Source: Thermoplasmata archaeon
GTDB lineage: Archaea; Thermoplasmatota; Thermoplasmata; Lutacidiplasmatales; UBA184
NCBI GenBank assembly: GCA_028864975.1
Contig: JAGWLG010000010.1
Location: 26,352 to 90,351 of the forward strand
Length of the DNA stretch: 64,000 nt
Reading direction: 5' to 3'
Below are positions 1-64,000 of this stretch, piece after piece (the stretch's first letter is position 1; every line of letters begins with the position of its first letter). Under the pieces are notes generated by a model. It was given only the letters and a program-made list of their open reading frames with translations, did not search any database and was not told the origin of the DNA. The translations under genes and the position numbers were made by a program.

Positions 1-1
1 T

Positions 2-1489
2 CGGTTCGAGGAGCTCTCCACACGTCATCGACTGCTCGAGAGGGCGGGAGGGGACCGGGCGCGGGAGTCGGACCGATGGGAGTTCTCCCATCCGCTCGTA
101 TGGGAGGCCACCTGGGAGGAGCTCGGCGTCGCGGGCCAGCGGCGAGAAGCACGCCGACTCTTCGCTTGGTGGTCAGAGGTCCGGTCGGACGAGGTGGAGT
201 CGCTCGCGGCGCTAGGCCACGCGACCGGCGATCCCGCCCTGGGGCGACCCTGGCTCTCCCGGGCCTTCGGGCGCGCGATGGGTCGCGCGGCTCTCGAGAC
301 CGCGAGCACCTACCTGCTCTGGGCGGCGGACCTGCGGCGGAGCGGGAGCGCGCCGATGGACCGGGACCTTCTCGAGGAAGAGGTGGGATTCGCCTGGCGC
401 GTCGCTCAATCGGGTGGGGGGCGTCTGGTTCGACCCGCGCTCGAACGTCTTCTCTCAGAGCCTCTGCCGAGCTCCGTCCGGTGGGAGGCGACCTCGGCGC
501 TGGTCTCCGGGCTCCTCACGATCGATTCCGAAGAGGCGGCGCGGGTCCTGGACGGGCTGGGGTCGGAGATCGCGCGGGCGGGAGATGCGGTCCCCTCCTC
601 CGTCCGTCATCGCGTGGAGGCCGTTACCGTGAGCCTGAAGGCCCAGCAGGACCGCAACCAGGAGACCCTCGACCACGCGCTGCCGTTGCTCGCGATCCCT
701 CCGGAGGAGATCGACCCCGACCTGCGAGCGATGATGGTCGTCGCGACCGTCAACGCCCAGGTGTACCTGGGTCGCCCCGTGGAGGCGGAGGCGCTCCTTC
801 GGGCCGAGACCCCTCGACTGCTGCAACTGGGCGACATGGGTCTCGCCCGGGTCGAGAACCTGCGGATGATCTTCGCGCGTCTTTCGGGGGACGAGAAGGA
901 GGCGATCCGTGCGGGTCGTGCCGCTCAAGATGCCCTGTGGCGTGCCGGCCGTGTGCTGGGGGCGGGCATCGCCGAGTACAACCTCGGGGGGGCCCTGGTC
1001 GAGCTCGGCCGCCTCGAGGAGGCGGATGGCATGGCCGAACGGTTGCTCGACCTCGGCAAGAAGTTCGACATGCCACGCCTGCGCTGCAGCGGGAGCTACC
1101 TCAGGGCCGAGGTCCTGGTGGCGCGGGAGGCCTGGGCGGAAGCGCGCCCCTGGTCGGAGAGCGCCCTGAGGGACGCCGAGTCGATGAAGCGAGAGGATGA
1201 CCTGCTCGACTGCCGAGTGCTCCACACGCAGGTGCGGGGCCACCTCGGAGAGCTCGACACGGCCGTCCAAGCGCTGCAACAGATGGACCGGGACGGGGCC
1301 TTCTCCTCCCCCGCGAACGCTGCCGCCTATCTCGAGAAGCTTGCCGACCTCCTGGAGTTGCAGGGAGCGAAGGAGGAGTCCGCGACCGTATGGCGCAGGG
1401 CCCTCGAGGCCTCCCGTGTCGCAGGATATGCCCATACGGGGAAGGTGGCGCGAGACGCGCTCTCGCGACTTGGGGCGGCCGCCGAGTGA
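2..1489 (+). CDS. C-terminal part (wHTH/TPR region) of a STAND-type AAA ATPase-TPR protein; 5' end lies outside the window
   Basis: The frame is open from position 2 (RFEELSTRHRLLE...DRWEFSHPLVWEATW...FAWWSEVRSDEVESLA), upstream of the track's GTG at 194. This matches DRWRFTHPLLWE...LAEWWATHRPDRVDEVA in the 49246-52326 protein. TPR-like helical repeats follow. Confidence 0.75.
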   Translation, partial: RFEELSTRHRLLERAGGDRARESDRWEFSHPLVWEATWEELGVAGQRREARRLFAWWSEVRSDEVESLAALGHATGDPALGRPWLSRAFGRAMGRAALETASTYLLWAADLRRSGSAPMDRDLLEEEVGFAWRVAQSGGGRLVRPALERLLSEPLPSSVRWEATSALVSGLLTIDSEEAARVLDGLGSEIARAGDAVPSSVRHRVEAVTVSLKAQQDRNQETLDHALPLLAIPPEEIDPDLRAMMVVATVNAQVYLGRPVEAEALLRAETPRLLQLGDMGLARVENLRMIFARLSGDEKEAIRAGRAAQDALWRAGRVLGAGIAEYNLGGALVELGRLEEADGMAERLLDLGKKFDMPRLRCSGSYLRAEVLVAREAWAEARPWSESALRDAESMKREDDLLDCRVLHTQVRGHLGELDTAVQALQQMDRDGAFSSPANAAAYLEKLADLLELQGAKEESATVWRRALEASRVAGYAHTGKVARDALSRLGAAAE

Positions 1490-1509
1490 TCGAGGGGAGC
1501 TCTCCCGCC

Positions 1510-2577
1510 TCAGCCCGCTTCCGGGGCCAAGCCCTCCAGCCCTTGCTCCCATCGCCAGCGTTCCTGGCACGGGCAGGGCGGCAGGTCCGCGAGCGGGGCG
1601 AACTCCTGCGAGAGCGAGGCCTCCTCGATGGCCGCGAGCACGCTCGCATCGCACTCGAGGCAGTTGTGGACCCCCCTCGGGTTCCCCCCCGAGGTCGGGA
1701 AGCTGACGAGGCGGGTCCCCTCCCGCCGGGTCGGCGCGCCGCGGACGAGGGTCTCCACGAGGCTCCAGAGCCAGGGGGGACGGTAGAGCCCTCGGCGGAA
1801 GAGGTGCTCGACCACGGTACCCCCCTGGAGGTGGACCGGGTTGATGGAAAGGGTGTCGAAGTGCTCGCTCGCGAGCTTCACCGAGAGCACGGTGTCCTCG
1901 ATCGCTTCGCGCTCGGTCAGGTAGGGAGGCTTCAGCAGGAGGTAGGCCTTCGGAGAACCTCCCCCTTCGCGAACACGACGGGCGGCCTCGAAGTACTCGG
2001 AAGGCGGCGAGTTCTTGTTCACCGCCCGGCGGAGCACCTCCTCCTGCGTGCTCTCCAACCCCAGGGCGACCTCGACCTCCCCGCCGCCGAACTCCTCCCG
2101 GAGCGACCCCACGTTCTGGGCGTTCACGAACTCAGGAAGGGTCTCGGTCAGGAACCGGCGGGCGCGGCCGCGGAAAGCCCGAACGACCACCGCCCGGGAG
2201 GTCTCGGGGACCTCCCGAGGGTCGAAGAAGCTCCCCGACGTGAAGACCTTGACGTAGGGCTCGCCCTGGTAGCGCTCGAGGGCACGGTCCACCTGTTCGG
2301 CGATCTCCTCCGGCGTCGCGGAGCGACCCAGGGTATCGCGGGCGTAGCCGCACATGGTGCATCCCTTGAGGTCCGCCCAGTAGCAGCCCCGGGTCCGAAG
2401 GATCAGGACGAAGGCGCGCACGCGTTCGCCATGCAGGGCCTCCTTCTCCGACCAGAGGTTCACGTAGCGCCGGGCGTCCGCCGGGGTCCCGGGGGCGGGC
2501 CGTCGTTGCTGGGCCACGGCCCGAGCCACCGAACGTGCGGCCCCGCCCGACCCAGGGGCCTGCGTCATCGCGTTCAA
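1510..2577 (-). CDS. raSEA: Archaeosine biosynthesis radical SAM protein RaSEA (TIGR01210-type)
   Basis: CxxxxxxCxxC motif in ILRTRGCYWADLKGCTMCGY; FTSGSFFD, EVALGLES, KAYLLLKPP, WLWSLVE and C-terminal HNCxxCD are typical of this family. Confidence 0.85.
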   Translation of the reverse strand: MNAMTQAPGSGGAARSVARAVAQQRRPAPGTPADARRYVNLWSEKEALHGERVRAFVLILRTRGCYWADLKGCTMCGYARDTLGRSATPEEIAEQVDRALERYQGEPYVKVFTSGSFFDPREVPETSRAVVVRAFRGRARRFLTETLPEFVNAQNVGSLREEFGGGEVEVALGLESTQEEVLRRAVNKNSPPSEYFEAARRVREGGGSPKAYLLLKPPYLTEREAIEDTVLSVKLASEHFDTLSINPVHLQGGTVVEHLFRRGLYRPPWLWSLVETLVRGAPTRREGTRLVSFPTSGGNPRGVHNCLECDASVLAAIEEASLSQEFAPLADLPPCPCQERWRWEQGLEGLAPEAG

Positions 2578-3266
2578 CTCCGGCGCCCCGTCGGTCGGGT
2601 CCCGTCCCCAACGACCATCTCGACGGTGTCGCCGTCCTTGAGCCGGAGCGCCCTGCGGAGCTCGACTGCGGCGATGAACTCGGCCACGTCGGAGTAGTGG
2701 GTGCGGTCCGGGACGATCAGGTGGCAGGGGCGTCCGTTCAGCTTGGAGGGGTAGCAGTTCGCACCCCCGAAGGTCCTGCCCTGGTCGGTGAACCCATCGA
2801 TCCGCACCCCGGCCAAGGAGCGCACCTTCCCCAGCCGTGCGAGACCCTCGGGCGTGAGCTTCACGTTGAGCGTCCCGGGGAACGGTTTGTACCCGAGGCG
2901 GGAGCGGAACTGCGAGACGTACCCCCCGATCGAGAGGTAGTAGCGCCCCTCCCCGAGCCCGGAGACCACACCGCCGGTGAGCTCGAGCGGCGAGGGCCCT
3001 TCCACGATGCTCTTCAGCTCCTCGAGCTCCTTCCTCAGGACCTGGGCGCCCGCGGGAGTGAGCGAGAGGCCCTGCTTGCGCCCGGAGAGCGAGCGGGTGA
3101 GAAGTCCCTGTTGCGTGAGCGCGATGAGGTACTGGCTCGCGGCCTGTTGGGAGGCCCCGATCGCCTCCCCCAGCTCGCGGGAAGACAGGAAGACGGGCGC
3201 TTCCGATGCGCCCCGGGAGGCCAGCAGCTTGAGGACGCCGAAGGCCTCGCGGGAGAGCGCGCTCAC
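2574..3266 (-). CDS. ribK: CTP-dependent riboflavin kinase with N-terminal wHTH (RbkR, DUF120)
   Basis: N-terminal HTH (SSRELGEAIGASQQAASQYL), then GVVSGLGEGRYYL, LGYKPFPGTLNV, IVPDRTHY and LRLKDGDTV. Confidence 0.92.
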   Translation of the reverse strand: MSALSREAFGVLKLLASRGASEAPVFLSSRELGEAIGASQQAASQYLIALTQQGLLTRSLSGRKQGLSLTPAGAQVLRKELEELKSIVEGPSPLELTGGVVSGLGEGRYYLSIGGYVSQFRSRLGYKPFPGTLNVKLTPEGLARLGKVRSLAGVRIDGFTDQGRTFGGANCYPSKLNGRPCHLIVPDRTHYSDVAEFIAAVELRRALRLKDGDTVEMVVGDGTRPTGRRS

Positions 3267-3535
3267 CGCCAGCGTGCCCCGGGTCGCGACTCCGTCGTGA
3301 CCGCGGGAGCGGGCCCCAGTTTCTCCGCTTGGACCGCGATCACCTGACTTCCGCGTACCACCACCTTCCCGAGCTTGCGGGTCCTGGACTCGGTCGTTTC
3401 CTCGGCCTCTTCCAGCGAGAGGTTGATGAACTCGTCCCAGCCTTCGAGCTTTCCCTTGAGCGTGCGCGAGTCCTTGAGGACGACGACGACGACCTGCCCC
3501 TGGCTGCGGGCCAGGAAGTCCTTCGGGGCGACCAT
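3263..3535 (-). CDS. lsm: Sm-like (Lsm/SmAP) RNA-binding protein
   Basis: Sm1 motif (VVVVLKDSRTLKGKLEGWDEFINLSLEEAEE) and Sm2 motif (LGKVVVRGSQV). ATG 3535 chosen because a CTTAAG box lies about 30 nt upstream. Confidence 0.9.
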   Translation of the reverse strand: MVAPKDFLARSQGQVVVVVLKDSRTLKGKLEGWDEFINLSLEEAEETTESRTRKLGKVVVRGSQVIAVQAEKLGPAPAVTTESRPGARWR

Positions 3536-3564
3536 GGGTCGATTCCTGACCACGAAGGGGTCGC

Positions 3565-3570
3565 CTTAAG
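3565..3570 (-). promoter_or_regulatory. Putative TATA box for the lsm-ribK-raSEA transcript
   Basis: CTTAAG about 30 nt upstream of ATG 3535. The same CTTAAGTC occurs at 7951-7958, about 30 nt upstream of ATG 7921. Confidence 0.5.
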
Positions 3571-3597
3571 TCTTGCGTGGAGCGCCCGACGGACGCA

Positions 3598-3696
3598 GAC
3601 GTGGGAGCCCTGAGGTAGCCGGAGGGCTCGGGGCCCGAAAGGGGACCCTTGTCGGTGAGGGTCAGGCCTTCCGGTCGAGGGCCGCAGAGCCACGTC
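3598..3696. ncRNA. Candidate structured RNA (five-way junction), family unknown
   Basis: Closing stem GACGTGG/CCACGTC encloses four adjacent hairpins: GAGCCCT/AGGGCTC, CCC-GAAA-GGG, GACCCT/AGGGTC and GGCCTTC/GAGGGCC. Confidence 0.4.
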
Positions 3697-3752
3697 TCGC
3701 GAGGCTCGGCCGGTCGGCCAGGAGTCCTGGGGGCGATGACCGCTGGACGGCC

Positions 3753-5675
3753 CTAGGTCGTGCCCTTGTCGTCGACCACCTTGAAGTCGGCGTCGACCGC
3801 GCCCTTCTTGCCCGGTCCTCCGCCCTTCGGTCCGCCGTCGTCGGACGGACCTGCCGTTTCGCCCCCGGCCTCCTCTTCGGCCGCCGGAGGTGGCGGGGGG
3901 CTGCCGCTGGCGGCACCCTCGCCGCGGGCACCCTGGTAGAGGCGGGTCGAGAGCTTGTGCATGGCCTGCGTGAGCTCATCGGCCTTCTGACGCAGGGCCG
4001 TGGGTTCCTTCTGCTTGAGCTCGTCGCGCAGGGCCGAGACCTTCTGCTCGATCTCCGAGCGCTCCTCGCTCGTCACCTTCTCGCCCAGGTCCTTGAGGAG
4101 CCGTTCGGCCTCGAAGGCGAGGCTCTCGGCCTTGTTGCGGGCCTCCACCGACTCGGCGCGCTTCTTGTCCTGGTCGGAGAAGCTCTGGGCCTCGCGGACC
4201 ATCCGCTCGACCTCGTCCTTCGCGAGCTTGTTGGACGCGGTGATGGTGATGCCCTGCTTCTTCTGTGTCCCCAGGTCCTTCGCCGTGACGTTGAGGATCC
4301 CGTTGGCGTCGATGTCGAAGGCGACCTCGATCTGAGGGACCCCCTGCGGCGCGGGAGGGATCCCGGTGAGCATGAACGTCCCCAACGAGACGTTCTGGTC
4401 CGCCATCGGGCGCTCGCCCTGAAGGACCTTGATCTCGACGCTCGACTGGCTGTCCGAGGCTGTCGTGAAGATCTGGCTCTTGCGCGTCGGGATGGTCGTG
4501 TTCCGGTCGATGAGCTTGGTGAAGATCCCGCCCTTCGTCTCGACCCCGAGGGAGAGCGGCGTCACGTCGAGCAGGAGGATGTCCTTGACCTCTCCGCCGA
4601 GCACCCCGCCCTGGATGGACGCGCCCACCGCGACGCACTCCATCGGGTCGACCCCGCGTTCGATCTTCTTCCCGACCAGGTCCTCGACGAACTTCTGGAC
4701 GATCGGCATCCGTGTCGGTCCCCCGACGAGGACGATCTTGTCCACGTTGTCCTTGTTGAGCTTAGCATCCTTGAGCGCCTGCTCGAGCGGCTGGCGGCAA
4801 CGCTGGATGATCGGGCGGATCAGTTCCTCGAGCTTCGCCCGCGTCAGGGTGAGCGTGAGGTGCTTGGGCCCCTCTTGCGTCGCGGTCAGGAACGGCAGGT
4901 TGATCGTCGTCTCGAGAACGCCCGAGAGCTCGATCTTCGCCTTCTCGGCCGCGTCCCGCACGCGCTGCATCGCCATCTTGTCCTTGCGGATGTCGATGCC
5001 GCTCTCCTTCTGGAACTCGGTGGCCACATACTCCGTGAGCGAGCTGTCCATGTCCGTCCCGCCGAGCTGGGTGTCCCCGCTCGTCGACAGGACCTCGAAG
5101 ACCCCTTCGCCGAAGTCCATGAGCGTGACATCGAGCGTCCCGCCGCCTAGGTCGAAGACAAGGATCTTCTGGTTCTTCCCGGCCTTGTCCAGCCCGTAGG
5201 CGAGCGCGGCCGCGGTGGGCTCGTTGATGATCCGGACCACCTCGAGGCCCGCGATGGTCCCGGCGTCCTTCGTCGCCTGACGCTGGTTGTCGTTGAAGTA
5301 GGCGGGGACCGTGATGACCGCCTTCTCCACTTTCTCCCCCAGGAACGCCTCCGCGTCCCGCTTGATCTTCTGGAGGAGGAAGCCGGAGAGTTGCTGGGGG
5401 GTGTAGTCCTTGCCCCAGATCTTGTACTTGTGGTCCGTGCCCATCTTCCGCTTGAAGGCGTAGACGGTGCCCTCGGGGTTCGAGACGGCCTGGCGCCGCG
5501 CGGGCTCGCCCACGAGCAGCTGTCCGTCCTTGGTGAACGCGACGTAGGAGGGGAAGGCCTTGCCCCCGCCCACGGTGGTCCCCTCGGCGCTCGGGATGAT
5601 CGCAGGGCGCCCGCCCTCGAGGACAGCGGCCGCGGAATTGCTCGTGCCCAGGTCGATACCGATGATCTTCGCCAT
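3753..5675 (-). CDS. dnaK: Chaperone DnaK (Hsp70)
   Basis: [74 protein letters not shown]-terminal VDADFKVVD. Confidence 0.99.
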
Positions 5676-5782
5676 GTTGCTTTCAGCTCCGGTGCTTTCG
5701 CTTCTCCCACGTGGTGGAACGTCAGCCTTCGGGGCGAGCGGACCGCCCTATTTCTCCCCTCGCTCGGATGTGCGTCGACCCT

Positions 5783-6265
5783 TCAGGCGACCGCCACTTT
5801 CCGTTCCGGGACGGGGTTCGCCTTCGGGACGGTCACCGTGAGGAGACCATCGCGGTAGAGAGCCCCGACCTTCTCCGGGAGGATGCTCTCGGGGAGTTCC
5901 AGGGCCCGGTGGAACCCCGAGTACGAGCGCTCCCGGCGGACGAAGTTCTTCGTCTTGGTCTCCTCCTCGGACGCGTGGTCCGCCCGGATGGTGAGGGTCG
6001 TGCCGGTCAAACGAACATCGATCTTCTCCTTCGGAATGCCGGGGAGGCCGACGTGGACCACGTAGCTCTTCTTGGTCTCCTCGACGTCCGAGAGGGCGGG
6101 GAGGGACCCGCCCGGGGTCGTCGCTCGCGGGTCGTCGGTCCAGAAGGAGGAGAAGAAGTGGTCGCGGAGTTCGTCGAACTTGCGGTCGATCTGCGTGGAG
6201 CCCGCCACGATCGGGAGGATCTCGCTCGGAGCCTCGGTCTTGCGCACCTTGAGCTTGGTCGTCAT
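5783..6265 (-). CDS. hsp20: Small heat-shock protein (Hsp20/alpha-crystallin)
   Basis: DVEETKKSYVVHVGLPG...RRERSYSGFHRALELP...YRDGLLTVTVPK. ATG 6265 is preceded by an SD-like GAAAGGTG and a TATA box. Confidence 0.92.
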   Translation of the reverse strand: MTTKLKVRKTEAPSEILPIVAGSTQIDRKFDELRDHFFSSFWTDDPRATTPGGSLPALSDVEETKKSYVVHVGLPGIPKEKIDVRLTGTTLTIRADHASEEETKTKNFVRRERSYSGFHRALELPESILPEKVGALYRDGLLTVTVPKANPVPERKVAVA

Positions 6266-6280
6266 GCGGCACCTTTCGCG

Positions 6281-6308
6281 CATAGCTATGTGAGTGCTCG
6301 TATATAAG
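6281..6308 (-). promoter_or_regulatory. hsp20(-dnaK) promoter: TATA box plus a 10-bp palindrome
   Basis: CTTATATA on the minus strand (6308-6301) in an AT-rich patch; perfect palindrome CATAGCTATG at 6281-6290, between the TATA box and the ATG. Confidence 0.6.
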
Positions 6309-6412
6309 GTATAATGTTACGCTTTTCGACATTTTTCGCCGAAGTTGGTATTCACCTCCGTGACCGCGGCGGCGGCGCTTCTTGCGCTCGAATGGGACCG
6401 GGGCGGTCTCGC

Positions 6413-6859
6413 TCAGAGTCGGAAGGTCCTTCGGACCTGCCGCTCAAGGACGTGAGGGGTCACCATCCCCACGTGCCGGCGCACGAGCTCCCCCTCATGA
6501 AAGAAGAGAAGCGTTGGGATGCTCCGGACCTCGAAGCGTTCGGCGAGACTGGGGTCCCGCTCGATGTTGACCCGACCGAACGCGACCTGGCCAGAGAAGC
6601 GCCCGGCCTCCGCATCGAAGATCGGTCGGAGCGCCCGGCAGGGGCGGCACCAGGCCGCCCAGAGGTCGAGCACGACGTTCTCGTTCTTCTTGAGGTATTC
6701 CTTGGCCTCGAGCCCTGAGAGGTTGCGGGGTGACGTCCGCGGTGAGGTTCGCGTTCTTTCCCGCATCTCTCCCCCTTCCTCCGACCCCGCCCCACGATCG
6801 TGGGTGACCTTGGGCTCACCGCTGCTCTGTGAGCCGAACAAGCGCGACAGCACCGACAT
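6413..6859 (-). CDS. trxA: Thioredoxin with N-terminal extension
   Basis: VVLDLWAAWCRPCRAL active site; FGRVNIE, LAERFEVRSIPTLLFF. Confidence 0.9.
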   Translation of the reverse strand: MSVLSRLFGSQSSGEPKVTHDRGAGSEEGGEMRERTRTSPRTSPRNLSGLEAKEYLKKNENVVLDLWAAWCRPCRALRPIFDAEAGRFSGQVAFGRVNIERDPSLAERFEVRSIPTLLFFHEGELVRRHVGMVTPHVLERQVRRTFRL

Positions 6860-6989
6860 GGCGGCCTTGGGGGAGCCCAGGCGCCAAATGGCGTTTGAAG
6901 CTCTCCGTGAATGGCGGTTGACCTAACCCTCCGTCGGCGACCCGGGTCCCCCCCTCGGTGGGGGGGGGAAGAACGGCGAGCGACCCGCT

Positions 6990-7244
6990 CTAGGCTCCGA
7001 CGGCCTGGACCAGACCGAGGACCCCGGCCTGAAGCACGATGGAGATCCCGTTGAACACCCAGACGAGCATTATGGCCATGGCCACGTTCCCGTTCTTGAG
7101 CTCCTCCATCAACGGGACCCGGAGCGTGGCCTTGTGAGGAATGGAGATCCCCAGGTAGATGGCGAGGCCGGCGAGCCCGGTCGCCACGAACAGTTGGACC
7201 AGTCCGAAGACAAGATGGACGATCTGGGTCACGAGGTCGACCAT
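6990..7244 (-). CDS. Small DUF350/UPF0719-like membrane protein
   Basis: 84 aa with two hydrophobic helices flanking EELKNGNVAMAIML. The true start is probably ATG 7244, inside the track's over-extended ORF 6990-7850. Confidence 0.6.
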   Translation of the reverse strand: MVDLVTQIVHLVFGLVQLFVATGLAGLAIYLGISIPHKATLRVPLMEELKNGNVAMAIMLVWVFNGISIVLQAGVLGLVQAVGA

Positions 7245-7408
7245 GCGCGGTCGCAGACCGTTCACGTGCTTCGTTCTCCACTCGACGAGCGTCGAGCGGC
7301 CCGCGTTCAGGTTTCGGTGGTGCTCTACGAGGTAGGATCGGGCCGACACCGTGGAACGCGACGGGGCTCTGGCGTCTCGGAGCGCCGCCCCGGGGGCCGA
7401 CCGGCTCC

Positions 7409-7921
7409 TCAGCGCATGGCACGAGGTCCGGTGCGTTTCCCCCTGGCATGGGGGCGATTCTCGCGGCCCGTCCGCTTCCGATAGTCGCGGTCGAGAGAGC
7501 GAGCGAATCCGCGCCACAGGTCGAGCAGACCCGGCTCGTACTCTCGGCGCGAAGGTTGGCCCGGGTACATCTCCCGGGGGCGGCGGCGGGCCCGAATATC
7601 CAGTTGCGTCCGACCCGCGGATAGCTCCCGCAGAGTATAGTCGAGAGACAGGACGCGCGATGTCCCATACGAGTCCACGTGCCACCGATCGGGGGGGAAC
7701 AGGAGGGTCCTGTTCTGATTCAGGAGCCACCGGTCCTTGGACTTCCAGAGGTCCTGCAGAACGATCTCGCTCGGGTCGCTTTGGAGCACTCTTCGGACGA
7801 ACGGTGCTCCCGCACGCTTCCCGTCGTCGCGCGTGTAATCGGTGCACCACCTGAAGACGTAGTCCAACGGTGCGTGGAACACGATGCGGATCCGGAACAC
7901 CGGAGGGGGGAATCGAGCCAT
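7409..7921 (-). CDS. Hypothetical protein, possibly SRPBCC/START-like fold
   Basis: Ordinary globular composition (FHAPLDYVFRWCTDY...LDYTL...TQLDI); CTTAAG box at 7951-7956 upstream. Confidence 0.55.
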   Translation of the reverse strand: MARFPPPVFRIRIVFHAPLDYVFRWCTDYTRDDGKRAGAPFVRRVLQSDPSEIVLQDLWKSKDRWLLNQNRTLLFPPDRWHVDSYGTSRVLSLDYTLRELSAGRTQLDIRARRRPREMYPGQPSRREYEPGLLDLWRGFARSLDRDYRKRTGRENRPHARGKRTGPRAMR

Positions 7922-8034
7922 CCGTAACCTCAACCGGATGGTGGGCGCCTCTTAAGTCCGCGCTCGACGACCGTCGAGCGGCCGCGTTCAGATCCTGGGA
8001 GCCGCTTCACCGGCCGACGGCGCCGCGGACCGCC

Positions 8035-8400
8035 AGAGGTGCGTGGGCCGGTGTCGGTCGAGGGAGAGCCACTTGAACCGAAAGCAGGTCTCGGGCCGGA
8101 GGACCGGTGCCTCCGTCCTGCGAGAAGCTCAAATTCTCCCGACTGAGGCCAGCGGGGACGCTTCCCCCGCGCGGACCTCGCGGGTTGGGTGGGTGGAGGT
8201 CAGAAAGGGCGAGCAAGGCCTCTTCCTCGGATCACCAGGGTCGAGGCCTCGATGCTGCGGCCGCTATCGGCGGTTCCCTTCTGACCCATGGTTCGGTCCC
8301 CGACCTCTCGACCTTTAGGCGCCCTCCGCACCGAAAGGTCTCCCCTCCCTTTGACATCGAGAGCGGGAGTAGGAGCCTCCCGTAGGCTCTCACCTTCCCT
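8035..8400. ncRNA. Candidate structured RNA or leader in a ~520-bp gene-free interval
   Basis: Stems GGTCAGAAAGGG(8198-8209)/CCCTTCTGACC(8276-8286) enclosing AGGCCTC/GAGGCCT and a CCGC/GCGG hairpin; GACCTTT/AAAGGTC (8310-8340); GAGCCT/AGGCTC (8373-8389). Confidence 0.3.
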
Positions 8401-8453
8401 CCTCGGCACGCCACCGCAGAAAGCCCGAAGTATCCCACCACGTTCCGCCCGAC

Positions 8454-9695
8454 GTGCCCGCCCCCACTTCCCCTTCCTCTGACCCCTCGCTTCCGTTATC
8501 CCCTCTCGAGGCCGAGCTCCAGGACATCCTGCCCAGAGCTTCGGCCTGGCGGCAGGCCATCCACCGCTCTCCCGAGCTCGCCTACGGCGAACGAGGGACG
8601 CAAGCGACGGTCCTGGAGGTGCTCCGGCGGCTCGGGATCCCGGCGGAGAAGTTGGGCGACACGACCGCCGTGGTGGGCCTCATCGCACCCAAGGCGAAGG
8701 GTCGGTGCGTCGGGGTCCGGGCCGATATGGATGCGCTACCGATCTGCGAGGGGACCGGAGCGCCGTTCGCTTCGACCAACGGAGCGATGCATGCGTGCGG
8801 TCACGACGTCCACGTCGCTTCTCTCTTGGGCGCGGCCGCCTACTGGAAGGCCCACGAGGGCGACCTCCCCGGCCCCGTGAAGCTCCTCTTCCAGCCCGCG
8901 GAGGAGGAGGGGGCCACGGGAGGCGCACTCCCGATGGTCAAGGCCGGCGTCCTCGATTCCACACCCAGGGTCGATGCGGTCTTCGCGATCCACCTCAAGA
9001 ACGTCCTACCGAACGCGACCTTCGGGGTCCGCCCAGGCCCCGCCATGGCCTCCCCGGACCACTTCGAAGTGAAGGTGCTGGGTCGTGGAGGGCATGCCGC
9101 CTACCCGCACAAGGCAATCGACCCCGTCGTCATGGCCAGCGAGGTTGTCGTTGGTCTCCAAGCTGTGGTGAGCCGCTATCGCGACCCTCTCGACCCGGTC
9201 GTAGTCTCCGTCTCGATGATCCACGGGGGCGAGAAGGACAACATCCTCCCCGACAAGGTCGAGCTGGAGGGCACGATCCGCACGGTACGCCCCGACACCC
9301 GGGACCGCATCGAGAAGGTCTTCCATCAGCGGGTGCGCGGGATCGTCGAGAGCGCAGGCGGGAAGGTGGAGATCGTCTACCATCGGGGCTATCCCGTCAC
9401 GGTCAACCCCCCGAAGGTCGCGGCCCTCGTCGAGGAGGCGCTCCGCCAGGAGTTCCCTTCCGAACGGGTCCTCCATCTTGAGGAGCCCTACATGGGCGGG
9501 GAGGACTTCTCCCGTTTCTTGGAGGAGCGGCCCGGGCTCTACATGTTCGTGGGGACGGACGACGGCGGCGCCGGTGGCCAGGCGATGCATTCTGCGCGCT
9601 ACCTCCCTCCTGAGCGCGCGGTCCTCACGAGCATGGCCGGGCATGTGTGCGCCGTGCGTGCGCTCCAGCATGCCCCTGCCAGCGCCCTCGGGTGA
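8454..9695 (+). CDS. M20D-family amidohydrolase (hippurate hydrolase/carboxypeptidase-like)
   Basis: IHRSPELAYGE, VRADMDALP, MHACGHDVH, LFQPAEEE, GRGGHAAYPH, MGGEDFS, HS metal-binding motifs. Confidence 0.92.
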   Translation: MPAPTSPSSDPSLPLSPLEAELQDILPRASAWRQAIHRSPELAYGERGTQATVLEVLRRLGIPAEKLGDTTAVVGLIAPKAKGRCVGVRADMDALPICEGTGAPFASTNGAMHACGHDVHVASLLGAAAYWKAHEGDLPGPVKLLFQPAEEEGATGGALPMVKAGVLDSTPRVDAVFAIHLKNVLPNATFGVRPGPAMASPDHFEVKVLGRGGHAAYPHKAIDPVVMASEVVVGLQAVVSRYRDPLDPVVVSVSMIHGGEKDNILPDKVELEGTIRTVRPDTRDRIEKVFHQRVRGIVESAGGKVEIVYHRGYPVTVNPPKVAALVEEALRQEFPSERVLHLEEPYMGGEDFSRFLEERPGLYMFVGTDDGGAGGQAMHSARYLPPERAVLTSMAGHVCAVRALQHAPASALG

Positions 9696-9813
9696 GACCC
9701 GGGACCTCCTCGAGCACCGTCCGGCAAGTGGGACCGACCCGCCAACCGTCCCGTCCGAACCGGTGAGGCCGAGGGTGAAAGGGTCTTGACCCTAGCACCG
9801 TCCCCGGCCTCGG

Positions 9814-10215
9814 GTGCTGCCGATGCTCGCGAAGTCCCAACTGGTGACCTTGGTGCCGATCAGGAACATGGACCGCGCGGTCAAGTTCTACACGAAGACC
9901 TTGGGGGGGAAGCTCCTCATGCGCGCCACCGGGGAGATGAGGGACGGATGGGCCTCGGTGAAGGTCGGGGGCGACGAGCTCTGGCTCATTGTCCCCTCGA
10001 AGAGGGAGCGTCGGAGCGCGGCGTACTCGACCTTCGTCGTGAAGGACATTCGCAAGGTTGTCAAGGGACTTCTTCGACGGCGCGTCAAGTTCGACGCCGC
10101 GGAGCGGATGCCCGGCTCGAAGGCCGAGGGCCCGATCGCGGTCGCCCCTTGGGGCTCGTCCGCTTTCTTCCATGACACCGAAGGCAACCTCTTGATGCTC
10201 TGGCAGAACGCTTGA
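9814..10215 (+). CDS. VOC/glyoxalase-family protein
   Basis: VPIRNMDRAVKFYTKTLG; FVVKDIRKVVKGL; PWGSSAFFHDTEGNLLML. Alternative start ATG 9823. Confidence 0.85.
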   Translation: MLPMLAKSQLVTLVPIRNMDRAVKFYTKTLGGKLLMRATGEMRDGWASVKVGGDELWLIVPSKRERRSAAYSTFVVKDIRKVVKGLLRRRVKFDAAERMPGSKAEGPIAVAPWGSSAFFHDTEGNLLMLWQNA

Positions 10216-10252
10216 GCCGGGGGCACGGGAATCCCGGGGGCTGGGAACCGAC

Positions 10253-10738
10253 ATGCCGAGATCCCCTCCCGCCGCACGTGGGGTACGGCACGGAGCCGTT
10301 CTCCCTCGGCGGAGGCCCGCGAGCCCTCGCATCGGGGGCGGGCGAGCGAGAAAGGGGCGGGGCCCAACACGCGAGAGCGTCTCGGACGCTGGGACCAAGG
10401 CGGTGGACGCCTACCTCCGAGGGGTGGCCCCGAAGTGGCGGGGGCTGCTCACGGAGATGCGAAGGACGATCCGCGAGGCGGCGCCCGAGGCCCGCGAGGG
10501 GATCTCGTACCGGATCCCCACGTTCTTCCACCATGGGAACCTGGTCCACTTCGCGGCCTTCGAGGGCCATGCGAGCTTCTTCCCCGGGAGCGGAAGGGCG
10601 CGCGAGAAGTTCCCCCGGGAACTGCGTTCCTTCCCCGGGACGAAGGGCTCGATCCACCTCACGCCGGAGCATCCCTTGCCCTCTGCGCTCGTGAAGCGGA
10701 TCGTCCGCTGGCGCGTGCGGGAGAACGAGGGGCGATAG
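10253..10738 (+). CDS. DUF1801/YdhG-like protein (true start probably near 10403)
   Basis: VDAYLRGV...RRTIREAAPEAREGISYRIPTF...LVHFAAFEGHASFFP...TKGSIHL...LVKRIVRWR. Confidence 0.8.
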   Translation: MPRSPPAARGVRHGAVLPRRRPASPRIGGGRARKGRGPTRESVSDAGTKAVDAYLRGVAPKWRGLLTEMRRTIREAAPEAREGISYRIPTFFHHGNLVHFAAFEGHASFFPGSGRAREKFPRELRSFPGTKGSIHLTPEHPLPSALVKRIVRWRVRENEGR

Positions 10739-10807
10739 CGGTCGGAAGGGGCGTGCGTGCCCTCTCCGCATCGCTTTGATAATCTTGCACGCTCCCGCCA
10801 GCCCGCC

Positions 10808-12043
10808 ATGGCCGCCCTGGTGCCCCGTTCTGACTTCCCGGCGCTCCAGCCTTCTCGAGGGAAGAGCGAGGTGCCGGCCTACCTCGACAGCGCTTGCATG
10901 TCCCTCGTCCCGTCGACCGTCCTCGACGCGCTCCGCGCGTACTACACCGAGTACCCGGGGTGTGGGGGACGGTCCGTCCATCGGTGGGCGGAAGAGGTTA
11001 CGCGCAGGTACGAGGACGCTCGGGAGACTTTCGCTCGGTTCCTCGGGGCCCCTGACCCCGCTCATCTCGTCCATGTCCGCAACACCACCGAAGGGATCAA
11101 CGTCGTCGCACGCGGATTCCCGTTCCAGAGGGGCGACCGGGTCCTGGTCTCCGATCAGGAGCACAACTCGAACCTTGTCGTGTGGCAGTACTTGGTGAAG
11201 GAGAAGGGGATCCGCCTGGAGGTCCTCCCTCTTCCCGACGACCGCCCCTTCGACCCCGAGGCTCTCGAGCGGGCGCTCGCGAAGAAGGTCCGGCTCGTGA
11301 GCTTCTTCCACAGCTCGAACCTCGACGGACGTACCCTCCCCGCCAAGGAGATCGTCCAGCGGGCCCACGATCACGGAGCTCAGGTCCTCTTCGACGGCTC
11401 GCAGGCCGCCCCCCACGAACTCATCGACCTCAAGTCGCTCGGGGCCGACTTCTACGCGCTCTCCTTCCACAAGATGCTGGGGCCGACGGGGACCGGCCTC
11501 CTCTACGGCGCCCCGGGGGCGCTGGAGCAGCTCTCCCCCCTCCTCCGGGGCGGGGAGACCGTCGCCTGGTCCGACTACGACGCCCACGAGCTCCTCCCGC
11601 CTCCGCATCGTTTCGAGGCCGGTCTCCAGAACTACGCCGGCGTGCTGGGAGCACGCGCCGCGGTCGACTATCTGGCGAAGGTCGGGATGGAGAACATCCC
11701 TCCCCACCACGCGCGGCTGCAGCGCCGCGTCACGAAGGAGCTCGCCGACCTCCCCGGGCTTCGCTTGCTCGGCCCGCCTCGCCCTGAGGACCGTGGGAAC
11801 ATCTTCGCCTTCGTCCTCGCGGGCATCAACCCCCATGACGTGGCGCTCTTCCTGGACGAGGGTCACGGGGTCCTGGTGCGCTCCGGGATGAACTGCGTTC
11901 ACTCGTGGTATCGCGCCCGGGGGCTCGACGGGAACGCCCGGGCCTCGTTCTACCTCTACACGGACGAGGGGGACGTCGACCGGTTCATCGCGGGCGTGCG
12001 GGAGCTTCGGGAACGCATCCCCGCTCCCATGGTCCCCGCTTGA
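10808..12043 (+). CDS. Cysteine desulfurase, SufS/CsdA-like (class V aminotransferase)
   Basis: YLDSACMS, RNTTEGIN, EHNSN, FDGSQAAPH, SFHKMLGPTG (PLP Lys), FEAGLQNY, VRSGMNCVH (catalytic Cys), RASFYLY. Confidence 0.85.
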   Translation: MAALVPRSDFPALQPSRGKSEVPAYLDSACMSLVPSTVLDALRAYYTEYPGCGGRSVHRWAEEVTRRYEDARETFARFLGAPDPAHLVHVRNTTEGINVVARGFPFQRGDRVLVSDQEHNSNLVVWQYLVKEKGIRLEVLPLPDDRPFDPEALERALAKKVRLVSFFHSSNLDGRTLPAKEIVQRAHDHGAQVLFDGSQAAPHELIDLKSLGADFYALSFHKMLGPTGTGLLYGAPGALEQLSPLLRGGETVAWSDYDAHELLPPPHRFEAGLQNYAGVLGARAAVDYLAKVGMENIPPHHARLQRRVTKELADLPGLRLLGPPRPEDRGNIFAFVLAGINPHDVALFLDEGHGVLVRSGMNCVHSWYRARGLDGNARASFYLYTDEGDVDRFIAGVRELRERIPAPMVPA

Positions 12044-12167
12044 GGGGCACCCAAGAACGTCGTACCTCAGCGTCGCTCCCGCGCTTCGATGCGAACGACC
12101 CATCTCGCGGCGGTCGGTGGGGTCGAGCCTTACCAGCGCCGAGCGGGACGGGGTCGCTCGGGACGGC

Positions 12168-12713
12168 CTATCCCCGTCGAACGGCCCCGTCCTGGCCAGA
12201 GGTGTGAGGCTTCGGGCGGGCCAGATGGCTTGGAACGAGCAGGACCGGGACATGGACCTTGGGGACGACCTTCGCCGAAACTTCCTCGACCAGCCAGTTG
12301 ACCAGCGCACCGTGCTGGGTGGTCCCCAGGACCACAAGGTCCGCCTTGAGCTCCGAGCACTTCGCCGCGAGACGCTCTGCCGGATGACCCAGCTCAACGA
12401 GCAGCGTCGCCCGGACGCCGACTTCCGCACCTTCGGCGACGAGCGGCTGGAAGCGCTCCAGATTGACCCTGACCATCGAGGCGCGCTCGCTCTCGTTCAT
12501 CCGCGCGACGGCGTCGTGGAGAAGGTCGATCAAGTGCAGGACCCACAGGTCGCTGCCATGTTGCTGCGCGATCTCCAGCGCGACGTGCCAGGCGGGTCCG
12601 GACCGGTCGTCCCCCTCGTATCCCACGAGGATGCGTCTCGGCGGTACCGAGTAGGTATGCGGCGCGGTGGGCGACGGGACGGACGGGTCGGCGGACGGTT
12701 CCTTCGGGACCAT
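12168..12713 (-). CDS. Universal stress protein (USP)
   Basis: RRILVGYEG, LWVLHLID, ELGHPAERL, ADLVVLGT, HVPVLLVP. Confidence 0.88.
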   Translation of the reverse strand: MVPKEPSADPSVPSPTAPHTYSVPPRRILVGYEGDDRSGPAWHVALEIAQQHGSDLWVLHLIDLLHDAVARMNESERASMVRVNLERFQPLVAEGAEVGVRATLLVELGHPAERLAAKCSELKADLVVLGTTQHGALVNWLVEEVSAKVVPKVHVPVLLVPSHLARPKPHTSGQDGAVRRG

Positions 12714-12804
12714 GGCTCACCTTACCGCTCCCCCGTCCGATGGTGGCCGCCGCAGATGAACGTGTCGTCCACCCTTCTCCTGCGCTCCCCGAGGTCGGCA
12801 CCGC

Positions 12805-14082
12805 TCATCCGCCCAGGGCTCCTTCGGAGCCTGTCGAGGCCCCCTCCGATGTCACCTCGTGCCGAAAGGTTCGCGCGACGTAGCGGTCAGCGACGATGTT
12901 GCCGGTCACGATCGAAAGGAGTGCGACCCCGAGGACCCCCGCCACCACCACATGGACCGTCGACGTGGGAAGTCCGGTCGAGGTGTGGAGCAGCCCTAAC
13001 GCTAGGACCACCGGGAGGGCCCCGCGGATGCCCGAGAGCGTCAGGACATGGTACCACTCCCTCGGGAGGCGGTGGTCCCGTCCGCTAGAGAGGGTCGCGA
13101 AGGGGATGTGAGCGTAGACCGAGAGGGCCCGTCCCACGAAAAGCAGCGCGAAGGTCAGGAGGATGAGCGGAAGGAAACCCTCCAAGCTGGAGACCGCGAA
13201 GAGGAGACCCATGGCGAGGAAGATGACCGAGTTGTCGATGTAGACCACCACGTTCCAGAAGACCACCACGGATTGCCGGACCTCGGGGTCCATGGCCCTC
13301 GGGGCCACGAAGGTCCCCACGGCGATTCCCGCCAGCGCGGTCGAGACGATGCCCGAGGCCCCTACCGAGGACGCGATGAGGTACGAGCCATAGGCGGCCA
13401 CGACGGTGAGGGCCGTCTCCACGGCGGGGTCGTGCAGTTCGCGGTGCAGCACGTAGACCCCTCCCGCAACGAGGAGGCCGATCGCGGCCCCGCCTCCGAT
13501 GAGCCAGAAGAACTGCTCCACCGCCGGTAGGAGTTCGACCCGGCCGGTCGCCACCACCGTGAGCACGAGCGTGAAGAGGATGACCCCGACCGCGTCGTTC
13601 AGTAGGGACTCGCTCTCGACGATGGTCGAGAGCTCTTGGGGGACCCGGATCCGCTTGAAGAGGTCCACGATGCCGATCGGGTCCGTTGGGGAGAGGATGG
13701 AGGCGAGGAGGAGCGCGGCCCCCAAGGGAAGAAGCCCCACGAGCACGAGCGCCTCCCCCGTGAAGATCGCGGTCAGGACCACTCCGACAAAGACGAGAAA
13801 GAGCACGGTCGCCGCCCTGGAACGAAGCGCTCGGAAGTTCACATGGATGGCCGCCTCAAAGACGATAGGGGGCAGCAACAGGTCGAAGAAGACCGAAGGC
13901 GTGAAGATGGAGGCCACCCCGGCGAGCGTCGGGCCGAGCCAGGACGTTTCGGAGAGGAGCCCCAGCAGGATCCCGAGCGCGACGAGCGCGATGGTCAGCG
14001 GGACCTTGACCCACTTGCTGGCCGCCACCACGGCCACCGCGAGGACGAGAAGGAGGAGGAAGGGAAGCAGCGAGAGGGTCAC
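12805..14082 (-). CDS. nhaP: CPA1 (NhaP-type) Na+(K+)/H+ antiporter
   Basis: About 12-13 TM helices; LLPPIVFEAA, ILSPTDPIGI, ESESLLNDAVG, SGIVSTALAG, GIRGALPVVLAL. Confidence 0.92.
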   Translation of the reverse strand: MTLSLLPFLLLLVLAVAVVAASKWVKVPLTIALVALGILLGLLSETSWLGPTLAGVASIFTPSVFFDLLLPPIVFEAAIHVNFRALRSRAATVLFLVFVGVVLTAIFTGEALVLVGLLPLGAALLLASILSPTDPIGIVDLFKRIRVPQELSTIVESESLLNDAVGVILFTLVLTVVATGRVELLPAVEQFFWLIGGGAAIGLLVAGGVYVLHRELHDPAVETALTVVAAYGSYLIASSVGASGIVSTALAGIAVGTFVAPRAMDPEVRQSVVVFWNVVVYIDNSVIFLAMGLLFAVSSLEGFLPLILLTFALLFVGRALSVYAHIPFATLSSGRDHRLPREWYHVLTLSGIRGALPVVLALGLLHTSTGLPTSTVHVVVAGVLGVALLSIVTGNIVADRYVARTFRHEVTSEGASTGSEGALGG

Positions 14083-14173
14083 AGTTCCTCGCTTCGCCGC
14101 TGCGGTCTGCGGCGGCGGGAAGCCGCGGCCCTCCGGGCGACGGGGCCTCGAGGGGCGGCAGTGGGCACGTGCT

Positions 14174-14905
14174 TCAGCGCCCCTGAGGGAGCCCGTACCA
14201 CTGGGCGAAACGCTTCAGGTTGGCGAGGCTCCCGATCACCAGCACGGCCGTCCCCACGTCGAAGCGCGTCGACGAGGGGGGGTTGATGACCGTTCGGTAT
14301 TCCTCCTTACCCGCTGGGCCCGGGCCCCGCACGATCCCAAGGACAAGGCAGTCGGAAGCCTGGCGAACCCGTCGTTCGGCCTCAAGGAGCGGGAGGCCTG
14401 CGATCGGAGCGCCCTCGAGCACACGGTACTCCTGGACGTCGGCCCCGTAGGCCGCCGTGGTCAGGTCCTCCAGGGTCTGAACGACCTCGGGACGGAAGGC
14501 GGCGGAGGCGCACATGCGTCCGCCCATGTCCTTGGTCGAGACGATGAAGGTGACCCCGGCCGCCTTGAGGGTCTTGCGAAGCTCAGGTCGATGGAGGCTC
14601 ACGACGACCCGGACCGTCGGATGCACGTTCCGAGTGAAGAGCGCCGCGATGAGGTTCACAGTGTCCTCGGAGTGGCAGAGGATCAGGGACGCGGCCTTCC
14701 CCACCTCGGCCCGCTCGAGGGTCTCGGGACTGGTCAGGTCGCCCCGAACAACGGGCGTCCTCTCAGGGCGGACCGCACCCCGAGCGGCCTCCTCCTCCTT
14801 CGCGTTCTCGGCGATGACCACGACCTCCCTGCCGCTCGCGAGCAGTTCGCGGACCGCCGCGGCGCCAACGGTCGTGAAGCCCCCGACGATGACGTGGCCC
14901 TTCAT
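14174..14905 (-). CDS. Stand-alone RCK (TrkA-N + TrkA-C) regulatory protein
   Basis: GHVIVGGFTTVG Rossmann start, VVRGDLTSPETLERAEV, DTVNLIAAL, C-terminal RCK_C (LVLGIVR...INPP...VLVIG). No TM pore segment. Confidence 0.85.
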   Translation of the reverse strand: MKGHVIVGGFTTVGAAAVRELLASGREVVVIAENAKEEEAARGAVRPERTPVVRGDLTSPETLERAEVGKAASLILCHSEDTVNLIAALFTRNVHPTVRVVVSLHRPELRKTLKAAGVTFIVSTKDMGGRMCASAAFRPEVVQTLEDLTTAAYGADVQEYRVLEGAPIAGLPLLEAERRVRQASDCLVLGIVRGPGPAGKEEYRTVINPPSSTRFDVGTAVLVIGSLANLKRFAQWYGLPQGR

Positions 14906-15765
14906 CGCACTTCTCCCGGGGCCCTGCCGTGCTTCCTCGTCCGGGAAAGAGCGGGCCGGCGGGCCCCAGCCCCCGTTAGCCGCACCCTCACCGGCGGTGG
15001 GGTCAGCTGCATCGTGACCTGGGATAGGTCGCCGACCGGGACCACCCGGGTCCCTCGAGACGGCGCTCCCGGACCCGTGCTCGGAGGTGAAGCGGACCGC
15101 CCCTCGCTACGGCCGAGGGCGAAGACCGCCAGCATGCCGGCGGCCTGGGCGCCGGCCACGTCCTCGGGGGCGTCCCCGACGTGGACCGTTTCCCGGGAGC
15201 GGACCCCCATCTCGTCGAGGCACATCTGGAAGATGCGAGGGTCCGGCTTGCACCAAGGAAGTTCCTCGCTGAGCGACAGGACATCGAAGTGCCGCAGCAG
15301 CCGATGCTCGGCGAGAAGCCAGCGAACGCTCTCGGCAGGCTCGGAGAGCAGGTTCGACACCACTCCCAAGCGGACCCCCTGCGCCTCCAGGCGGGGGAAC
15401 AATCGGAGGACCTCCCGATCCACATGCACCGGCAGCTTCCTCACCAGGGGGTCGAGCCTGCGGGCGATGGCCCCGGGTTGGTGGAGGCGTCCTGCGAGCT
15501 CGGCCGCGTGACGGCTCTGCTTCTCGATCGACGCCGACCGCCCTCGGGCGGCGCACGCTTGGGCCTCCTTCCAGGCCGCCTTGACCGCCGCGCGTGGCGG
15601 GGTGGGTCGGGCGGCGAGGTCGCCTCGGGCCGCCCACGAGCTCACTTCCTCTTCCCAGATCTCCAGGCGGCGCCGCTCGTACCGACGAGCTTCGGAGGGC
15701 TCGAGCCGGAAGATCGTGCCCCATAGGTCGAAGGTCATGCCGCGGACCTCGGTGCCCCACAACAT
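14902..15765 (-). CDS. HAD-superfamily hydrolase
   Basis: Motif I FDLWGT, motif II GVVSN, motif III KPDPRIF, motif IV HVGDAPEDVAGA. Start placed at ATG 15765. Confidence 0.88.
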   Translation of the reverse strand: MLWGTEVRGMTFDLWGTIFRLEPSEARRYERRRLEIWEEEVSSWAARGDLAARPTPPRAAVKAAWKEAQACAARGRSASIEKQSRHAAELAGRLHQPGAIARRLDPLVRKLPVHVDREVLRLFPRLEAQGVRLGVVSNLLSEPAESVRWLLAEHRLLRHFDVLSLSEELPWCKPDPRIFQMCLDEMGVRSRETVHVGDAPEDVAGAQAAGMLAVFALGRSEGRSASPPSTGPGAPSRGTRVVPVGDLSQVTMQLTPPPVRVRLTGAGARRPALSRTRKHGRAPGEVR

Positions 15766-15797
15766 GCGTCGTCCCGCGGGATGGGCAGCCCCTCGCG

Positions 15798-15914
15798 CTA
15801 GAGCCCCCTGTAGAGAAGGTACAGGACGACCAGCAGGGAAAGGGCCACGGCGGCCACCAGGAACACGAGCAGGCGCTGCCGGGTCCTCTTCGTGCCGTGG
15901 AAGCGTCTCGCCAT
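15798..15914 (-). CDS. 38-aa single-TM membrane peptide
   Basis: MARRFHGTKRTRQRLLVFLVAAVALSLLVVLYLLYRGL: basic N-terminus plus one hydrophobic helix, co-oriented within the gene run. Confidence 0.4.
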   Translation of the reverse strand: MARRFHGTKRTRQRLLVFLVAAVALSLLVVLYLLYRGL

Positions 15915-15996
15915 CTGCTCCCCCCACCACGCCTGGAACGTCCCCGAGGCGGGGCCGAAGGGAGAGGTAGGCCCGGCGAGGAGGAGTTCCCCGGCG

Positions 15997-16773
15997 CTAG
16001 CTCGCAATCGACCACCTCCGTCGGGGGCGTCGTAGCGCTTCCAGGACGAGGGAGACCCGTCGGTTCGCCTCCGTGGCGACCGGCTCACGGTCCTGAGGTC
16101 TGCGGACGAAGAGGACCAGCGAGAGCTCCGCCACCCCCGGGGTCCTCGCACGGTTGGTCAGGATCGGTGGGAACCTGGGGTCGAGACGAGGGCGGAGCCG
16201 GCTCAGGCTCTTGCGCACCTCGCTCTCGAAGGAGGGGAGGTCCACGTTGTTGTCGAGCGTGACAGGGATGACCACCTCGCGCCAGGCGTTGGGGGTGAGG
16301 TTGAGCACCACCTCGCGGACGAAGGTGGAGTTCGGGACGGAGACCAGGTGGTCGTCCTCGGAAAGGAGCACGGTGCTGATCGGATTGATCTCGATGACCT
16401 TGCCGGCGTGGTTGCCCACCTGGACCGTGTCCCCGGCCTTGAACGGCACGTAGACATCCGAGAAGTACTTCGCCCCCAGGTTCTCGAGCGGCACGCGGAA
16501 GGCGACCACCAGGGCGACCCCTGCGATGGCCACGACGAGAAGCAGGATGTCCGTCGCGACCCCGAGGGTCTGGACGGCGATCACGATGCCCACGACCCAG
16601 ATGAGCGCGGAGGAAAGGCGGACGGCGGTCGCCGCCACGTGAGGCACGCTCTCCTGCATCGCCGCACGGAGGATCCCGCCCACGCCCCGCGCAACGAGCC
16701 AGGTGACCACGAGCACGATCCCCGCGAGGGCGACCGGCTCGACCGGTCCCAGCTGGTCCAGATAGGGGAGCAT
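15997..16773 (-). CDS. mscS: MscS-family mechanosensitive channel
   Basis: Three TM helices, then LENLGAKYF, VPFKAGDTVQVG...GKVIEINPISTVL...VSVPNSTF. Confidence 0.88.
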   Translation of the reverse strand: MLPYLDQLGPVEPVALAGIVLVVTWLVARGVGGILRAAMQESVPHVAATAVRLSSALIWVVGIVIAVQTLGVATDILLLVVAIAGVALVVAFRVPLENLGAKYFSDVYVPFKAGDTVQVGNHAGKVIEINPISTVLLSEDDHLVSVPNSTFVREVVLNLTPNAWREVVIPVTLDNNVDLPSFESEVRKSLSRLRPRLDPRFPPILTNRARTPGVAELSLVLFVRRPQDREPVATEANRRVSLVLEALRRPRRRWSIAS

Positions 16774-18153
16774 CTACGCCTCCGCGAGCTCTTCCATGAG
16801 CTTGGATTCCTCGATGGCCGCGTTGTCCAGCGAGCAGAGCGAGGAGGTCCGGTACCCCTCGTCTCCCATCATGGAACGGAGCTCGGGGTCGTTGAGGAGG
16901 GTCTCTATCTGGGCGGCGAGGGTGACTTCGTCCGCCGGGTCGAAGGTGAGGCCGTTGCGGCCCGAACGGATGATCTCGGTGATCCCGGCCTCCCGGGAAA
17001 CGAGCGTCGGGCGACGATGTAACCAGCTTTCGACGACGACCAGCCCGAAGCCCTCCTTCGAGGAAGGTAGGACTGTGAAGAGGCTGCGCTCGTAGAGCGC
17101 GTCCAGGGTCTCCTGGGTGACGTGGCCGGTGAACAGGACGCGTGCGTCGAGGCCAAGCCGATGGACCAGCAACTCGAGCTCGGAGCGCCACTGGGCGGAC
17201 TTTGACAGCGCAAGCCCTCCCTTTGCCCCCGAGAAGCTGCCGTTCCCGACCAGTACCAGCTTGAGACGAGGGAACTTCCGGGCAATCCGCGCGAAAGCGC
17301 GGATCGCGCGGTCCTGACCCTTCGCGGGGTCCATCCTGGCGACCAACAGCCCCACCTCGTCCTCGGGCCGAAGACCCAAGGCCGCACAGCGAGAGGCGAT
17401 CTCCGGGGGCGAGGGATACCCATACTCCTTGGGGTCCACGTAGGGGTAGAGCCTTCGCGTGTCCCCCTGATACCCGAAGTCCCGGAGGGCCGAGCGGTAG
17501 CGGTCCGTGCTGACGACGACCGTGTCGTAGTGGGAGAGGTACTCCTCGAACGTGGCCCCCCACTCGGGGGGGACCGTCGTGGGACCGAACGGGATGTGCC
17601 AGCGGAAGAGCTTCGGTTTCAGCCCGCCCAGCATCGCACCCACCTGGAGCTGCTGGAAGTCGTGGATGTAGAACAGGTGGAAATCGTACTTGCGATCGAG
17701 CCGACGTAAGAGCTCGGCGGTCGAGCGATTGTAATAGGCGTACTCGGAGAAGTCGTCCGTCCAGAGGAGGTCCGAGGGGCGCCCCGGGGTCCTGAGCCCG
17801 TGGGCGAGGCGCCAGATCGCCTCCTTGACCACTCCGTACCCCAGCATGCGGGCGCGTCCAATCGAGACGTTGTGGAGCGCGAGGTCGTGGTAGCGCATCT
17901 TGGGAGGGGCGTTGGGGTTCAACGCCACCCAGTGCGCTTTCCCCAGGGTTCCTCGCGACCGGAGCCGTTCGACCAGGGGGAGCACCATCCGGGTCACTCC
18001 CCCCGGCGAGAGCCGGTAGTCCTGGCCTTCCTTGAGCCGGTCGAGGTCGAGCTCCTTCGCGACCCGTCGCTGCCGTGAAGTGGCGGGCCAAGGGGACAAC
18101 AGCTGGACAAGAGGGGTCTGCGTGTTGATGCAGATGCTCAGAGGTTCCTCCAT
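16774..18153 (-). CDS. GT4 glycosyltransferase, trehalose synthase (TreT)-like
   Basis: GGVTRM, IHDFQQL, FRWHIPF, VARMDPAKGQD, EGFGLVVVESW, SREAGITEII. Start placed at ATG 18153. Confidence 0.8.
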   Translation of the reverse strand: MEEPLSICINTQTPLVQLLSPWPATSRQRRVAKELDLDRLKEGQDYRLSPGGVTRMVLPLVERLRSRGTLGKAHWVALNPNAPPKMRYHDLALHNVSIGRARMLGYGVVKEAIWRLAHGLRTPGRPSDLLWTDDFSEYAYYNRSTAELLRRLDRKYDFHLFYIHDFQQLQVGAMLGGLKPKLFRWHIPFGPTTVPPEWGATFEEYLSHYDTVVVSTDRYRSALRDFGYQGDTRRLYPYVDPKEYGYPSPPEIASRCAALGLRPEDEVGLLVARMDPAKGQDRAIRAFARIARKFPRLKLVLVGNGSFSGAKGGLALSKSAQWRSELELLVHRLGLDARVLFTGHVTQETLDALYERSLFTVLPSSKEGFGLVVVESWLHRRPTLVSREAGITEIIRSGRNGLTFDPADEVTLAAQIETLLNDPELRSMMGDEGYRTSSLCSLDNAAIEESKLMEELAEA

Positions 18154-18346
18154 CTTCGTCGGCTCTCCCGCGTCCAGAACGGCCGCTCCACCTCCCGTTC
18201 GACCTCTCCGCCGCGGGCCCTCTCCTCGAGGCGGGGAACCCCCCGGAGCTCCGGAGGGGGAGCCGTAGTTGGAACCTGAAAGAAGAGCGAGAAGATGGTT
18301 TCTTACCCCAACATGTTGGATTTCTACATCGAGAGCGACATCCGCC

Positions 18347-18763
18347 CTAGAGCATCCCCCACGTCGCATTGAACCACACGGGCACGGGACCGTAGCCGCC
18401 GCTCTGGTAGCCCGCCCAGCACTCGTACATTCCACCGTTGGACCAGAAGGAGTAGGAGTCCCCGTCCGTCATGCGGGCGTGGTTGTACATCATGCCGCCC
18501 CCGGGTCCGTTCATGGAGTACATCATCGGTTCCGCTCCGTGGTAGGAGGCGTGCATCGTCGCGTAGACCGAGGATGGCAGGGCCATGCTCGCCGTGGAGC
18601 CTCCCGCCGTGGAGACGAGGACCTTCTGCGAAGCCGAGTTCACCGGCAGATAGATCGCGGCCAGGACCGCAGCGAGGGCGGCAACGACCACGACAACAGC
18701 CACAAGGATCGCAACGCGCTTCCTTCCCTTCCGGACCGGGGCCCCCGGTGGTAGTGTCGACAT
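18347..18763 (-). CDS. Membrane-anchored Met/His/Tyr-rich exported protein
   Basis: Basic N-region (KGRKR), one TM helix, then MHASYHGAEPMMYSMNGPGGGMMYNHARM; 11 Met in 138 aa. Confidence 0.65.
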   Translation of the reverse strand: MSTLPPGAPVRKGRKRVAILVAVVVVVAALAAVLAAIYLPVNSASQKVLVSTAGGSTASMALPSSVYATMHASYHGAEPMMYSMNGPGGGMMYNHARMTDGDSYSFWSNGGMYECWAGYQSGGYGPVPVWFNATWGML

Positions 18764-19064
18764 GCCCGAGAAATGAGAAGGCGAGAGAAAGACGACTTCG
18801 TCAAATCGGGGCCGCTGAGCGGACGCGGTCGTGTCGCGAGGCAGTCCCCGCCGCGAGGGAGGCCAGAGGACGTTCGGCTCGGGGTGGCCGTGGTCGCGGG
18901 AGGGTGCCCCAGCGCCCCGGGTCCCTCTCCTGGACAGGGTCGCCTAGGACGGCCGCTTCACTCACCGTGAGTGACCTCCCCACGTGCCTACTCCTTATCC
19001 GAACAACCCCCGATGCCTCATCAGGGACGCCCCAAGCGTCAGTCGATCCCGGGGGAGGTGCTGC

Positions 19065-20078
19065 ATGGATTCGAAGCACGCGATCATGGTCGAGGACCTG
19101 GTCAAGACCTATCCTCCCGACGTGCATGCCGTGAAGGGGATCAGCTTCCAGGTCCCCCCAGGGCAGATCTTCGGCTTCCTGGGCCCCAACGGCGCGGGCA
19201 AGACGACGACGGTCTCGATGCTGACCACGCTCCTCCGCCCCACGAAAGGGCGGGCCGTCGTGGGAGGGATCGACGTGGCAGAGGAGCCTCGACGGGTCCG
19301 AAGGGCTATCGGTCTGGTCTTCCAGGATTCGACGGCGGATGGCGAGCTCACGGGACGCGAGAACATGGAGGTCGCGGCCGGGCTCTTCGGCATGTCCTCC
19401 GCCGAATGCCGAGGACGGATCGATGAGCTCCTCGCGAGCATGGACCTGAAGGAAGCGGCAGGTCGAAGGGTGAAAGGCTACTCGGGGGGGATGAAACGCC
19501 GGCTCGAGCTCGCGGTGAGCCTGGTCCATACCCCCGAGGTCCTCTTCCTCGATGAGCCGACGATCGGGCTGGACCCTCAGGGGCGAGCCGGGTTCTGGCG
19601 ATACATCAGCCAGATGCGAAAGGAGCAGGAGGTCACGGTCTTCATGACGACGCACTACCTCGACGAGGTCGAGAACCTCGCCGACCGCGTCTCGATCATC
19701 GACCACGGCAAGATCATCGCGAGCGGCTCCAACGACGCCCTGAAGGAACGTGTGGGGGGCGACGAGATCGAGGTCCGTGTGGGCAAGGGAACTCCGGTCC
19801 TCACGACCGCCCTGTCGGCCGTTCCCACCGTCCGCGAGGTCAAGCGCGAAGGGGACCTCTATCGAGTGAAGTGTCCGAGAGGCGAAGCGGTCCTCTCCTC
19901 GCTCGTGAAGGCCTGCGACCTTCCCGGCGCGTCCATCGAGGGGATTCGCGTCCTGCGGCCGAGCCTGGACCGGGTCTTCCTCGAGCTCACGGGCAAGGCC
20001 TACCGCGAAGAAGGGTACGATGAAGGACGCGCGGCGGCGTCCTCGGCGTTCCACCGCCGGCGACAGGGAGGGGGTTGA
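19065..20078 (+). CDS. ABC exporter ATP-binding subunit (DrrA-like)
   Basis: Walker A GPNGAGKTT, signature YSGGMKRRLE, Walker B LFLDEPT, TTHY switch. Confidence 0.95.
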   Translation: MDSKHAIMVEDLVKTYPPDVHAVKGISFQVPPGQIFGFLGPNGAGKTTTVSMLTTLLRPTKGRAVVGGIDVAEEPRRVRRAIGLVFQDSTADGELTGRENMEVAAGLFGMSSAECRGRIDELLASMDLKEAAGRRVKGYSGGMKRRLELAVSLVHTPEVLFLDEPTIGLDPQGRAGFWRYISQMRKEQEVTVFMTTHYLDEVENLADRVSIIDHGKIIASGSNDALKERVGGDEIEVRVGKGTPVLTTALSAVPTVREVKREGDLYRVKCPRGEAVLSSLVKACDLPGASIEGIRVLRPSLDRVFLELTGKAYREEGYDEGRAAASSAFHRRRQGGG

Positions 20079-20911
20079 TGTATCGCGAGCTCGCCGCCCT
20101 CCTCCGACGGGAGTATCTGCGATGGGTCCGAGCCCCCATGTGGATCGTGGCCGGCCTGATGATGCCCATCCTCTATCTCGCACTCTTCGGCCAGGCCTTC
20201 GACCTCGGGAAACTTGTCCCCCCCAATCCCCAGGCTCAGGCCGGACTTTCCTCGGCGCTCCTGGGCGCCCCGGACTACTTCTCGTACTTCGCGGTCGGCA
20301 TGGTGGGGATGGTCGCGGTCACTTCCTCCCTCTTCGCCGGAACTGGGGTCATCTTTGACAAGCAGTTGGGCATCCTCCAGAGGACCATCTCGACCCCGGC
20401 CCGCCGGAGCGTGATCTTCGCTTCTTCGCTCATCTTCCGCGGCTTCTTGGTGGTCCTTCCGATCTTCATCGTCCTGGGTCTGGCCCGGCTCCTCGCTTTC
20501 ATCCCCGGGTTCACGGGACTCACTGTCGTGGAGAACGTCGGTCCCGCCGGGGTCCTCGAGATCGTCGTGGGCATCCTCGCGATCTCGATGGCCTTCACCT
20601 CGCTCTTCCTCGCCTTTGGGTTCCTGTTCACCCGGGTCGAGTCCTACTTCGGAGTGGTCAATCTGTTGAACCTTCCGATCCTTTTCACGTCGAACGCGCT
20701 CTACCCCGCGGGGACTTCCCCGCTCTGGCTCCAGCACATCACGGCGTACAACCCGATCTCGCTCGCCGTGAATGTGATGCGGGAGAACTTCTTCGGGGCC
20801 TCCTACTACGCCTACCCCGCTTACGTCTATCTTGGCGGGCTCCTGGCATGGGCCGCGGCACTGATCCTCCTCGCCCTCGCGTTGGGGTCGAGGGCGCTCA
20901 AGACGAAGTAA
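20075..20911 (+). CDS. ABC-2 type permease (DrrB-like)
   Basis: Six TM helices; YFSYFAVG, LPILFTSNALYP, NPISLAVNVMR; 4-nt overlap with the ATPase gene. Confidence 0.92.
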   Translation: MMYRELAALLRREYLRWVRAPMWIVAGLMMPILYLALFGQAFDLGKLVPPNPQAQAGLSSALLGAPDYFSYFAVGMVGMVAVTSSLFAGTGVIFDKQLGILQRTISTPARRSVIFASSLIFRGFLVVLPIFIVLGLARLLAFIPGFTGLTVVENVGPAGVLEIVVGILAISMAFTSLFLAFGFLFTRVESYFGVVNLLNLPILFTSNALYPAGTSPLWLQHITAYNPISLAVNVMRENFFGASYYAYPAYVYLGGLLAWAAALILLALALGSRALKTK

Positions 20912-21335
20912 CGGGCCCGGGCGGAGGTCTCGGCCCTCGACGGTGCCCGACCCTCCGTAGCTCCCCCCTCAAGAAGAGGAGGAGCCACTCGACCTCAAAG
21001 ATCCCCGGCGTGAGGAGCTCGAGGCACTGCCACCAGGGGACCCGGACCGTGGGAAGATGCTCTCGCCCCGTCCAGATCGCTTTGGAGATCCGGTGACGCC
21101 CGTCCAGGGCGATCTGGTACCACCTCCTTCCCGCGATAATGATGGGGAAGTCGAGGTCCGCCCGGTCCAGGAAGCTTGGGATGAGGCGAAGCGCCCAGCC
21201 GATCGCCCGTCGCGACAGCCGGGGCAGCTCCGTCAGCGGGGTCTCGACCACGGGCACGGGGTGTCGCCTGAGATGGCGTACCGCAAGGAAGACCCCGGGC
21301 CGGAAGTGGAAGGCGAACTCTGAGGAATCGACCAT
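20898..21335 (-). CDS. Small ParB/sulfiredoxin-like domain protein
   Basis: LDFPIII...YQIALDGRHRISKA resembles the ParB/Srx PI(I/V)V...DGxHR motif. Start ATG 21335 follows an SD-like GGAGAC. Confidence 0.55.
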   Translation of the reverse strand: MVDSSEFAFHFRPGVFLAVRHLRRHPVPVVETPLTELPRLSRRAIGWALRLIPSFLDRADLDFPIIIAGRRWYQIALDGRHRISKAIWTGREHLPTVRVPWWQCLELLTPGIFEVEWLLLFLRGELRRVGHRRGPRPPPGPVTSS

Positions 21336-21526
21336 GTCTCCTCCCCTTCCATCGAGCCGACCTCCCCGTCCCCTACAGGCCCAGCCTGGAAACACGACAT
21401 CAGGCGCCTGTCAACTTCGGTCGACCTGACGCGCGCGTCGACCCTCCCCCTGCGACCGGGGACGCCCGCAGGAGATCCGACGAGTCCCTACCGAGAACCC
21501 GTCGAACGAGCCCTTCCGAACATTCC

Positions 21527-22135
21527 CTACTTCGCCTTTCTCCTTCGGGGTCGCTTGGGCTCCACGGGGTGGCGCCTCGCCCACTCCCGGGCCCCAGATA
21601 TGAGGGCCGCCCTCGGAGGGGGCCATCTTCCGTGGAGCACACGACGGAAGATCCAGAACGTGTTGGGGGGTTCAACGTCCATCTGCCAGAGCATGGCCTC
21701 CACTTCCCCCAGGTGGAGGAGATGCTCGGTCAAGCACTGCGCGAGCGCGGCATCGCGCGTGAGACGAAGGGGGTACTTCCTCGACGCGACCCACACGGCA
21801 GGCTTCGAGAGCTCTTTCGGGGTGTTCCACTTCTTGAACCGTGCGTTCCCCATCGCCTCGACCTCCTTGAGCCTCTTTCGTACCTCGGCGATGCTCAGGT
21901 ACCGGTCCCTGGGGATGTTCATCACCTCGTACATCCAGGGGGTGGCGCGGTTCTCGCAGAATTCGGTCACGTGCTGCTCCTCGACGTAGGCCAGGTGGAG
22001 GAAGATGTCCCGGAAGGAGTGCATGCTCACTCCGCGGTCCTTGGTGAATGCCTTCCACCCAAGCTTCGCGGCTCGCTCGAAGAAGTCGCAGCGGAGCTCG
22101 TGGACGAAGTCCATCAGGTCGATGGTCGAAACCAT
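21527..22135 (-). CDS. DinB/YfiT-family protein
   Basis: SFRDIFLHLAYVEEQH and EHLLHLGEVEAMLWQMDVEPP carry the DinB His triad pattern. Confidence 0.8.
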   Translation of the reverse strand: MVSTIDLMDFVHELRCDFFERAAKLGWKAFTKDRGVSMHSFRDIFLHLAYVEEQHVTEFCENRATPWMYEVMNIPRDRYLSIAEVRKRLKEVEAMGNARFKKWNTPKELSKPAVWVASRKYPLRLTRDAALAQCLTEHLLHLGEVEAMLWQMDVEPPNTFWIFRRVLHGRWPPPRAALISGAREWARRHPVEPKRPRRRKAK

Positions 22136-22226
22136 GGAGTCCCTACCGGACCGGGCTCATAGCGCGAGCGTCGCGTCTTCACGTTCGGGCCACGACCCGG
22201 GTCGCCAAGGTCGTGTGACGAACGGG

Positions 22227-23033
22227 TCAGAGCTTCGCGCCGCAACTGTAGCAGAACGCGCCTTCCTGTTCCGCTTCTCCGCAAGCACGGCAGACCGAGG
22301 CGGGGCCGGCGGCCGGGGCTTCGTCGGGGGTGGCTGCCACTGGAGGGCTGGCGGGCGGTCGAGCTTTGGGCCCGGTAAGGGGCGCGCCGCACGAGCCGCA
22401 GCGCTTGTCGGTGATCTGGACCAGCGCGGAGCAGTAGGGACATGGGACCTTGACGATCTCTCGGATCGTCTCCTTCTCCTTCACGATCACCTGAGGCGAG
22501 GGCGGGGCCTGAGGGGCGGCCGCCCGATGGAGCGCTGCGATCCGAGCTTGAGCCTCCGCTTGGGCCTGGGCGGCCGCGCGGCGGGTCGAAGGCAACACCT
22601 GCTGGATGGCGTCGCGGATCCCGTCCGTCGTCAAGCTCCGTTGGGCCGGGGACATGTCGCCGACCACGGCGAAGGGGCTCCATCCCCCTCTCCAGCGTAC
22701 CCGCAGGAACGGCCACTGCAGGTTCCCCGGGACTGGGATCATCTCGGTCACGACGGAGTCGATCGCGTCCAAGGGGACCTCGAAGGACGGGGGCACCGGG
22801 ACCTCATAGTACACCGGGTTCCCGACGATCGTGGAGCTCTTCGCCGCAGGGACCATGAAGAGACGCTGGTAGGTCAGGACCAGGCATCCGGAAGGCGTCT
22901 GTCGCCAGGTCGCGAAGGAGGAATTGGCGCCAGGGGCGAACGGCCCCTTCACGCTCCAGGTCCCGCAGACCCCCTCCGAAGGGCGGAGGAAGGAAGGCAG
23001 GGCGGACGAGAACTGGGATGCCGAGACTTTCAT
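22227..23033 (-). CDS. Soluble protein with PH/GRAM-like N-domain and two C-terminal zinc ribbons
   Basis: GCLVLTYQRLFMV...EVPLDAIDSV (PH-like, inference); CPYC-x10-CGSC and CRAC-x9-CYSC. Confidence 0.7.
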   Translation of the reverse strand: MKVSASQFSSALPSFLRPSEGVCGTWSVKGPFAPGANSSFATWRQTPSGCLVLTYQRLFMVPAAKSSTIVGNPVYYEVPVPPSFEVPLDAIDSVVTEMIPVPGNLQWPFLRVRWRGGWSPFAVVGDMSPAQRSLTTDGIRDAIQQVLPSTRRAAAQAQAEAQARIAALHRAAAPQAPPSPQVIVKEKETIREIVKVPCPYCSALVQITDKRCGSCGAPLTGPKARPPASPPVAATPDEAPAAGPASVCRACGEAEQEGAFCYSCGAKL

Positions 23034-23079
23034 GGCCCTCGTGGTGCGGTACCGATCGCTAGCTGGGAGGTTCGCATGC

Positions 23080-24204
23080 TCATTTCTCGGGAGGGACAGC
23101 AGGGGTCGCTTCGTGGGTCTGTGCCGGGGCGGCGGCGGGTGAAGTCGGCGCCGACGGGGCTGCAGGTGCCGCGGTGCTCATCTGGGCCTTGATGGCCTCG
23201 AGCTCCTGGCGCAGGCGCTGGACCTCTTCGGAGGGCGCGGTCGGGGTAGGGGATCGTGCGCCCGCTGTATCGGGGGCAGCCTCACGCTTCCAGTACGATC
23301 TCAGGCCTAGGCTTCCAACGAGGAGTAAGGCGAAACCTCCCAGGTCGAGGAAAAGCGCCGTGGAGGGTCCCCACGAGACCGTGCCAGTCGCGTTGGAACC
23401 GCTCGAGCCTCCTCCTCCACCCCCACTGTTGCCTCCGAAGTTCACGGCGCAGGACCCCATCGGTGAAAAGTTCGGCCCACCCCCGCCGTTCCCACCATTG
23501 CAGAGCGGGCCAACGAGGAATCCTGTGACGAGGGTCAGGATGACGAAGAGGATGAGGCCGCCGACGAGAGCGAGTACGGCCCCCGAGCGGGTGAGCGAGT
23601 ACGGTTTCTTGAGCCCCTTCCGAGTGGCGGGAGCGCTGCCCGTGCGTAGACCCAGGATCGCTCCCGCCGCCGCGAGCGCGACCCCGAGGAGTAAAAGGAC
23701 AGCCCCGGCAGCAAGGAGCAGGACCACGAACTCGAGACCCTGACTGCCACCACCGGATCCCGCGAGCCCGGCGTAGGCCAGACATTCTCCGGGAACTAGG
23801 GGGTTGTTGTTGCCCGAGTTGTTGTTGGAGCCGTTGTTCGAGGCGCCCTCGGGGCGTGCAGATTCTGGGGAGGAGCTCATCCTGCCTTGGGCGAGGGGGG
23901 ACGCGGCGTGGCCCTGGTGCAGAGGCGGAGAGGAAGGGGCGGCGAAGCCGTGGTTCCCAGCGTTGCTGGACTCGCTCAGGCAGACCGAGAACGAGTCAAA
24001 GTCGGCGGTCGCATGGAGGAACTCGGACCCTGAGGAAACGTTGACCGCGACCACGGTCCAGGGAAACAGGAGTGTGAGCAGGAGCAAGGCCGCCCCTCCA
24101 AGGACAAGGAAGGAATAGATCGGCGACGCCGGGGGCGGCAGACGCACGTCAGGGTTCCCCGGCGGAACGCGGCGTGGTGCGGTGGCAGGTCCAGAGGCAC
24201 TCAT
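23080..24204 (-). CDS. Four-TM claudin/PMP22-like membrane protein with short C-terminal coiled coil
   Basis: TM1 ending LLFPW; Cys pair in loop 1 (SVCL...ECLA) and in loop 2; TM4 WGPSTALFLDLGGFALL; EEVQRLRQELEAIKAQM. ATG 24204 overlaps the upstream stop by 4 nt. Confidence 0.65.
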   Translation of the reverse strand: MSASGPATAPRRVPPGNPDVRLPPPASPIYSFLVLGGAALLLLTLLFPWTVVAVNVSSGSEFLHATADFDSFSVCLSESSNAGNHGFAAPSSPPLHQGHAASPLAQGRMSSSPESARPEGASNNGSNNNSGNNNPLVPGECLAYAGLAGSGGGSQGLEFVVLLLAAGAVLLLLGVALAAAGAILGLRTGSAPATRKGLKKPYSLTRSGAVLALVGGLILFVILTLVTGFLVGPLCNGGNGGGGPNFSPMGSCAVNFGGNSGGGGGGSSGSNATGTVSWGPSTALFLDLGGFALLLVGSLGLRSYWKREAAPDTAGARSPTPTAPSEEVQRLRQELEAIKAQMSTAAPAAPSAPTSPAAAPAQTHEATPAVPPEK

Positions 24205-27200
24205 GTTGAGGGCCCGACCTCCACCACGGGAGACCCACAACTGTCGCAGAAGCCGGCGCCGGCTTCGACTTCCGCCCCGCAGGACGTGCATTTCCTCACG
24301 CCGGCCGCGGGCGGTGGAGCCTGCGTCCCAGCGCCCGGTTCCGCCGGGGGCCCAGCGGGCGGAGCTGTATCCCCGACGATGGAGGGAGGCTCGACCGGGG
24401 TGGCCGCCGGTACCGTCACTGGCCAGGCCGTCGACATCGGTGTGGAACCCCCGCTAGCTCCTCCGAGGGTCGCTGCCGCACCTGCCTCGATCAACGCCTT
24501 ACGGCGTCGGCGAGCGAGCGCGAACTGTGCGATCCCGGCGGCGAAGAGGCCGACGACCGCGATCAGCACGACAAGCGTGGGGACCCCTCCTGGCGCCCCG
24601 AGGTTGAGCGGCCCTCCGGAGCCGATCCCACCGGTTCCCGGACCACTACCGGGGGTCACGTGCACGATGCCGCTGGTGTAGGCCTTGTTCCCAACGTGGT
24701 CCGTCGCCGTCAGGTTGACGTAGTAATCCCCCGGGTTCTGGAACGTGTAGTTGATGCCCGAGGTGGAGAAGTAGGTGGAATTCTCGATGTTCCAGCGGAA
24801 GGTGTAAGGTGGGACCCCTCCGGTCGCGCTCGCCTGACAGGAGATCGAGAGAGGTGCCGTGCCGCCAGGGGGGCCGTTCGAGGTCGAGGGTTGGCACTTG
24901 ACGTTCACACTGAGGGAGTTCCCCGGCCCTCCCGCTCCGACGGTGACGTTCGTGTAGTGTCTGTTGACCTGCGACGGGGGGCTCGAATCCGAGAGTTCGG
25001 CCTCGACCATGTAGGTCCCCCGGTTCGAATAGGTGTGCTGGAAGGTGGGACAATTGGGGGAGGAGCAGTTCTGCCAGAAGCTGGGTGTGCCGTCCGCGAG
25101 GAACCAGACCCACGTGTAGGGGCCCTTTCCTCCCTGGATCGACGAGGCGAGGCTCACGGAGAGCGGAGGCGTCCCCGAGAGCGGGCTCAAGGTGACGGTG
25201 GAAGAGAGCGGGGAGGTCGAGCCTGGGACGGTGACACTGACGAATAGGCTGTGCTCCGCACTCGCCCCGGACGCATCGGTCGCCCTCAACGAGACCTGGA
25301 AGTTCCCGCCGGCCGTGAACGTGTGCGCGACGCGGACGGTGGTGCTCGTGTTGGTCCAGTTGAGGGAGGTGCCATCGCCGAACGTCCAGAGGAACGCGTA
25401 GGGGGAGGAGCCTCCGGACGCACTGCCCTGGAAGTACACGGTGAGCGGATAGGGCCCTGTGGTCGGGTTGGCGCTCAGCGCGACCGAGGGGGGTGGGGAA
25501 GTTCCCACGGCGAGGGTCACCGTCTGCCAGGCCGTGCTCCCGACCTGATCGGTCGCTGTGAGATTCGCGACGAAGGTCCCGGTACTGGCGTAGGTGTATG
25601 CGATGCGTCCTCCCGTGCTGGCGTTGGACCAGGTGACGACCGAGCCATCGCCGAAGCTCCAGCGGAAGGTGTAGGGTCCCGTGCCGCCCGACGCACCGCC
25701 GTTGAAGTAGACCGTGAGCGGAGGCGACCCCCCGGAGGGATTCGCGGAGAGCGAGACCGCGACTGAGCTGGCCGGGGTGACGGTGATGGTCGCGGTCTTG
25801 TACCCGACGGCCCCGTTCGAGTCGCGAACGGTCAGGTTCGCGATGAAGGTGCCCGCCCTCGGGTAGGTGTGCGACAGGCTCGAGCAACAATTGTTGTACG
25901 AGCCATCCCCGAACGAGTAGTTCCACGAGTAGGGGGGGGTTCCTCCGGTGGCCGTGCCCGAGAAGAATACCGCGAGGGGAGCCGTGCCGCTCGTGCGATT
26001 CGCGCTGATCCCGACCGTGAGGGCGGGGAGCGAAACCGGGCCGGCGAAGGACCATGTGCTGGAGCCGGAGAACTGGGTCCCCCATCCCCCGAACCCCAGA
26101 ATGGCAGTGTAGGAGGGATCGTAGTCCATGTTCCAGGCGTCGGGTCCTGGGGAGCCGGAGGTCCCAGCGGTCACGTTCGACCATCTTCCCGCGGCGAACT
26201 GCCAGGTGTCCCCGTAGAACCCGGTGGGGGGAGCGGTCGTGGACCCGCCCTGGAAGTCCCCTTTCCATCCGCCGTAGAACATCAGGACGTTCGCCGCCGT
26301 GTCGGAGCTCCCTTCCATGAACCCGCGGGGTGAGGGCGAGTTGACCGGGGCGAGAGAGGTCCAGGTCACTCCCGAGAGCTCCCACGTGTCGCCCGTGGTG
26401 TAGCAGGGGTTGCCGCACCCGGTAATGCCCCCGAAGAGCACCGAATATCCGTCGGTCGCGTCGTACGCGAACCCCGCCCCCGCTCGGGGGCCGGGGCCGG
26501 GGTTCGTCGATAGGGGGCTCCAGGTCCCGGACCGGAAGGCCCAGGTGTCGTACGCTGACGACCCGCAGAGGTACCCCAGGAAGTACGTGCATCCCCCGAA
26601 GAGGACGACGCGGGTCGCAGCGGAATCGTACGTGATCGCCGCATCCGACCTCGGTGAAGGGGGGGTGCCCGCCGAGGCCGTGAGGTTCGTCCAGGTCCCT
26701 CCCGCGAACGCCCACGTGTCCGACTGGTCGTAGCAGCCGGTGTTGCCCACAAGATGGGCCCCGGAAGTGGAGACACACCCCCCGAAGAGCAGGACCTCAT
26801 GGTCGAGCCCATCGTACACCATGGCGCCCCCCGCCCGAGCGGGGGGCGTGCTCACCGTTGTCCCCGTGAGGTTCTTCCAGCTCCCTCCGTAGAGGGCCCA
26901 CGTGAAGGGCCAGACCGGGACCCCGCCACCCGCACAACTGGCCCCGGAGACGCCACAGCCGGCGCCGCCGAAGAGCAGAAGGTAGCCGTCCTGGGCGTCG
27001 TAGACGAGCCCGTTGTCCGCGAGCGGGGGTGGGGAGTTCGAGATCGAGCTCGTGAGGTTCGTCCAGCCCGTCGCGTCGGGCACGAGGTGGGAGGTGGGGG
27101 CCTTCGGCGAAGTTGCCGACGCAAGGCGAACAGGATCCCCATGCAAGGCCCACGGGGGCCCGAGCATGTGGAGCGGCGAGGCGCCCGCCGCGAGCGTCGT

Positions 27201-27353
27201 CGCGGGAAGCGCGAGGAGCAAGAACAGGAGGACCAACGAGAGGCGGCTCCACCCACGGGCCGCCGTGCCCTGCGCGGATCGACGCCAGAAGCGTCCCGCG
27301 GAGAGGGGCCCCCGTTCCCCGCAGGTCGACACGCCCAGCGATGGCATCCTCAT
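24201..27353 (-). CDS. Type-I surface protein: signal peptide, 6 Kelch-like blades, 5 PKD domains, TM helix, Pro-rich tail, C-terminal zinc ribbon
   Basis: Six P..R....(Y)D......(L)FGG repeats; five PL.V.F.G.A.GG..PY...W.FGDG-type repeats; TM VLIAVVGLFAAGIAQFALARRRRK; CTSC-x10-CDSC; many N-x-S/T sequons. The track ORF is over-extended to 28064. Confidence 0.85.
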   Translation of the reverse strand: MRMPSLGVSTCGERGPLSAGRFWRRSAQGTAARGWSRLSLVLLFLLLALPATTLAAGASPLHMLGPPWALHGDPVRLASATSPKAPTSHLVPDATGWTNLTSSISNSPPPLADNGLVYDAQDGYLLLFGGAGCGVSGASCAGGGVPVWPFTWALYGGSWKNLTGTTVSTPPARAGGAMVYDGLDHEVLLFGGCVSTSGAHLVGNTGCYDQSDTWAFAGGTWTNLTASAGTPPSPRSDAAITYDSAATRVVLFGGCTYFLGYLCGSSAYDTWAFRSGTWSPLSTNPGPGPRAGAGFAYDATDGYSVLFGGITGCGNPCYTTGDTWELSGVTWTSLAPVNSPSPRGFMEGSSDTAANVLMFYGGWKGDFQGGSTTAPPTGFYGDTWQFAAGRWSNVTAGTSGSPGPDAWNMDYDPSYTAILGFGGWGTQFSGSSTWSFAGPVSLPALTVGISANRTSGTAPLAVFFSGTATGGTPPYSWNYSFGDGSYNNCCSSLSHTYPRAGTFIANLTVRDSNGAVGYKTATITVTPASSVAVSLSANPSGGSPPLTVYFNGGASGGTGPYTFRWSFGDGSVVTWSNASTGGRIAYTYASTGTFVANLTATDQVGSTAWQTVTLAVGTSPPPSVALSANPTTGPYPLTVYFQGSASGGSSPYAFLWTFGDGTSLNWTNTSTTVRVAHTFTAGGNFQVSLRATDASGASAEHSLFVSVTVPGSTSPLSSTVTLSPLSGTPPLSVSLASSIQGGKGPYTWVWFLADGTPSFWQNCSSPNCPTFQHTYSNRGTYMVEAELSDSSPPSQVNRHYTNVTVGAGGPGNSLSVNVKCQPSTSNGPPGGTAPLSISCQASATGGVPPYTFRWNIENSTYFSTSGINYTFQNPGDYYVNLTATDHVGNKAYTSGIVHVTPGSGPGTGGIGSGGPLNLGAPGGVPTLVVLIAVVGLFAAGIAQFALARRRRKALIEAGAAATLGGASGGSTPMSTAWPVTVPAATPVEPPSIVGDTAPPAGPPAEPGAGTQAPPPAAGVRKCTSCGAEVEAGAGFCDSCGSPVVEVGPST

Positions 27354-27370
27354 GGTTCTCACACAAGAGG

Positions 27371-27428
27371 TATACTTATCAACGGTCCCGACCCGGAAGG
27401 CCCCCGCGGCGAACCCCGCTTTAAAAAG
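27371..27428. promoter_or_regulatory. Divergent promoter pair
   Basis: AT patch TATACTTAT from 27371 (minus-strand gene, ATG 27353/27347) and CTTTAAAAAG at 27419-27428, about 28 nt before ATG 27456. Confidence 0.55.
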
Positions 27429-27455
27429 GAGCTCCACCTTGCGGGTCCCTCGGGT

Positions 27456-28469
27456 ATGAGCCCACCGACCACCGGCCCCATCTGTCCGTCGTGCGGTGGG
27501 CTCAACAAGCCTTCCGCCAAGTTCTGCCGAAGCTGCGGGAAGCCGCTCGGCACGGCGGGCACCGCCACGCCGTCTCCCCCGAACGCGGGCCCGGCCCCTT
27601 CCCCCGCTCCCCTCACCATCGGGGCCTCGGCCCCCACTTCGGCGCCACGTCCCGCCCCTCTTCCGCGCGCTGACGACATGGAGAGCCGGTCGCGGATCGT
27701 GGAGGAGCGAGAGCTCGGGCTCCAACGCTTGCGCGAGGACCTCGACCGCCGAGCTTCGGAGTTGAGTGCGCGAAACGAGGAGCTGGAGCGCACCCGGGCT
27801 TCGCTCGAGACCCGCGAAAGGTCCCTCGCTCCCGCCGAGGCCAAGATCACCCAGCGGACCCAGGAGCTCGACCAACGGGAAGCGGCGCTCGAAGCGAGGG
27901 CCGCTTCGCAGCGGACCCAGGAGGAAGAGCTCTCGGGGAAGGAGAAGCAGCTCGCGGAAGGACAGCAGGGGATGGAGACGCGCGAGAAGGAACTGCGCAC
28001 TCAGCTCCAGGACCTCGAGCAGCAGAAGGGGCTGCTTCGTCGCCAGGCCAAGATGCTCGACCAACGGGAGGCCGACCTTCGGAGGAGGGAGCTCGCGGCC
28101 GCCTCGGCCGAGCCCGAGTCCCTAGGCGCCGGAGCTTCATCGCCCTCGGTCCCGCCACCGTCCCCTCCGGTCCGCACCGAGGCCCCCGTCGCCCCGCCCT
28201 CCCCCGCGGGTCCCGTTCCAATCGTACCCGTGGGCGTGGGCGCGAGTGCGGGTGGGAGTGCGCCCCCCACGCCGCCTCCACCGCCTCCGGCCCAAGCGCC
28301 CCTTCCCCCGCCCCACGCCCCGGGGGGCCCACCCGCCTATCCGCCCCCTCCCCCCACGAGTTCCGAGGAGCGGCCGCTCTTCTGCCAGGAGTGTGGCTCA
28401 CCGAACCGACGGAGGCACCGGTTCTGCCACAAGTGCGGCGCCAAGCTTCCGGTGCAGAGCGCCCCCTAG
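27456..28469 (+). CDS. Zinc ribbon - long coiled coil - Pro-rich - zinc ribbon protein
   Basis: CPSC-x10-CRSC at the N-terminus, ~130 aa E/R/Q-rich heptad region, poly-Pro, CQEC-x10-CHKC at the C-terminus; TATA box upstream of ATG 27456. Confidence 0.8.
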   Translation: MSPPTTGPICPSCGGLNKPSAKFCRSCGKPLGTAGTATPSPPNAGPAPSPAPLTIGASAPTSAPRPAPLPRADDMESRSRIVEERELGLQRLREDLDRRASELSARNEELERTRASLETRERSLAPAEAKITQRTQELDQREAALEARAASQRTQEEELSGKEKQLAEGQQGMETREKELRTQLQDLEQQKGLLRRQAKMLDQREADLRRRELAAASAEPESLGAGASSPSVPPPSPPVRTEAPVAPPSPAGPVPIVPVGVGASAGGSAPPTPPPPPPAQAPLPPPHAPGGPPAYPPPPPTSSEERPLFCQECGSPNRRRHRFCHKCGAKLPVQSAP

Positions 28470-28652
28470 GTGTCCTCTCCTCGTCCCTCGCCGAGGGCAG
28501 GACCGGCGGCCCCGCGCGCGAAGCGTCCCGCGGCCCGGCCCCGGCCGAGCTACGTGGGGCCGACGGCGAGGCAGGGTTACGCCCGGTGGGGGGCTCGGGC
28601 GGGACCTGCGGAGGGCGCCCTCTTCGTCGCGGTTCGGGGGATGCGCGTCCTC

Positions 28653-29189
28653 TCAGGCCGCCGAGGTGGCGCTGTAGCCTTCCTCCGCCGGGGCCGAGGG
28701 CGCGGCGAGCCAGAGTGCGAGCGCGCCAAGGAGCGCGAGCGTCCCTCCGACCATGGCCAGGTAGAAGCCCACGCCCGCGCTGTCGAGGAAGAGCGCCCCC
28801 CATAGCGACCGGGCCCCCGTGTTGAACCGGAACGCCGCGACGAGCGGCAGGGCGAAGACGCCCAGCGCGACCAAGGTGGCGGCGAGCTTCGGGAGGGTCT
28901 CGTGGGCGCGTCCCGTTCCCCAGACCCGAGGACGGACCAGGGCGGCGGCCAGGATGACGAGGCCAATGGCCCCTGCGGCGAGAACGGCGAGCTCGGGGAG
29001 GTGGCCCATGAGGTCGACCCCATTGAGCCCGCGGACCGGTCCCAGGGCGCTGAAGGTGTACCACGGCAGCACGAGGGCGAGGAGGACCAGCAGGCCACCC
29101 GCCGCGAGAAGGAAACAGGGGAACCGCGACGGCGAGGCCTCGCGGTGGAAGAGGACCTCCTCGTCCCACGGCGCCCGGCCCGCGCTCAT
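28653..29189 (-). CDS. Four-TM claudin/PMP22-like membrane protein
   Basis: TM1 ending LVLPWY; TM4 GVGFYLAMVGGTLALLG; ATG overlaps the upstream stop by 4 nt. Confidence 0.7.
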   Translation of the reverse strand: MSAGRAPWDEEVLFHREASPSRFPCFLLAAGGLLVLLALVLPWYTFSALGPVRGLNGVDLMGHLPELAVLAAGAIGLVILAAALVRPRVWGTGRAHETLPKLAATLVALGVFALPLVAAFRFNTGARSLWGALFLDSAGVGFYLAMVGGTLALLGALALWLAAPSAPAEEGYSATSAA

Positions 29190-32100
29190 GCGTCCTCCGC
29201 GGGGCTCGAGGCGTCCTCGCCCTTGATCTCAGGACCCGCAGCGGGACCCGAGCCCTCCGGCTCCACGGTCGAGGACGGGGAGGGTCGCGTGGGGGCGGAC
29301 GACGCGGCGGGGGCCGTGGACGGTCGGTCCGTGTCCGCCGCCCCATCCGCGTCGTCCCCTGCGGTGGGGAGAGACCCCCCGCGGGCGCCCTGCGTCCTAT
29401 CGGACCCCCTACCGCGCGGGGAGGGCTCCCTTCCCCTCCGGTGGAGCACCATCGCGAGCAGACCCATCGCCAGGATCGCCACGAGCCCGGCGAGGAGGGC
29501 GATCGGCGCCAGGCTCGCGTTGTCGATGCTCACCGTCTGCGAGAAGCTGCGGCTCTCTCCGAGCGAGTTCACTGCCGTGACGGTGACCAGGTGGTGCCCG
29601 TTGGGATACTGCGCGGTGTTGAGGCTCATCGACGCGGTGACCGGCGTGCCGCTCGCCGGGGCGAGCTCCATCGCGACCTGGGGGCCGCCATCGATCTGGA
29701 ACCAGGCCGCCTGGAGGCCAGCAGGGTCGCTCAAGGTGACCGTGTAGGTCACGGTGCCGCTGAGGACCGGCACGCCCGGCTCCGCGAAGGCGGCGACCGT
29801 GCCGCTAAGGTCGATCTCGAAGGTGACGCTCGCCACCGCTTCGCGGTTCCCGGCGAGGTCCGTCCCGTAGTAGTAGACCGTGGTCGCCCCGGTGGTGGTG
29901 TACGTCAAGGGCGTCAGGTAAACGTGCCACGGGCCGTTCGCAGAAGCATTGCTGTAGAGGATCGTGTCGACCCCGCTGCCACCGTTGTCCGTCGCCGAGA
30001 GCGAGAGCGCGACCGGCGTTGCGTACCATCCGGAGGCCGTGAGGTTCCCCGAGAGCGAGGCCGCGGTCACCGGCGGGGTCGAGTCGATGCGGACCGTCTG
30101 CGACTCGACGGGCTCGACAAGCCCCGAGCCGCTCACCGAGTAGAACCGCAGGGCGTGCACGCCGTCGCCCGCGACGAGGAGGGCACTCCCCCGCGTCCAG
30201 TTCGAACCGTCCAGGCTCCAGTAGGTGGAAGCGATGCCGCTTGGTCCCCCCTTGGCCGTCAGGGTGACCGGGACGCTGGAGGCCGTGTACCACCCTCCTT
30301 GCACGTTGGAGGTCGTCAACGGGACCACGGCATCGACCTCGATCGTAACCGTCGAGCTCGGTCCTTGGACCCCGGAGTTCGAGACGGCGTAGGCGCTCAA
30401 GAGCGTCGAACCCAGGGCGGAGATCGAGAACGGTCCCGTGTAGATGGTCGGAGCGCCCGAGCCGACCTGGTCGACGATCTCACGCACGCCGCTCGGACCG
30501 GGGCTCGCCGAGAGCGAGACCGTGACCGGCCCGGTATACCACCCAGAGGTCCCGAGGGGGCCGGTGAGGACGATGGCCACAGACGGGGCGACCGGGTCCA
30601 CGATCGTCGAGGCCTCTGACCCGGGGAACGTCCCGCGGTTGCCCGCGAGGTCCTGCCCCACGGCCGCGAACTCGTACGTACCGGCCCCGGGGGCGCTGAA
30701 CGTGAACGGGCTGGCCGTGATGAGGGTGGTCGACGCGAGCGACCAGGTGGTCCCCGAGCTGTTGGACCAGTAGATCCAGACCCCGGCGACGCCGCTCCCT
30801 CCAGGGTCGCTCGCGGACCACGGGACGGGGAAGGACATCGCGGTCTCGAACGCGGGCAATGGCAGGACCGTGGCGCGCGGCGGCTGGGTGTCGACCATGA
30901 AGCGCTCCGAGCTCGACCAGCCCGCCGTACCGCCGGAGGCCGAGACGGCCTCGACACGCCAGTACCAGTTCCCGTCCGTCAGGACCACGCCGAGCGAGGT
31001 GCCCGCGAGGCCGCCGTAGGTCTGGGTCCCGGGGCCGAAGGTCGCGCTGGAGGAGACCTGCGCCGTGTAGGACGCGTTCGCGTTCGCCACCGGAGACCAG
31101 ACGAGGGTCGCCCCGCTCGAGTTGACGAAGCTTCCCGTGAGCGGGGAAACCGGGGTCGGGACCGCGAGGGCCCAGACGTTGAAGGGGACGCTCGGGGCCA
31201 CGTTGGGAGGGATCGCCTGGTCATAGGCCCCGAGCTGCTGCACGCCGGGGGTCGAGGGCACGGTGAAGGCGACCGCTCCCCAGCCCTGCGCGTTCGTGCC
31301 GACGGTGGTCCCGAACAGCGGCAGGCCGTTCCACGAGAGGGTGACCGCGTTGGAGGCCGCGAAGCCCGCGAGCAGGACCGACACCGAGTTCCCCTCGTAG
31401 GTCGAGGTCGTCGTCGGGAAGATCTTCGGGGTCTCCGTGAACGCGACGGAGTTGGGGACGTTCCCGAGGCTGTCGTACCCGCTGATCGCGTGCGCTCCGG
31501 CGGGCGCCGCCGGGACCGTGAAGGCGATGACCACCGTGCCCAGCACGTTCGTCATCTGTTGGATGCCGGTGGGTCCACCGTCCCAGGTGACCTGGACGTA
31601 GGAGAGGGCGCCCATGCCCTGGTAGGTGAGCGTGTCCACCGACAGGAACGGACCGCTGGTGGCCGACTCGGAGAGCGAGGGCTCGACCGTGAAGTTCGCG
31701 AGCGCGCTGTGGGCGGCGCTGTCGTTCGCCCAGACCGGGTAGGGGCCGGCCGCGCGCGTGGGGACCGTGAACGTGGTGGCGAAGACCCCCGTCGCGTTGG
31801 CACTCGCCGTGGCGAGCGCGGTGGCGATCCCCTTCCAGAAGATCGAGACGGTGGCGCTAGGACCAAAGTTGAACCCCAGCGCGGTAACGGTCGAGTTGAC
31901 CACGCCGGCGTTGGGCACGAGGAGGAGCACCGGGCCCACGAGGAAGAAAGCCGGGGCCACCACCCCGTTGGCGTCGAGCGCGACCACGGGGTGGACACCG
32001 CGGTATGCCCCGACCGGGACCGTCCACGTGCCGAAGGCGGCCGGGAGGACCGCGCCCGTCGCGTTCGAAGTGATCCCGGCCCCGAACCCGAAGATGGTCC

Positions 32101-33733
32101 GCTGCGTCGCGAGACCGTAGTCCCAGAGGAGGGCGACCCCGGCGTTCGCGCTCAGCCCTTCCGCGTAGGTGATCAGGACCGTGCTCCCCGCGGCTCCGGC
32201 GAAGGGGCGCAGGGTGAGCGAGGCCTCGATGGTGAAGGTGGCTCCGGCGGAGGGACCCGTCGCCGGGGTGAAGGTCACGGTGTGGCCCCCGTTCCACGCC
32301 GGGGGGGCGCCGTTGGAGAAGGAGAACCCGCCCCGGGTGTTGGTGGCCCCGGTGGCGAGGGTGTGCTGGTCCCCGAGCCCGAAATCCCAGTAGACCGTGA
32401 TCGCCGAGGAGCCCGCGAAGCCGGTCCCCACCCCCGAGAAGGCCGTTCCCACCGGGCCGCTCGCCGGGGCGAGGAGGACCTGGGGGACGATCTGGAAGTT
32501 GTCGGTGGCACCGTGGCCGGCGACGTCGAGGCCCTCGACGGTGTGCGAGCCCGCCGTGTCCGCGGGGATCGTGACCCCGACCACGAAGCTCCCGGCGGGG
32601 TCCGTGGTCCCGCTCGCCAGGAGCGCCCGGTTCGGTCCCGTGGGGGACCAGATCACCTGGTAGGAGGTCAAGGGCGAGAACCCGTCGCCCGCTACGGTCG
32701 CGGTGCTGCCCACGAACCCCGAGCCCGGCGAGATCGACACCGACGCGGCGAGCGCGAAGGGGGCGGAGGCGGTGTCACCGGCATCGTCCGTCATCTGGAC
32801 GATGTAGATGCCGGCCGGGTCCGCGGGGACGTTGAACCCGCAGTTGATCCCGCCGTTGCCGCTCAGGCCCGAGCCCGTGCAGCTGTCGCCGGGTAGACCT
32901 CCGGCCCCGTTCCACGTGAGCGAGACGATGTTCCCGCCGTTGTCATAGCCCGTTCCGACGACGGTGATCCCCTGGCCGACGTTCCCGGTCGCAGGGAACA
33001 GCTGGAGGTCGGTCACGGTGATGAAGGTCGCGGTCGCGGTGTAGCCGTTGTTGTCGCGCAGGGTGACGAAGTGGTTCCCCGCCACGCTCGAGGGGACCGT
33101 GAACGAGCAGGTGACGTTCCCCTGGGCGTCGATCCCGGCACCGTTGCAGCTGCTGCCCCCAAGGGGGCCGCCCGACCCGTCCCAGGAGATCCGGTTGATG
33201 GTCCCGCCGGTGCTCCAGCCGGTCCCCGTGACGCTGACCACGGTGTTCACCGGGCCCGAGGAGGGGCTCATTGCGAACGTGGGGCTGACCGTGAAGGACG
33301 CGGTCGCGGTGTTTACCCCCTGGACCACGGCGACGTTGGCCGTTCCCGCGTTGCCCCACCACAGGTCGATCGTGACGTCGAGGTTGCCCCCGGCGGAGGT
33401 CGTGCAGCTCCCTGCGAGCGCTCCGGGGCCTCCCGCCTGGCAGAAGAGGAGGATCTGGCCCCCGGCGAACGTGATGGTGCCAGTGACGGCGGCGGTCGCG
33501 CCCCATCCCCCGCCGGTGATGCGCAGCGGGGTCCCCACGGTGGCCGTGGTCGGGTTCACGGAGATAGAGGCCGCCGGTAGCGCGTGTGCGCCGGGAACCA
33601 ACATCATGAGCATCAGCCCCACGACCAGGAAGGCGACGCGAACGGTCGGGCGACGGAGCCGCGGGGCGAGGGCCCCCACAGGCGAGTTCGGCGCAACCCC
33701 GGCGGCCCTGCACTCAGCTACCTCTGCTTGCAT
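29186..33733 (-). CDS. Giant type-I surface glycoprotein (about 9 IPT/TIG-like repeats, FN3/Ig and OmpL47-like domains, C-terminal TM)
   Basis: Nine ~95-aa units beginning x-P-x-x-G-x-x-G...G-x-G-(F/W/Y); GNWYWRVEAV; three GWYT/GWYA..V.LSA repeats; TM LAPIALLAGLVAILAMGLLAMVLHRR. Confidence 0.85.
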   Translation of the reverse strand: MQAEVAECRAAGVAPNSPVGALAPRLRRPTVRVAFLVVGLMLMMLVPGAHALPAASISVNPTTATVGTPLRITGGGWGATAAVTGTITFAGGQILLFCQAGGPGALAGSCTTSAGGNLDVTIDLWWGNAGTANVAVVQGVNTATASFTVSPTFAMSPSSGPVNTVVSVTGTGWSTGGTINRISWDGSGGPLGGSSCNGAGIDAQGNVTCSFTVPSSVAGNHFVTLRDNNGYTATATFITVTDLQLFPATGNVGQGITVVGTGYDNGGNIVSLTWNGAGGLPGDSCTGSGLSGNGGINCGFNVPADPAGIYIVQMTDDAGDTASAPFALAASVSISPGSGFVGSTATVAGDGFSPLTSYQVIWSPTGPNRALLASGTTDPAGSFVVGVTIPADTAGSHTVEGLDVAGHGATDNFQIVPQVLLAPASGPVGTAFSGVGTGFAGSSAITVYWDFGLGDQHTLATGATNTRGGFSFSNGAPPAWNGGHTVTFTPATGPSAGATFTIEASLTLRPFAGAAGSTVLITYAEGLSANAGVALLWDYGLATQRTIFGFGAGITSNATGAVLPAAFGTWTVPVGAYRGVHPVVALDANGVVAPAFFLVGPVLLLVPNAGVVNSTVTALGFNFGPSATVSIFWKGIATALATASANATGVFATTFTVPTRAAGPYPVWANDSAAHSALANFTVEPSLSESATSGPFLSVDTLTYQGMGALSYVQVTWDGGPTGIQQMTNVLGTVVIAFTVPAAPAGAHAISGYDSLGNVPNSVAFTETPKIFPTTTSTYEGNSVSVLLAGFAASNAVTLSWNGLPLFGTTVGTNAQGWGAVAFTVPSTPGVQQLGAYDQAIPPNVAPSVPFNVWALAVPTPVSPLTGSFVNSSGATLVWSPVANANASYTAQVSSSATFGPGTQTYGGLAGTSLGVVLTDGNWYWRVEAVSASGGTAGWSSSERFMVDTQPPRATVLPLPAFETAMSFPVPWSASDPGGSGVAGVWIYWSNSSGTTWSLASTTLITASPFTFSAPGAGTYEFAAVGQDLAGNRGTFPGSEASTIVDPVAPSVAIVLTGPLGTSGWYTGPVTVSLSASPGPSGVREIVDQVGSGAPTIYTGPFSISALGSTLLSAYAVSNSGVQGPSSTVTIEVDAVVPLTTSNVQGGWYTASSVPVTLTAKGGPSGIASTYWSLDGSNWTRGSALLVAGDGVHALRFYSVSGSGLVEPVESQTVRIDSTPPVTAASLSGNLTASGWYATPVALSLSATDNGGSGVDTILYSNASANGPWHVYLTPLTYTTTGATTVYYYGTDLAGNREAVASVTFEIDLSGTVAAFAEPGVPVLSGTVTYTVTLSDPAGLQAAWFQIDGGPQVAMELAPASGTPVTASMSLNTAQYPNGHHLVTVTAVNSLGESRSFSQTVSIDNASLAPIALLAGLVAILAMGLLAMVLHRRGREPSPRGRGSDRTQGARGGSLPTAGDDADGAADTDRPSTAPAASSAPTRPSPSSTVEPEGSGPAAGPEIKGEDASSPAEDA

Positions 33734-34078
33734 GCGATGTCCTCCTTCGGATGGCGAAGGAGCATGATCCGGGACCCCGGGGCTCCCGAGGGGAAGGACG
33801 CCCCGCCAGCGTCACGGCTGCGAGGGGCGGGTCGCGGGGCCGGTGGAGGGAAGGCGCTCCGTCCGACGGTCCTCCCCAAGACCCGCTCAAGATGCCGCGT
33901 TGGACCCTCGGCGGGCCTCGGACGTACCATCGAACGACCACTACCCTGTCCGGAGGAGACATCCTTTTTGGCGCAAGGCCCGAACCGCGGCACCGACGCG
34001 CGTTCCGTCGATCCCGAGGGCAGACGGCCGACGCGGAGGGCGACACCCTCCGAGACCGTCCGCGCGAGGGGCCACGCA

Positions 34079-35233
34079 TCAGGTCGAGCATCGCGGGCAG
34101 GAGAGCACCCTCACTCCGGTGAGCGCCGAGGGGATCAGGGAGCTTCCACATCGTCGGCAAGCGGGAAAGGCGGGTCGAGCGCCGCCCCTTCCCATCTTCA
34201 CCGAGGAGGACGCGAGCGCGTCCTTCGACGGCGTGGCCCGCGCTCGGACCGCGACCGTACCCAGGACGACCGCGAGCAGCGCGGCGGCCGCGATCGTCCC
34301 CAGGACCGGGGGCGAGAGGACCCAAGCCGGCACCAGCGCCCTCGGGAAGTGTAGGGTGCTAAGGGCCACCGTGGGATCGTAGGAGAGCGAAGCATAACCG
34401 CCAGGGGCTCCGACGAAGAGCAGGTCGACGGACGAACTCTGGTCGTCGCTCGAGCCCTGGACGGAGCTCACGACGGAGACGGAAGCGCCAGCGCCGCCAG
34501 GGTAGCTGACCGAGGCCGTCGGTCCCCAGGTCAGACTAGCGATCGGCGAGCCCGAGCCGCCCCCCGACTCCTCGACGTCCTCCCCCGAGCTTCCGGAGGT
34601 GAGGTTCGTCGCTTGGGCCGCGCGGGCACCGAGCACCAATCCCAGGCTGTCCGAGGGATCCTGCCACGGCCAGCCCGAGGCCTGGACGTCGAACTTCACC
34701 CTCCAGTCGGAGCTGCCGCCGCTGTTCGAGAGATGGAAGGTCAAGGCGACGTCGATCGGGGTGGAGTTCCCGTAGACGTAGTCGAGAGGCTCCGAGGTGT
34801 TCCAGGTCCCCGTCGCGGGAGAGGCGCTCGGCGTGCCCGTGAGCTGCACAAGGACTCCTGAGGAGGTGGTCGACCAGGAGAGGTTCCAGCCGGGATCACC
34901 GTCTCCCAAGGGGGCGTACGCCACAACCTCCCCTGACGGCGCGACCTCGGCGAGACCCACAGCAGAGGCGCTGAAGTTCACCCGGCCATCCTGCACAGAA
35001 GAGACCCAGAACGTGGGGGTCTCTCCGGCGAACTGGAGCCGGACCTCTCCGTTCGTCCAGGTGAAAGGTGCAGGGTGCGGGTCCTCCGACGGCGCGCCCG
35101 GCGTGTCGGCACGGGCGGAGGAGGCCCCCAGGGTGAGGAGCAGGAGGGCGGCTACGAAGGTCGCGAGGAGGGTGGGGAGAGCTCGGCCCCGGAAGGCGGC
35201 GGTCCGGCGAGAGAGGAAGGTCGAGTCGTTCAC
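34079..35233 (-). CDS. Secreted beta-rich protein with C-terminal TM and zinc-ribbon tail
   Basis: Signal peptide ending SARA-DT, beta-rich ectodomain, TM LGTIAAAALLAVVLGTVAV, CRRC-x16-CPRC. Start placed at GTG 35233. Confidence 0.7.
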   Translation of the reverse strand: MNDSTFLSRRTAAFRGRALPTLLATFVAALLLLTLGASSARADTPGAPSEDPHPAPFTWTNGEVRLQFAGETPTFWVSSVQDGRVNFSASAVGLAEVAPSGEVVAYAPLGDGDPGWNLSWSTTSSGVLVQLTGTPSASPATGTWNTSEPLDYVYGNSTPIDVALTFHLSNSGGSSDWRVKFDVQASGWPWQDPSDSLGLVLGARAAQATNLTSGSSGEDVEESGGGSGSPIASLTWGPTASVSYPGGAGASVSVVSSVQGSSDDQSSSVDLLFVGAPGGYASLSYDPTVALSTLHFPRALVPAWVLSPPVLGTIAAAALLAVVLGTVAVRARATPSKDALASSSVKMGRGGARPAFPACRRCGSSLIPSALTGVRVLSCPRCST

Positions 35234-35348
35234 GGTCGTTCCTGACCGGTCTAGTTCGGCCAGATGGTCAAGCGTTTTGGCGCAGGGTCCGAACTGGCTG
35301 GTGCAAGCTCTGGAGGGGGACGGCTCCCGGACACCGACCGCCATGGGT

Positions 35349-35873
35349 TCATTCCCTCAGGAGGCCGACGAAGGCCTCCAGGAACCGGTCCACGAGGCGA
35401 TCATCGAAGCTCTCGCGGTAGGACCGGAGGAGCCCCTGCACACGGGCGGGGGAGGTCGGGCGGTAGCGGCGCGACTCGCCCTCCAGGTAGCTCTCGACGA
35501 CCCCTCGCTCGATCATGTGGCGGAGATGGAAGGAGACCGTGGACCGGCTGAGCCCCACCCGGGAGGGGAGCTCCGCGAACGTGAGCCCCGGGGATGCGAG
35601 CATCTCGACGAGCAGCACGCGTTCGGCTGGGCTGCGGAGGAAGAGGAGGATCTTTCGGTCCTCCCACGTCATCTCCTGGGGGAAGTAGCGGTCGCGTCCG
35701 CCCGCCCGCTCGCGGCGTAGCGCGCCGCCGCGCGTGAGCTGGTCCAAGTGGTACGCGGTCTGCCCCCAGCCCAGATGGAGCGCTCGTTGCAGCTCTCGCG
35801 CGCTGATCCCGGGGTTCGCGCGCACCGCTTCGAAGATGCGGCGACGGGTGCCTTGCTGGAGGAGCTCATCCAT
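35349..35873 (-). CDS. Tandem winged-helix transcriptional regulator (ArsR/MarR-like, archaeal type)
   Basis: RRRIFEAVRANPGISARELQRAL..GQTAYHLDQL, and a second HTH PGLTFAEL..VGLSRSTVSFHLRHM. Confidence 0.88.
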   Translation of the reverse strand: MDELLQQGTRRRIFEAVRANPGISARELQRALHLGWGQTAYHLDQLTRGGALRRERAGGRDRYFPQEMTWEDRKILLFLRSPAERVLLVEMLASPGLTFAELPSRVGLSRSTVSFHLRHMIERGVVESYLEGESRRYRPTSPARVQGLLRSYRESFDDRLVDRFLEAFVGLLRE

Positions 35874-36165
35874 GCCCGGGGACCGTGGCGGTGGGCCTCC
35901 GTCGGACCACGGAGAGGTAAAGCAGGCCCGCGGCCGCCACGAGGATCATGAGCGGGAGCGAGGCGACCTGAAGACGCGCGCCGTAGAGGGGCGAGACCTC
36001 ACCCACCAACGCGGCCACCCCGACCGCAGCGAGGAGGGTGAACGAGCCGGCAATGAAGTAGAGCCGCCGCTCCTCGTACCGTTTCGCCGCGAGGACGGCG
36101 ATGAGGGCGAGAGTTCCCGCGAGACCCGCCAGAAGGACCGCCAAGAAGACCGAGATGAGGTCCAC
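35866..36165 (-). CDS. Small 3-TM membrane protein coupled to the wHTH regulator
   Basis: Three hydrophobic helices; overlaps the wHTH start. GTG 36165 chosen; ATG 36228 is also possible. Confidence 0.65.
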   Translation of the reverse strand: MDLISVFLAVLLAGLAGTLALIAVLAAKRYEERRLYFIAGSFTLLAAVGVAALVGEVSPLYGARLQVASLPLMILVAAAGLLYLSVVRRRPTATVPGHG

Positions 36166-36294
36166 GGCGTCTGCACGGACCTGTTGGCTATGAGGGCTCG
36201 GTGTGGGCGGCTGGGGGTTGCACCACACCGTTCGGAGCCTGCACCAAAAGCCTAGTCCCCTTCGTGGCGCCTCGAGGGTCCAGAGGTCGACAAC

Positions 36295-36543
36295 ATGGGC
36301 GCACTACCCTTGGTGCTGCTGGCCGTGATCGGGGCGACCGCCCTGGTCGCGCCGGCCGTCGTGCACCTCCCGGCGTTTTCCCATCCGGCCTCCGGTAGCG
36401 GAGCTTCCGGGTGTCCATCGGACACCCAGCCGAGCCCGGGGGACGGATCGGACGGACCCGGAGAGAACGAGAGCGAGATGGAGTACGAGAACGAGTCGAG
36501 CGACGATGGCTCCGATGGCGGCTCGGGCTCCTGCGGCTCGTGA
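36295..36543 (+). CDS. Small exported protein with acidic Ser/Gly tail
   Basis: Signal-like N-terminus, then GC...ENESEMEYENESSDD...SCGS. Confidence 0.5.
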   Translation: MGALPLVLLAVIGATALVAPAVVHLPAFSHPASGSGASGCPSDTQPSPGDGSDGPGENESEMEYENESSDDGSDGGSGSCGS

Positions 36544-36548
36544 GCACG

Positions 36549-38405
36549 ATGAGCGGACCTAGCGGTCAACGGCACCGTCCGCCGACCGGAAGCAGGGACC
36601 CCCGCGCCTCGAGGGCGGGCGGGGTCCCTGAACCCTTTCCCACCCCCGCGCGAGGACTCGCGAAGGCGAAGGAGGCGGGTCGCGGGAACTTCGCTTCGTC
36701 CCTGCCGCACCCACCGATCGCGCTCCTCCCCGGCTCCTTGCCGCGGCCCACATCGCCCGTTCCCTCGCCCATCCGAGGGCCGCGCCCTCGCCATCACACT
36801 GCGTCTGGCCTTCGTGTTCCCATCCTGTTCCTTTCCGCGTGCCTGGTCTCGATGGTCCCGGGGTCGGTCGCCCATCCGACGATCGCCGGTGCCGCGAGCT
36901 GGACCCAGTTCCATGGCGACGCCGCGCTCACCGGCACGACGACGACCGGCGCCCCCGGTGGGACGACGCTCTACAGTGTCGACCTGACGCGCGACCTCGG
37001 GGCCGGCGTCGCGGACCCGCTCGGGAACGACTTCCCCTACCAAGCCTCCCCCGTCACGGACGGCACCAGCGTGTACGTCGCGCTCAACAACGCCGTGGTG
37101 TCCGTTTCCGCTGCCAGCGGGAGCTTCGAGTGGCTGCGCGGGATGCCGGGCGGCAGCGGCAATGGTCCGGTCGTCGGGACCCCGCTGCTCGACAACGGGA
37201 TGCTCTATCTCGACCAGGATGGCGGCCCAAACGAGCTCGCCGCCCTCTACCCGGGGAACGGCACGATCGCCTGGACCCTCACGTCGCCGAGCGGAGGCAA
37301 CCCCTCCGCTTCCTCCGTCGTCGAGGAAGGGGGTATGCTCGTCCTGGCGGACACCTCGGGTGGGTTCTTCTGGCACCCTCCCTCTTCCACCGGCCTCTGG
37401 GGGGCTCCGGCGGTCCCCGGAGTGGCCGAGTATTTCGCGACGCCGAGCTTCACGGTCGTGAACGGGCAGGGTGCGGCGTGGGTACTGCCGGACCGTGGGA
37501 ACCGTTCCCTCGACGCCTGGAGCCTGAGCGGGGTGCCCCTTCCAGGGTTCCCGGTCGCGACGGGACAGTCCCTGGACCGGCTCTTCTCGTCAGCGGCCCT
37601 CGTGAACCTGACCGCGCCGAGCGGTGCGGTCTCCACATGGGCCATCTTCGGAGGGGAGGGTGGGACAGGCGCCGCGAGCCACCTCTACGCGGTCGACGTT
37701 TCGTCGCCCCAGGGCGTGCTGGCGCTCACGGTTCCCGCCCTCGGGAGCGGCGACGCGGGGGTCCGTTCGACCCCGGCGGTCGTCGCTTCCGGCGCCACTG
37801 CTTCGATCTACTTCGGGAGCCGTGCGGGGACCGTCTCCTCGGTCGAGCTCGATCCTTTCGCCGCCACGCCGCGGGCCCAATGGACCTGGGTCTGGAACGC
37901 GTCGACCGGCGGGCCCGTCGAGGCCTCTCCCGTCGTCGTTGGAGGCGAGGTGATCGCCCCGTCCGAGGACGGCAACGTCTACGGGCTCGCGCTCGGAACG
38001 GGCGTCCAGCTCTGGAGGGTGGGGACCGGCGCGCCGATCTACGCGAGCCCGGCCCTCGCCGGCGGGGTCGCCTGGGTCGTGAACGCCAACGGCCTGCTCA
38101 CCGCGATCGGCGGTGTGGGCCCCTCGTCTCCCCCCGGTGGCTCCCCGGGGCCTTCCCCGACCTCGGACAACTCGCTTGCCTCGATGGCCCCCTGGCTGAT
38201 CGCGGCGGTCGCGGTGGCCGCTCTCGCGCTGTTCCTGATCGTGGGCTACGTACGGCGTCGCCGCCGGCCGCACGTCGGCGCTTCCGCCTCCTCAGGGAGC
38301 CCTTCCCCCGCGATGCCCCCCGCTCCCCCGCCTCCTCCACCTCCACCCCCTCCGGCTCAGAGAGCAACCACTAAGGTCGCGGCCGCCTGGACGGGAGGAC
38401 GTTGA
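36549..38405 (+). CDS. PQQ/BamB-like beta-propeller surface protein with C-terminal TM and Pro-rich tail
   Basis: WTQFHGDAALTG, ASPV, GTPLL, SASSVV, STPAV, EASPVV...SEDGNVYGLALGTGVQLW, ASPAL blades; TM WLIAAVAVAALALFLIVGYVRRRRR. Start uncertain. Confidence 0.82.
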   Translation: MSGPSGQRHRPPTGSRDPRASRAGGVPEPFPTPARGLAKAKEAGRGNFASSLPHPPIALLPGSLPRPTSPVPSPIRGPRPRHHTASGLRVPILFLSACLVSMVPGSVAHPTIAGAASWTQFHGDAALTGTTTTGAPGGTTLYSVDLTRDLGAGVADPLGNDFPYQASPVTDGTSVYVALNNAVVSVSAASGSFEWLRGMPGGSGNGPVVGTPLLDNGMLYLDQDGGPNELAALYPGNGTIAWTLTSPSGGNPSASSVVEEGGMLVLADTSGGFFWHPPSSTGLWGAPAVPGVAEYFATPSFTVVNGQGAAWVLPDRGNRSLDAWSLSGVPLPGFPVATGQSLDRLFSSAALVNLTAPSGAVSTWAIFGGEGGTGAASHLYAVDVSSPQGVLALTVPALGSGDAGVRSTPAVVASGATASIYFGSRAGTVSSVELDPFAATPRAQWTWVWNASTGGPVEASPVVVGGEVIAPSEDGNVYGLALGTGVQLWRVGTGAPIYASPALAGGVAWVVNANGLLTAIGGVGPSSPPGGSPGPSPTSDNSLASMAPWLIAAVAVAALALFLIVGYVRRRRRPHVGASASSGSPSPAMPPAPPPPPPPPPPAQRATTKVAAAWTGGR

Positions 38406-38932
38406 CCGTTCCGAGTTCCTCCACCCCCGCGCCTTCCGGTCCCGCTCCAGCGCTGCCACGTGCGGCGAGCCTGACCTCGTTTCTGGGCACGACACGGACC
38501 CTGACGTGGGTGTGGGTCCTCCTCGCGGGGCTGGTGGCCTTGATCGATCTCTTGGAGATCCTCCTGACCATCTTCGCCCTTCGGTTCCCCCTGGGGGGAT
38601 TGGAAGGGCTCGCCTATGCTGTGATCTGGGGCGTCGTCGACCTGTTCATCCTGGCGAGGATCGGCGGCTGGAGGAGCGAACTGGAGCGCGGCAGGTACGC
38701 GGCCCTCCAGGAGCCCTTCCTGCTGTGGGGGATCCTCGGGACGATCTTCGGGATCCTTCCGGGGCTGCTCCTTCTGGTCGCCTACGTCCGCGTGCTTCCG
38801 TGGTCCGATGAACCCGCGGGCTCGGCGGGGGCGTCCTCCGCGTCGCCGTCGGCGACGAACCCCCCTCCTCCACCCTACGGGGTCTCTCCTTCCGCCCCCG
38901 GCGGTGCTGCCACGAAAGCCGGGGAGAACTGA
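38402..38932 (+). CDS. 3-TM membrane protein with Pro-rich tail
   Basis: Three hydrophobic segments; 4-nt overlap with the propeller gene stop; PPPPPY tail. Confidence 0.7.
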   Translation: MTVPSSSTPAPSGPAPALPRAASLTSFLGTTRTLTWVWVLLAGLVALIDLLEILLTIFALRFPLGGLEGLAYAVIWGVVDLFILARIGGWRSELERGRYAALQEPFLLWGILGTIFGILPGLLLLVAYVRVLPWSDEPAGSAGASSASPSATNPPPPPYGVSPSAPGGAATKAGEN

Positions 38933-38947
38933 CCCGGAGGGGGGACG

Positions 38948-39586
38948 ATGGTCTTCGAGAAGTTCGAGAACTGGAACTTCGAGGCACCGGCGCCGGCCGA
39001 GGTCTTCCCTCAGGCCTGGAACTTCTGGTCCCAGCGAGGCTACCAGCTCCAGTCGACGGGGCCCACGTCCTTCCGAGGCCGCTCCTTCCAGTCGAAGCTC
39101 GGCATTCACCGTGTCGCCGACCTCACCATCGCGAGCTCGGGGAGCGGGACGAGCGTACAGGTCCACTTCCGCGCCGACGTGCGGGCGGACGTGGCCGCCG
39201 GCGGCGTGGTCGTGGCGGTGCTGCTCCTGCCCGTGGCGGTGGTCGGTGCGGCCATCTCCTGGCACGAGTACGAGAAGGACTGGTCCCAGGAGCGCTCCGC
39301 CTTCTGGGACTTTCTGGTCCATGCCGCGGGGGCTCGGCCGGCGGCCGGGATGGTGCCGCCGCCACCCCCCTCCTCACCGCTCTTCGCTTCCTCGCCGTCC
39401 GCCCCTGCGCCTCCGCCGAGTGTAGCGGGGCCACCTGCGAGCACCCCTGTTTCCGCGGGTGTCCCAGCTCCCTCTCCGGTTCCGAGCGTCACTCCCCCCG
39501 TCCGGTCATGTCCCGCGTGCGGAGCGCCCGCATCGGGAGAAGGAAAGTTCTGCGCGAGCTGCGCCGCCCCGATGGTCCGGGCGTGA
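38948..39586 (+). CDS. Hypothetical protein with hydrophobic hairpin, Pro-rich linker and C-terminal zinc ribbon
   Basis: GGVVVAVLLLPVAVVGAAI; CPAC-x10-CASC; SD GGAGGGG upstream. Confidence 0.72.
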   Translation: MVFEKFENWNFEAPAPAEVFPQAWNFWSQRGYQLQSTGPTSFRGRSFQSKLGIHRVADLTIASSGSGTSVQVHFRADVRADVAAGGVVVAVLLLPVAVVGAAISWHEYEKDWSQERSAFWDFLVHAAGARPAAGMVPPPPPSSPLFASSPSAPAPPPSVAGPPASTPVSAGVPAPSPVPSVTPPVRSCPACGAPASGEGKFCASCAAPMVRA

Positions 39587-39725
39587 CGTGCCTGGGGCCG
39601 CGGTCGACCGGGTTGGGCCACGAATCACGTTGGCCGGAGGATCGTGCGCTTGCGTCGCCCTCTGCCCGCGATCGAGAAGCGGAGCCGATTGGAGCTGCCC
39701 CGACCGCTATCCTAGCGGTGTCGGG

Positions 39726-39833
39726 TCACTGGCCCCGCATCCGGTGCTCGCGCATCCGCCTGCGCATGCGCTTCTTGCGCCACTTCCAGCGCATGTGGCC
39801 GCGCTTCTTCCAGACTCGTGAGCTTCGTTTCAT
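39726..39833 (-). CDS. rpl41e: Ribosomal protein eL41/eS32
   Basis: MKRSSRVWKKRGHMRWKWRKKRMRR contains the eL41 core KWRKKRMRR; CTTATAA box at 39883-39877. Confidence 0.85.
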   Translation of the reverse strand: MKRSSRVWKKRGHMRWKWRKKRMRRRMREHRMRGQ

Positions 39834-39876
39834 CCCGGGACGTCCCTCGAGAGCCCCGCGCCCTATTCTGAGGGCG

Positions 39877-40500
39877 TTATAAGGGTGGCGAAACGGCGGG
39901 TCGGTGTCTCGCACCGGAGCGCACCGACCCTCGTGCGGTACGTCGGCCCGGAGGCGTGTCGGCCCCCGTTGTCCCTCGCCGAAGATAGGCGTGGACCTCC
40001 TCCAGTACCGCTTCGAGCGGTCGTGAGGTATCCACGGTGAGGCGCGATTCTGTCCAGGCCAGGTACTCTCGTGCCATCACTTCGGACCAGGACGGCGACG
40101 GGAGCGGCGGGGTCGGGGACCTGCGTGCCTCCACCCGCGCACGGTGGAGCGCGATGTCCGAGCACACGAGCTCGACGGTCCACCGCGGGGCGGAGAGCTC
40201 CTCCGCGAGCTCGCTCCACATCTCCCGGGCCTCCGCGACCCCGTTCACCGCGTCGATGACCACCAAGTGTCCTAAACGGAGGTGGTCCCGCGCCTGATCT
40301 CGAACGGCGAGGTAGGCCGCGAGACCCGTCCCATGCGAGCGGGGCAATCCTGCCGCAAGCATGGCGGCTTCGACCGTATCGACGCGAAGCCAGATCGCTC
40401 CGGTGCGCTCCGCCAGCGCCCGCGCGAGCGTCGACTTGCCGGTCCCGGGCAGTCCCGCGAGCACGACGAGCCCTCGTGGGGGAGGTGGCCTGGACGCCAT
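39877..40500 (-). CDS. AAA_33-type P-loop kinase
   Basis: VVLAGLPGTGKSTLARALA, LRVDTVE, VVIDAVN, LVCSD..LHRARVEAR, LTVDT. Confidence 0.8.
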   Translation of the reverse strand: MASRPPPPRGLVVLAGLPGTGKSTLARALAERTGAIWLRVDTVEAAMLAAGLPRSHGTGLAAYLAVRDQARDHLRLGHLVVIDAVNGVAEAREMWSELAEELSAPRWTVELVCSDIALHRARVEARRSPTPPLPSPSWSEVMAREYLAWTESRLTVDTSRPLEAVLEEVHAYLRRGTTGADTPPGRRTARGSVRSGARHRPAVSPPL

Positions 40501-40580
40501 GCCATGAGGAGACCGCCCCACGGTAAGGTTCGGCTTCCCCTCTTCGGTCGGCGTCGGCACCGCCGCCTCCCTCGGACGCC

Positions 40581-41786
40581 TCACGATGGGCCCGGAGCTC
40601 GCGAGAGCCTTCGAAGCGTTTCCTCGATCTGCCCGAAGGGCACGGTGACCGCCCATCGAACGTATGCGGTTCCCGAGGGACCAAAGGCCGCACCCGGGGT
40701 GACAAGGATGCCATGCTTCGCCAAGAGCTCGTCCGCCCAGGCCGACCCGTCGCCCAAAGGCGCGTGCTGCCAGAGGTAGAGGGACCCCCGCGGGCGGGTC
40801 ACGTCGTAGCCCAGAGCGCGCAGCCCCTCCGAGAGCCGACGAAGGCGCCGACCATACTCGTCAACAGAACGCTCCACTTCCGGTGGACGGGCCGCGGACC
40901 GGTAGAGGTCCAGCGCGGCAGCGGCCGCGGCTTGGATCGGACGCGCGGCGCCCGAATCGTTCTGGCTCTTGTACTTCACGAGAGAGGCGAGGACCTCCCG
41001 GTTCCCCACCGCGAACCCGATCCTCCAGCCGGCCATGCCGAAGGTCTTGGAGAACGAATGGAACTCGATGGCGTGATCGATCGCTCCCGGGACCTGGAGG
41101 ATGGAGGGGGCCGAGAACCCCTCGAACGTCACCTCACTGTAGGCGTTGTCGTAGGCGAGCCACATCCCCCGGTCGCGCGCGATATCGACCGCGGGTCTCA
41201 CCTGGTCGAGCGTCGCCGTCCCGCCGGTCGGGTTGTTCGGATAGTTGAGGAACATCAGTCGTCCCTCCGTTGGGACCGAGTCCCAATCTGGTAGCCACCC
41301 TCGGGAGGGGAGGAGAGGGAAGCTCTGCACCTCGGCATGCGCGAGGCGGGTCCCTCGAGTGTAAGGCGGATACCCCGGGTCCGGAACGAGGACCGCCTCC
41401 CCCGGATCGGCGAGCACATGCGGAAGCCCCCCGATTCCCTCCTTCGACCCCAAGAGGACTGCGACCTCCTTCTCGGGGTCCACTTTCACGTCGAACCTTC
41501 GCTCCATCCAGCGCGCGATGGCCTCCAGAAGGACGCGGTCGCCGCGGGAGGTCGGGTAGCGGTGGGACCCCTCGGCCACGAGCGCCTTTCGCGCCGCCTC
41601 CACCACCGTCGGGGGGGGCGGGAGGTCGGGGTCCCCGATCGAGAGGTTGATCGCCCTTTCCTTCCCCCGGCTCCAAGCGGCGGCCTTTCGTTCGAGCTCG
41701 GCGAACGGGTAGGGGGGGACCTCTTGAACGACCCTCGAACTCGGTCTTCGGGTCGGTCGGGGAGAGGAAGCGGTACCTGGGCTCAT
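40581..41786 (-). CDS. dapL: LL-diaminopimelate aminotransferase-like (class I/II PLP aminotransferase)
   Basis: YPFAEL, LSIGDPD, LNYPNNPTG, YDNAYSE, FHSFSKTFGMAGWRIG; position at the end of a dap operon. Confidence 0.75.
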   Translation of the reverse strand: MSPGTASSPRPTRRPSSRVVQEVPPYPFAELERKAAAWSRGKERAINLSIGDPDLPPPPTVVEAARKALVAEGSHRYPTSRGDRVLLEAIARWMERRFDVKVDPEKEVAVLLGSKEGIGGLPHVLADPGEAVLVPDPGYPPYTRGTRLAHAEVQSFPLLPSRGWLPDWDSVPTEGRLMFLNYPNNPTGGTATLDQVRPAVDIARDRGMWLAYDNAYSEVTFEGFSAPSILQVPGAIDHAIEFHSFSKTFGMAGWRIGFAVGNREVLASLVKYKSQNDSGAARPIQAAAAAALDLYRSAARPPEVERSVDEYGRRLRRLSEGLRALGYDVTRPRGSLYLWQHAPLGDGSAWADELLAKHGILVTPGAAFGPSGTAYVRWAVTVPFGQIEETLRRLSRAPGPS

Positions 41787-41814
41787 CGCGAGGTCCGCGA
41801 GCGATGAGGGCGTA

Positions 41815-43173
41815 TCAACTCCCCGTCGGGCCCGCCAAGGCGCCGGGAGCCGAGGCGGCTGCACGGGATAGCTCGGAGGGCGACGGTTCCCAGACCCCGG
41901 TATGCGACCAAAGGTCCTCCAGGGTCTCGCGCCGGCGAACGAGCACGGCGTGCCCGTCGCGCACGAGCACCTCCGCGGGACGGGGACGAGTGTTGTACTG
42001 GCTCGACATCGAGAAGCCGTAGGCCCCGGCGTTCCCGATCGCGAGAAGGTCCCCGGCGGCGAGCGCGGGAAGACGGCGGGACCGCGCAAGGACGTCCGTG
42101 TTCTCGCAGACGGGGCCGACGACATGGACCGGGCGGGCCGGCCGTTCTCCCAGCTGGGTGGCCGCGTACATCGGATGGTACGCCCCGTAGAGCGCCGGGC
42201 GGAGCAGGGTCTGCATCCCAGCGTCCACGCCCACGAAAGGGACCCGTCCCTCCTTTCGGTGGGTCACCCGCGTCAGCAGCACCGTGGTGTCCGCCATCAG
42301 GTACCTCCCGGGTTCCGTCCAGAGCTCGCAGGAGCGATCGACCGAACCCTCGAGCTCGCGCGCCACCCCCCGGGCGACCGCCTCCAGGTCCAGCGGCAGC
42401 TCGTGGGATCGGTACGGGACCCCGAGCCCTCCCCCCATGTCCAGGAAAGAAGGCGATGCCCCCGTCGCGCGTCGCAGGACCCTCGCGGAGCGGCCGAGGA
42501 ACCGGGCGACGAGACGGAAGTGCTCGGGGTTCAGGATGTTCGACCCCGGCATCGTGTGCATGCCGAGCTCGTGAATGCCCGATCGCCGAGCGGTCCGATA
42601 CGCCGCGAGCGCCCGTGAGAGCTTCGTCCCGAACTTGCTCTCCCCGGAGAAGCGAAGCCCCTCGGGACCGCTCTCGGTGGGTCCCGGGTTCAGGCGAAAG
42701 GAGAGCGCGCGAGGCGTGCCGTGGGAGAGCAGACGAGGGAGGAGCGCAGGGTCGTCGAGGTTCACGGCCGTCCCCGCTCGAACGGCGAAGGCGAGCTCGT
42801 CCTCCCTTGGAAAGACGCTCGTGTAGAGGATCTTCGAAGCGGGGACCCCCGCCCGACGGGCGATCTCGATCTCCGCCGGGGAGGAACAATCGGCCCCGCA
42901 CCCTTCGCTGCGAAGGGCTCGAACGATCTCGGGGTTGTTGTTCGCTTTGACGGCGTAGAGCAGGCGGAACGGCTCCCAGCTCGTCTCGAAGGCGTGGCGG
43001 AGGCGACGTGCGTTCGACCTAAGGCGTGCCTCCGAGGTCACGTAGAGCGGGGTCCCGAACCGCTCGGCAAGCTCGCGCACCGATAGCCCTTCCAGCGTGA
43101 GCTCGGCACCCTCGGCCGCGAACGGAGCGGGGAGCTCGCGCTCATCGCCCCAAGGCGAGATCGCCCTCCTCAT
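41815..43173 (-). CDS. lysA: Diaminopimelate decarboxylase
   Basis: FGTPLYV, YAVKAN (PLP Lys), SKFG, LDMGGGLG, EPGRY, VDAGM..LLRPALYG, VGPVCENTD, GAYGFSMSSQYNTRPRP. Confidence 0.95.
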   Translation of the reverse strand: MRRAISPWGDERELPAPFAAEGAELTLEGLSVRELAERFGTPLYVTSEARLRSNARRLRHAFETSWEPFRLLYAVKANNNPEIVRALRSEGCGADCSSPAEIEIARRAGVPASKILYTSVFPREDELAFAVRAGTAVNLDDPALLPRLLSHGTPRALSFRLNPGPTESGPEGLRFSGESKFGTKLSRALAAYRTARRSGIHELGMHTMPGSNILNPEHFRLVARFLGRSARVLRRATGASPSFLDMGGGLGVPYRSHELPLDLEAVARGVARELEGSVDRSCELWTEPGRYLMADTTVLLTRVTHRKEGRVPFVGVDAGMQTLLRPALYGAYHPMYAATQLGERPARPVHVVGPVCENTDVLARSRRLPALAAGDLLAIGNAGAYGFSMSSQYNTRPRPAEVLVRDGHAVLVRRRETLEDLWSHTGVWEPSPSELSRAAASAPGALAGPTGS

Positions 43174-44387
43174 GGGGCCCCCTTCACGGCAGGGGGTCCG
43201 CGCCGGGGAGCGAGGAACGCTTGTTCCACGTCGGAGACGAACAGGTGGAGCTCCCCCCGACCCCGCGTCGCCCCCACGAGCTCGGAGGAGGGCCCGAGGG
43301 CAGCTTCGGAGGGCGGACCCTCCCCCCCTCCGAGGGGAAGGGAGAGCCGCGACAGCCCTCGTCGTGCGACCACGGTCCGGAACGCTCCCGAGGCGTGGAG
43401 CAAGTGCTGGAACTCCGGGGCACGCTCCTCATCGACGAAGACGGTAACCAGACCGGGAACGGCGGAGAGACCATACCATCCTTCGGACGGGAGCGCTTGG
43501 CGAACGGCTTCCAGGCCCTCGGCCCCCTCCGACTCCAAGGCGCTCACCGCCGCAAGCCGGGCCGAGCCAGGGCCCGAGCGCTCGCCTCGCTCCAGCGGCG
43601 GCGCACACCTTCGAGCCGATACCAGGGTGCCGATGGGCGCCCCGAGCGATGCGCCGAACGGGAGCACCCGCAGGAGGAGGCCGGGGGCGAGGAGCCGGGC
43701 CGCCTCGGGAGCTACCACCGGACTCCCGGCCTCGGCCATCTCTAGGAGGTCCTCGGAGGAGACTTCCGGAAGGGTCCGGGCTTCGGGCACGTTACCTGGG
43801 TCGGCGTCAAGGACACCGGGGACCTCCTTGACCAGCAGGACCTCCGGCGCTCCCAGGAGCCGCCCCAAGGCGATGGCGCTCGTGTCGCTCCCGCCTCGGG
43901 CGAGGGTCGTGACGCGCCCGTCCTGTCGCCCGACGAAGCCACAAACGACCACGATGGTCTCCTCGAGCAATTGGGAGAGGTCGCCGGCACTCTCGCGGCT
44001 CGCCTCCAGGTCCACCGTCGCCCCGAGCGGTCCCCCGCGGGTGACGATCGGCCACTCGGCGTCCTCCGGCTCCAGGGCCCGCGCCCGGGCCCCGTGGGAG
44101 CGAAGGACGCTGGTGAGCAATCGTGCGCTCATGCGCTCCCCGAGGGAAAGGAGCCTGGCGACCTCCCACGCGTCGAGCGGGAGGGCGACGCCGCGCACCC
44201 GAGAGAGCAGCTGATCGGTCTCGTCCCCCGGGGCGCTCACGACGACGAGCTTCCGACGGAGCGGGGCGGAGAGGACGAGCTCGGCCGCCCGCGCGACGTT
44301 CTCTCCCGTGGCGAGGATCGAACCCCCGAACTTCACGATGAGAAGGTCGTCCTCCGGGCGGTAGGGCCCGGACGCGGGGGCCGTCAT
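43170..44387 (-). CDS. lysC: Aspartate kinase with degenerate ACT-like C-terminus
   Basis: IVKFGGS, VVVSAPGDETD, SLGERMSA, VVCGFVG, TTLARGGSDTSA, VPGVLDADP. Confidence 0.88.
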   Translation of the reverse strand: MTAPASGPYRPEDDLLIVKFGGSILATGENVARAAELVLSAPLRRKLVVVSAPGDETDQLLSRVRGVALPLDAWEVARLLSLGERMSARLLTSVLRSHGARARALEPEDAEWPIVTRGGPLGATVDLEASRESAGDLSQLLEETIVVVCGFVGRQDGRVTTLARGGSDTSAIALGRLLGAPEVLLVKEVPGVLDADPGNVPEARTLPEVSSEDLLEMAEAGSPVVAPEAARLLAPGLLLRVLPFGASLGAPIGTLVSARRCAPPLERGERSGPGSARLAAVSALESEGAEGLEAVRQALPSEGWYGLSAVPGLVTVFVDEERAPEFQHLLHASGAFRTVVARRGLSRLSLPLGGGEGPPSEAALGPSSELVGATRGRGELHLFVSDVEQAFLAPRRGPPAVKGAP

Positions 44388-45283
44388 GGTCGCGGGTCGG
44401 CAGTCGGAGCGCTCCGCCTCGAAGCGAGAACGTCCTCGAGCCCGTAGCGCCCCGGCGCCCTTGGCCCTGAGAGGGGGGCATGGAGCCAGCGGGCCGCCTC
44501 CAGAATCCCGTCCGCGAAGGCCTCCCGACCGAAGGCGACGTGCTCGAACCGCAGCACTTCGTGATAGCCCGCGACCTGGAGGGTGTGGATCCCCGGCACG
44601 TCGCCAGCGCGCAGGGACGCGATCTCCACGCAGCCGTCATGGCGCTCACCGGTCGCGGGCGCCCAACCTCGAACACCCGAGGGCGCGAGGGCCGCGGCAA
44701 GGGTGCGGGCCGTCCCCGAAGGACAGTCCCTCTTCCCGCGCCGATGGGTCTCGGTGATGGAAAGGTCGTACGCTTCCGGGAGCGGCCCGAGGGAGGAGGC
44801 CGCCCGGAACAAGAGATGCGCCCCCACCGAGAAGTTGCTGTCGACCACCAGGGGGACGACCTGAGCGATGAGGTCGAGGGCCTCCTCCGCCGGAGTTCCC
44901 TCGAGCCCCGTGGTGGCGATCACCGCGGGGATCCGACGGCTCGCGACGGCGGGGAGATTGGTCGCTTCCGCGGCGGGAGTGGCGGCGCTCACGAAGAGGT
45001 CGGCGCGCTCGAGCGCATGAGTGAGCTCGGAGGGGGGTAGGAGGGGAAGCTGCGAAGAGCCTGGCCCCCATCGGTCCACCGGGGCCCTCGTCGAACCGGC
45101 GCGGGGCCCGGTGATGACCGCGGTGACCGGGAACCCCGCGCCCAATGCACTCCGAACGAGGGCGGACCCGAGCCTTCCGGTCCCTCCCGCGATGACAAGG
45201 CGGGGCAGGGGCTGAGGGGGCGGTGCCGGGGCAGAAGCGAGTGGCGCCGACCTCAAGGTCGCCTCGAGCTCAGTAGCGCTCAT
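44384..45283 (-). CDS. dapB: 4-hydroxy-tetrahydrodipicolinate reductase
   Basis: IAGGTGRLG, IATTG, SNFSVG, ETHRRGKRDCPSGTA, SLRAGDVPGIH, REAFADG. Confidence 0.9.
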   Translation of the reverse strand: MSATELEATLRSAPLASAPAPPPQPLPRLVIAGGTGRLGSALVRSALGAGFPVTAVITGPRAGSTRAPVDRWGPGSSQLPLLPPSELTHALERADLFVSAATPAAEATNLPAVASRRIPAVIATTGLEGTPAEEALDLIAQVVPLVVDSNFSVGAHLLFRAASSLGPLPEAYDLSITETHRRGKRDCPSGTARTLAAALAPSGVRGWAPATGERHDGCVEIASLRAGDVPGIHTLQVAGYHEVLRFEHVAFGREAFADGILEAARWLHAPLSGPRAPGRYGLEDVLASRRSAPTADPRP

Positions 45284-46313
45284 AGGCCACTCCACGCCAC
45301 GGGCCAGGGCTCGCGAGGCGTTCTGCCACACTCACACCAAAGTGTCGCTCGATGGGAGAGAAGATTTCGGGGTCGCGTCCCCGCGCCTCCCGCAGCGACC
45401 CTACGAGCCGCTCCAGCCCGAGCGGGGTCAGGCGTCCCAGCGGAGCGCGGCAGAGGCCCCCGGGCAGCCCGAGGACGGCGAGCGCGGCCTTGACGGGCAC
45501 CGGGTTGCGGCTCACGACGGGGACCTCGCCTCGTGGGGTCGGCTCCTGAACGCGGATCGTCACGTTCTGGAAGAGCGGCTCGAGGGCCTGGGCCGCTCGC
45601 TCCGCCCGCTCCCATGCCCCGTCAAGGGCTGCGTCGACGAAAGCCCGAACGCTGAAGGGGGCGAGGTTCGACGCGACGGAGACCACTCCGTCCGCGGCGG
45701 ACGCGGGGTTGCGCATCATGGAAAGGGTCCGAGCATCGTCCCCCGAGAGGAGGGAGAACGGGCGTGGGAGGAGCGAGCGGACCCCGCGAGAGTACGTGTC
45801 GTCCCCGCAGGCATCCTTGAGCGCGGAGACGTTCGCGTGCTCCTCGTGGAGCAGCGCGAGGTCGATCGGGTGCATCCGGGTCCCGGTCCTTGCCGGGATG
45901 CTGTAGACCAGGAACTGCAGGTCGGGGAACTGGGAAGCGAGCGGTCCTAGGAACTCACGACGCACCTCGGGAGAGCTCGGAGCGTTGTAGTAGGGTTCGA
46001 CGACCATCGCGTCCTGGACCCCCGCCTCTCTCGCGAACCGGGCCAACCCGCACGTCTCCTCGAGGCTGTTCTTCCCGACGCCCATGACCACCCGAACTCG
46101 GGAGGGGAGCTCTTCGAGCGCCAGCCGGACCAGGCGCTCGAGCTCGCCGTGGGAGAGCGTAGGGGACTCGCCCGTGGTCCCCCCGAGCACCACGCCGTCG
46201 ACCCGGGCCTTCGCCTGGAAGGAAAGCAGGCTTCGCGTTCCTTCCCAGTCGATCTCGCCCCGGCCACGTGTGGGCGTCACGAGCGCCGTGAACACCCCGC
46301 GCATCGGCTGCAT
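45270..46313 (-). CDS. dapA: 4-hydroxy-tetrahydrodipicolinate synthase
   Basis: GVFTALVTP, GTTGESPTL, PYYN, YSIPARTG, catalytic K in ALKDACG, LSGDD, NPVPVKAAL. ATG 46313 fits the TATA spacing. Confidence 0.9.
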   Translation of the reverse strand: MQPMRGVFTALVTPTRGRGEIDWEGTRSLLSFQAKARVDGVVLGGTTGESPTLSHGELERLVRLALEELPSRVRVVMGVGKNSLEETCGLARFAREAGVQDAMVVEPYYNAPSSPEVRREFLGPLASQFPDLQFLVYSIPARTGTRMHPIDLALLHEEHANVSALKDACGDDTYSRGVRSLLPRPFSLLSGDDARTLSMMRNPASAADGVVSVASNLAPFSVRAFVDAALDGAWERAERAAQALEPLFQNVTIRVQEPTPRGEVPVVSRNPVPVKAALAVLGLPGGLCRAPLGRLTPLGLERLVGSLREARGRDPEIFSPIERHFGVSVAERLASPGPWRGVAYERY

Positions 46314-46337
46314 GGGCGCGCCCACACGGAAGCGCGC

Positions 46338-46383
46338 AGATAAGGGTTTCTCGATTTTCGGCTTAGTTCAACGATTTTCGTCT
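46338..46383 (-). promoter_or_regulatory. dap operon promoter with tandem Lrp-family (Ptr2/LysM-like) boxes
   Basis: TCGATTTTCGG (46351-46361) and ACGATTTTCGT (46371-46381), 20 bp apart, directly upstream of GAAACC-CTTATCT (BRE/TATA-like, 46350-46338). Confidence 0.6.
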
Positions 46384-46389
46384 ATTCCG

Positions 46390-46461
46390 TCAGGGGAGTG
46401 GCCTCCCCTTCATCGTCGGGCCGGCAACCGCGAGCCATGCGCTCGTATCGACAAGGTTCAC
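46390..46461 (-). pseudogene. Truncated vapC (PIN toxin) remnant
   Basis: GTG overlaps the upstream TGA and reads MNLVDTSAWLAVA..., a typical PIN N-terminus, but the frame stops after 23 codons. Confidence 0.7.
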
Positions 46462-46709
46462 CGTCGAACCGGGTAGAGGTGCTTGTCGTGGTCCCGGCTG
46501 GTCCAGTGCTTGGGGCCCTTCCCCTTCTTCAGGGGGAAGATCTCGAAGAGAGGATCGCTCGGGACGAACCTGTCGGGAAAGAGGTAGGTATGGAGCGCCT
46601 CCCGGATGACCTCCTGGAGTGTCCGCCGTTCTCTCCGGGCCCGCTCCTTGAGCGCATCATACTCTGCATCGGGGACGCGCGTCCGAACTAGCTTCATGTA
46701 ATCTGTCAT
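46458..46709 (-). CDS. RHH/CopG (VapB-like) antitoxin, copy A
   Basis: KLVRTRVPDAEYDALKERARRERRTLQEVIREAL (RHH), then DPLF...SRDHDKHLY. Confidence 0.75.
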   Translation of the reverse strand: MTDYMKLVRTRVPDAEYDALKERARRERRTLQEVIREALHTYLFPDRFVPSDPLFEIFPLKKGKGPKHWTSRDHDKHLYPVRR

Positions 46710-46800
46710 CGGTGTTCGACTATGAGTGCCCCTCGGGCCAACCCACGGCGACCCGTGCGGGATCGCGCGTCCCCCAAGCGAGGCGAGGAGCAAGCCACCG

Positions 46801-47508
46801 ATGAGCGAGCTTCCCGGCCGCCTCGCCTGCTGGAACATCGAATTGGAGTACGGGGTCGCCTCTGACGGGACGCTCTTCGCTCTCTCGGGCAAGTCCGATG
46901 ACGAGCTCCCCCTCCTCGTCGTCCTACGCTACGACGGCGGACACCTTCTCTTCTTCCATCCGAAGGTCCCGCGCCTCGCGCGACTTCGGCTCGACGAGCT
47001 GGGGGAGGAGGCCGTGCTGGAGCATCCCGAGAATATCGTGGACGTTCTGCGGGAGAACCGGGTCGCGGGCCCGCGGGTCGTTGCAAGCCCGTTCTACGAA
47101 GGCCTTCATTTCGCGGTGGCACCCACGCCGCTCGAGAGTCCCGAGGTCGTGGAGGAACGTGGCAGCTTCCGGGTGCTCCGCGACGGCCGCGCTGTGACGA
47201 AGGCGTGGACGGTGCGGGAGAACGCCTGGGCGGCCGAGGTCGCTGTCGAGACACTACCGGACTTCCGTCGCCAAGGGCTGGCCCGCCAGGTCACCGCCGC
47301 GTGGGGGCATCGAGTCCTGGCCTCGGGGCGAGTGGCCTTCTTTTCTCACAGACGTGATGACTTCGCCTCGGCCGCCCTCGCGCGGAGCCTTGGGCTGAGC
47401 CACTACGCGACCACTCGGGAGTACTCCAACCATGCGACGGATCGACCCGACGGGCAGTCGGCACACCTTGGGGGGAGTCGACGTGAAGTGCCCTTCCTCG
47501 GGCAGTGA
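46801..47508 (+). CDS. GNAT-family N-acetyltransferase
   Basis: C-terminal EVAVETLPDFRRQGLARQVTAAW acetyl-CoA motif A; ASAALARSLG motif B. Confidence 0.8.
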   Translation: MSELPGRLACWNIELEYGVASDGTLFALSGKSDDELPLLVVLRYDGGHLLFFHPKVPRLARLRLDELGEEAVLEHPENIVDVLRENRVAGPRVVASPFYEGLHFAVAPTPLESPEVVEERGSFRVLRDGRAVTKAWTVRENAWAAEVAVETLPDFRRQGLARQVTAAWGHRVLASGRVAFFSHRRDDFASAALARSLGLSHYATTREYSNHATDRPDGQSAHLGGSRREVPFLGQ

Positions 47509-47593
47509 ACCCGCAGGGTAGGCGACTGAGCGCGACCTCCGGGGCCCGCACGCCTCCGAAGGAAAGCGCGCCCGCCTCGGGGCGTCCATATGG

Positions 47594-47857
47594 GTGGGCA
47601 TGCTCATGTTACGAACGATGACCGTCGTTCGGATCGTCCTTTCCCAAGCGGAGTACGAGCTCCTCCGGCGCAGATCCAAGACCGAAGGGCGCTCCAAGCA
47701 AGAGATAGTACGCGAGGCGCTACGAGCCTATCTGCTTCCCGACCGCTTCGTTCCCGATGACCCGCTCTTCAAGGCGTTCCCCCGGGCACGAGGGCGGCGG
47801 GGCACCGACCGCACCTCCGAGCGCGTGGATGATGTCGTCTACGGGAGCAGGCGGTAA
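47594..47857 (+). CDS. RHH/CopG (VapB-like) antitoxin, copy B
   Basis: VVRIVLSQAEYELLRRRSKTEGRSKQEIVREAL, DPLF, SERVDDVVYG; clear paralog of copy A. Confidence 0.75.
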   Translation: MGMLMLRTMTVVRIVLSQAEYELLRRRSKTEGRSKQEIVREALRAYLLPDRFVPDDPLFKAFPRARGRRGTDRTSERVDDVVYGSRR

Positions 47858-47925
47858 TCCTCGTCGACCCATCTTCGGCGCGCGCGACGTCTTCAAGCCA
47901 CCGACCCGCTCGCCGCAGCCCATGA
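47854..47925 (+). pseudogene. Probable second vapC remnant (start codon lost)
   Basis: CGGTAATCCTCGTCGAC: GTA-ATC-CTC-GTC-GAC = (V)ILVD overlapping the antitoxin stop. One G>A change from a GTGA start/stop overlap; the frame ends after 23 codons. Confidence 0.45.
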
Positions 47926-48353
47926 TCGACGAGGAGGACCTCGCCTCCACGGTGCTGACCTTCCTCGGCGCCAGTTTCGGTTACGAGCGGACGGTCCCGA
48001 TCGAGGGCACGTCGTTCCTCCTCTTCACACGCCGTGAGACCGAGAGCGAAGCAAAGTTCCGACCCAAGACGGTGCGGAGGTGGGTCCTCCTTCCGCAGGA
48101 GTGGGTCTTCACCGACCGGAACCAGGAGGTCCTGGTCCTCGGCAAGGACGGTAAACGACCAAAGGGCGGCGGGCTCGTCGCCCTTCAGAGCTCGGACGGA
48201 ACACGTCCCCCGGCCGAGTTCCAAGAGCAGGGGATCGACTTTGTCACCCGCAAGTTCCCGGGGGACCTCGAGCTCTACCTCGTGAGGTCCTTAATCGGGG
48301 CCTTGCTCACGACGAAGGGACTCGAGTCCCTAGGCCTTCCCGCCCCGCTTTGA
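47922..48353 (+). CDS. Hypothetical protein (143 aa)
   Basis: Globular composition from ATG 47922; no motif recognised. Confidence 0.55.
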   Translation: MIDEEDLASTVLTFLGASFGYERTVPIEGTSFLLFTRRETESEAKFRPKTVRRWVLLPQEWVFTDRNQEVLVLGKDGKRPKGGGLVALQSSDGTRPPAEFQEQGIDFVTRKFPGDLELYLVRSLIGALLTTKGLESLGLPAPL

Positions 48354-48362
48354 CGTCGGCCG

Positions 48363-48536
48363 CTAGATCGGCAGACGCCGCCGTCGGAGCTCCGGGAACA
48401 GGATGTACGATTGGCCATTGATGGCTAGGAGCGTGCGACCGGCCTCCGCGAAGGCCCGGTCCGCCAGCCCCTGCCAGTCCTTTTCTTTCCTTCGTGGCCA
48501 CCGGAGGGCCCGGAGGTCGAGCTTCATCGAGGCCAT
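48363..48536 (-). CDS. 57-aa hypothetical protein not in the ORF track
   Basis: MASMKLDLRALRWPRRKEKDWQGLADRAFAEAGRTLLAINGQSYILFPELRRRRLPI*; SD-like GGAGTG upstream; starts 6 nt after the preceding stop. Confidence 0.45.
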   Translation of the reverse strand: MASMKLDLRALRWPRRKEKDWQGLADRAFAEAGRTLLAINGQSYILFPELRRRRLPI

Positions 48537-48542
48537 CGTTTC

Positions 48543-48782
48543 TCACTCCTCGTCGCCGTCCGCGCCTTCGTCCCCGACCTCGGAGGGGTGCACCGGAACT
48601 GGGGGGCGGGGTGGCACGAACGGTAGACCCGGTCGTTTTTCGCTGGCATCGACCAGGACCCGGTCCTTCGCCTTCCTCGCGAGGACCCCTCCACTCTCCA
48701 CTTTGGGAGCCAAGGTCGCAGACGCGCTCTGCTTCCGCCGGGACCATTCCTCGTAGTCGACCACCTTCACGGCCGCCATCAT
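48543..48782 (-). CDS. 79-aa hypothetical protein
   Basis: MMAAVKVVDYEEWSRRKQ... with acidic tail; purine-rich GGTGGGAG SD-like stretch upstream. Confidence 0.45.
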   Translation of the reverse strand: MMAAVKVVDYEEWSRRKQSASATLAPKVESGGVLARKAKDRVLVDASEKRPGLPFVPPRPPVPVHPSEVGDEGADGDEE

Positions 48783-48974
48783 TCTCCCACCTTCTTTCCC
48801 GCCCTCTTCGGGGCTTGTGAATGCGTATCCGCCCGCGTACCGTATGAACTCCGGGACAATCGCTCGGGCTTCGTCTTGGACACCGCGGCACACCGTGACG
48901 TGGGGCTCCGCGAAGGGCCTTCCCTCAAGGACAGCACCGAAAGGTGCATGAGCTCCTCGCGGTGATTCCCCCCG

Positions 48975-49292
48975 ATGCCGCTGCTCTTCCCGGACACCGC
49001 CGTGAGCCACGACACGATGGTCCAGCTCTACCAGGAGTTCGTCAAGGAGCTCGAAGGGGAGCAGAAGATCCTGCTCGCTCCCCCGGTGGAGGTTTCCGAC
49101 CCGCTTCGCTTGCAGACGGCGAGGGAGCTCCTCGACGACGCCCTCCACGCCGTCCGCCACGCGGACCCCGCGAAGATGTCGCGGGAGGAGCTCCGCGCGT
49201 GGGTGAACCTACAATACGACCTGAGCAAGGTCGCGGTCGAGTACCTCAAGACGTGCCTCGCGATGCCGTCGGTCCCGAAGAAGAGGAGCTAG
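48975..49292 (+). CDS. 105-aa helical hypothetical protein
   Basis: Amphipathic helices (MVQLYQEFVKEL; WVNLQYDLSKVAVEYLK); composition unlike GC shadow ORFs. Confidence 0.6.
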   Translation: MPLLFPDTAVSHDTMVQLYQEFVKELEGEQKILLAPPVEVSDPLRLQTARELLDDALHAVRHADPAKMSREELRAWVNLQYDLSKVAVEYLKTCLAMPSVPKKRS

Positions 49293-52200
49293 GGCGAGGG
49301 CTCCCCTCTCCTCGACCATACGGCAACCGGGCCGCAGCAAGCACACCGCAGCGTTCGTACATCTGCCACGCCTCGGACCGATGGGCCGATGCGTCCTCGA
49401 CCCGGCCCTCCCTCTCCTCCCAATCGGCCTGGACCGCCCGTACGTTCGCGGCCTCGACCAGGTTCCCATCTCCCCGGGCCATCACGTACGCCTCCTCCAG
49501 CCTGGACCAGCCCACCCCCGGAGCTCCGGTCGCCAAGGCCAGCTCCCCGCGAACGCGGAGCAACGTGGGGACGATCATGCGCTGGAGGACCTTCTGGACG
49601 GCCGCGACCCGTTGGAGCTCCTCCTCCGAGCGTGCGGTCAGCCCCAGGGAGAGCGACGCTTCGGCCATGGCGAGGTCGCAGGCCGCCTCCATCTCGCGAT
49701 GCCCGATCCTCCGGTAGCCGTCGCGGGCCCGTACAAGGACCTCGTGCGCCTGAGCGGGCCTTCCCTGACGAAGGCGAAGGTCGCCCTCGACCCTCGGGAC
49801 CCCCACATCGCCTTGCGGCAGTCCGAAGCGCTGGGCGAGCCGCCGGGCCTCGCTCAGGGCCACCTCCGCCGCGCCGAACTCCCCCCGTCGGGCGCAGGTC
49901 GACGCGAGGTTGAGCGCATCCAGGACGGCGCCGGAGACATGCCCGATCTGACGGTCGATGACGAGGGTCCGCTCGAACGCGCTCTGACATGCCGCGAGGT
50001 CGCCCGAGATCTCGGCCAGGGCCCCCTCCAGCACGAGGCAGTAGGTCTCGAGGCGAGGAGAGCCCAAACGTCGCGAAACGGACCAGACGTCCTCGAGGAC
50101 CTTGCGAGCGTCCTCGATCCTACCGAGCTCCTTGAGCGCCCAACCGGAATTGTAGAGCGCCATCAACCGTGCCCCCGCCAGCTCCTCCTCCATCCTCGCG
50201 TCCGCGATTCTGCGAAGGCTCTCCTGGGAGAGTTCGAGCGCTCGGGCGTAGTTCCCGGAGCGCTGGAGGGCGGTGACCCTCTGATTGACCGCGCTCGTCC
50301 AGACCTTGAGGGGGACCTTGTCCCCGTTCCGCGCGATCTCCTCCTCGAACTTCTCCAACCGCTCTCGGGCGGCGGGAGGGTCGAAAGGACGCAGGAGGGT
50401 GATCATCGCCGACTCGAGATACCACGACGCGGGGGGGTCGGCGCCGAGACGCTCGAGGCTCTGGGCCATGCGCAGGGCCTGGGGGGTCGACCCCTGGTCC
50501 GCCAGCATCGCGGAGATGGCGCGGAGCCCCTCCTCCACCCGGGGCTGGGAGCTGTCCCCACGAAGGGCGAGAAGCTCCTGGAGCCATCCATGGAAGCGTT
50601 CGGCCCCCTCCGCATGATGGGCGCGGATCGCCTGGTCGATGGCCCGTCGTGCCCAAGGCAACCCCTCCGAGGGCTCTCGTGCCTCGTACCAAAGCCGAGC
50701 GACCTCGTCCACGCGGTCCGGTCGGTGCGTGGCCCACCACTCCGCGAGGGTGCGAGAGAGGGCCTTTCGACGCCCGTCGGGGGTGGAGGCAACCGCGCAC
50801 TCCCAGAGCAGCGGGTGGGTGAATCGCCAACGGTCCTCCTCTTCTTCGAACGCAAAGAGCCTCGAAGAGCTTCCCAGGCGCTGGAGCTCCTGTGTCAGGG
50901 TCTCCCGTTCCATCCCGAGGACGCTCGCAAGGGGAGGAAGTTCGAAGCGGCTTCCGACGAGGGCGGCCACTTCGACCAGCGCGCGGTCGGGGTCGCTGAG
51001 CCCTTCGAGCTGCCGCGTCAGCATCCGGCGCAGCGATTCCGGGATCTCGTGCGCGGCCGCTTCCGGCGATGGAACTTGGATCTTGCCATCCACACGAGGG
51101 AACCGACCGGACGCGAGCCCCGCCCGGACCGCCTCGGTCAGGAAGTACGGGTTCCCTCCCGTCCGTTCTCGTAAGGCACGGAGACCCTCCTCCGAGGCCT
51201 CCCGGGCGACGGGCGACCCCGACACGGATCCGACCAGGCGCTCGACCTCGGGCTCCGTCAGTCCCTGCAGGTCGATCCGCCGAGCGAGCCGGTCCTCCTG
51301 CATCTTCGCGAGGACCTCGGCCAGCACGGTCCCTGGCTGGACCCCCTCTCCTCGACCTTCGGTTCGAAGGCTCGCCACGATGAGGACGCGCAGCGAGATC
51401 GCGTTCCGTGCGAGAAAATGGAAGGTCCGCAGCGAAGGCTCGTCGGTCCACTGCAGGTCGTCCAGGAGCAGGAGCTGGGGGGAGGCCCGTTGTCGGCGCT
51501 CGAGCTCATCGAGGTAGGCGAGCATCCTTTCACTAGGCGGAGCAGAGCGGTCGGGGCCACGTTCCTCCTCACCGGTCAAGGGAACGACCTCGCCTTCCGC
51601 CTGGAGGAGGCTCATCTGCCGCGGCTCGAGCGTCTTGGGGTTCAGGACCAGAATGATCGAACCGCCGTTCCGGAGCGCCTCGTCCCGCACCGCCTGGACG
51701 AACTTCAGCACCGGCACGAACCCGTTGTAGCTTACGAGATAGTCCAGGGCAGCGAGGACGACGGCCTCTCCCCGGCGGTCTCGCAAATGCGAGAGGACCC
51801 GGTCGGCGACGATGTCCAGGAGCTCGGGCGCCAGGTGGGCGTCGGAAGCGGCGCGGCTCAGAAGGACCTTCGTCCCGCCGTCCTGAAGAGGAAGCGCAAA
51901 GGCGCGGTCGGGGAGCGAGCCTGCCCGGGCAAGGAGGAGCGGGTGCCGCCCCTTGACCGAGTCCGCGAGCTCCTTCCAGAACCGTTCCTCCGCGGCGCCC
52001 CGGACCAGGAGGAGCGGTGGTGGCTCCCTTTCGCCCAATCGACGGACGACGGCCGCCGCGGCATTCCCCTCGCGAGGTCGCAGGAGCTGTTCGAAGGCGA
52101 AGAAGGGAGAGGCGGCTTCGCGCACCCCGTAGCCCCAGGAGGTTTCGAACCCCCCCCTTCGGGCTGTCGACTCGAGCCATCTCATCAGCTGGGTCTTGCC

Positions 52201-52326
52201 CATCCCCACCGTGGCCGAGACCACCCACGCCCCTCCCGCGCCGGTCCGTGCGTGTTCGAGCGCGTCCGAGAGCTGCTCCTGTTCAGTCGAGCGCCCCACG
52301 ATGGGGAGCTCGATGGACGAGGTCAT
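49246..52326 (-). CDS. STAND-type AAA ATPase with inserted DUF835-like domain and C-terminal TPRs
   Basis: IVGRSTE, Walker A ATVGMGKT, insert ...VVLAALDYLVSYNGFVPVLKFVQAVRD..., Walker B LLLLDDLQW, GGNPYFL, TPR-like repeats. Confidence 0.85.
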   Translation of the reverse strand: MTSSIELPIVGRSTEQEQLSDALEHARTGAGGAWVVSATVGMGKTQLMRWLESTARRGGFETSWGYGVREAASPFFAFEQLLRPREGNAAAAVVRRLGEREPPPLLLVRGAAEERFWKELADSVKGRHPLLLARAGSLPDRAFALPLQDGGTKVLLSRAASDAHLAPELLDIVADRVLSHLRDRRGEAVVLAALDYLVSYNGFVPVLKFVQAVRDEALRNGGSIILVLNPKTLEPRQMSLLQAEGEVVPLTGEEERGPDRSAPPSERMLAYLDELERRQRASPQLLLLDDLQWTDEPSLRTFHFLARNAISLRVLIVASLRTEGRGEGVQPGTVLAEVLAKMQEDRLARRIDLQGLTEPEVERLVGSVSGSPVAREASEEGLRALRERTGGNPYFLTEAVRAGLASGRFPRVDGKIQVPSPEAAAHEIPESLRRMLTRQLEGLSDPDRALVEVAALVGSRFELPPLASVLGMERETLTQELQRLGSSSRLFAFEEEEDRWRFTHPLLWECAVASTPDGRRKALSRTLAEWWATHRPDRVDEVARLWYEAREPSEGLPWARRAIDQAIRAHHAEGAERFHGWLQELLALRGDSSQPRVEEGLRAISAMLADQGSTPQALRMAQSLERLGADPPASWYLESAMITLLRPFDPPAARERLEKFEEEIARNGDKVPLKVWTSAVNQRVTALQRSGNYARALELSQESLRRIADARMEEELAGARLMALYNSGWALKELGRIEDARKVLEDVWSVSRRLGSPRLETYCLVLEGALAEISGDLAACQSAFERTLVIDRQIGHVSGAVLDALNLASTCARRGEFGAAEVALSEARRLAQRFGLPQGDVGVPRVEGDLRLRQGRPAQAHEVLVRARDGYRRIGHREMEAACDLAMAEASLSLGLTARSEEELQRVAAVQKVLQRMIVPTLLRVRGELALATGAPGVGWSRLEEAYVMARGDGNLVEAANVRAVQADWEEREGRVEDASAHRSEAWQMYERCGVLAAARLPYGRGEGSPRPSSSSSGPTASRGTS

Positions 52327-52444
52327 GCTCGAAGAGCGTGCTACCACCGTCGGTTCACCTCCCCGGAGGAGATCCGCCTCGAAAGCGCCGGTTCGTCAAG
52401 ACCCCCGGATTGCCCGCCCATCGCTCAGTTCGCTCTCCCCCCGC

Positions 52445-53050
52445 TCAACATGAGAGCGATGGCGGCGCGTCCACCACGACCTCCCCGAAGGTGAAGCCGG
52501 ACCCGCCGTAGCCGGGCGCGGTGGCGTTGACAAGGAGGATTCCGCCGGCGGGATATCCGGGACGGATCGACCCGTGCAGCCAGGTGAAGTGGGCGACTCC
52601 TCCCGTGTCGGTCGCGGCGGAAGCGGCCGGGGATGCATGGAAGCTCTCGATCCCCTGGTCGATGGTGAGGGAAGCCATCGCCCCCGGGACGGGGGATCCG
52701 TCCGAGCCCAGTACGCGTACATCCACCGCGTCAGTCCCCGTGGGGGAGTCGACCACGAAGGTGCAGTTGTGCGGTACGCTCATGGAGGGCAAGGGTACGA
52801 AGGAGCCATCGGTAGAATTCACGATCGCGCCCCCGGTCCCTGCAACGTCGACGGTGATCGTCGAGATCGCTTTGCCAGAACTCCCCTTCGGGGCACCGGC
52901 GGGATGGCTCTCGAAGTAGAGATAAGTCCCTCCGATCGCCAAGGCCGCGATCAGGATCGCGGCGATCGCGAGGCCGCGGAGCGCACGTTGTTCCCCGCGG
53001 CGACCCTCCCCCCGCCGTGCAGGCCTCGGGTCATCCGGAGACTCGGTCAT
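52445..53050 (-). CDS. Membrane-anchored exported protein with Ig-like domain
   Basis: N-terminal TM (GLAIAAILIAALAIGGTYLYF), then beta-rich VRVLGSDGSPVPGA...ATDTGGVAHFT. Confidence 0.65.
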   Translation of the reverse strand: MTESPDDPRPARRGEGRRGEQRALRGLAIAAILIAALAIGGTYLYFESHPAGAPKGSSGKAISTITVDVAGTGGAIVNSTDGSFVPLPSMSVPHNCTFVVDSPTGTDAVDVRVLGSDGSPVPGAMASLTIDQGIESFHASPAASAATDTGGVAHFTWLHGSIRPGYPAGGILLVNATAPGYGGSGFTFGEVVVDAPPSLSC

Positions 53051-53146
53051 CCGCTCCGCGGGCCACGCGCCGCTCGACCCGGTAGGGAGCGCGGTTCTTC
53101 AATCCACGCTGTGAGCGGACGGGGGAGACTCTCGGTACTCTCCCCA

Positions 53147-54292
53147 TCAAAGGATGCCCATCTCGGTGAGCTTCTCCGGCAGGTAGGTCTGGGTCACGTA
53201 GTTGAGCCCGTACTTGGCGAGGGACTGCTGCTCCGCTTTCTTCCCGTTCTTGAGCATGAGCTCGATCTCGCTCTTCCAGAGGTCCTCGTTGAACCGGGGG
53301 TCCGTGAGCTCCGCCTTCAGGGCCTGGATGTCGCGGTCGGTCAACTTGTCGCTCGGGAGCTTGTAGTTCTCGATGTCGGAGGCCGTGACCCCCAGGAACT
53401 GCGCGCCGGGGGTCGCGAGGTAGTGGGAGATGTGCGCCGTCTTGATCGCCCCGTACGCCACGGACGCGAAGATGCGGAAGGACCACGGGTCCCCATCGGT
53501 GAACACCACGACGGGGAGCTTCAGCTCCTCGTTCAAGCGCTTCAAGAACCGACGTGTCGAGCGCGCCGGCTGTCCCTTCAGGTGGACGAGGAGGGCATCG
53601 TTGGACTCGTCGAACCCGTTCTCGGCCAGCCGGTCGACCATGCCCCCGCACTCGATCGCAAGGACGAACTTCGCCCCGTGGTCGACGAAGCTGATCTTCT
53701 CCTTCTCGACGTTGGCGGGCAGCTGGTAGCCACCGTCGCCCACGTCGTCACGGCAATTGATCTTCTTCTTCTGGCCCTTGCGGTTGATCTCAGTGATCGT
53801 AAGGTCCCCGATGACGGAGGCGCCGTTCTCCTCCGGGCGCAGCCGGAAGTCCTCTCGCATCCGCTCGCACATGACCTCCAGGTCCTCGACCAGGAGGTTC
53901 GACTCGTTCTCGCTGTGGAACTTCGCCTCCTCCCACTGCTCGCTGATGTAGTAGAGCTCCCTCAACGTCGAGTGCTTGTTCTCCCGGGCCATGTCCTCGA
54001 TGAAGTCGACGAGCCAGAAGGTCCGTAGGAGCATCAGCGCCCCGTCGAGCTTCCTCGCCGAGCGCACGCCGCTCTGACTCCCGAGCCGCCATACCCCATC
54101 ACGCGCGCTGAACGCGATGTTCTGCTTCGTCCGGAGCGGGAGCTTCATCCGGGGAATGTCCCCCTTGTCGAGCTGGGTGTAGATCTGCTGGGCCAAGTCC
54201 AGCGTCGGCTGGAGGACCCGCTTGTCGGTCGAGGGCAGGGGCCCTCGATGCTCACTCTTCGTCGCTGACGGACTCTTTCCCTTCGGCGGCAT
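53147..54292 (-). CDS. top6A: DNA topoisomerase VI subunit A
   Basis: [11 protein letters not shown] (catalytic Tyr), [36 protein letters not shown]. Confidence 0.97.
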
Positions 54293-56285
54293 CGTAGTCC
54301 ACCTCCTCTTCTCCTTCGGCGGGCGTCGGTCGGGCCGCGGCGATCTGCGCGTCCTCGGCGGCCTCGACCAGCGCGGCCGGGAGCCTCACGTCCCAGTCAC
54401 CCGGCAGCGGGTCGGCCCCCAGTAGGTGCGCCTCATCGACCCCTGCGACGTAGATATCGACGTCGTCGGGCTCGAGCTCCTCGCCCGTGGGCCACGTGAG
54501 GGTGTAGGTCGCCTTGGCGTTGGGCGCGAGCTTCAGGAGCGGGAAGGTGACGCGTCCCAGATCGGGGCTCACGGTCTCGGGCTTCGGTTCGCTCGTGAAG
54601 CCTTCCTTCGTCGCCTCGAGCGGGAGCTCCAGGAAGAGCTCGATCGGTCGATTACGGGCCGTGTAGTTCGTCAGGATGATGGTGGTCTTGGGGGAAGCCT
54701 TGGTGGGGTCCTCCCCCGTTCCCTTTACCTCGACGGCCACGACGTCCATGATCCGCGTGATCACCCGGGTAAGGTCCGGGACCGGCTTCTGTACGATCCC
54801 GCTCGCCTTCTCCGCCATCTTGGGGAGGATCTTCTGGATGATCGTGAACTTCTCCATGGCCTGGTCGCGCCGCGTGCGGCGTGAGAGGTGGAGCTTCATG
54901 TTCCGGGCGGCGGCCTGGACCGCGAGTTCGATCTCCCGCGTGAGGTCCTCGGTCTGGGCGACGGCCTCCTTTGCCTCGGAGGTGAACGGCACCTTGGTGG
55001 AGGCCACGTGGACGAGGAGGATCACCGGGCCCACGGGAAGGGCGCCGGACTTCTGTTCGAGCCCATAGCGGTGCCAGTCCATCTCGGCCACGGTCTGGGT
55101 GATCGCGCATGCGCCCTGCTGGAACAGCAGGGGGACACGGTTCGCGAAGCGCAGGAGCTGGATCGGCTGGTCCGAGGGGAGCTCACCGCCGTAGACCAGC
55201 CCCACCTCCACGACGAACGGGCAGCCAGCGTGGACCTTGGGAGGTCGGCTCACCGGGGGAGAATAGAACTCCGGGCGCACCGCGCCCAAGACGTTCTTGA
55301 GCCCCCGCTTGATGAGCATCGGCCCGATGGGAGAGAGGCACTCCGCCGAGGGGGTGGCCATCGGGGTCTCCTTGAGCGCAGCAAGGAGCTTCTCCGATCG
55401 TTCGCCGGTGAAGGAGGCGGGCACTTCTCGGCCCGAGAACCCTCCCTTTTCGAGGACCTCGCTGACCGCCCTCCGGCCGATGCCGGAAAGGTCGTTGGTC
55501 AGGAACTGCTGGAGGTTCTTGGCGGAGCTGCGCCGGAGCATCTGGTCGAGCTCCCCCAGCTCGAGACCGTGAGGGTGGGGCGGGATCTCCTTGGCGAGCG
55601 GCGGGAGGTCCGGGGAAGCCCGCTCCCAGGTGGTCCTCGTCCCGTCCGGCTCGACGAAGACGATCCGGGCGTGGGGGTTGACGATCGCGGTCCCCTTGAG
55701 ATACTCGAACGGGGACTGACGTCCCCGTTGGTAGCGCGCCTTGAGGACGAGCTCCACCCGGGTGCCGTGCGGTCGGTCCCAGGCCTGGACGTCCTCCTTG
55801 ACGACCCGGGCCTGGTTCTTCTGCGTGTCCAGCAGGAGGTCGACGACGTTCGCGGCGGGGTCCTCCTCGACCTTCGAGACGATATGGGTAGGCGTGGCGG
55901 TCGTCAGTCCCGCGTAGAGCACGGCCGCGGAGATCCCGATGCCTTGCTGGCCCCGCGCCTGGCGGTTGGAGTAGAAGCGGGACCCGTAGAGGAGGCGCCC
56001 GAAGACGTTCGGGATCTGCTTGCGGAGGATCCCCGGGCCGTTGTCCTCGACGACGACCTTCAGCCGTTCCTCGGTGACCTTGGAGATCTCGACGAGCACC
56101 TCAGGGAGGACGCGGCCCTCCTCGGCGGCGTCGATGGAATTGTCGCAGGCCTCCTTGACCGTCGTCAGCAGAGCTCGGGAGGGATTGTCGAACCCGAGGA
56201 TCTGGCGGTTCCTCTCGAAGAACTCCCCGATGGAGATGGCCTTCTGCTTGGAGGCGAGCTCCTCGGCCAGGCTCTTGGGAGGCAC
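54252..56285 (-). CDS. top6B: DNA topoisomerase VI subunit B with C-terminal extension
   Basis: [64 protein letters not shown]. Confidence 0.97.
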
Positions 56286-56395
56286 GGAGCGCGCGATTTC
56301 GCTGGAGGTAAAAAGCGCGCTCCCTCGAGGGGGCCGGCGCCTCGCGTTGCCAAGCTGAGGGACTTACCCCTCGGTCAGGGGGCCCCAGTACGGAA

Positions 56396-56423
56396 TACTC
56401 AAGTACCTGAGTAATTTTACTCA
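56396..56423. repeat. Three TACTCA/TGAGTA hexamers in alternating orientation before the ATPase gene
   Basis: TACTCA-agtacc-TGAGTA-attt-TACTCA in an AT-rich patch ending 2 nt before ATG 56426. Confidence 0.55.
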
Positions 56424-56425
56424 AT

Positions 56426-57661
56426 ATGATGAATGAATTCGGACTTGGCACCCTCCCACGGTTCCGTCGCTCCCAGTTCGACGAGCTCGTCAAACGCCTG
56501 AAGGAGCCTCGGAGGTTCATCCAGGTCCTCTCGGGCCCCCGTCAGGCGGGAAAGACGACGCTCGCGCGACAAGCCTTGGAGGCTTGCGACCTCCCGCATC
56601 ACTACGCCAGCGCGGATGAGTCCGGACTTCGCAGACTGCCATGGGTCCGAGAGGAGTGGGAGGTGGCCCGAAAGCTCTCGCACTCCGCCGGCCCTCGAGG
56701 CAGTGTGCTGGTCCTGGACGAGGTCCAGAAGGTCCCGGGCTGGTCGGAGATCGTCAAGGCCCTCTGGGACCAGGACACCCGAACCGGCACTTGCCTTCAC
56801 GTCGTGGTCCTCGGGTCCGCCCCCTTGCTCGTGCAACGCGGCCTCACCGAGAGCCTGGCCGGGCGGTTCGAGGTCCTCCGTCTCCCTCATTGGTCCTTCC
56901 CAGAGATGGAGAACGCGTTCGGGTGGGACGTCGACCGCTACCTGTTCTTCGGCGGGTACCCCGGGGCTGCGCCGCTCATCGGCGACCCTCCCCGATGGGC
57001 GCGCTACATCCTCGACGACCTGGTCGAGACGACCCTGTCCCGCGATGTTCTCCTGCTGAACCGCATCGACAAGCCCGCCCTGCTCCGGCAGCTCTTCCAG
57101 CTCGGAAGCGAATGTTCCGGTCAGATCGTCTCCTACCAGAAGCTCCTCGGGCAGCTCCAGGACGCCGGGAATACCACGACCCTGGCCCACTACCTCGAGC
57201 TCCTTGCCGCGGCGGGACTCCTTCTCGGGATGCAGAAGTACTCGGGGTCGCGGGTCCGGACGCGGGGCTCGATCCCGAAGCTGCTGGTCCTCAACACCGC
57301 GCTTTTGACGGCGCCCTCCGGCCGCTCCCTGAGGGAGGGGAGGTCGGACCCGGAGTTCTGGGGTCGACTGGTCGAGACCGCCGTCGGGTCTCACTTGGTC
57401 AACTCGGCCACCGTGGGCGGAAGGGTCGAGGTCACGTACTGGAGAGAGGGCGGGCGGGAGGTGGACTATGTCCTTCGGGGCACCCGGACGACACTGGGGA
57501 TCGAAGTGAAGAGCGGCCGCCCCCGCGGTCCTCCAACGGGGCTCGACGCGTTCGTCCGGTCGTTTCCGCGATCCCGCGTGACCCTGGTCGGGGAGGGAGG
57601 GGTCTCTCTGGCGGATGCCCTTAGGACCCCGGCCGCCGACTGGCTGCAGGAGTCGAGATGA
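56426..57661 (+). CDS. AAA_14 ATPase with DUF4143 (C-terminal PD-(D/E)xK-like) domain
   Basis: GPRQAGKTTL, LVLDEVQK, VLGSAPL, ESLAGRF, FGGYPG, PKLLVLNTAL, LVETAV, YWR...EVDYV...IEVKSG. Confidence 0.9.
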   Translation: MMNEFGLGTLPRFRRSQFDELVKRLKEPRRFIQVLSGPRQAGKTTLARQALEACDLPHHYASADESGLRRLPWVREEWEVARKLSHSAGPRGSVLVLDEVQKVPGWSEIVKALWDQDTRTGTCLHVVVLGSAPLLVQRGLTESLAGRFEVLRLPHWSFPEMENAFGWDVDRYLFFGGYPGAAPLIGDPPRWARYILDDLVETTLSRDVLLLNRIDKPALLRQLFQLGSECSGQIVSYQKLLGQLQDAGNTTTLAHYLELLAAAGLLLGMQKYSGSRVRTRGSIPKLLVLNTALLTAPSGRSLREGRSDPEFWGRLVETAVGSHLVNSATVGGRVEVTYWREGGREVDYVLRGTRTTLGIEVKSGRPRGPPTGLDAFVRSFPRSRVTLVGEGGVSLADALRTPAADWLQESR

Positions 57662-58419
57662 AGGGGGCCCCGCCCACCATCGGGGTGGACGACCGAAGGC
57701 GCCTGGAGGGAGAGAAGTCGCGCCTCCGTAGGGAGGTCTGGGACTCGCTCCAAGCGAAGGGGGTCGCCCGTTTCCCATTCCCTCCGCACGACCGCATTCC
57801 GAACTTCGAGGGGTCGAAGGAGGCCGCGGAGCGGCTCGCGGCCGCACCTGAGTTCCAGAGGGCCCGTGTGGTCAAGTCGAACCCTGATGCTCCCCAGCTC
57901 CCGTTCCGGACCTTGGTGCTCCGGGAAGGGAAGTCGCTCGTGATGGCGGTCCCCCGCCTCAGGGAACCCGCGTGCTTCCGGATCTTCCCGGAGGGGACCC
58001 ACGTGGTCCCCACCATCGAAGTGGCGATGCGCCAGGGACGGCCCCTTGTTCCCGAGGAAGTTCCCCACGTCGACCTGGTCATGGCCGGAAGTGTGGCGGT
58101 CGGCCCACGTGGCGAGCGGGTGGGGAAGGGCGGGGGATTCTCCGACCTCGAGTGGGGGCTGCTCTCTGCCGTGGACAAGGTCGATGCCTCCACGGTCGTC
58201 GCGACCACGGTCCACGACCTCCAGCTTCGCACTTCGATGCTCCCCGTCCTCCCCCACGACGTCCCGTTGGATCTAGCGTCGACCCCTTCGCGGCTGCTGC
58301 GCCCACCGAAGTCTCTCGGACGTCCGAGGGGGATCCTCTCGGAGGAGCTCACCGATGCCACTCGCGCGCAGGTGGACTGGCTCCCCCGATGGATGGCTGC
58401 CCAGACGCGCAAGCGCTGA
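57658..58419 (+). CDS. 5-formyltetrahydrofolate cyclo-ligase-like protein (COG0212)
   Basis: RIPNFEG, VKSNPDAPQ, VPRL, DLVMAGSVAV...GERVGKGGGFSDLEW, TTVHDLQ, HDVPLD. Confidence 0.85.
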   Translation: MKGAPPTIGVDDRRRLEGEKSRLRREVWDSLQAKGVARFPFPPHDRIPNFEGSKEAAERLAAAPEFQRARVVKSNPDAPQLPFRTLVLREGKSLVMAVPRLREPACFRIFPEGTHVVPTIEVAMRQGRPLVPEEVPHVDLVMAGSVAVGPRGERVGKGGGFSDLEWGLLSAVDKVDASTVVATTVHDLQLRTSMLPVLPHDVPLDLASTPSRLLRPPKSLGRPRGILSEELTDATRAQVDWLPRWMAAQTRKR

Positions 58420-58569
58420 GCGCGCACGGGCTCAAGCGTCGTGACGTCGCCCGCGGCGAAGCTTCCCGCGTCCTGCTTCCTCGGTGCGCCAACGCGGAAC
58501 CTCTCCCGAAATGGCTCGTTCGCAGGGAGGGGCGGCTTCTGGTTCGGGGAGCCAGCCTCCTCTACACGA

Positions 58570-60726
58570 CTACGTTGGGGGAGGCGCAGGAGGTGTGCCC
58601 CCCGCGGGAGGGGGTGCCGGCGGCGTGGCGGGAGCCGCGGGAGAGCTCGAAGAAGGGACCGTGGGGTGACGCGTCCGCATGATGCGGAACCCCAGGTAGG
58701 ATGCGACCGACGCGACCGCCACGACGGCGATAACGATCGGGATCCACGGAGGGATACCCCCCTGGCCCGCGGGTTGGGGCGCGGCGTGGCCCGGATTCAC
58801 GACCTGGACGGTGTACACCGTGTGTTCCATCCAGCCGTACTGGCTCGCGTTCACGTAGAGATGGACCGTCCCCGCGGTGCTGAGCGCGGTGAGGTTCACC
58901 TGGTAGCCCGAGGTCGAGTTCAGGGTCGCCAGGGTCGAGGGGACCATCGCCCAGGAGATGTGGACCCCCTCACCGGCGTACAGCGGCTGGCCGTTCTCGT
59001 CGGAGGCCTGGGCGGAGAGAAGGATGCTGTTGTTGAAGTCGACGCTGGTGGACGGGGTCGCCCGGACCGCGAGCGCATTGAGGGTCGAGTTCGTGCACAG
59101 CGCCTGGGCGGTGTAGAAGGTCGTCCACCCGGAGGCCCCCCCGCCCGGCTGGTTCAGGAACATCGTGTCGACGTACTGCCCCTGCGCCGCCACCTCGAGG
59201 AAGTTGGGAACCTGGTTCGAGACGTTCACGGGCCCGATCGTCTGGTAGGTCCATGCGCTGTTGTTGTAGGTGACCACGGTCGGTTGCGCCGAGCTCGCCG
59301 AGGGGTCGGCCAGGGCCTCGTCCCCAAGGGTCACGCCGCACGCCCCGAAGGTCGCGCCCATGGTATCGTAGACGGCGCTCCCGGGGTTGATCTCGTTGAC
59401 GGTCGTGTTCTGCCAGCTCGGGGCCGACCCCCAGATGACGTTGAGCCCCATGTAGCCGTTCCCGCCCTGGCTCGCCGACTTCGACGAGGCGTTCTGGACC
59501 CCGAGGAAGGTCGTGCCGGCTCCGAGCAGGACCCCCGCGATCCCGCCTCCAACGGTGGGGGTCGTGTACACCGATTCGTAGGTGGCTTCGAGGTCGGGGA
59601 CGACCCCGCCGGAGCTCGAGGCCCAGGTCGTATTGCCGTCCGCGAGCACCGTGCCCTCGTACTGCGCGATGTCCTTCTGGGGCAGACCACCGGGGGTCGT
59701 GTCCACCCGGACATAGACGACGTCCACCTTCGACGACCCGGACAGGATCAGGGGTTGCCAGGCGTTGACCGCAGGGGCGTTCGGAGCTTCCCCACAGCAG
59801 TAGTCGTACGCGTCCGGTACTGACTCCTGCCAGGGCGAGGAGGTGGAGCCTCCCGGCGTCGTCGGAAGGGCCGAGAGCGGGATGCCCACGACCCAGACCA
59901 CCGAGGCGGCGGAGTTCCCTCCGGTCCCGGACACCCAGAGCGGCGGCATCCCCTGGAACGCGATGAGGAGCGTGGCGTTGTTGAACACGGTCTCCGTGAC
60001 CATCGAGGGGGAGATGCAGCAGCCTCCGGGGGTGTGGAATCCCGGTGGCTCGGCGACCACGTTCACCCAAGGCCCGCTCAGGTCACCGCTGGGGTCGTAG
60101 GTCACGGCCACGCCGTTCGAGAGGTCGTTCCACGCCGAGCTGTCGCCCGTCAAGAGATAGGCGATGAAGGAGACGATCTTGCCATTCCAGCTTGCGGTGG
60201 CGACCCAGCATCCCGGGCCGTCGCCGCTGGTCCCCGCCGTCAAGGGGGTGCCCAGCTGCGTCGCCTGCCAAGCTCCGCTCTGATTGCTGAGGAGGTAGAG
60301 GTTGCCCCCGGCTCCGTTGGAGTAGTTCGTGTAACAAGTGTAGGCTGTCTTGCCCTGGGTCTCGAGGTTCCCCATCGTGTCGCGATAGCCGTTGCCCAAG
60401 CCTAGGACGGCCTGCGAGCTGCCCAGCCAACGAAGGTGCCAAGGTAGGGGGGCCGCGCTCGGGGAGACGGTCGAGCTCGAGCGCACCACGAGGGTGGTCG
60501 GGCCCGCCCCGCGGGCGTGGAGCGGAAGCCCCGACACGAGCGCAGCTCCCGTGGCGGTCACGGCGAGCAGCGCGACCAGCACCGCCGCGCACGCCAGGGA
60601 GGACACAGGGAGGTCCGCCGTTGGGCAGGACGCTGCGGCTCGGGAGGCGGCCCTAGCGCACAGGGAGGATCGGTGGTCGGAGAGGTCGCTTCTCAGGGCG
60701 GCAGTGGTCGTGCTCTTGGTGTTCAT
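58570..60726 (-). CDS. Large type-I surface protein with unrecognised Cys-containing beta-rich ectodomain
   Basis: Signal-like hydrophobic stretch, W/Y/N-rich ectodomain with two CC doublets, Ig-like unit, TM WIPIVIAVVAVASVASYLGF, Pro-rich tail. Confidence 0.8.
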   Translation of the reverse strand: MNTKSTTTAALRSDLSDHRSSLCARAASRAAASCPTADLPVSSLACAAVLVALLAVTATGAALVSGLPLHARGAGPTTLVVRSSSTVSPSAAPLPWHLRWLGSSQAVLGLGNGYRDTMGNLETQGKTAYTCYTNYSNGAGGNLYLLSNQSGAWQATQLGTPLTAGTSGDGPGCWVATASWNGKIVSFIAYLLTGDSSAWNDLSNGVAVTYDPSGDLSGPWVNVVAEPPGFHTPGGCCISPSMVTETVFNNATLLIAFQGMPPLWVSGTGGNSAASVVWVVGIPLSALPTTPGGSTSSPWQESVPDAYDYCCGEAPNAPAVNAWQPLILSGSSKVDVVYVRVDTTPGGLPQKDIAQYEGTVLADGNTTWASSSGGVVPDLEATYESVYTTPTVGGGIAGVLLGAGTTFLGVQNASSKSASQGGNGYMGLNVIWGSAPSWQNTTVNEINPGSAVYDTMGATFGACGVTLGDEALADPSASSAQPTVVTYNNSAWTYQTIGPVNVSNQVPNFLEVAAQGQYVDTMFLNQPGGGASGWTTFYTAQALCTNSTLNALAVRATPSTSVDFNNSILLSAQASDENGQPLYAGEGVHISWAMVPSTLATLNSTSGYQVNLTALSTAGTVHLYVNASQYGWMEHTVYTVQVVNPGHAAPQPAGQGGIPPWIPIVIAVVAVASVASYLGFRIMRTRHPTVPSSSSPAAPATPPAPPPAGGTPPAPPPT

Positions 60727-60745
60727 GCTCGGCTCCTCCCAGGGT

Positions 60746-63700
60746 TCATCCGGGTCCCGTGGGCGGGGGAGGGACCGAGGGAGGATAGGAAGCGGGCAGG
60801 GGCGGCGCCGCCGGAGGATAGGAAACCGGTGGAGCTGACGGAGGCGGAGGCGGCGGGCTCGGAGTCGGGGGGGCGGGCGGTGCGGGCACGGAGGGCGCCG
60901 CCGGTGCTGCGGGGGTCGACGGAGCGGGGGGCGCCAGGAAGGAGGTGGGTGGCGTACGACGCTTCCGCAGGACGAGGGCCTCGACGACCACCAGCGCGAT
61001 GAGCGTACCCAGGACCCCGACGAGAGCGTAGCCTTCGAGCGCAGGCAGGCCCAGGAACTCGGCGGGCGGGGTCGAGGTCGAAGTGCTTGCGGAGACGGTC
61101 ACGGTCGCGGTGCCTTGGGCCGACGAGGAACCGAGCGAAGCGGTGACCGTGATGGTCACCGTCTCGGCGGTGCTTCCGGCGGTGTAGGTCGTGGTCGTCC
61201 CGGTCGTCATGGAGAAGCTCCCGTCGCTCGGGGACGCCGACCAGCTGTAGGTGATTCCGGTGGAGGGGCAGGGGCTCGGCGCGCACGTGGGGCTCGCCAC
61301 GAGGCTCGTGCTCCCTCCCGTCGAAACGCCCGTCGAGGACGGCGTGACCGCGACGGAACTGACCGTGGGAGCAGAGGAACCTGCCGAGACCGTGATCGTG
61401 ACACTGTTCGAGTGCGAGGAGGTCCCCAGGGTCGCGGTCACGGACACCACGTCCGTCCCTGCGGAGGGGCCCGCGGTGAAGGTCACGGGGGTTCCGCTGG
61501 CAGGCGTAAGTGACCCCACGGAGTTGCTCGCTGACCACGCGTAGGTTACGCCGGAGAGGCAGGGGGAGGGAGTGCAGGTGGGGGAGGCCGACAGGCTCTC
61601 GGAGCCACCGGTGGTGAGCTGGGGGTTGGGCGCGGTGATCGAGACGCCGGTCAGCGTAGGTGAGCTCACTGGCACAAGAGTGAGCTTGACGGCGGCGCTC
61701 TGCACCCGGACGCCGTTGAGCGTCCCATTCGCGAAGAGGGTGTCGGTCCCCGCGACGGTGCCCGCGTGGAACGTCACGGTCGCCCCCGTCGTGGGAACGA
61801 GGGAACCCAGCGTGTTCGTCGCGTTCCAGGTGTAGGTGGTGCCGACGGGGCACGGCCCTCCCGTGCATGTCGGGCTCGCGGCGAAGGCCTGGGAGGTTCC
61901 GACGGTCACCGTCGCGGTCGCCGGATTGACGAGGACCGTGGCGAGCGTCGGGACGATCTGGACCGTGACCCCAGAGCTCTGGACGGTCTTGCCGTTGAGC
62001 GTTGCGTTCACGAAGAGGGTGTCCACGCCCGCGCCGGAGCCCGCGGTGAAGGTCACGCTGCTCCCGGTCGTCGCGGAGAGGTTTCCCTTGGCGTTCGTCT
62101 TCGACCAGGCGAAGGTCGTGCCCGGAGGGCAGGGCCCGGTGGAGCACGTCGCGCTCGCGCTGAAGGTCGCCGTGCCGCCGGGAGCGACGGTTGCGGAAGG
62201 CGGGGCCACCGCGACCGAGGTCAAGAGCGGACCGTTCGGGGAGATGATGGAGAGCGTTCCGCCCGGCAGGTTGGAGGCATAGACGAGGTCGTTCGTCGGG
62301 TCGAACCCGAAGCCGTTCTGCCACATGCCCAGAGGGAAGCTCCCAACGATGGCGGAGGTGGCGGTGTTGATCACCGTCGCTTTGGCCTGGGGGTACAGGG
62401 GGGCGGACGCGACGTAGAGGAGTTGGTCGTTCGTGTCGATCACGCCTCCGAAGAGGAGCTGCCCCACTGCGATCGAGCCGGTCGAGCGCTGGGTCGTGGC
62501 ATCGATGACCGAGACATTTCCGCTGTTCGAGTTCAGGACGTAAACCACGTTGGTCGCGTTGTCGTAGAGGACCCCCTGGGGGTACGTGCCCACGGCGACG
62601 GCCCCCACGCTCTTCCCGGTGGCCGCCGAGACGATCGAGACGTTGCCGGCAGCGGGGTTGGCAAGATAGAGGTCCTGGTTCGAACCATCGTAGGCGATGG
62701 CATAGGGACGAGGTCCTGACGACCCGCCTCCAGCGTAAAGAACAGAACCGATGATTGTGTTCGAGGAGGTCGAGACCTCCAGGTACCCCGGATAGAACTG
62801 ACCGATGACGTCGACCTGGCTTCGACCCGTGTCCAGGGCCAGACCGATGGGGTTCACTCCGGGTCCCCAGGGGATCTGGAGGTTGGCGACCGCGGCCCCG
62901 GTCGCCGCATCGATGACGGTGAGATTGTCGCTCCACTCGTTCGCCACGTAGATCTCGCCGTTGGTCGCGTCGTAGAGGATCGCGTCCGGCGCGATCCCGG
63001 CGGGCAACCATCCGACGACGTGGTCGTTCGCCGTCGAGAAGATGGTGACATTGCCTCCGCCCTCGTTCACGACGTAGAGGTCCCCGCTGGTGGGGTCGAG
63101 CGCCATGGACAGGGGACCGGTGCCCATCGGTACCGACCCTTGCACGGCCACCGGGAGCGCGGGTGAAATCGACGCGAGCTGGTCAGTGGACCAACCGGTC
63201 AGAAAGACCGTGCCCGAGCTCGGGTCGACCGCGAGGACAGGGGAATCCTCCTGGTTCGTGAGGGGTGGAACGACCGTGGGACCGATGGACAAGGTCCCGG
63301 CGACCGTGTTCGAAGCCCCGTCGATGACCTCGAGGTTCGTCCCCCCGTAGTTCAGGGCGGTCCCCCACCCCGTCACGTAGAGGTCGCCGTTGAACGCATC
63401 GAAGACGACGTCGGTGGGAGCCCAACCGCCCGTCACCGTGGTCACGACGCTCTGGGTCGAGGGGTCGACCACCGCCACACTGTTGGTCTGCCCATCTGCG
63501 ACGTAGAGGTCGCCGTTGGCACTATCGAACGCGATCGACGAGGGTTGCGCCCCCGTGGGCAGGGTGACCGAGGCGACCGATGCCTGCGTGGCCGCATCGA
63601 AGACCGTGAGGTTGAGGCTGTTCATGTTCGCGACGTACATGTCGCGGTTGACGGGGTCGTAGCCGATGGCATCCGGGGCCGACCCGGTGGGGACCCCGCC

Positions 63701-64000
63701 CACGAAGGTGCGGGTCGTGCCGTTGAGCGCGCTGACGTTGTTCCCGTAGCAACCCGCAATGTAGATCTCGGTGTTCACCGGGTCGTAGCCGAGGGCGCAC
63801 CAGCCGGGCACCCAGGAAGGGGAGAAGATCACGGCGACGCGGGTGTTGGTTGTCGTATTGATCACAAGCACCGTGCCAGAGGCCGTGCTTGCGGTGAAGA
63901 TCTCGTGGGTGGCCGCGTCGTAAGCGACGCCGACGGGGTTCGCGTCGGTGTAGATCCACTTTACTGGTGCACCTGTGGTGGCGTTGGCCACCTCCACCAT
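60746..64000 (-). CDS. YVTN/YncE beta-propeller surface protein with 4 Ig-like repeats, TM and Pro-rich tail (N-terminus probably beyond the window)
   Basis: 13 visible P..(I/V)..D..N..(L/I)YV.. repeats; four (A/S)..C-x4-C..G.TY.W repeats; TM YALVGVLGTLIALVVVEALVLRKRR. No signal peptide is visible, so the gene is likely 5'-truncated. Confidence 0.88.
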   Translation of the reverse strand: MVEVANATTGAPVKWIYTDANPVGVAYDAATHEIFTASTASGTVLVINTTTNTRVAVIFSPSWVPGWCALGYDPVNTEIYIAGCYGNNVSALNGTTRTFVGGVPTGSAPDAIGYDPVNRDMYVANMNSLNLTVFDAATQASVASVTLPTGAQPSSIAFDSANGDLYVADGQTNSVAVVDPSTQSVVTTVTGGWAPTDVVFDAFNGDLYVTGWGTALNYGGTNLEVIDGASNTVAGTLSIGPTVVPPLTNQEDSPVLAVDPSSGTVFLTGWSTDQLASISPALPVAVQGSVPMGTGPLSMALDPTSGDLYVVNEGGGNVTIFSTANDHVVGWLPAGIAPDAILYDATNGEIYVANEWSDNLTVIDAATGAAVANLQIPWGPGVNPIGLALDTGRSQVDVIGQFYPGYLEVSTSSNTIIGSVLYAGGGSSGPRPYAIAYDGSNQDLYLANPAAGNVSIVSAATGKSVGAVAVGTYPQGVLYDNATNVVYVLNSNSGNVSVIDATTQRSTGSIAVGQLLFGGVIDTNDQLLYVASAPLYPQAKATVINTATSAIVGSFPLGMWQNGFGFDPTNDLVYASNLPGGTLSIISPNGPLLTSVAVAPPSATVAPGGTATFSASATCSTGPCPPGTTFAWSKTNAKGNLSATTGSSVTFTAGSGAGVDTLFVNATLNGKTVQSSGVTVQIVPTLATVLVNPATATVTVGTSQAFAASPTCTGGPCPVGTTYTWNATNTLGSLVPTTGATVTFHAGTVAGTDTLFANGTLNGVRVQSAAVKLTLVPVSSPTLTGVSITAPNPQLTTGGSESLSASPTCTPSPCLSGVTYAWSASNSVGSLTPASGTPVTFTAGPSAGTDVVSVTATLGTSSHSNSVTITVSAGSSAPTVSSVAVTPSSTGVSTGGSTSLVASPTCAPSPCPSTGITYSWSASPSDGSFSMTTGTTTTYTAGSTAETVTITVTASLGSSSAQGTATVTVSASTSTSTPPAEFLGLPALEGYALVGVLGTLIALVVVEALVLRKRRTPPTSFLAPPAPSTPAAPAAPSVPAPPAPPTPSPPPPPPSAPPVSYPPAAPPLPASYPPSVPPPPTGPG

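What the first reader, a model, noticed from the sequence alone, without database searches (positions are those of the whole stretch)
23080..38932. Repeated cassette: giant surface protein coupled to a claudin-like tetraspan (candidate adhesion/junction system)
Three times, a large type-I surface gene is followed with a 4-nt stop/start overlap by a small polytopic membrane gene: Kelch-PKD to 23080-24204, IPT/Ig to 28653-29189, and PQQ propeller to 38402-38932. The first two partners have four TMs, share L(L/V)(F/L)PW at the end of TM1 and a G..(F)(Y/L).. TM4 (GVGFYLA), and one has a Cys pair in loop 1. These are hallmarks of the claudin/PMP22 superfamily. Repeated coupling implies stoichiometric complexes of ectodomain receptor plus tetraspan (inference), possibly an undescribed archaeal cell-contact or surface-organising system.
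Basis: partly seen in the sequence, partly recalled or inferred. Interest (0 to 1): 0.78.

Follow-up and report, generated by a model that had tools for sequence, protein, structure and literature searches.

The report
Archaeal surface giant with claudin-like partner
In an uncultured Thermoplasmata archaeon, a 1,515-residue surface protein gene overlaps by four bases the gene of a small four-helix membrane protein; this pairing recurs in at least six archaeal families, and the small protein is predicted to fold like animal claudins and to clamp the giant's membrane anchor.

Summary
In detail: three large single-pass surface genes are each followed, with a 4-nt stop/start overlap (ATGA, ATGA, TTGA), by a small polytopic membrane gene.

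The three pairs are not one repeated cassette.
- **Pair 2** (28653-33733, minus strand) is a conserved module. Homologues of its 178-aa tetraspan directly follow a roughly 800-1,770-aa TM-anchored surface gene at 13 loci in 12 Thermoplasmata genomes (GC 33-70%) and in 5 metagenomic clusters.
- **Pair 1's** tetraspan belongs to a multi-copy, usually stand-alone family. No coupling to a Kelch-PKD gene was found elsewhere.
- **Pair 3's** partner is an unrelated three-helix family. It lies next to the propeller gene only in close relatives, after a spacer.

Both tetraspans model as four-helix bundles with extracellular hairpins. Their best structural matches are MP20, claudins and TARPs (Z about 12, Foldseek E at best 0.003). 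Their only or best PDB sequence matches are claudins (E 0.04-0.09). That suggests a claudin-like fold; homology is unproven.

A complex prediction for pair 2 scored 0.79 against 0.00 for controls. It places the giant's TM helix on tetraspan TM3/TM4 and the membrane-proximal Ig domain on the tetraspan loops.

Nothing supports a cell-junction role. The closest analogue is LHFPL5 with protocadherin-15.

The parts
29186..33733 (-). Pair 2 giant: 1,515-aa type-I surface protein with a signal-peptide-like N-terminus, tandem Ig-like repeats, an FN3-like region, three OmpL47-type beta-barrel domains, a membrane-proximal Big_7 Ig domain, one TM helix and an 86-aa tail starting HRRGRE
   Evidence: Translation. 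NCBIfam barrel_OmpL47 3.4e-33. GC3 0.92. TM at residues 1411-1429. Homologous giants in relatives.
29381..29848 (-). The part of the pair 2 giant predicted to contact the tetraspan: membrane-proximal Big_7 domain (conserved DNGxH loop and V(D/N)N juxtamembrane motif) plus the TM helix
   Evidence: Alignment A4 with invariant D41, D53, T78, G84, H86, G97. Big_7 matched in 7 of 9 members. Interface residues listed. Interface columns are more conserved than the rest, p=0.02.
28653..29189 (-). Pair 2 tetraspan: 178 aa, four TM helices, N and C termini inside, short beta-hairpin in loop 1, conserved W43, G50, G57 and G141 (the G-x-G-W/F-Y motif at the start of TM4)
   Evidence: Translation. Alignments A2 and A5. 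AF2 model, pLDDT 67.7 and pTM 0.64. Fold searches. GC3 0.90.
29186..29189 (-). ATGA stop/start overlap of pair 2, preceded by GGAGGACGC (Shine-Dalgarno-like)
   Evidence: Overlaps of 4 or 8 nt in 12 relatives; overlaps or 1-2-nt gaps on metagenomic contigs.
24201..27353 (-). Pair 1 giant: Kelch propeller, five PKD domains, TM helix, Pro-rich linker and cytoplasmic zinc ribbon. The ATG at 27353 is taken as the start; the open frame runs up to 28064.
   Evidence: Translation. Pfam PKD_4 1.3e-44, Kelch 2.9e-15, Zn_Ribbon_1 3.3e-6.
23080..24204 (-). Pair 1 tetraspan: 374 aa, four TM helices, long low-complexity loop 1 with a Cys pair, a second Cys pair in loop 2, WGP motif before TM4, cytoplasmic coiled-coil/Pro-rich tail. 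It belongs to a multi-copy Thermoplasmata family (A3).
   Evidence: Translation. Alignment A3. AF2 model, pLDDT 66.5. Fold search. Three to four paralogues per genome in the genus, none coupled to a giant gene.
36411..38405 (+). Pair 3 giant: PQQ/BamB-like beta-propeller with a C-terminal TM helix and a poly-Pro tail. The start is uncertain (GTG 36411 or ATG 36549), and a hydrophobic segment lies near residue 140.
   Evidence: Translation. Pfam PQQ_2 3.5e-15. Orthologues at 57-58% identity in G001, G002, G003 and G005.
38402..38932 (+). Pair 3 partner: 176 aa, about three TM helices, motif EPxLLWGILGxIFGxxPGxLLL. It is unrelated to the two tetraspans and belongs to a multi-copy family whose other members often end in a CPxCG...YxRWYCY zinc ribbon. 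TTGA overlap preceded by GGGAGGACG.

Best explanation
The core of the finding is pair 2. A giant Ig-domain type-I surface protein and a small claudin-fold tetraspan are made from translationally coupled genes and assemble into a fixed membrane-anchor complex.

**Predicted arrangement.** The giant's single TM helix packs against TM4 and TM3 of the tetraspan. The two short extracellular loops of the tetraspan (the hairpin after the TM1 'LPW' and the 'SFLNN-GxGWY' loop) cradle the giant's membrane-proximal Big_7 domain at its conserved DNGxH and V(D/N)N motifs. The likely effect is to turn a one-helix anchor into a five-helix one and to fix the base of a very long ectodomain on the cell membrane. 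Such an anchor would matter most in lineages that lack a rigid wall, which is background knowledge about some Thermoplasmata and was not shown for this one.

**How the other two pairs fit.** This tetraspan clade is a specialised branch of a wider Thermoplasmata tetraspan superfamily. Other branches stand alone or are fused to cytoplasmic zinc fingers. Pair 1's tetraspan may be a distant branch that happens to sit behind a Kelch-PKD receptor gene in this genome only. Pair 3's small protein is a different family with lineage-restricted synteny.

**Shown:** gene overlap, its conservation, family membership and predicted topology.
**Predicted by models:** the fold and the interface.
**Inferred:** the anchoring function.
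For: **Conserved coupling**
- Every close homologue of the 178-aa protein follows a 1,311-1,769-aa ORF with a 4-nt overlap. These are G001 and G002 (same genus), G025, G027, G029 and G030 (a second family), and G028 twice (a third family), with GC from 33% to 70% (in G030 the giant is cut by the contig end).
- Four more families' worth of genomes (G031, G214, G373, G486) have 4- or 8-nt overlaps with TM-anchored ORFs of at least about 500 aa.
- Five metagenomic clusters are coupled too: P0014, P0020 and P0022 by overlap, P0032 by a 2-nt gap and P0036 by a 1-nt gap. Their upstream proteins end in an Ig domain, a VDN-type motif, a TM helix and a basic tail.

**What is conserved in the giants**
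- The ectodomains vary (828-1,769 aa where the gene is complete, different domain sets), but the last Big_7 domain plus TM helix is conserved.

**Complex prediction**
- ipSAE 0.79 (runs 0.78-0.80) against a best control of 0.00. By the tool's calibration, 58 of 80 solved complexes and 2 of 110 mismatched pairs reach the mark. Runs agree in at least 97% of contacts and partner pLDDT is at least 86.
- The helices are parallel, consistent with type-I topology and a tetraspan with both termini inside.
- Invariant D53, N83, G84, H86 and N110 of the giant, and G50 of the tetraspan, lie in the interface. Interface columns of the giant are more conserved than the rest, p=0.02.

**Fold**
- Foldseek's listed hits for the pair 2 model are almost all claudin-superfamily chains: claudin-15, -19, -3, -4 and -9, MP20, GSG1L, TARPs, GARLH4 and Cav gamma.
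- VIA-align gives MP20 Z 12.6 (144 residues, 2.8 A), claudin-19 Z 12.3 and claudin-15 Z 12.1.

**Precedent**
- A claudin-family tetraspan bound to the TM helix of a giant repeat-ectodomain type-I protein is known: LHFPL5 with PCDH15 (PMC6092121).
Against: - No experiment exists, and the complex score is a model's own confidence obtained with small (9-row) self-made alignments.
- Fold-match Z values of about 12 lie in the range the tool warns is reachable by generic helical bundles. A redesigned ROP four-helix bundle scores Z 11.3, though over only 118 residues.
- Foldseek E-values are all above 1e-3.
- Interface conservation in the tetraspan is not significant, p=0.09.
- Most class-level homologues (20 of 24 newly sampled loci) are not coupled to a giant gene. 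The fold therefore has other roles, and the anchoring role is specific to one clade.
- The module was not found in most genomes of the same family (0 of 117 in genus g4), so it is dispensable.
Confidence: 0.6

Rival explanations
1. The tetraspan is a dedicated biogenesis factor. It binds the giant's TM helix and last domain only transiently, during membrane insertion, folding or glycosylation, and is not part of the mature structure.
For: Translational coupling and a predicted TM-to-TM interface fit a chaperone as well as a permanent subunit. Giant repeat proteins often need help to fold (general knowledge).
Against: A 1:1 coupled gene with conserved extracellular loops that contact a folded domain looks more like a stable subunit. 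No catalytic or insertase-like motif is present, and Pfam and NCBIfam find nothing.
Confidence: 0.13
2. The tetraspan is a signal transducer. It relays ligand binding or mechanical load on the giant ectodomain to the cytoplasm, as TARP- or LHFPL-type auxiliary subunits modulate their partners.
For: Other branches of the superfamily are fused to cytoplasmic zinc ribbons or B-box-like fingers. The closest structural relatives include auxiliary subunits.
Against: The coupled clade has almost no cytoplasmic mass: short termini and a loop of about 15 aa. No conserved third gene accompanies the pair.
Confidence: 0.08
3. One reading: one repeated cassette of receptor plus claudin-like tetraspan that forms a cell-contact or junction-like system.
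For: Three pairs lie within 16 kb. The fold is claudin-like. The ectodomains look adhesin-like.
Against: The three partners belong to two or three different families. No other instance of pair 1's coupling was found, and pair 3's is lineage-restricted. The pair 2 tetraspan's loops are about 20 aa, too short for claudin-type trans contacts, and are predicted to be engaged in cis. Nothing tested bears on cell-cell contact.
Confidence: 0.05
4. The adjacency is an operon convenience with no physical interaction, and the tetraspan has an independent membrane function.
For: Most superfamily members stand alone. Four-nucleotide overlaps are common in compact genomes.
Against: An overlap maintained across at least six families and GC 33-70%, always behind a Big_7-TM protein whose ectodomain otherwise varies, is hard to explain without functional linkage. 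The complex prediction passed its controls.
Confidence: 0.07

Closest known systems
LHFPL5 (TMHS) with protocadherin-15, the vertebrate tip-link anchor
   Same: A four-TM protein with sequence homology to claudins flanks the single TM helix of a giant repeat-ectodomain type-I protein (PMC6092121). The architecture predicted here is the same.
   Different: The eukaryotic complex is a 2:2 assembly that is part of a mechanotransduction channel. Here there is no channel partner, the ectodomain is made of Ig/OmpL47 domains rather than cadherin repeats, and no sequence-level homology is established.
Claudin / PMP22 / EMP / MP20 superfamily (Pfam PF00822 and clan)
   Same: - Four TM helices with both termini inside.
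- A Trp directly after TM1 (claudin LPxW, recalled from memory, against LPW here), followed by a beta-strand.
- A long TM3.
- A G-x-G-(L/W)-Y motif opening TM4, which aligns to claudin-3 GAGLYVGW.
- These chains are the top structural matches for both models.
   Different: - No Pfam hit reaches threshold.
- Pair 2's family has no GLW motif and no Cys pair.
- The models show two or 2+2 extracellular strands instead of the 4+1 sheet.
- PDB sequence E-values are only 0.04-0.09.
- No evidence of strand-forming cis or trans oligomers.
TARP, GSG1L, Cav-gamma and GARLH4 auxiliary subunits
   Same: They are claudin-fold tetraspans that work by docking onto TM helices of a larger partner. The GARLH4 entry includes the TMD of single-pass neuroligin-2. 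They appear among the fold matches.
   Different: Their partners are ion channels, and the genes are not linked.
Tetraspanin-partner pairs (CD81-CD19, CD9-EWI-2, uroplakins; from general knowledge)
   Same: A four-TM protein paired with a single-pass Ig-domain protein. A uroplakin chain is a lower structural match, Z 8.3-9.2.
   Different: Tetraspanins have a large EC2 domain with a CCG motif, and none is present in these sequences. The structural matches are weaker than those to claudins.
Prokaryotic four-TM families of unknown function: Trp_oprn_chp (PF09534/TIGR02234), DUF5336 (PF17270), DUF4064 (PF13273)
   Same: They are the nearest clusters by language-model features and by predicted shape (TM 0.61-0.68). 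Single members give weak Pfam hits.
   Different: All scores are below thresholds. These families are mostly actinobacterial. No coupling to giant surface genes is known to me.
SlaA/SlaB of Sulfolobales (general knowledge)
   Same: A two-gene archaeal envelope module: a large outer protein plus a membrane-anchoring partner.
   Different: SlaB is a single-pass stalk protein that carries SlaA. Here the giant has its own TM helix and the partner is a tetraspan.

Membership tests
Claudin/PMP22/EMP/MP20 superfamily | Four TM helices with N and C termini cytoplasmic | tested here: met
   AF2 models of both tetraspans show four long helices. The basic residues sit in the TM2-TM3 loop and in the termini.
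Claudin/PMP22/EMP/MP20 superfamily | Sequence match to the family models (PF00822 and related) above the curated threshold | tested here: not met
   There is no hit for the window's own proteins. The best hits among relatives are Clc-like 0.0016, Claudin_3 0.017 and PMP22_Claudin 0.089, each in one member. Profile searches against PDB sequences give claudin-3 E 0.09 and claudin-4 E 0.04.
Claudin/PMP22/EMP/MP20 superfamily | W-GLW-C-C signature with a disulfide in extracellular loop 1 | tested here: not met
   Pair 2's family has the Trp after TM1 but no GLW and no Cys in loop 1. Pair 1's family has the Trp and a Cys pair in loop 1, invariant at one position and present in most members at the other, but no GLW.
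Claudin/PMP22/EMP/MP20 superfamily | Extracellular five-stranded sheet (four strands from loop 1, one from loop 2) on a left-handed four-helix bundle | tested here: inconclusive
   The models show two strands (pair 2) or 2+2 strands (pair 1) at pLDDT about 65. Sequential alignments to MP20 and claudins cover 139-158 residues at 2.8-4.0 A with Z 11-12.6. Generic bundles reach Z about 11 over fewer residues.
Tetraspanin (PF00335) | Large EC2 domain with a CCG motif and conserved cysteines | tested here: not met
   Direct reading finds no CCG. Loop 2 of the 178-aa protein is about 20 aa.
Un-named 'giant-coupled tetraspan' clade defined here (alignment A2) | About 150-180 aa, W at the end of TM1, G-x6-G hairpin, (S/T)F(L/M)N-x-G-x-G-W-Y before TM4, and a gene overlapping the stop of a Big_7-TM type-I protein gene | tested here: met
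Trp_oprn_chp / DUF5336 / DUF4064 | Pfam model match above threshold | tested here: not met
   Trp_oprn_chp scores 0.003 in a single member of each alignment. DUF4064 scores 1.7e-5 in 3 of 9 members of the pair 1 family, and the window protein is not among them. Atlas similarity is below 0.9.

The most novel reading that the evidence does not exclude
The Thermoplasmata tetraspans are true, very distant homologues of the eukaryotic claudin/PMP22/LHFPL superfamily. On that reading, both the fold and its use as a clamp on the TM helix of a giant type-I adhesion or receptor protein predate eukaryotes, or were exchanged with them, and the archaeal pair is a minimal prokaryotic model of LHFPL5-PCDH15-type complexes.
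Probability: 0.25. Interest if true: 0.85.

Novelty: new variant of a known kind. Interest (0 to 1): 0.62.

Why it matters
Claudin-fold tetraspans that dock onto single TM helices are, as far as I know, described only in eukaryotes. Two literature searches found no report of them in archaea. Neither partner family is in Pfam or NCBIfam.

A compact two-gene archaeal version would give:
- a simple system for studying how such tetraspans recognise a TM helix plus a membrane-proximal domain;
- an explanation of how some Thermoplasmata hold very large glycoprotein ectodomains on the membrane;
- a test case for whether the claudin fold is older than eukaryotes.

It also supplies an annotation rule: a small 'LPW...GxGWY' gene overlapping a Big_7-TM giant gene.

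Tried and rejected
- **BLASTP among the three small proteins** found nothing.
- **Profile comparison of the two tetraspan families** matches only TM1 and the first strand (34-42 columns, probability 95%). This could be TM composition. The C-terminal half does not match despite the shared ALFLD string.
- **Word-indexed protein searches** with the 178-aa and 374-aa proteins returned only the queries themselves.
- **A first context script** missed upstream genes whose stop lay past its search range. It was corrected after the ORFs were read directly. The same kind of error hid the PQQ neighbour in G002 until the search was run from the propeller side.
- **Pair 1 from the giant's side:** the Kelch-PKD protein has 15-53 PKD-rich matches per genome and no clear orthologue, so synteny could not be tested that way.
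- **A conserved third gene** was looked for around the pair 2 module and none was seen.
- **Archaeosortase/PGF-CTERM-type anchoring** was considered and dropped. The giants end in a TM helix plus basic tail, and the partner has four helices and no catalytic motif.
- **Complex predictions for pairs 1 and 3** could not be run because only one job was available.

Full report
**Setting**

The window is contig C28 (26352-90351) of a 3.6-Mb, 124-contig genome that is 89.6% complete. GC is about 69%. Because GC is so high, spurious ORFs abound. I therefore used third-position GC to confirm the real frames. All six genes of the finding score 0.74-0.92.

**Observation**

- Pair 1: a Kelch + 5xPKD + TM + zinc-ribbon protein (24201-27353, minus strand) is followed by a 374-aa protein (23080-24204), junction AACATGAGT.
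- Pair 2: a 1,515-aa protein (29186-33733, minus strand) is followed by a 178-aa protein (28653-29189), junction GCATGAGC.
- Pair 3: a PQQ/BamB-like propeller with a C-terminal TM helix (up to 38405, plus strand) is followed by a 176-aa protein (38402-38932), junction CGTTGACC.

TTG at 38402 is the only start-type codon ahead of the first helix of the 176-aa protein. Pairs 2 and 3 have GGAGGACG just before the overlapped start. A scan of the whole genome found 189 long ORFs with a TM near the C-terminus, eleven of them closely followed by a gene with at least three predicted TM helices. Only the three pairs here and one on contig C59 have a small partner (155-374 aa, three or four helices). 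The other seven partners are larger proteins of 3-8 predicted helices, two of which look like ABC permeases.

**Are the three partners related?**

BLASTP finds nothing between them. The 176-aa protein has about three helices and a different motif set. It belongs to a family present in 38 of 61 genomes sampled from the order, with four copies in this genome (the count includes G065, an unpublished genome on which no specific claim rests). Other members of that family often end in a CPxCG...YxRWYCY zinc ribbon.

The 374-aa protein belongs to another multi-copy family, aligned as A3. That family has three to four copies per genome in this genus. Its members have four TM helices, PW(Y/F) at the end of TM1, a Cys pair in loop 1, and WGP...GWY before TM4. 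They usually carry a Pro/Gln-rich N-terminus, and some carry the same kind of C-terminal zinc ribbon.

Profile-profile comparison of this family with the 178-aa protein's family gives 95% probability, but only over 34-42 columns covering TM1 and the first strand. The C-terminal halves do not match, even though the window's two proteins share the string ALFLD. A distant relationship is possible but not shown.

**Is the coupling conserved?**

*Pair 2: yes, strikingly.* Homologues of the 178-aa protein were found in these genomes:
- the same genus (G001 and G002, 49% identity);
- a second family (G025, G027, G029, G030);
- a third family (G028, two copies).

In each case the small gene overlaps by 4 nt the stop of a 1,311-1,769-aa ORF, at GC from 33% to 70%; in G030 the giant gene is cut by the contig end.

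A profile search of 1.84 billion representative proteins found only 53 relatives, so the family is rare. I looked up the contexts of seven of them. P0014, P0020 and P0022 overlap an upstream gene by 4 nt. P0032 and P0036 follow one after 2 and 1 nt. All five upstream proteins end in an Ig domain, a V(D/N)N-type motif, a TM helix and a basic tail. P0021 (short contig) and the bacterial P0039 show no overlapping upstream gene.

A class-wide search with the 34-sequence alignment A5 found the superfamily in 44 of 401 genomes and 26 of 104 genera. Four further genomes from three more families (G031, G214, G373, G486) show 4- or 8-nt overlaps with TM-anchored ORFs of at least about 500 aa. The other 20 newly sampled loci are stand-alone, tandem paralogues, or fused to an N-terminal B-box-like zinc finger.

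Coupling is therefore the hallmark of one clade within a wider tetraspan superfamily. The module was not found in genus g4 (0 of 117 genomes) or in G003.

*Pair 1: no.* The nearest relative of the 374-aa protein (G003) is preceded by a gene on the opposite strand. None of 11 paralogues in the genus, and none of 8 family members in other genera, follows a giant gene.

*Pair 3: partly.* Orthologues of the propeller (57-58% identity) in G001, G002, G003 and G005 are each followed by the orthologous small gene. The spacer is 10 to about 130 nt rather than an overlap. The closest homologues in genus g4, and all paralogues, lack the propeller neighbour.

**What the pair 2 giants share**

Their ectodomains differ in length and domain content:
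- P0005 has tandem Ig-like repeats and three OmpL47-type barrels.
- P0008 has seven OmpL47 barrels plus Big_13, Big_6 and fn3 domains.
- P0062 has only 828 aa of Big domains.

Their last roughly 115 residues before the TM helix nevertheless align (A4), with invariant D41, D53, T78, G84, H86 and G97. This region has a DNGxH loop and a V(D/N)N motif just before the helix. It is a Big_7 Ig domain in 7 of 9 members.

**Fold of the tetraspans**

*The 178-aa protein.* The AF2 model (9-sequence alignment, pLDDT 67.7, pTM 0.64) has four long helices, a hairpin at residues 42-56 and a long TM3. In Foldseek against the PDB, the listed hits are almost all claudin-superfamily chains. The best is claudin-15 (4p79) at E 2.7e-3, TM 0.44 and tool probability 1.00. 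None passes E 1e-3. The exhaustive aligner gives:

| Chain | Z | Aligned residues | rmsd |
|---|---|---|---|
| MP20 | 12.6 | 144 | 2.8 A |
| Designed claudin fold | 12.6 | 146 | 3.0 A |
| Claudin-19 | 12.3 | 139 | 3.1 A |
| Claudin-15 | 12.1 | 145 | 3.1 A |
| TARP gamma-7 | 11.9 | 141 | 2.5 A |
| Redesigned ROP bundle | 11.3 | 118 | 2.8 A |

The tool warns that Z below about 13 can be generic for helical bundles.

*The 374-aa protein.* The model (pLDDT 66.5) has four helices and two hairpins. Its best matches are again MP20 (Z 12.4, 156 of 166 residues), Cav gamma and a TARP (Z 12.2 each), and claudin-15 (Z 11.1). Foldseek E-values are 0.19 or worse.

*Sequence level.* The A5 profile finds only five PDB sequences at E up to 10, and all are claudin-3 or TARP gamma-5 (best E 0.09). 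It aligns the family's GvGWYlAl to claudin's GAGLYVGW. The A3 profile's best hit is claudin-4 at E 0.04. Pfam gives only stray sub-threshold hits: Clc-like, Claudin_3, PMP22_Claudin, MARVEL, Trp_oprn_chp and DUF4064.

*Nearest predicted-structure clusters.* These are actinobacterial hypotheticals, DUF5336, Trp_oprn_chp, and four-TM proteins fused to zinc ribbons or RING fingers.

*My reading.* A claudin/MP20-like fold is likely. Common ancestry is possible (about one in four) but unproven. The defining claudin sequence features are not met.

**Do the pair 2 proteins bind?**

I ran one complex prediction with alignment A4 (giant C-terminus) and A2 (tetraspan). It scored ipSAE 0.79 (runs 0.78, 0.79, 0.80) against a best control of 0.00. 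By the tool's calibration, 58 of 80 solved complexes and 2 of 110 mismatched pairs reach the mark, and the tool notes these counts hold only roughly with my own alignments. The runs agree in at least 97% of contacts, and partner pLDDT is at least 86.

The interface on the giant comprises:
- the loop at residues 81-87 (YPNGHHL);
- the juxtamembrane residues 105-112 (SIDNAS);
- one face of the TM helix.

On the tetraspan it comprises:
- the loop-1 hairpin (residues 45-52);
- the loop-2 stretch at residues 130-138 (WGALFLDSA);
- TM4, plus two residues of TM3.

The helices run parallel, as the two topologies require. Interface columns are more conserved than the rest in the giant (p=0.02) but not significantly so in the tetraspan (p=0.09). 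The model supports binding; it does not show it. A pass might partly reflect the model's memory of solved claudin-family complexes.

**Mechanism proposed**

The pair is made in fixed proportion through translational coupling. The tetraspan clamps the TM helix and seats the membrane-proximal Ig domain, giving a five-helix anchor for a very long ectodomain. The closest working analogue is LHFPL5 with protocadherin-15. In that structure, claudin-homologous tetraspans flank the central TM helices of a giant type-I protein (PMC6092121). Nothing examined bears on cell-cell contact.

**Novelty**

Searches of the paper library for claudin-like proteins in archaea or prokaryotes found nothing relevant. 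Neither partner is in Pfam or NCBIfam. I rate this as a new variant of a known kind: a tetraspan auxiliary subunit of a single-pass Ig-repeat protein, so far described in eukaryotes.

Earlier notes of this scan on the same stretch concern the zinc ribbons and the Kelch-PKD receptor architecture. They agree with what I saw but do not address the coupling. The scan had not noted this module on other DNA.

Noticed in passing
window 22227-23033 (-), 27456-28469 (+), 24201-24500 (-); loci L069-L072, L034-L046: A cytoplasmic zinc ribbon of the form CxxCG(x)P(A/T)xxVxQYxRWYCY ends many paralogues of both the pair 1 tetraspan family and the unrelated pair 3 family. Plain zinc ribbons also end the Kelch-PKD receptor and flank a coiled-coil protein in this island. 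It looks like a shared cytoplasmic docking module on otherwise unrelated membrane proteins.
   Followed up: partly
L115 (G188), L119 (G032), L124 (G197): One branch of the tetraspan superfamily carries an N-terminal B-box-like double zinc finger (C-x2-H...CAKCSKPLCMSC...CPQCY) fused to the four-TM domain.
   Followed up: no
L116 (G439), L117 (G458:C10 1433-2474): In the small, often complete genomes of family f8, the stand-alone tetraspans occur as tandem paralogues.
   Followed up: no
genome contig C59, about 172486-177945 (+) and the next 155 codons: This is a fourth pair in the genome: an 1,819-aa TM-anchored ORF overlapped by 4 nt by a 155-aa protein. The small protein has a signal-like N-terminus and two further hydrophobic helices, a layout that recalls VirB2/TrbC-type pilins. 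It is not related to the tetraspans.
   Followed up: no
window 34079-35344 (-) and 35349-35873 (-): Upstream of the pair 2 giant lie a 421-aa protein with no Pfam match and an HVO_0163-type double winged-helix regulator. Whether they belong to the same transcription unit was not tested.
   Followed up: no
window 36411-36860 (+): The propeller protein's hydrophobic signal-like segment lies about 140 codons into the open frame, and no start-type codon lies close upstream of it. Either a Pro/Arg-rich cytoplasmic N-terminus precedes an uncleaved signal anchor, or the start is unusual.
   Followed up: partly
window 29190-29200 and 38393-38401: Both overlapped starts of pairs 2 and 3 are preceded by the same GGAGGACG string inside the upstream gene's last codons. 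This is a Shine-Dalgarno-like element, consistent with re-initiation.
   Followed up: partly
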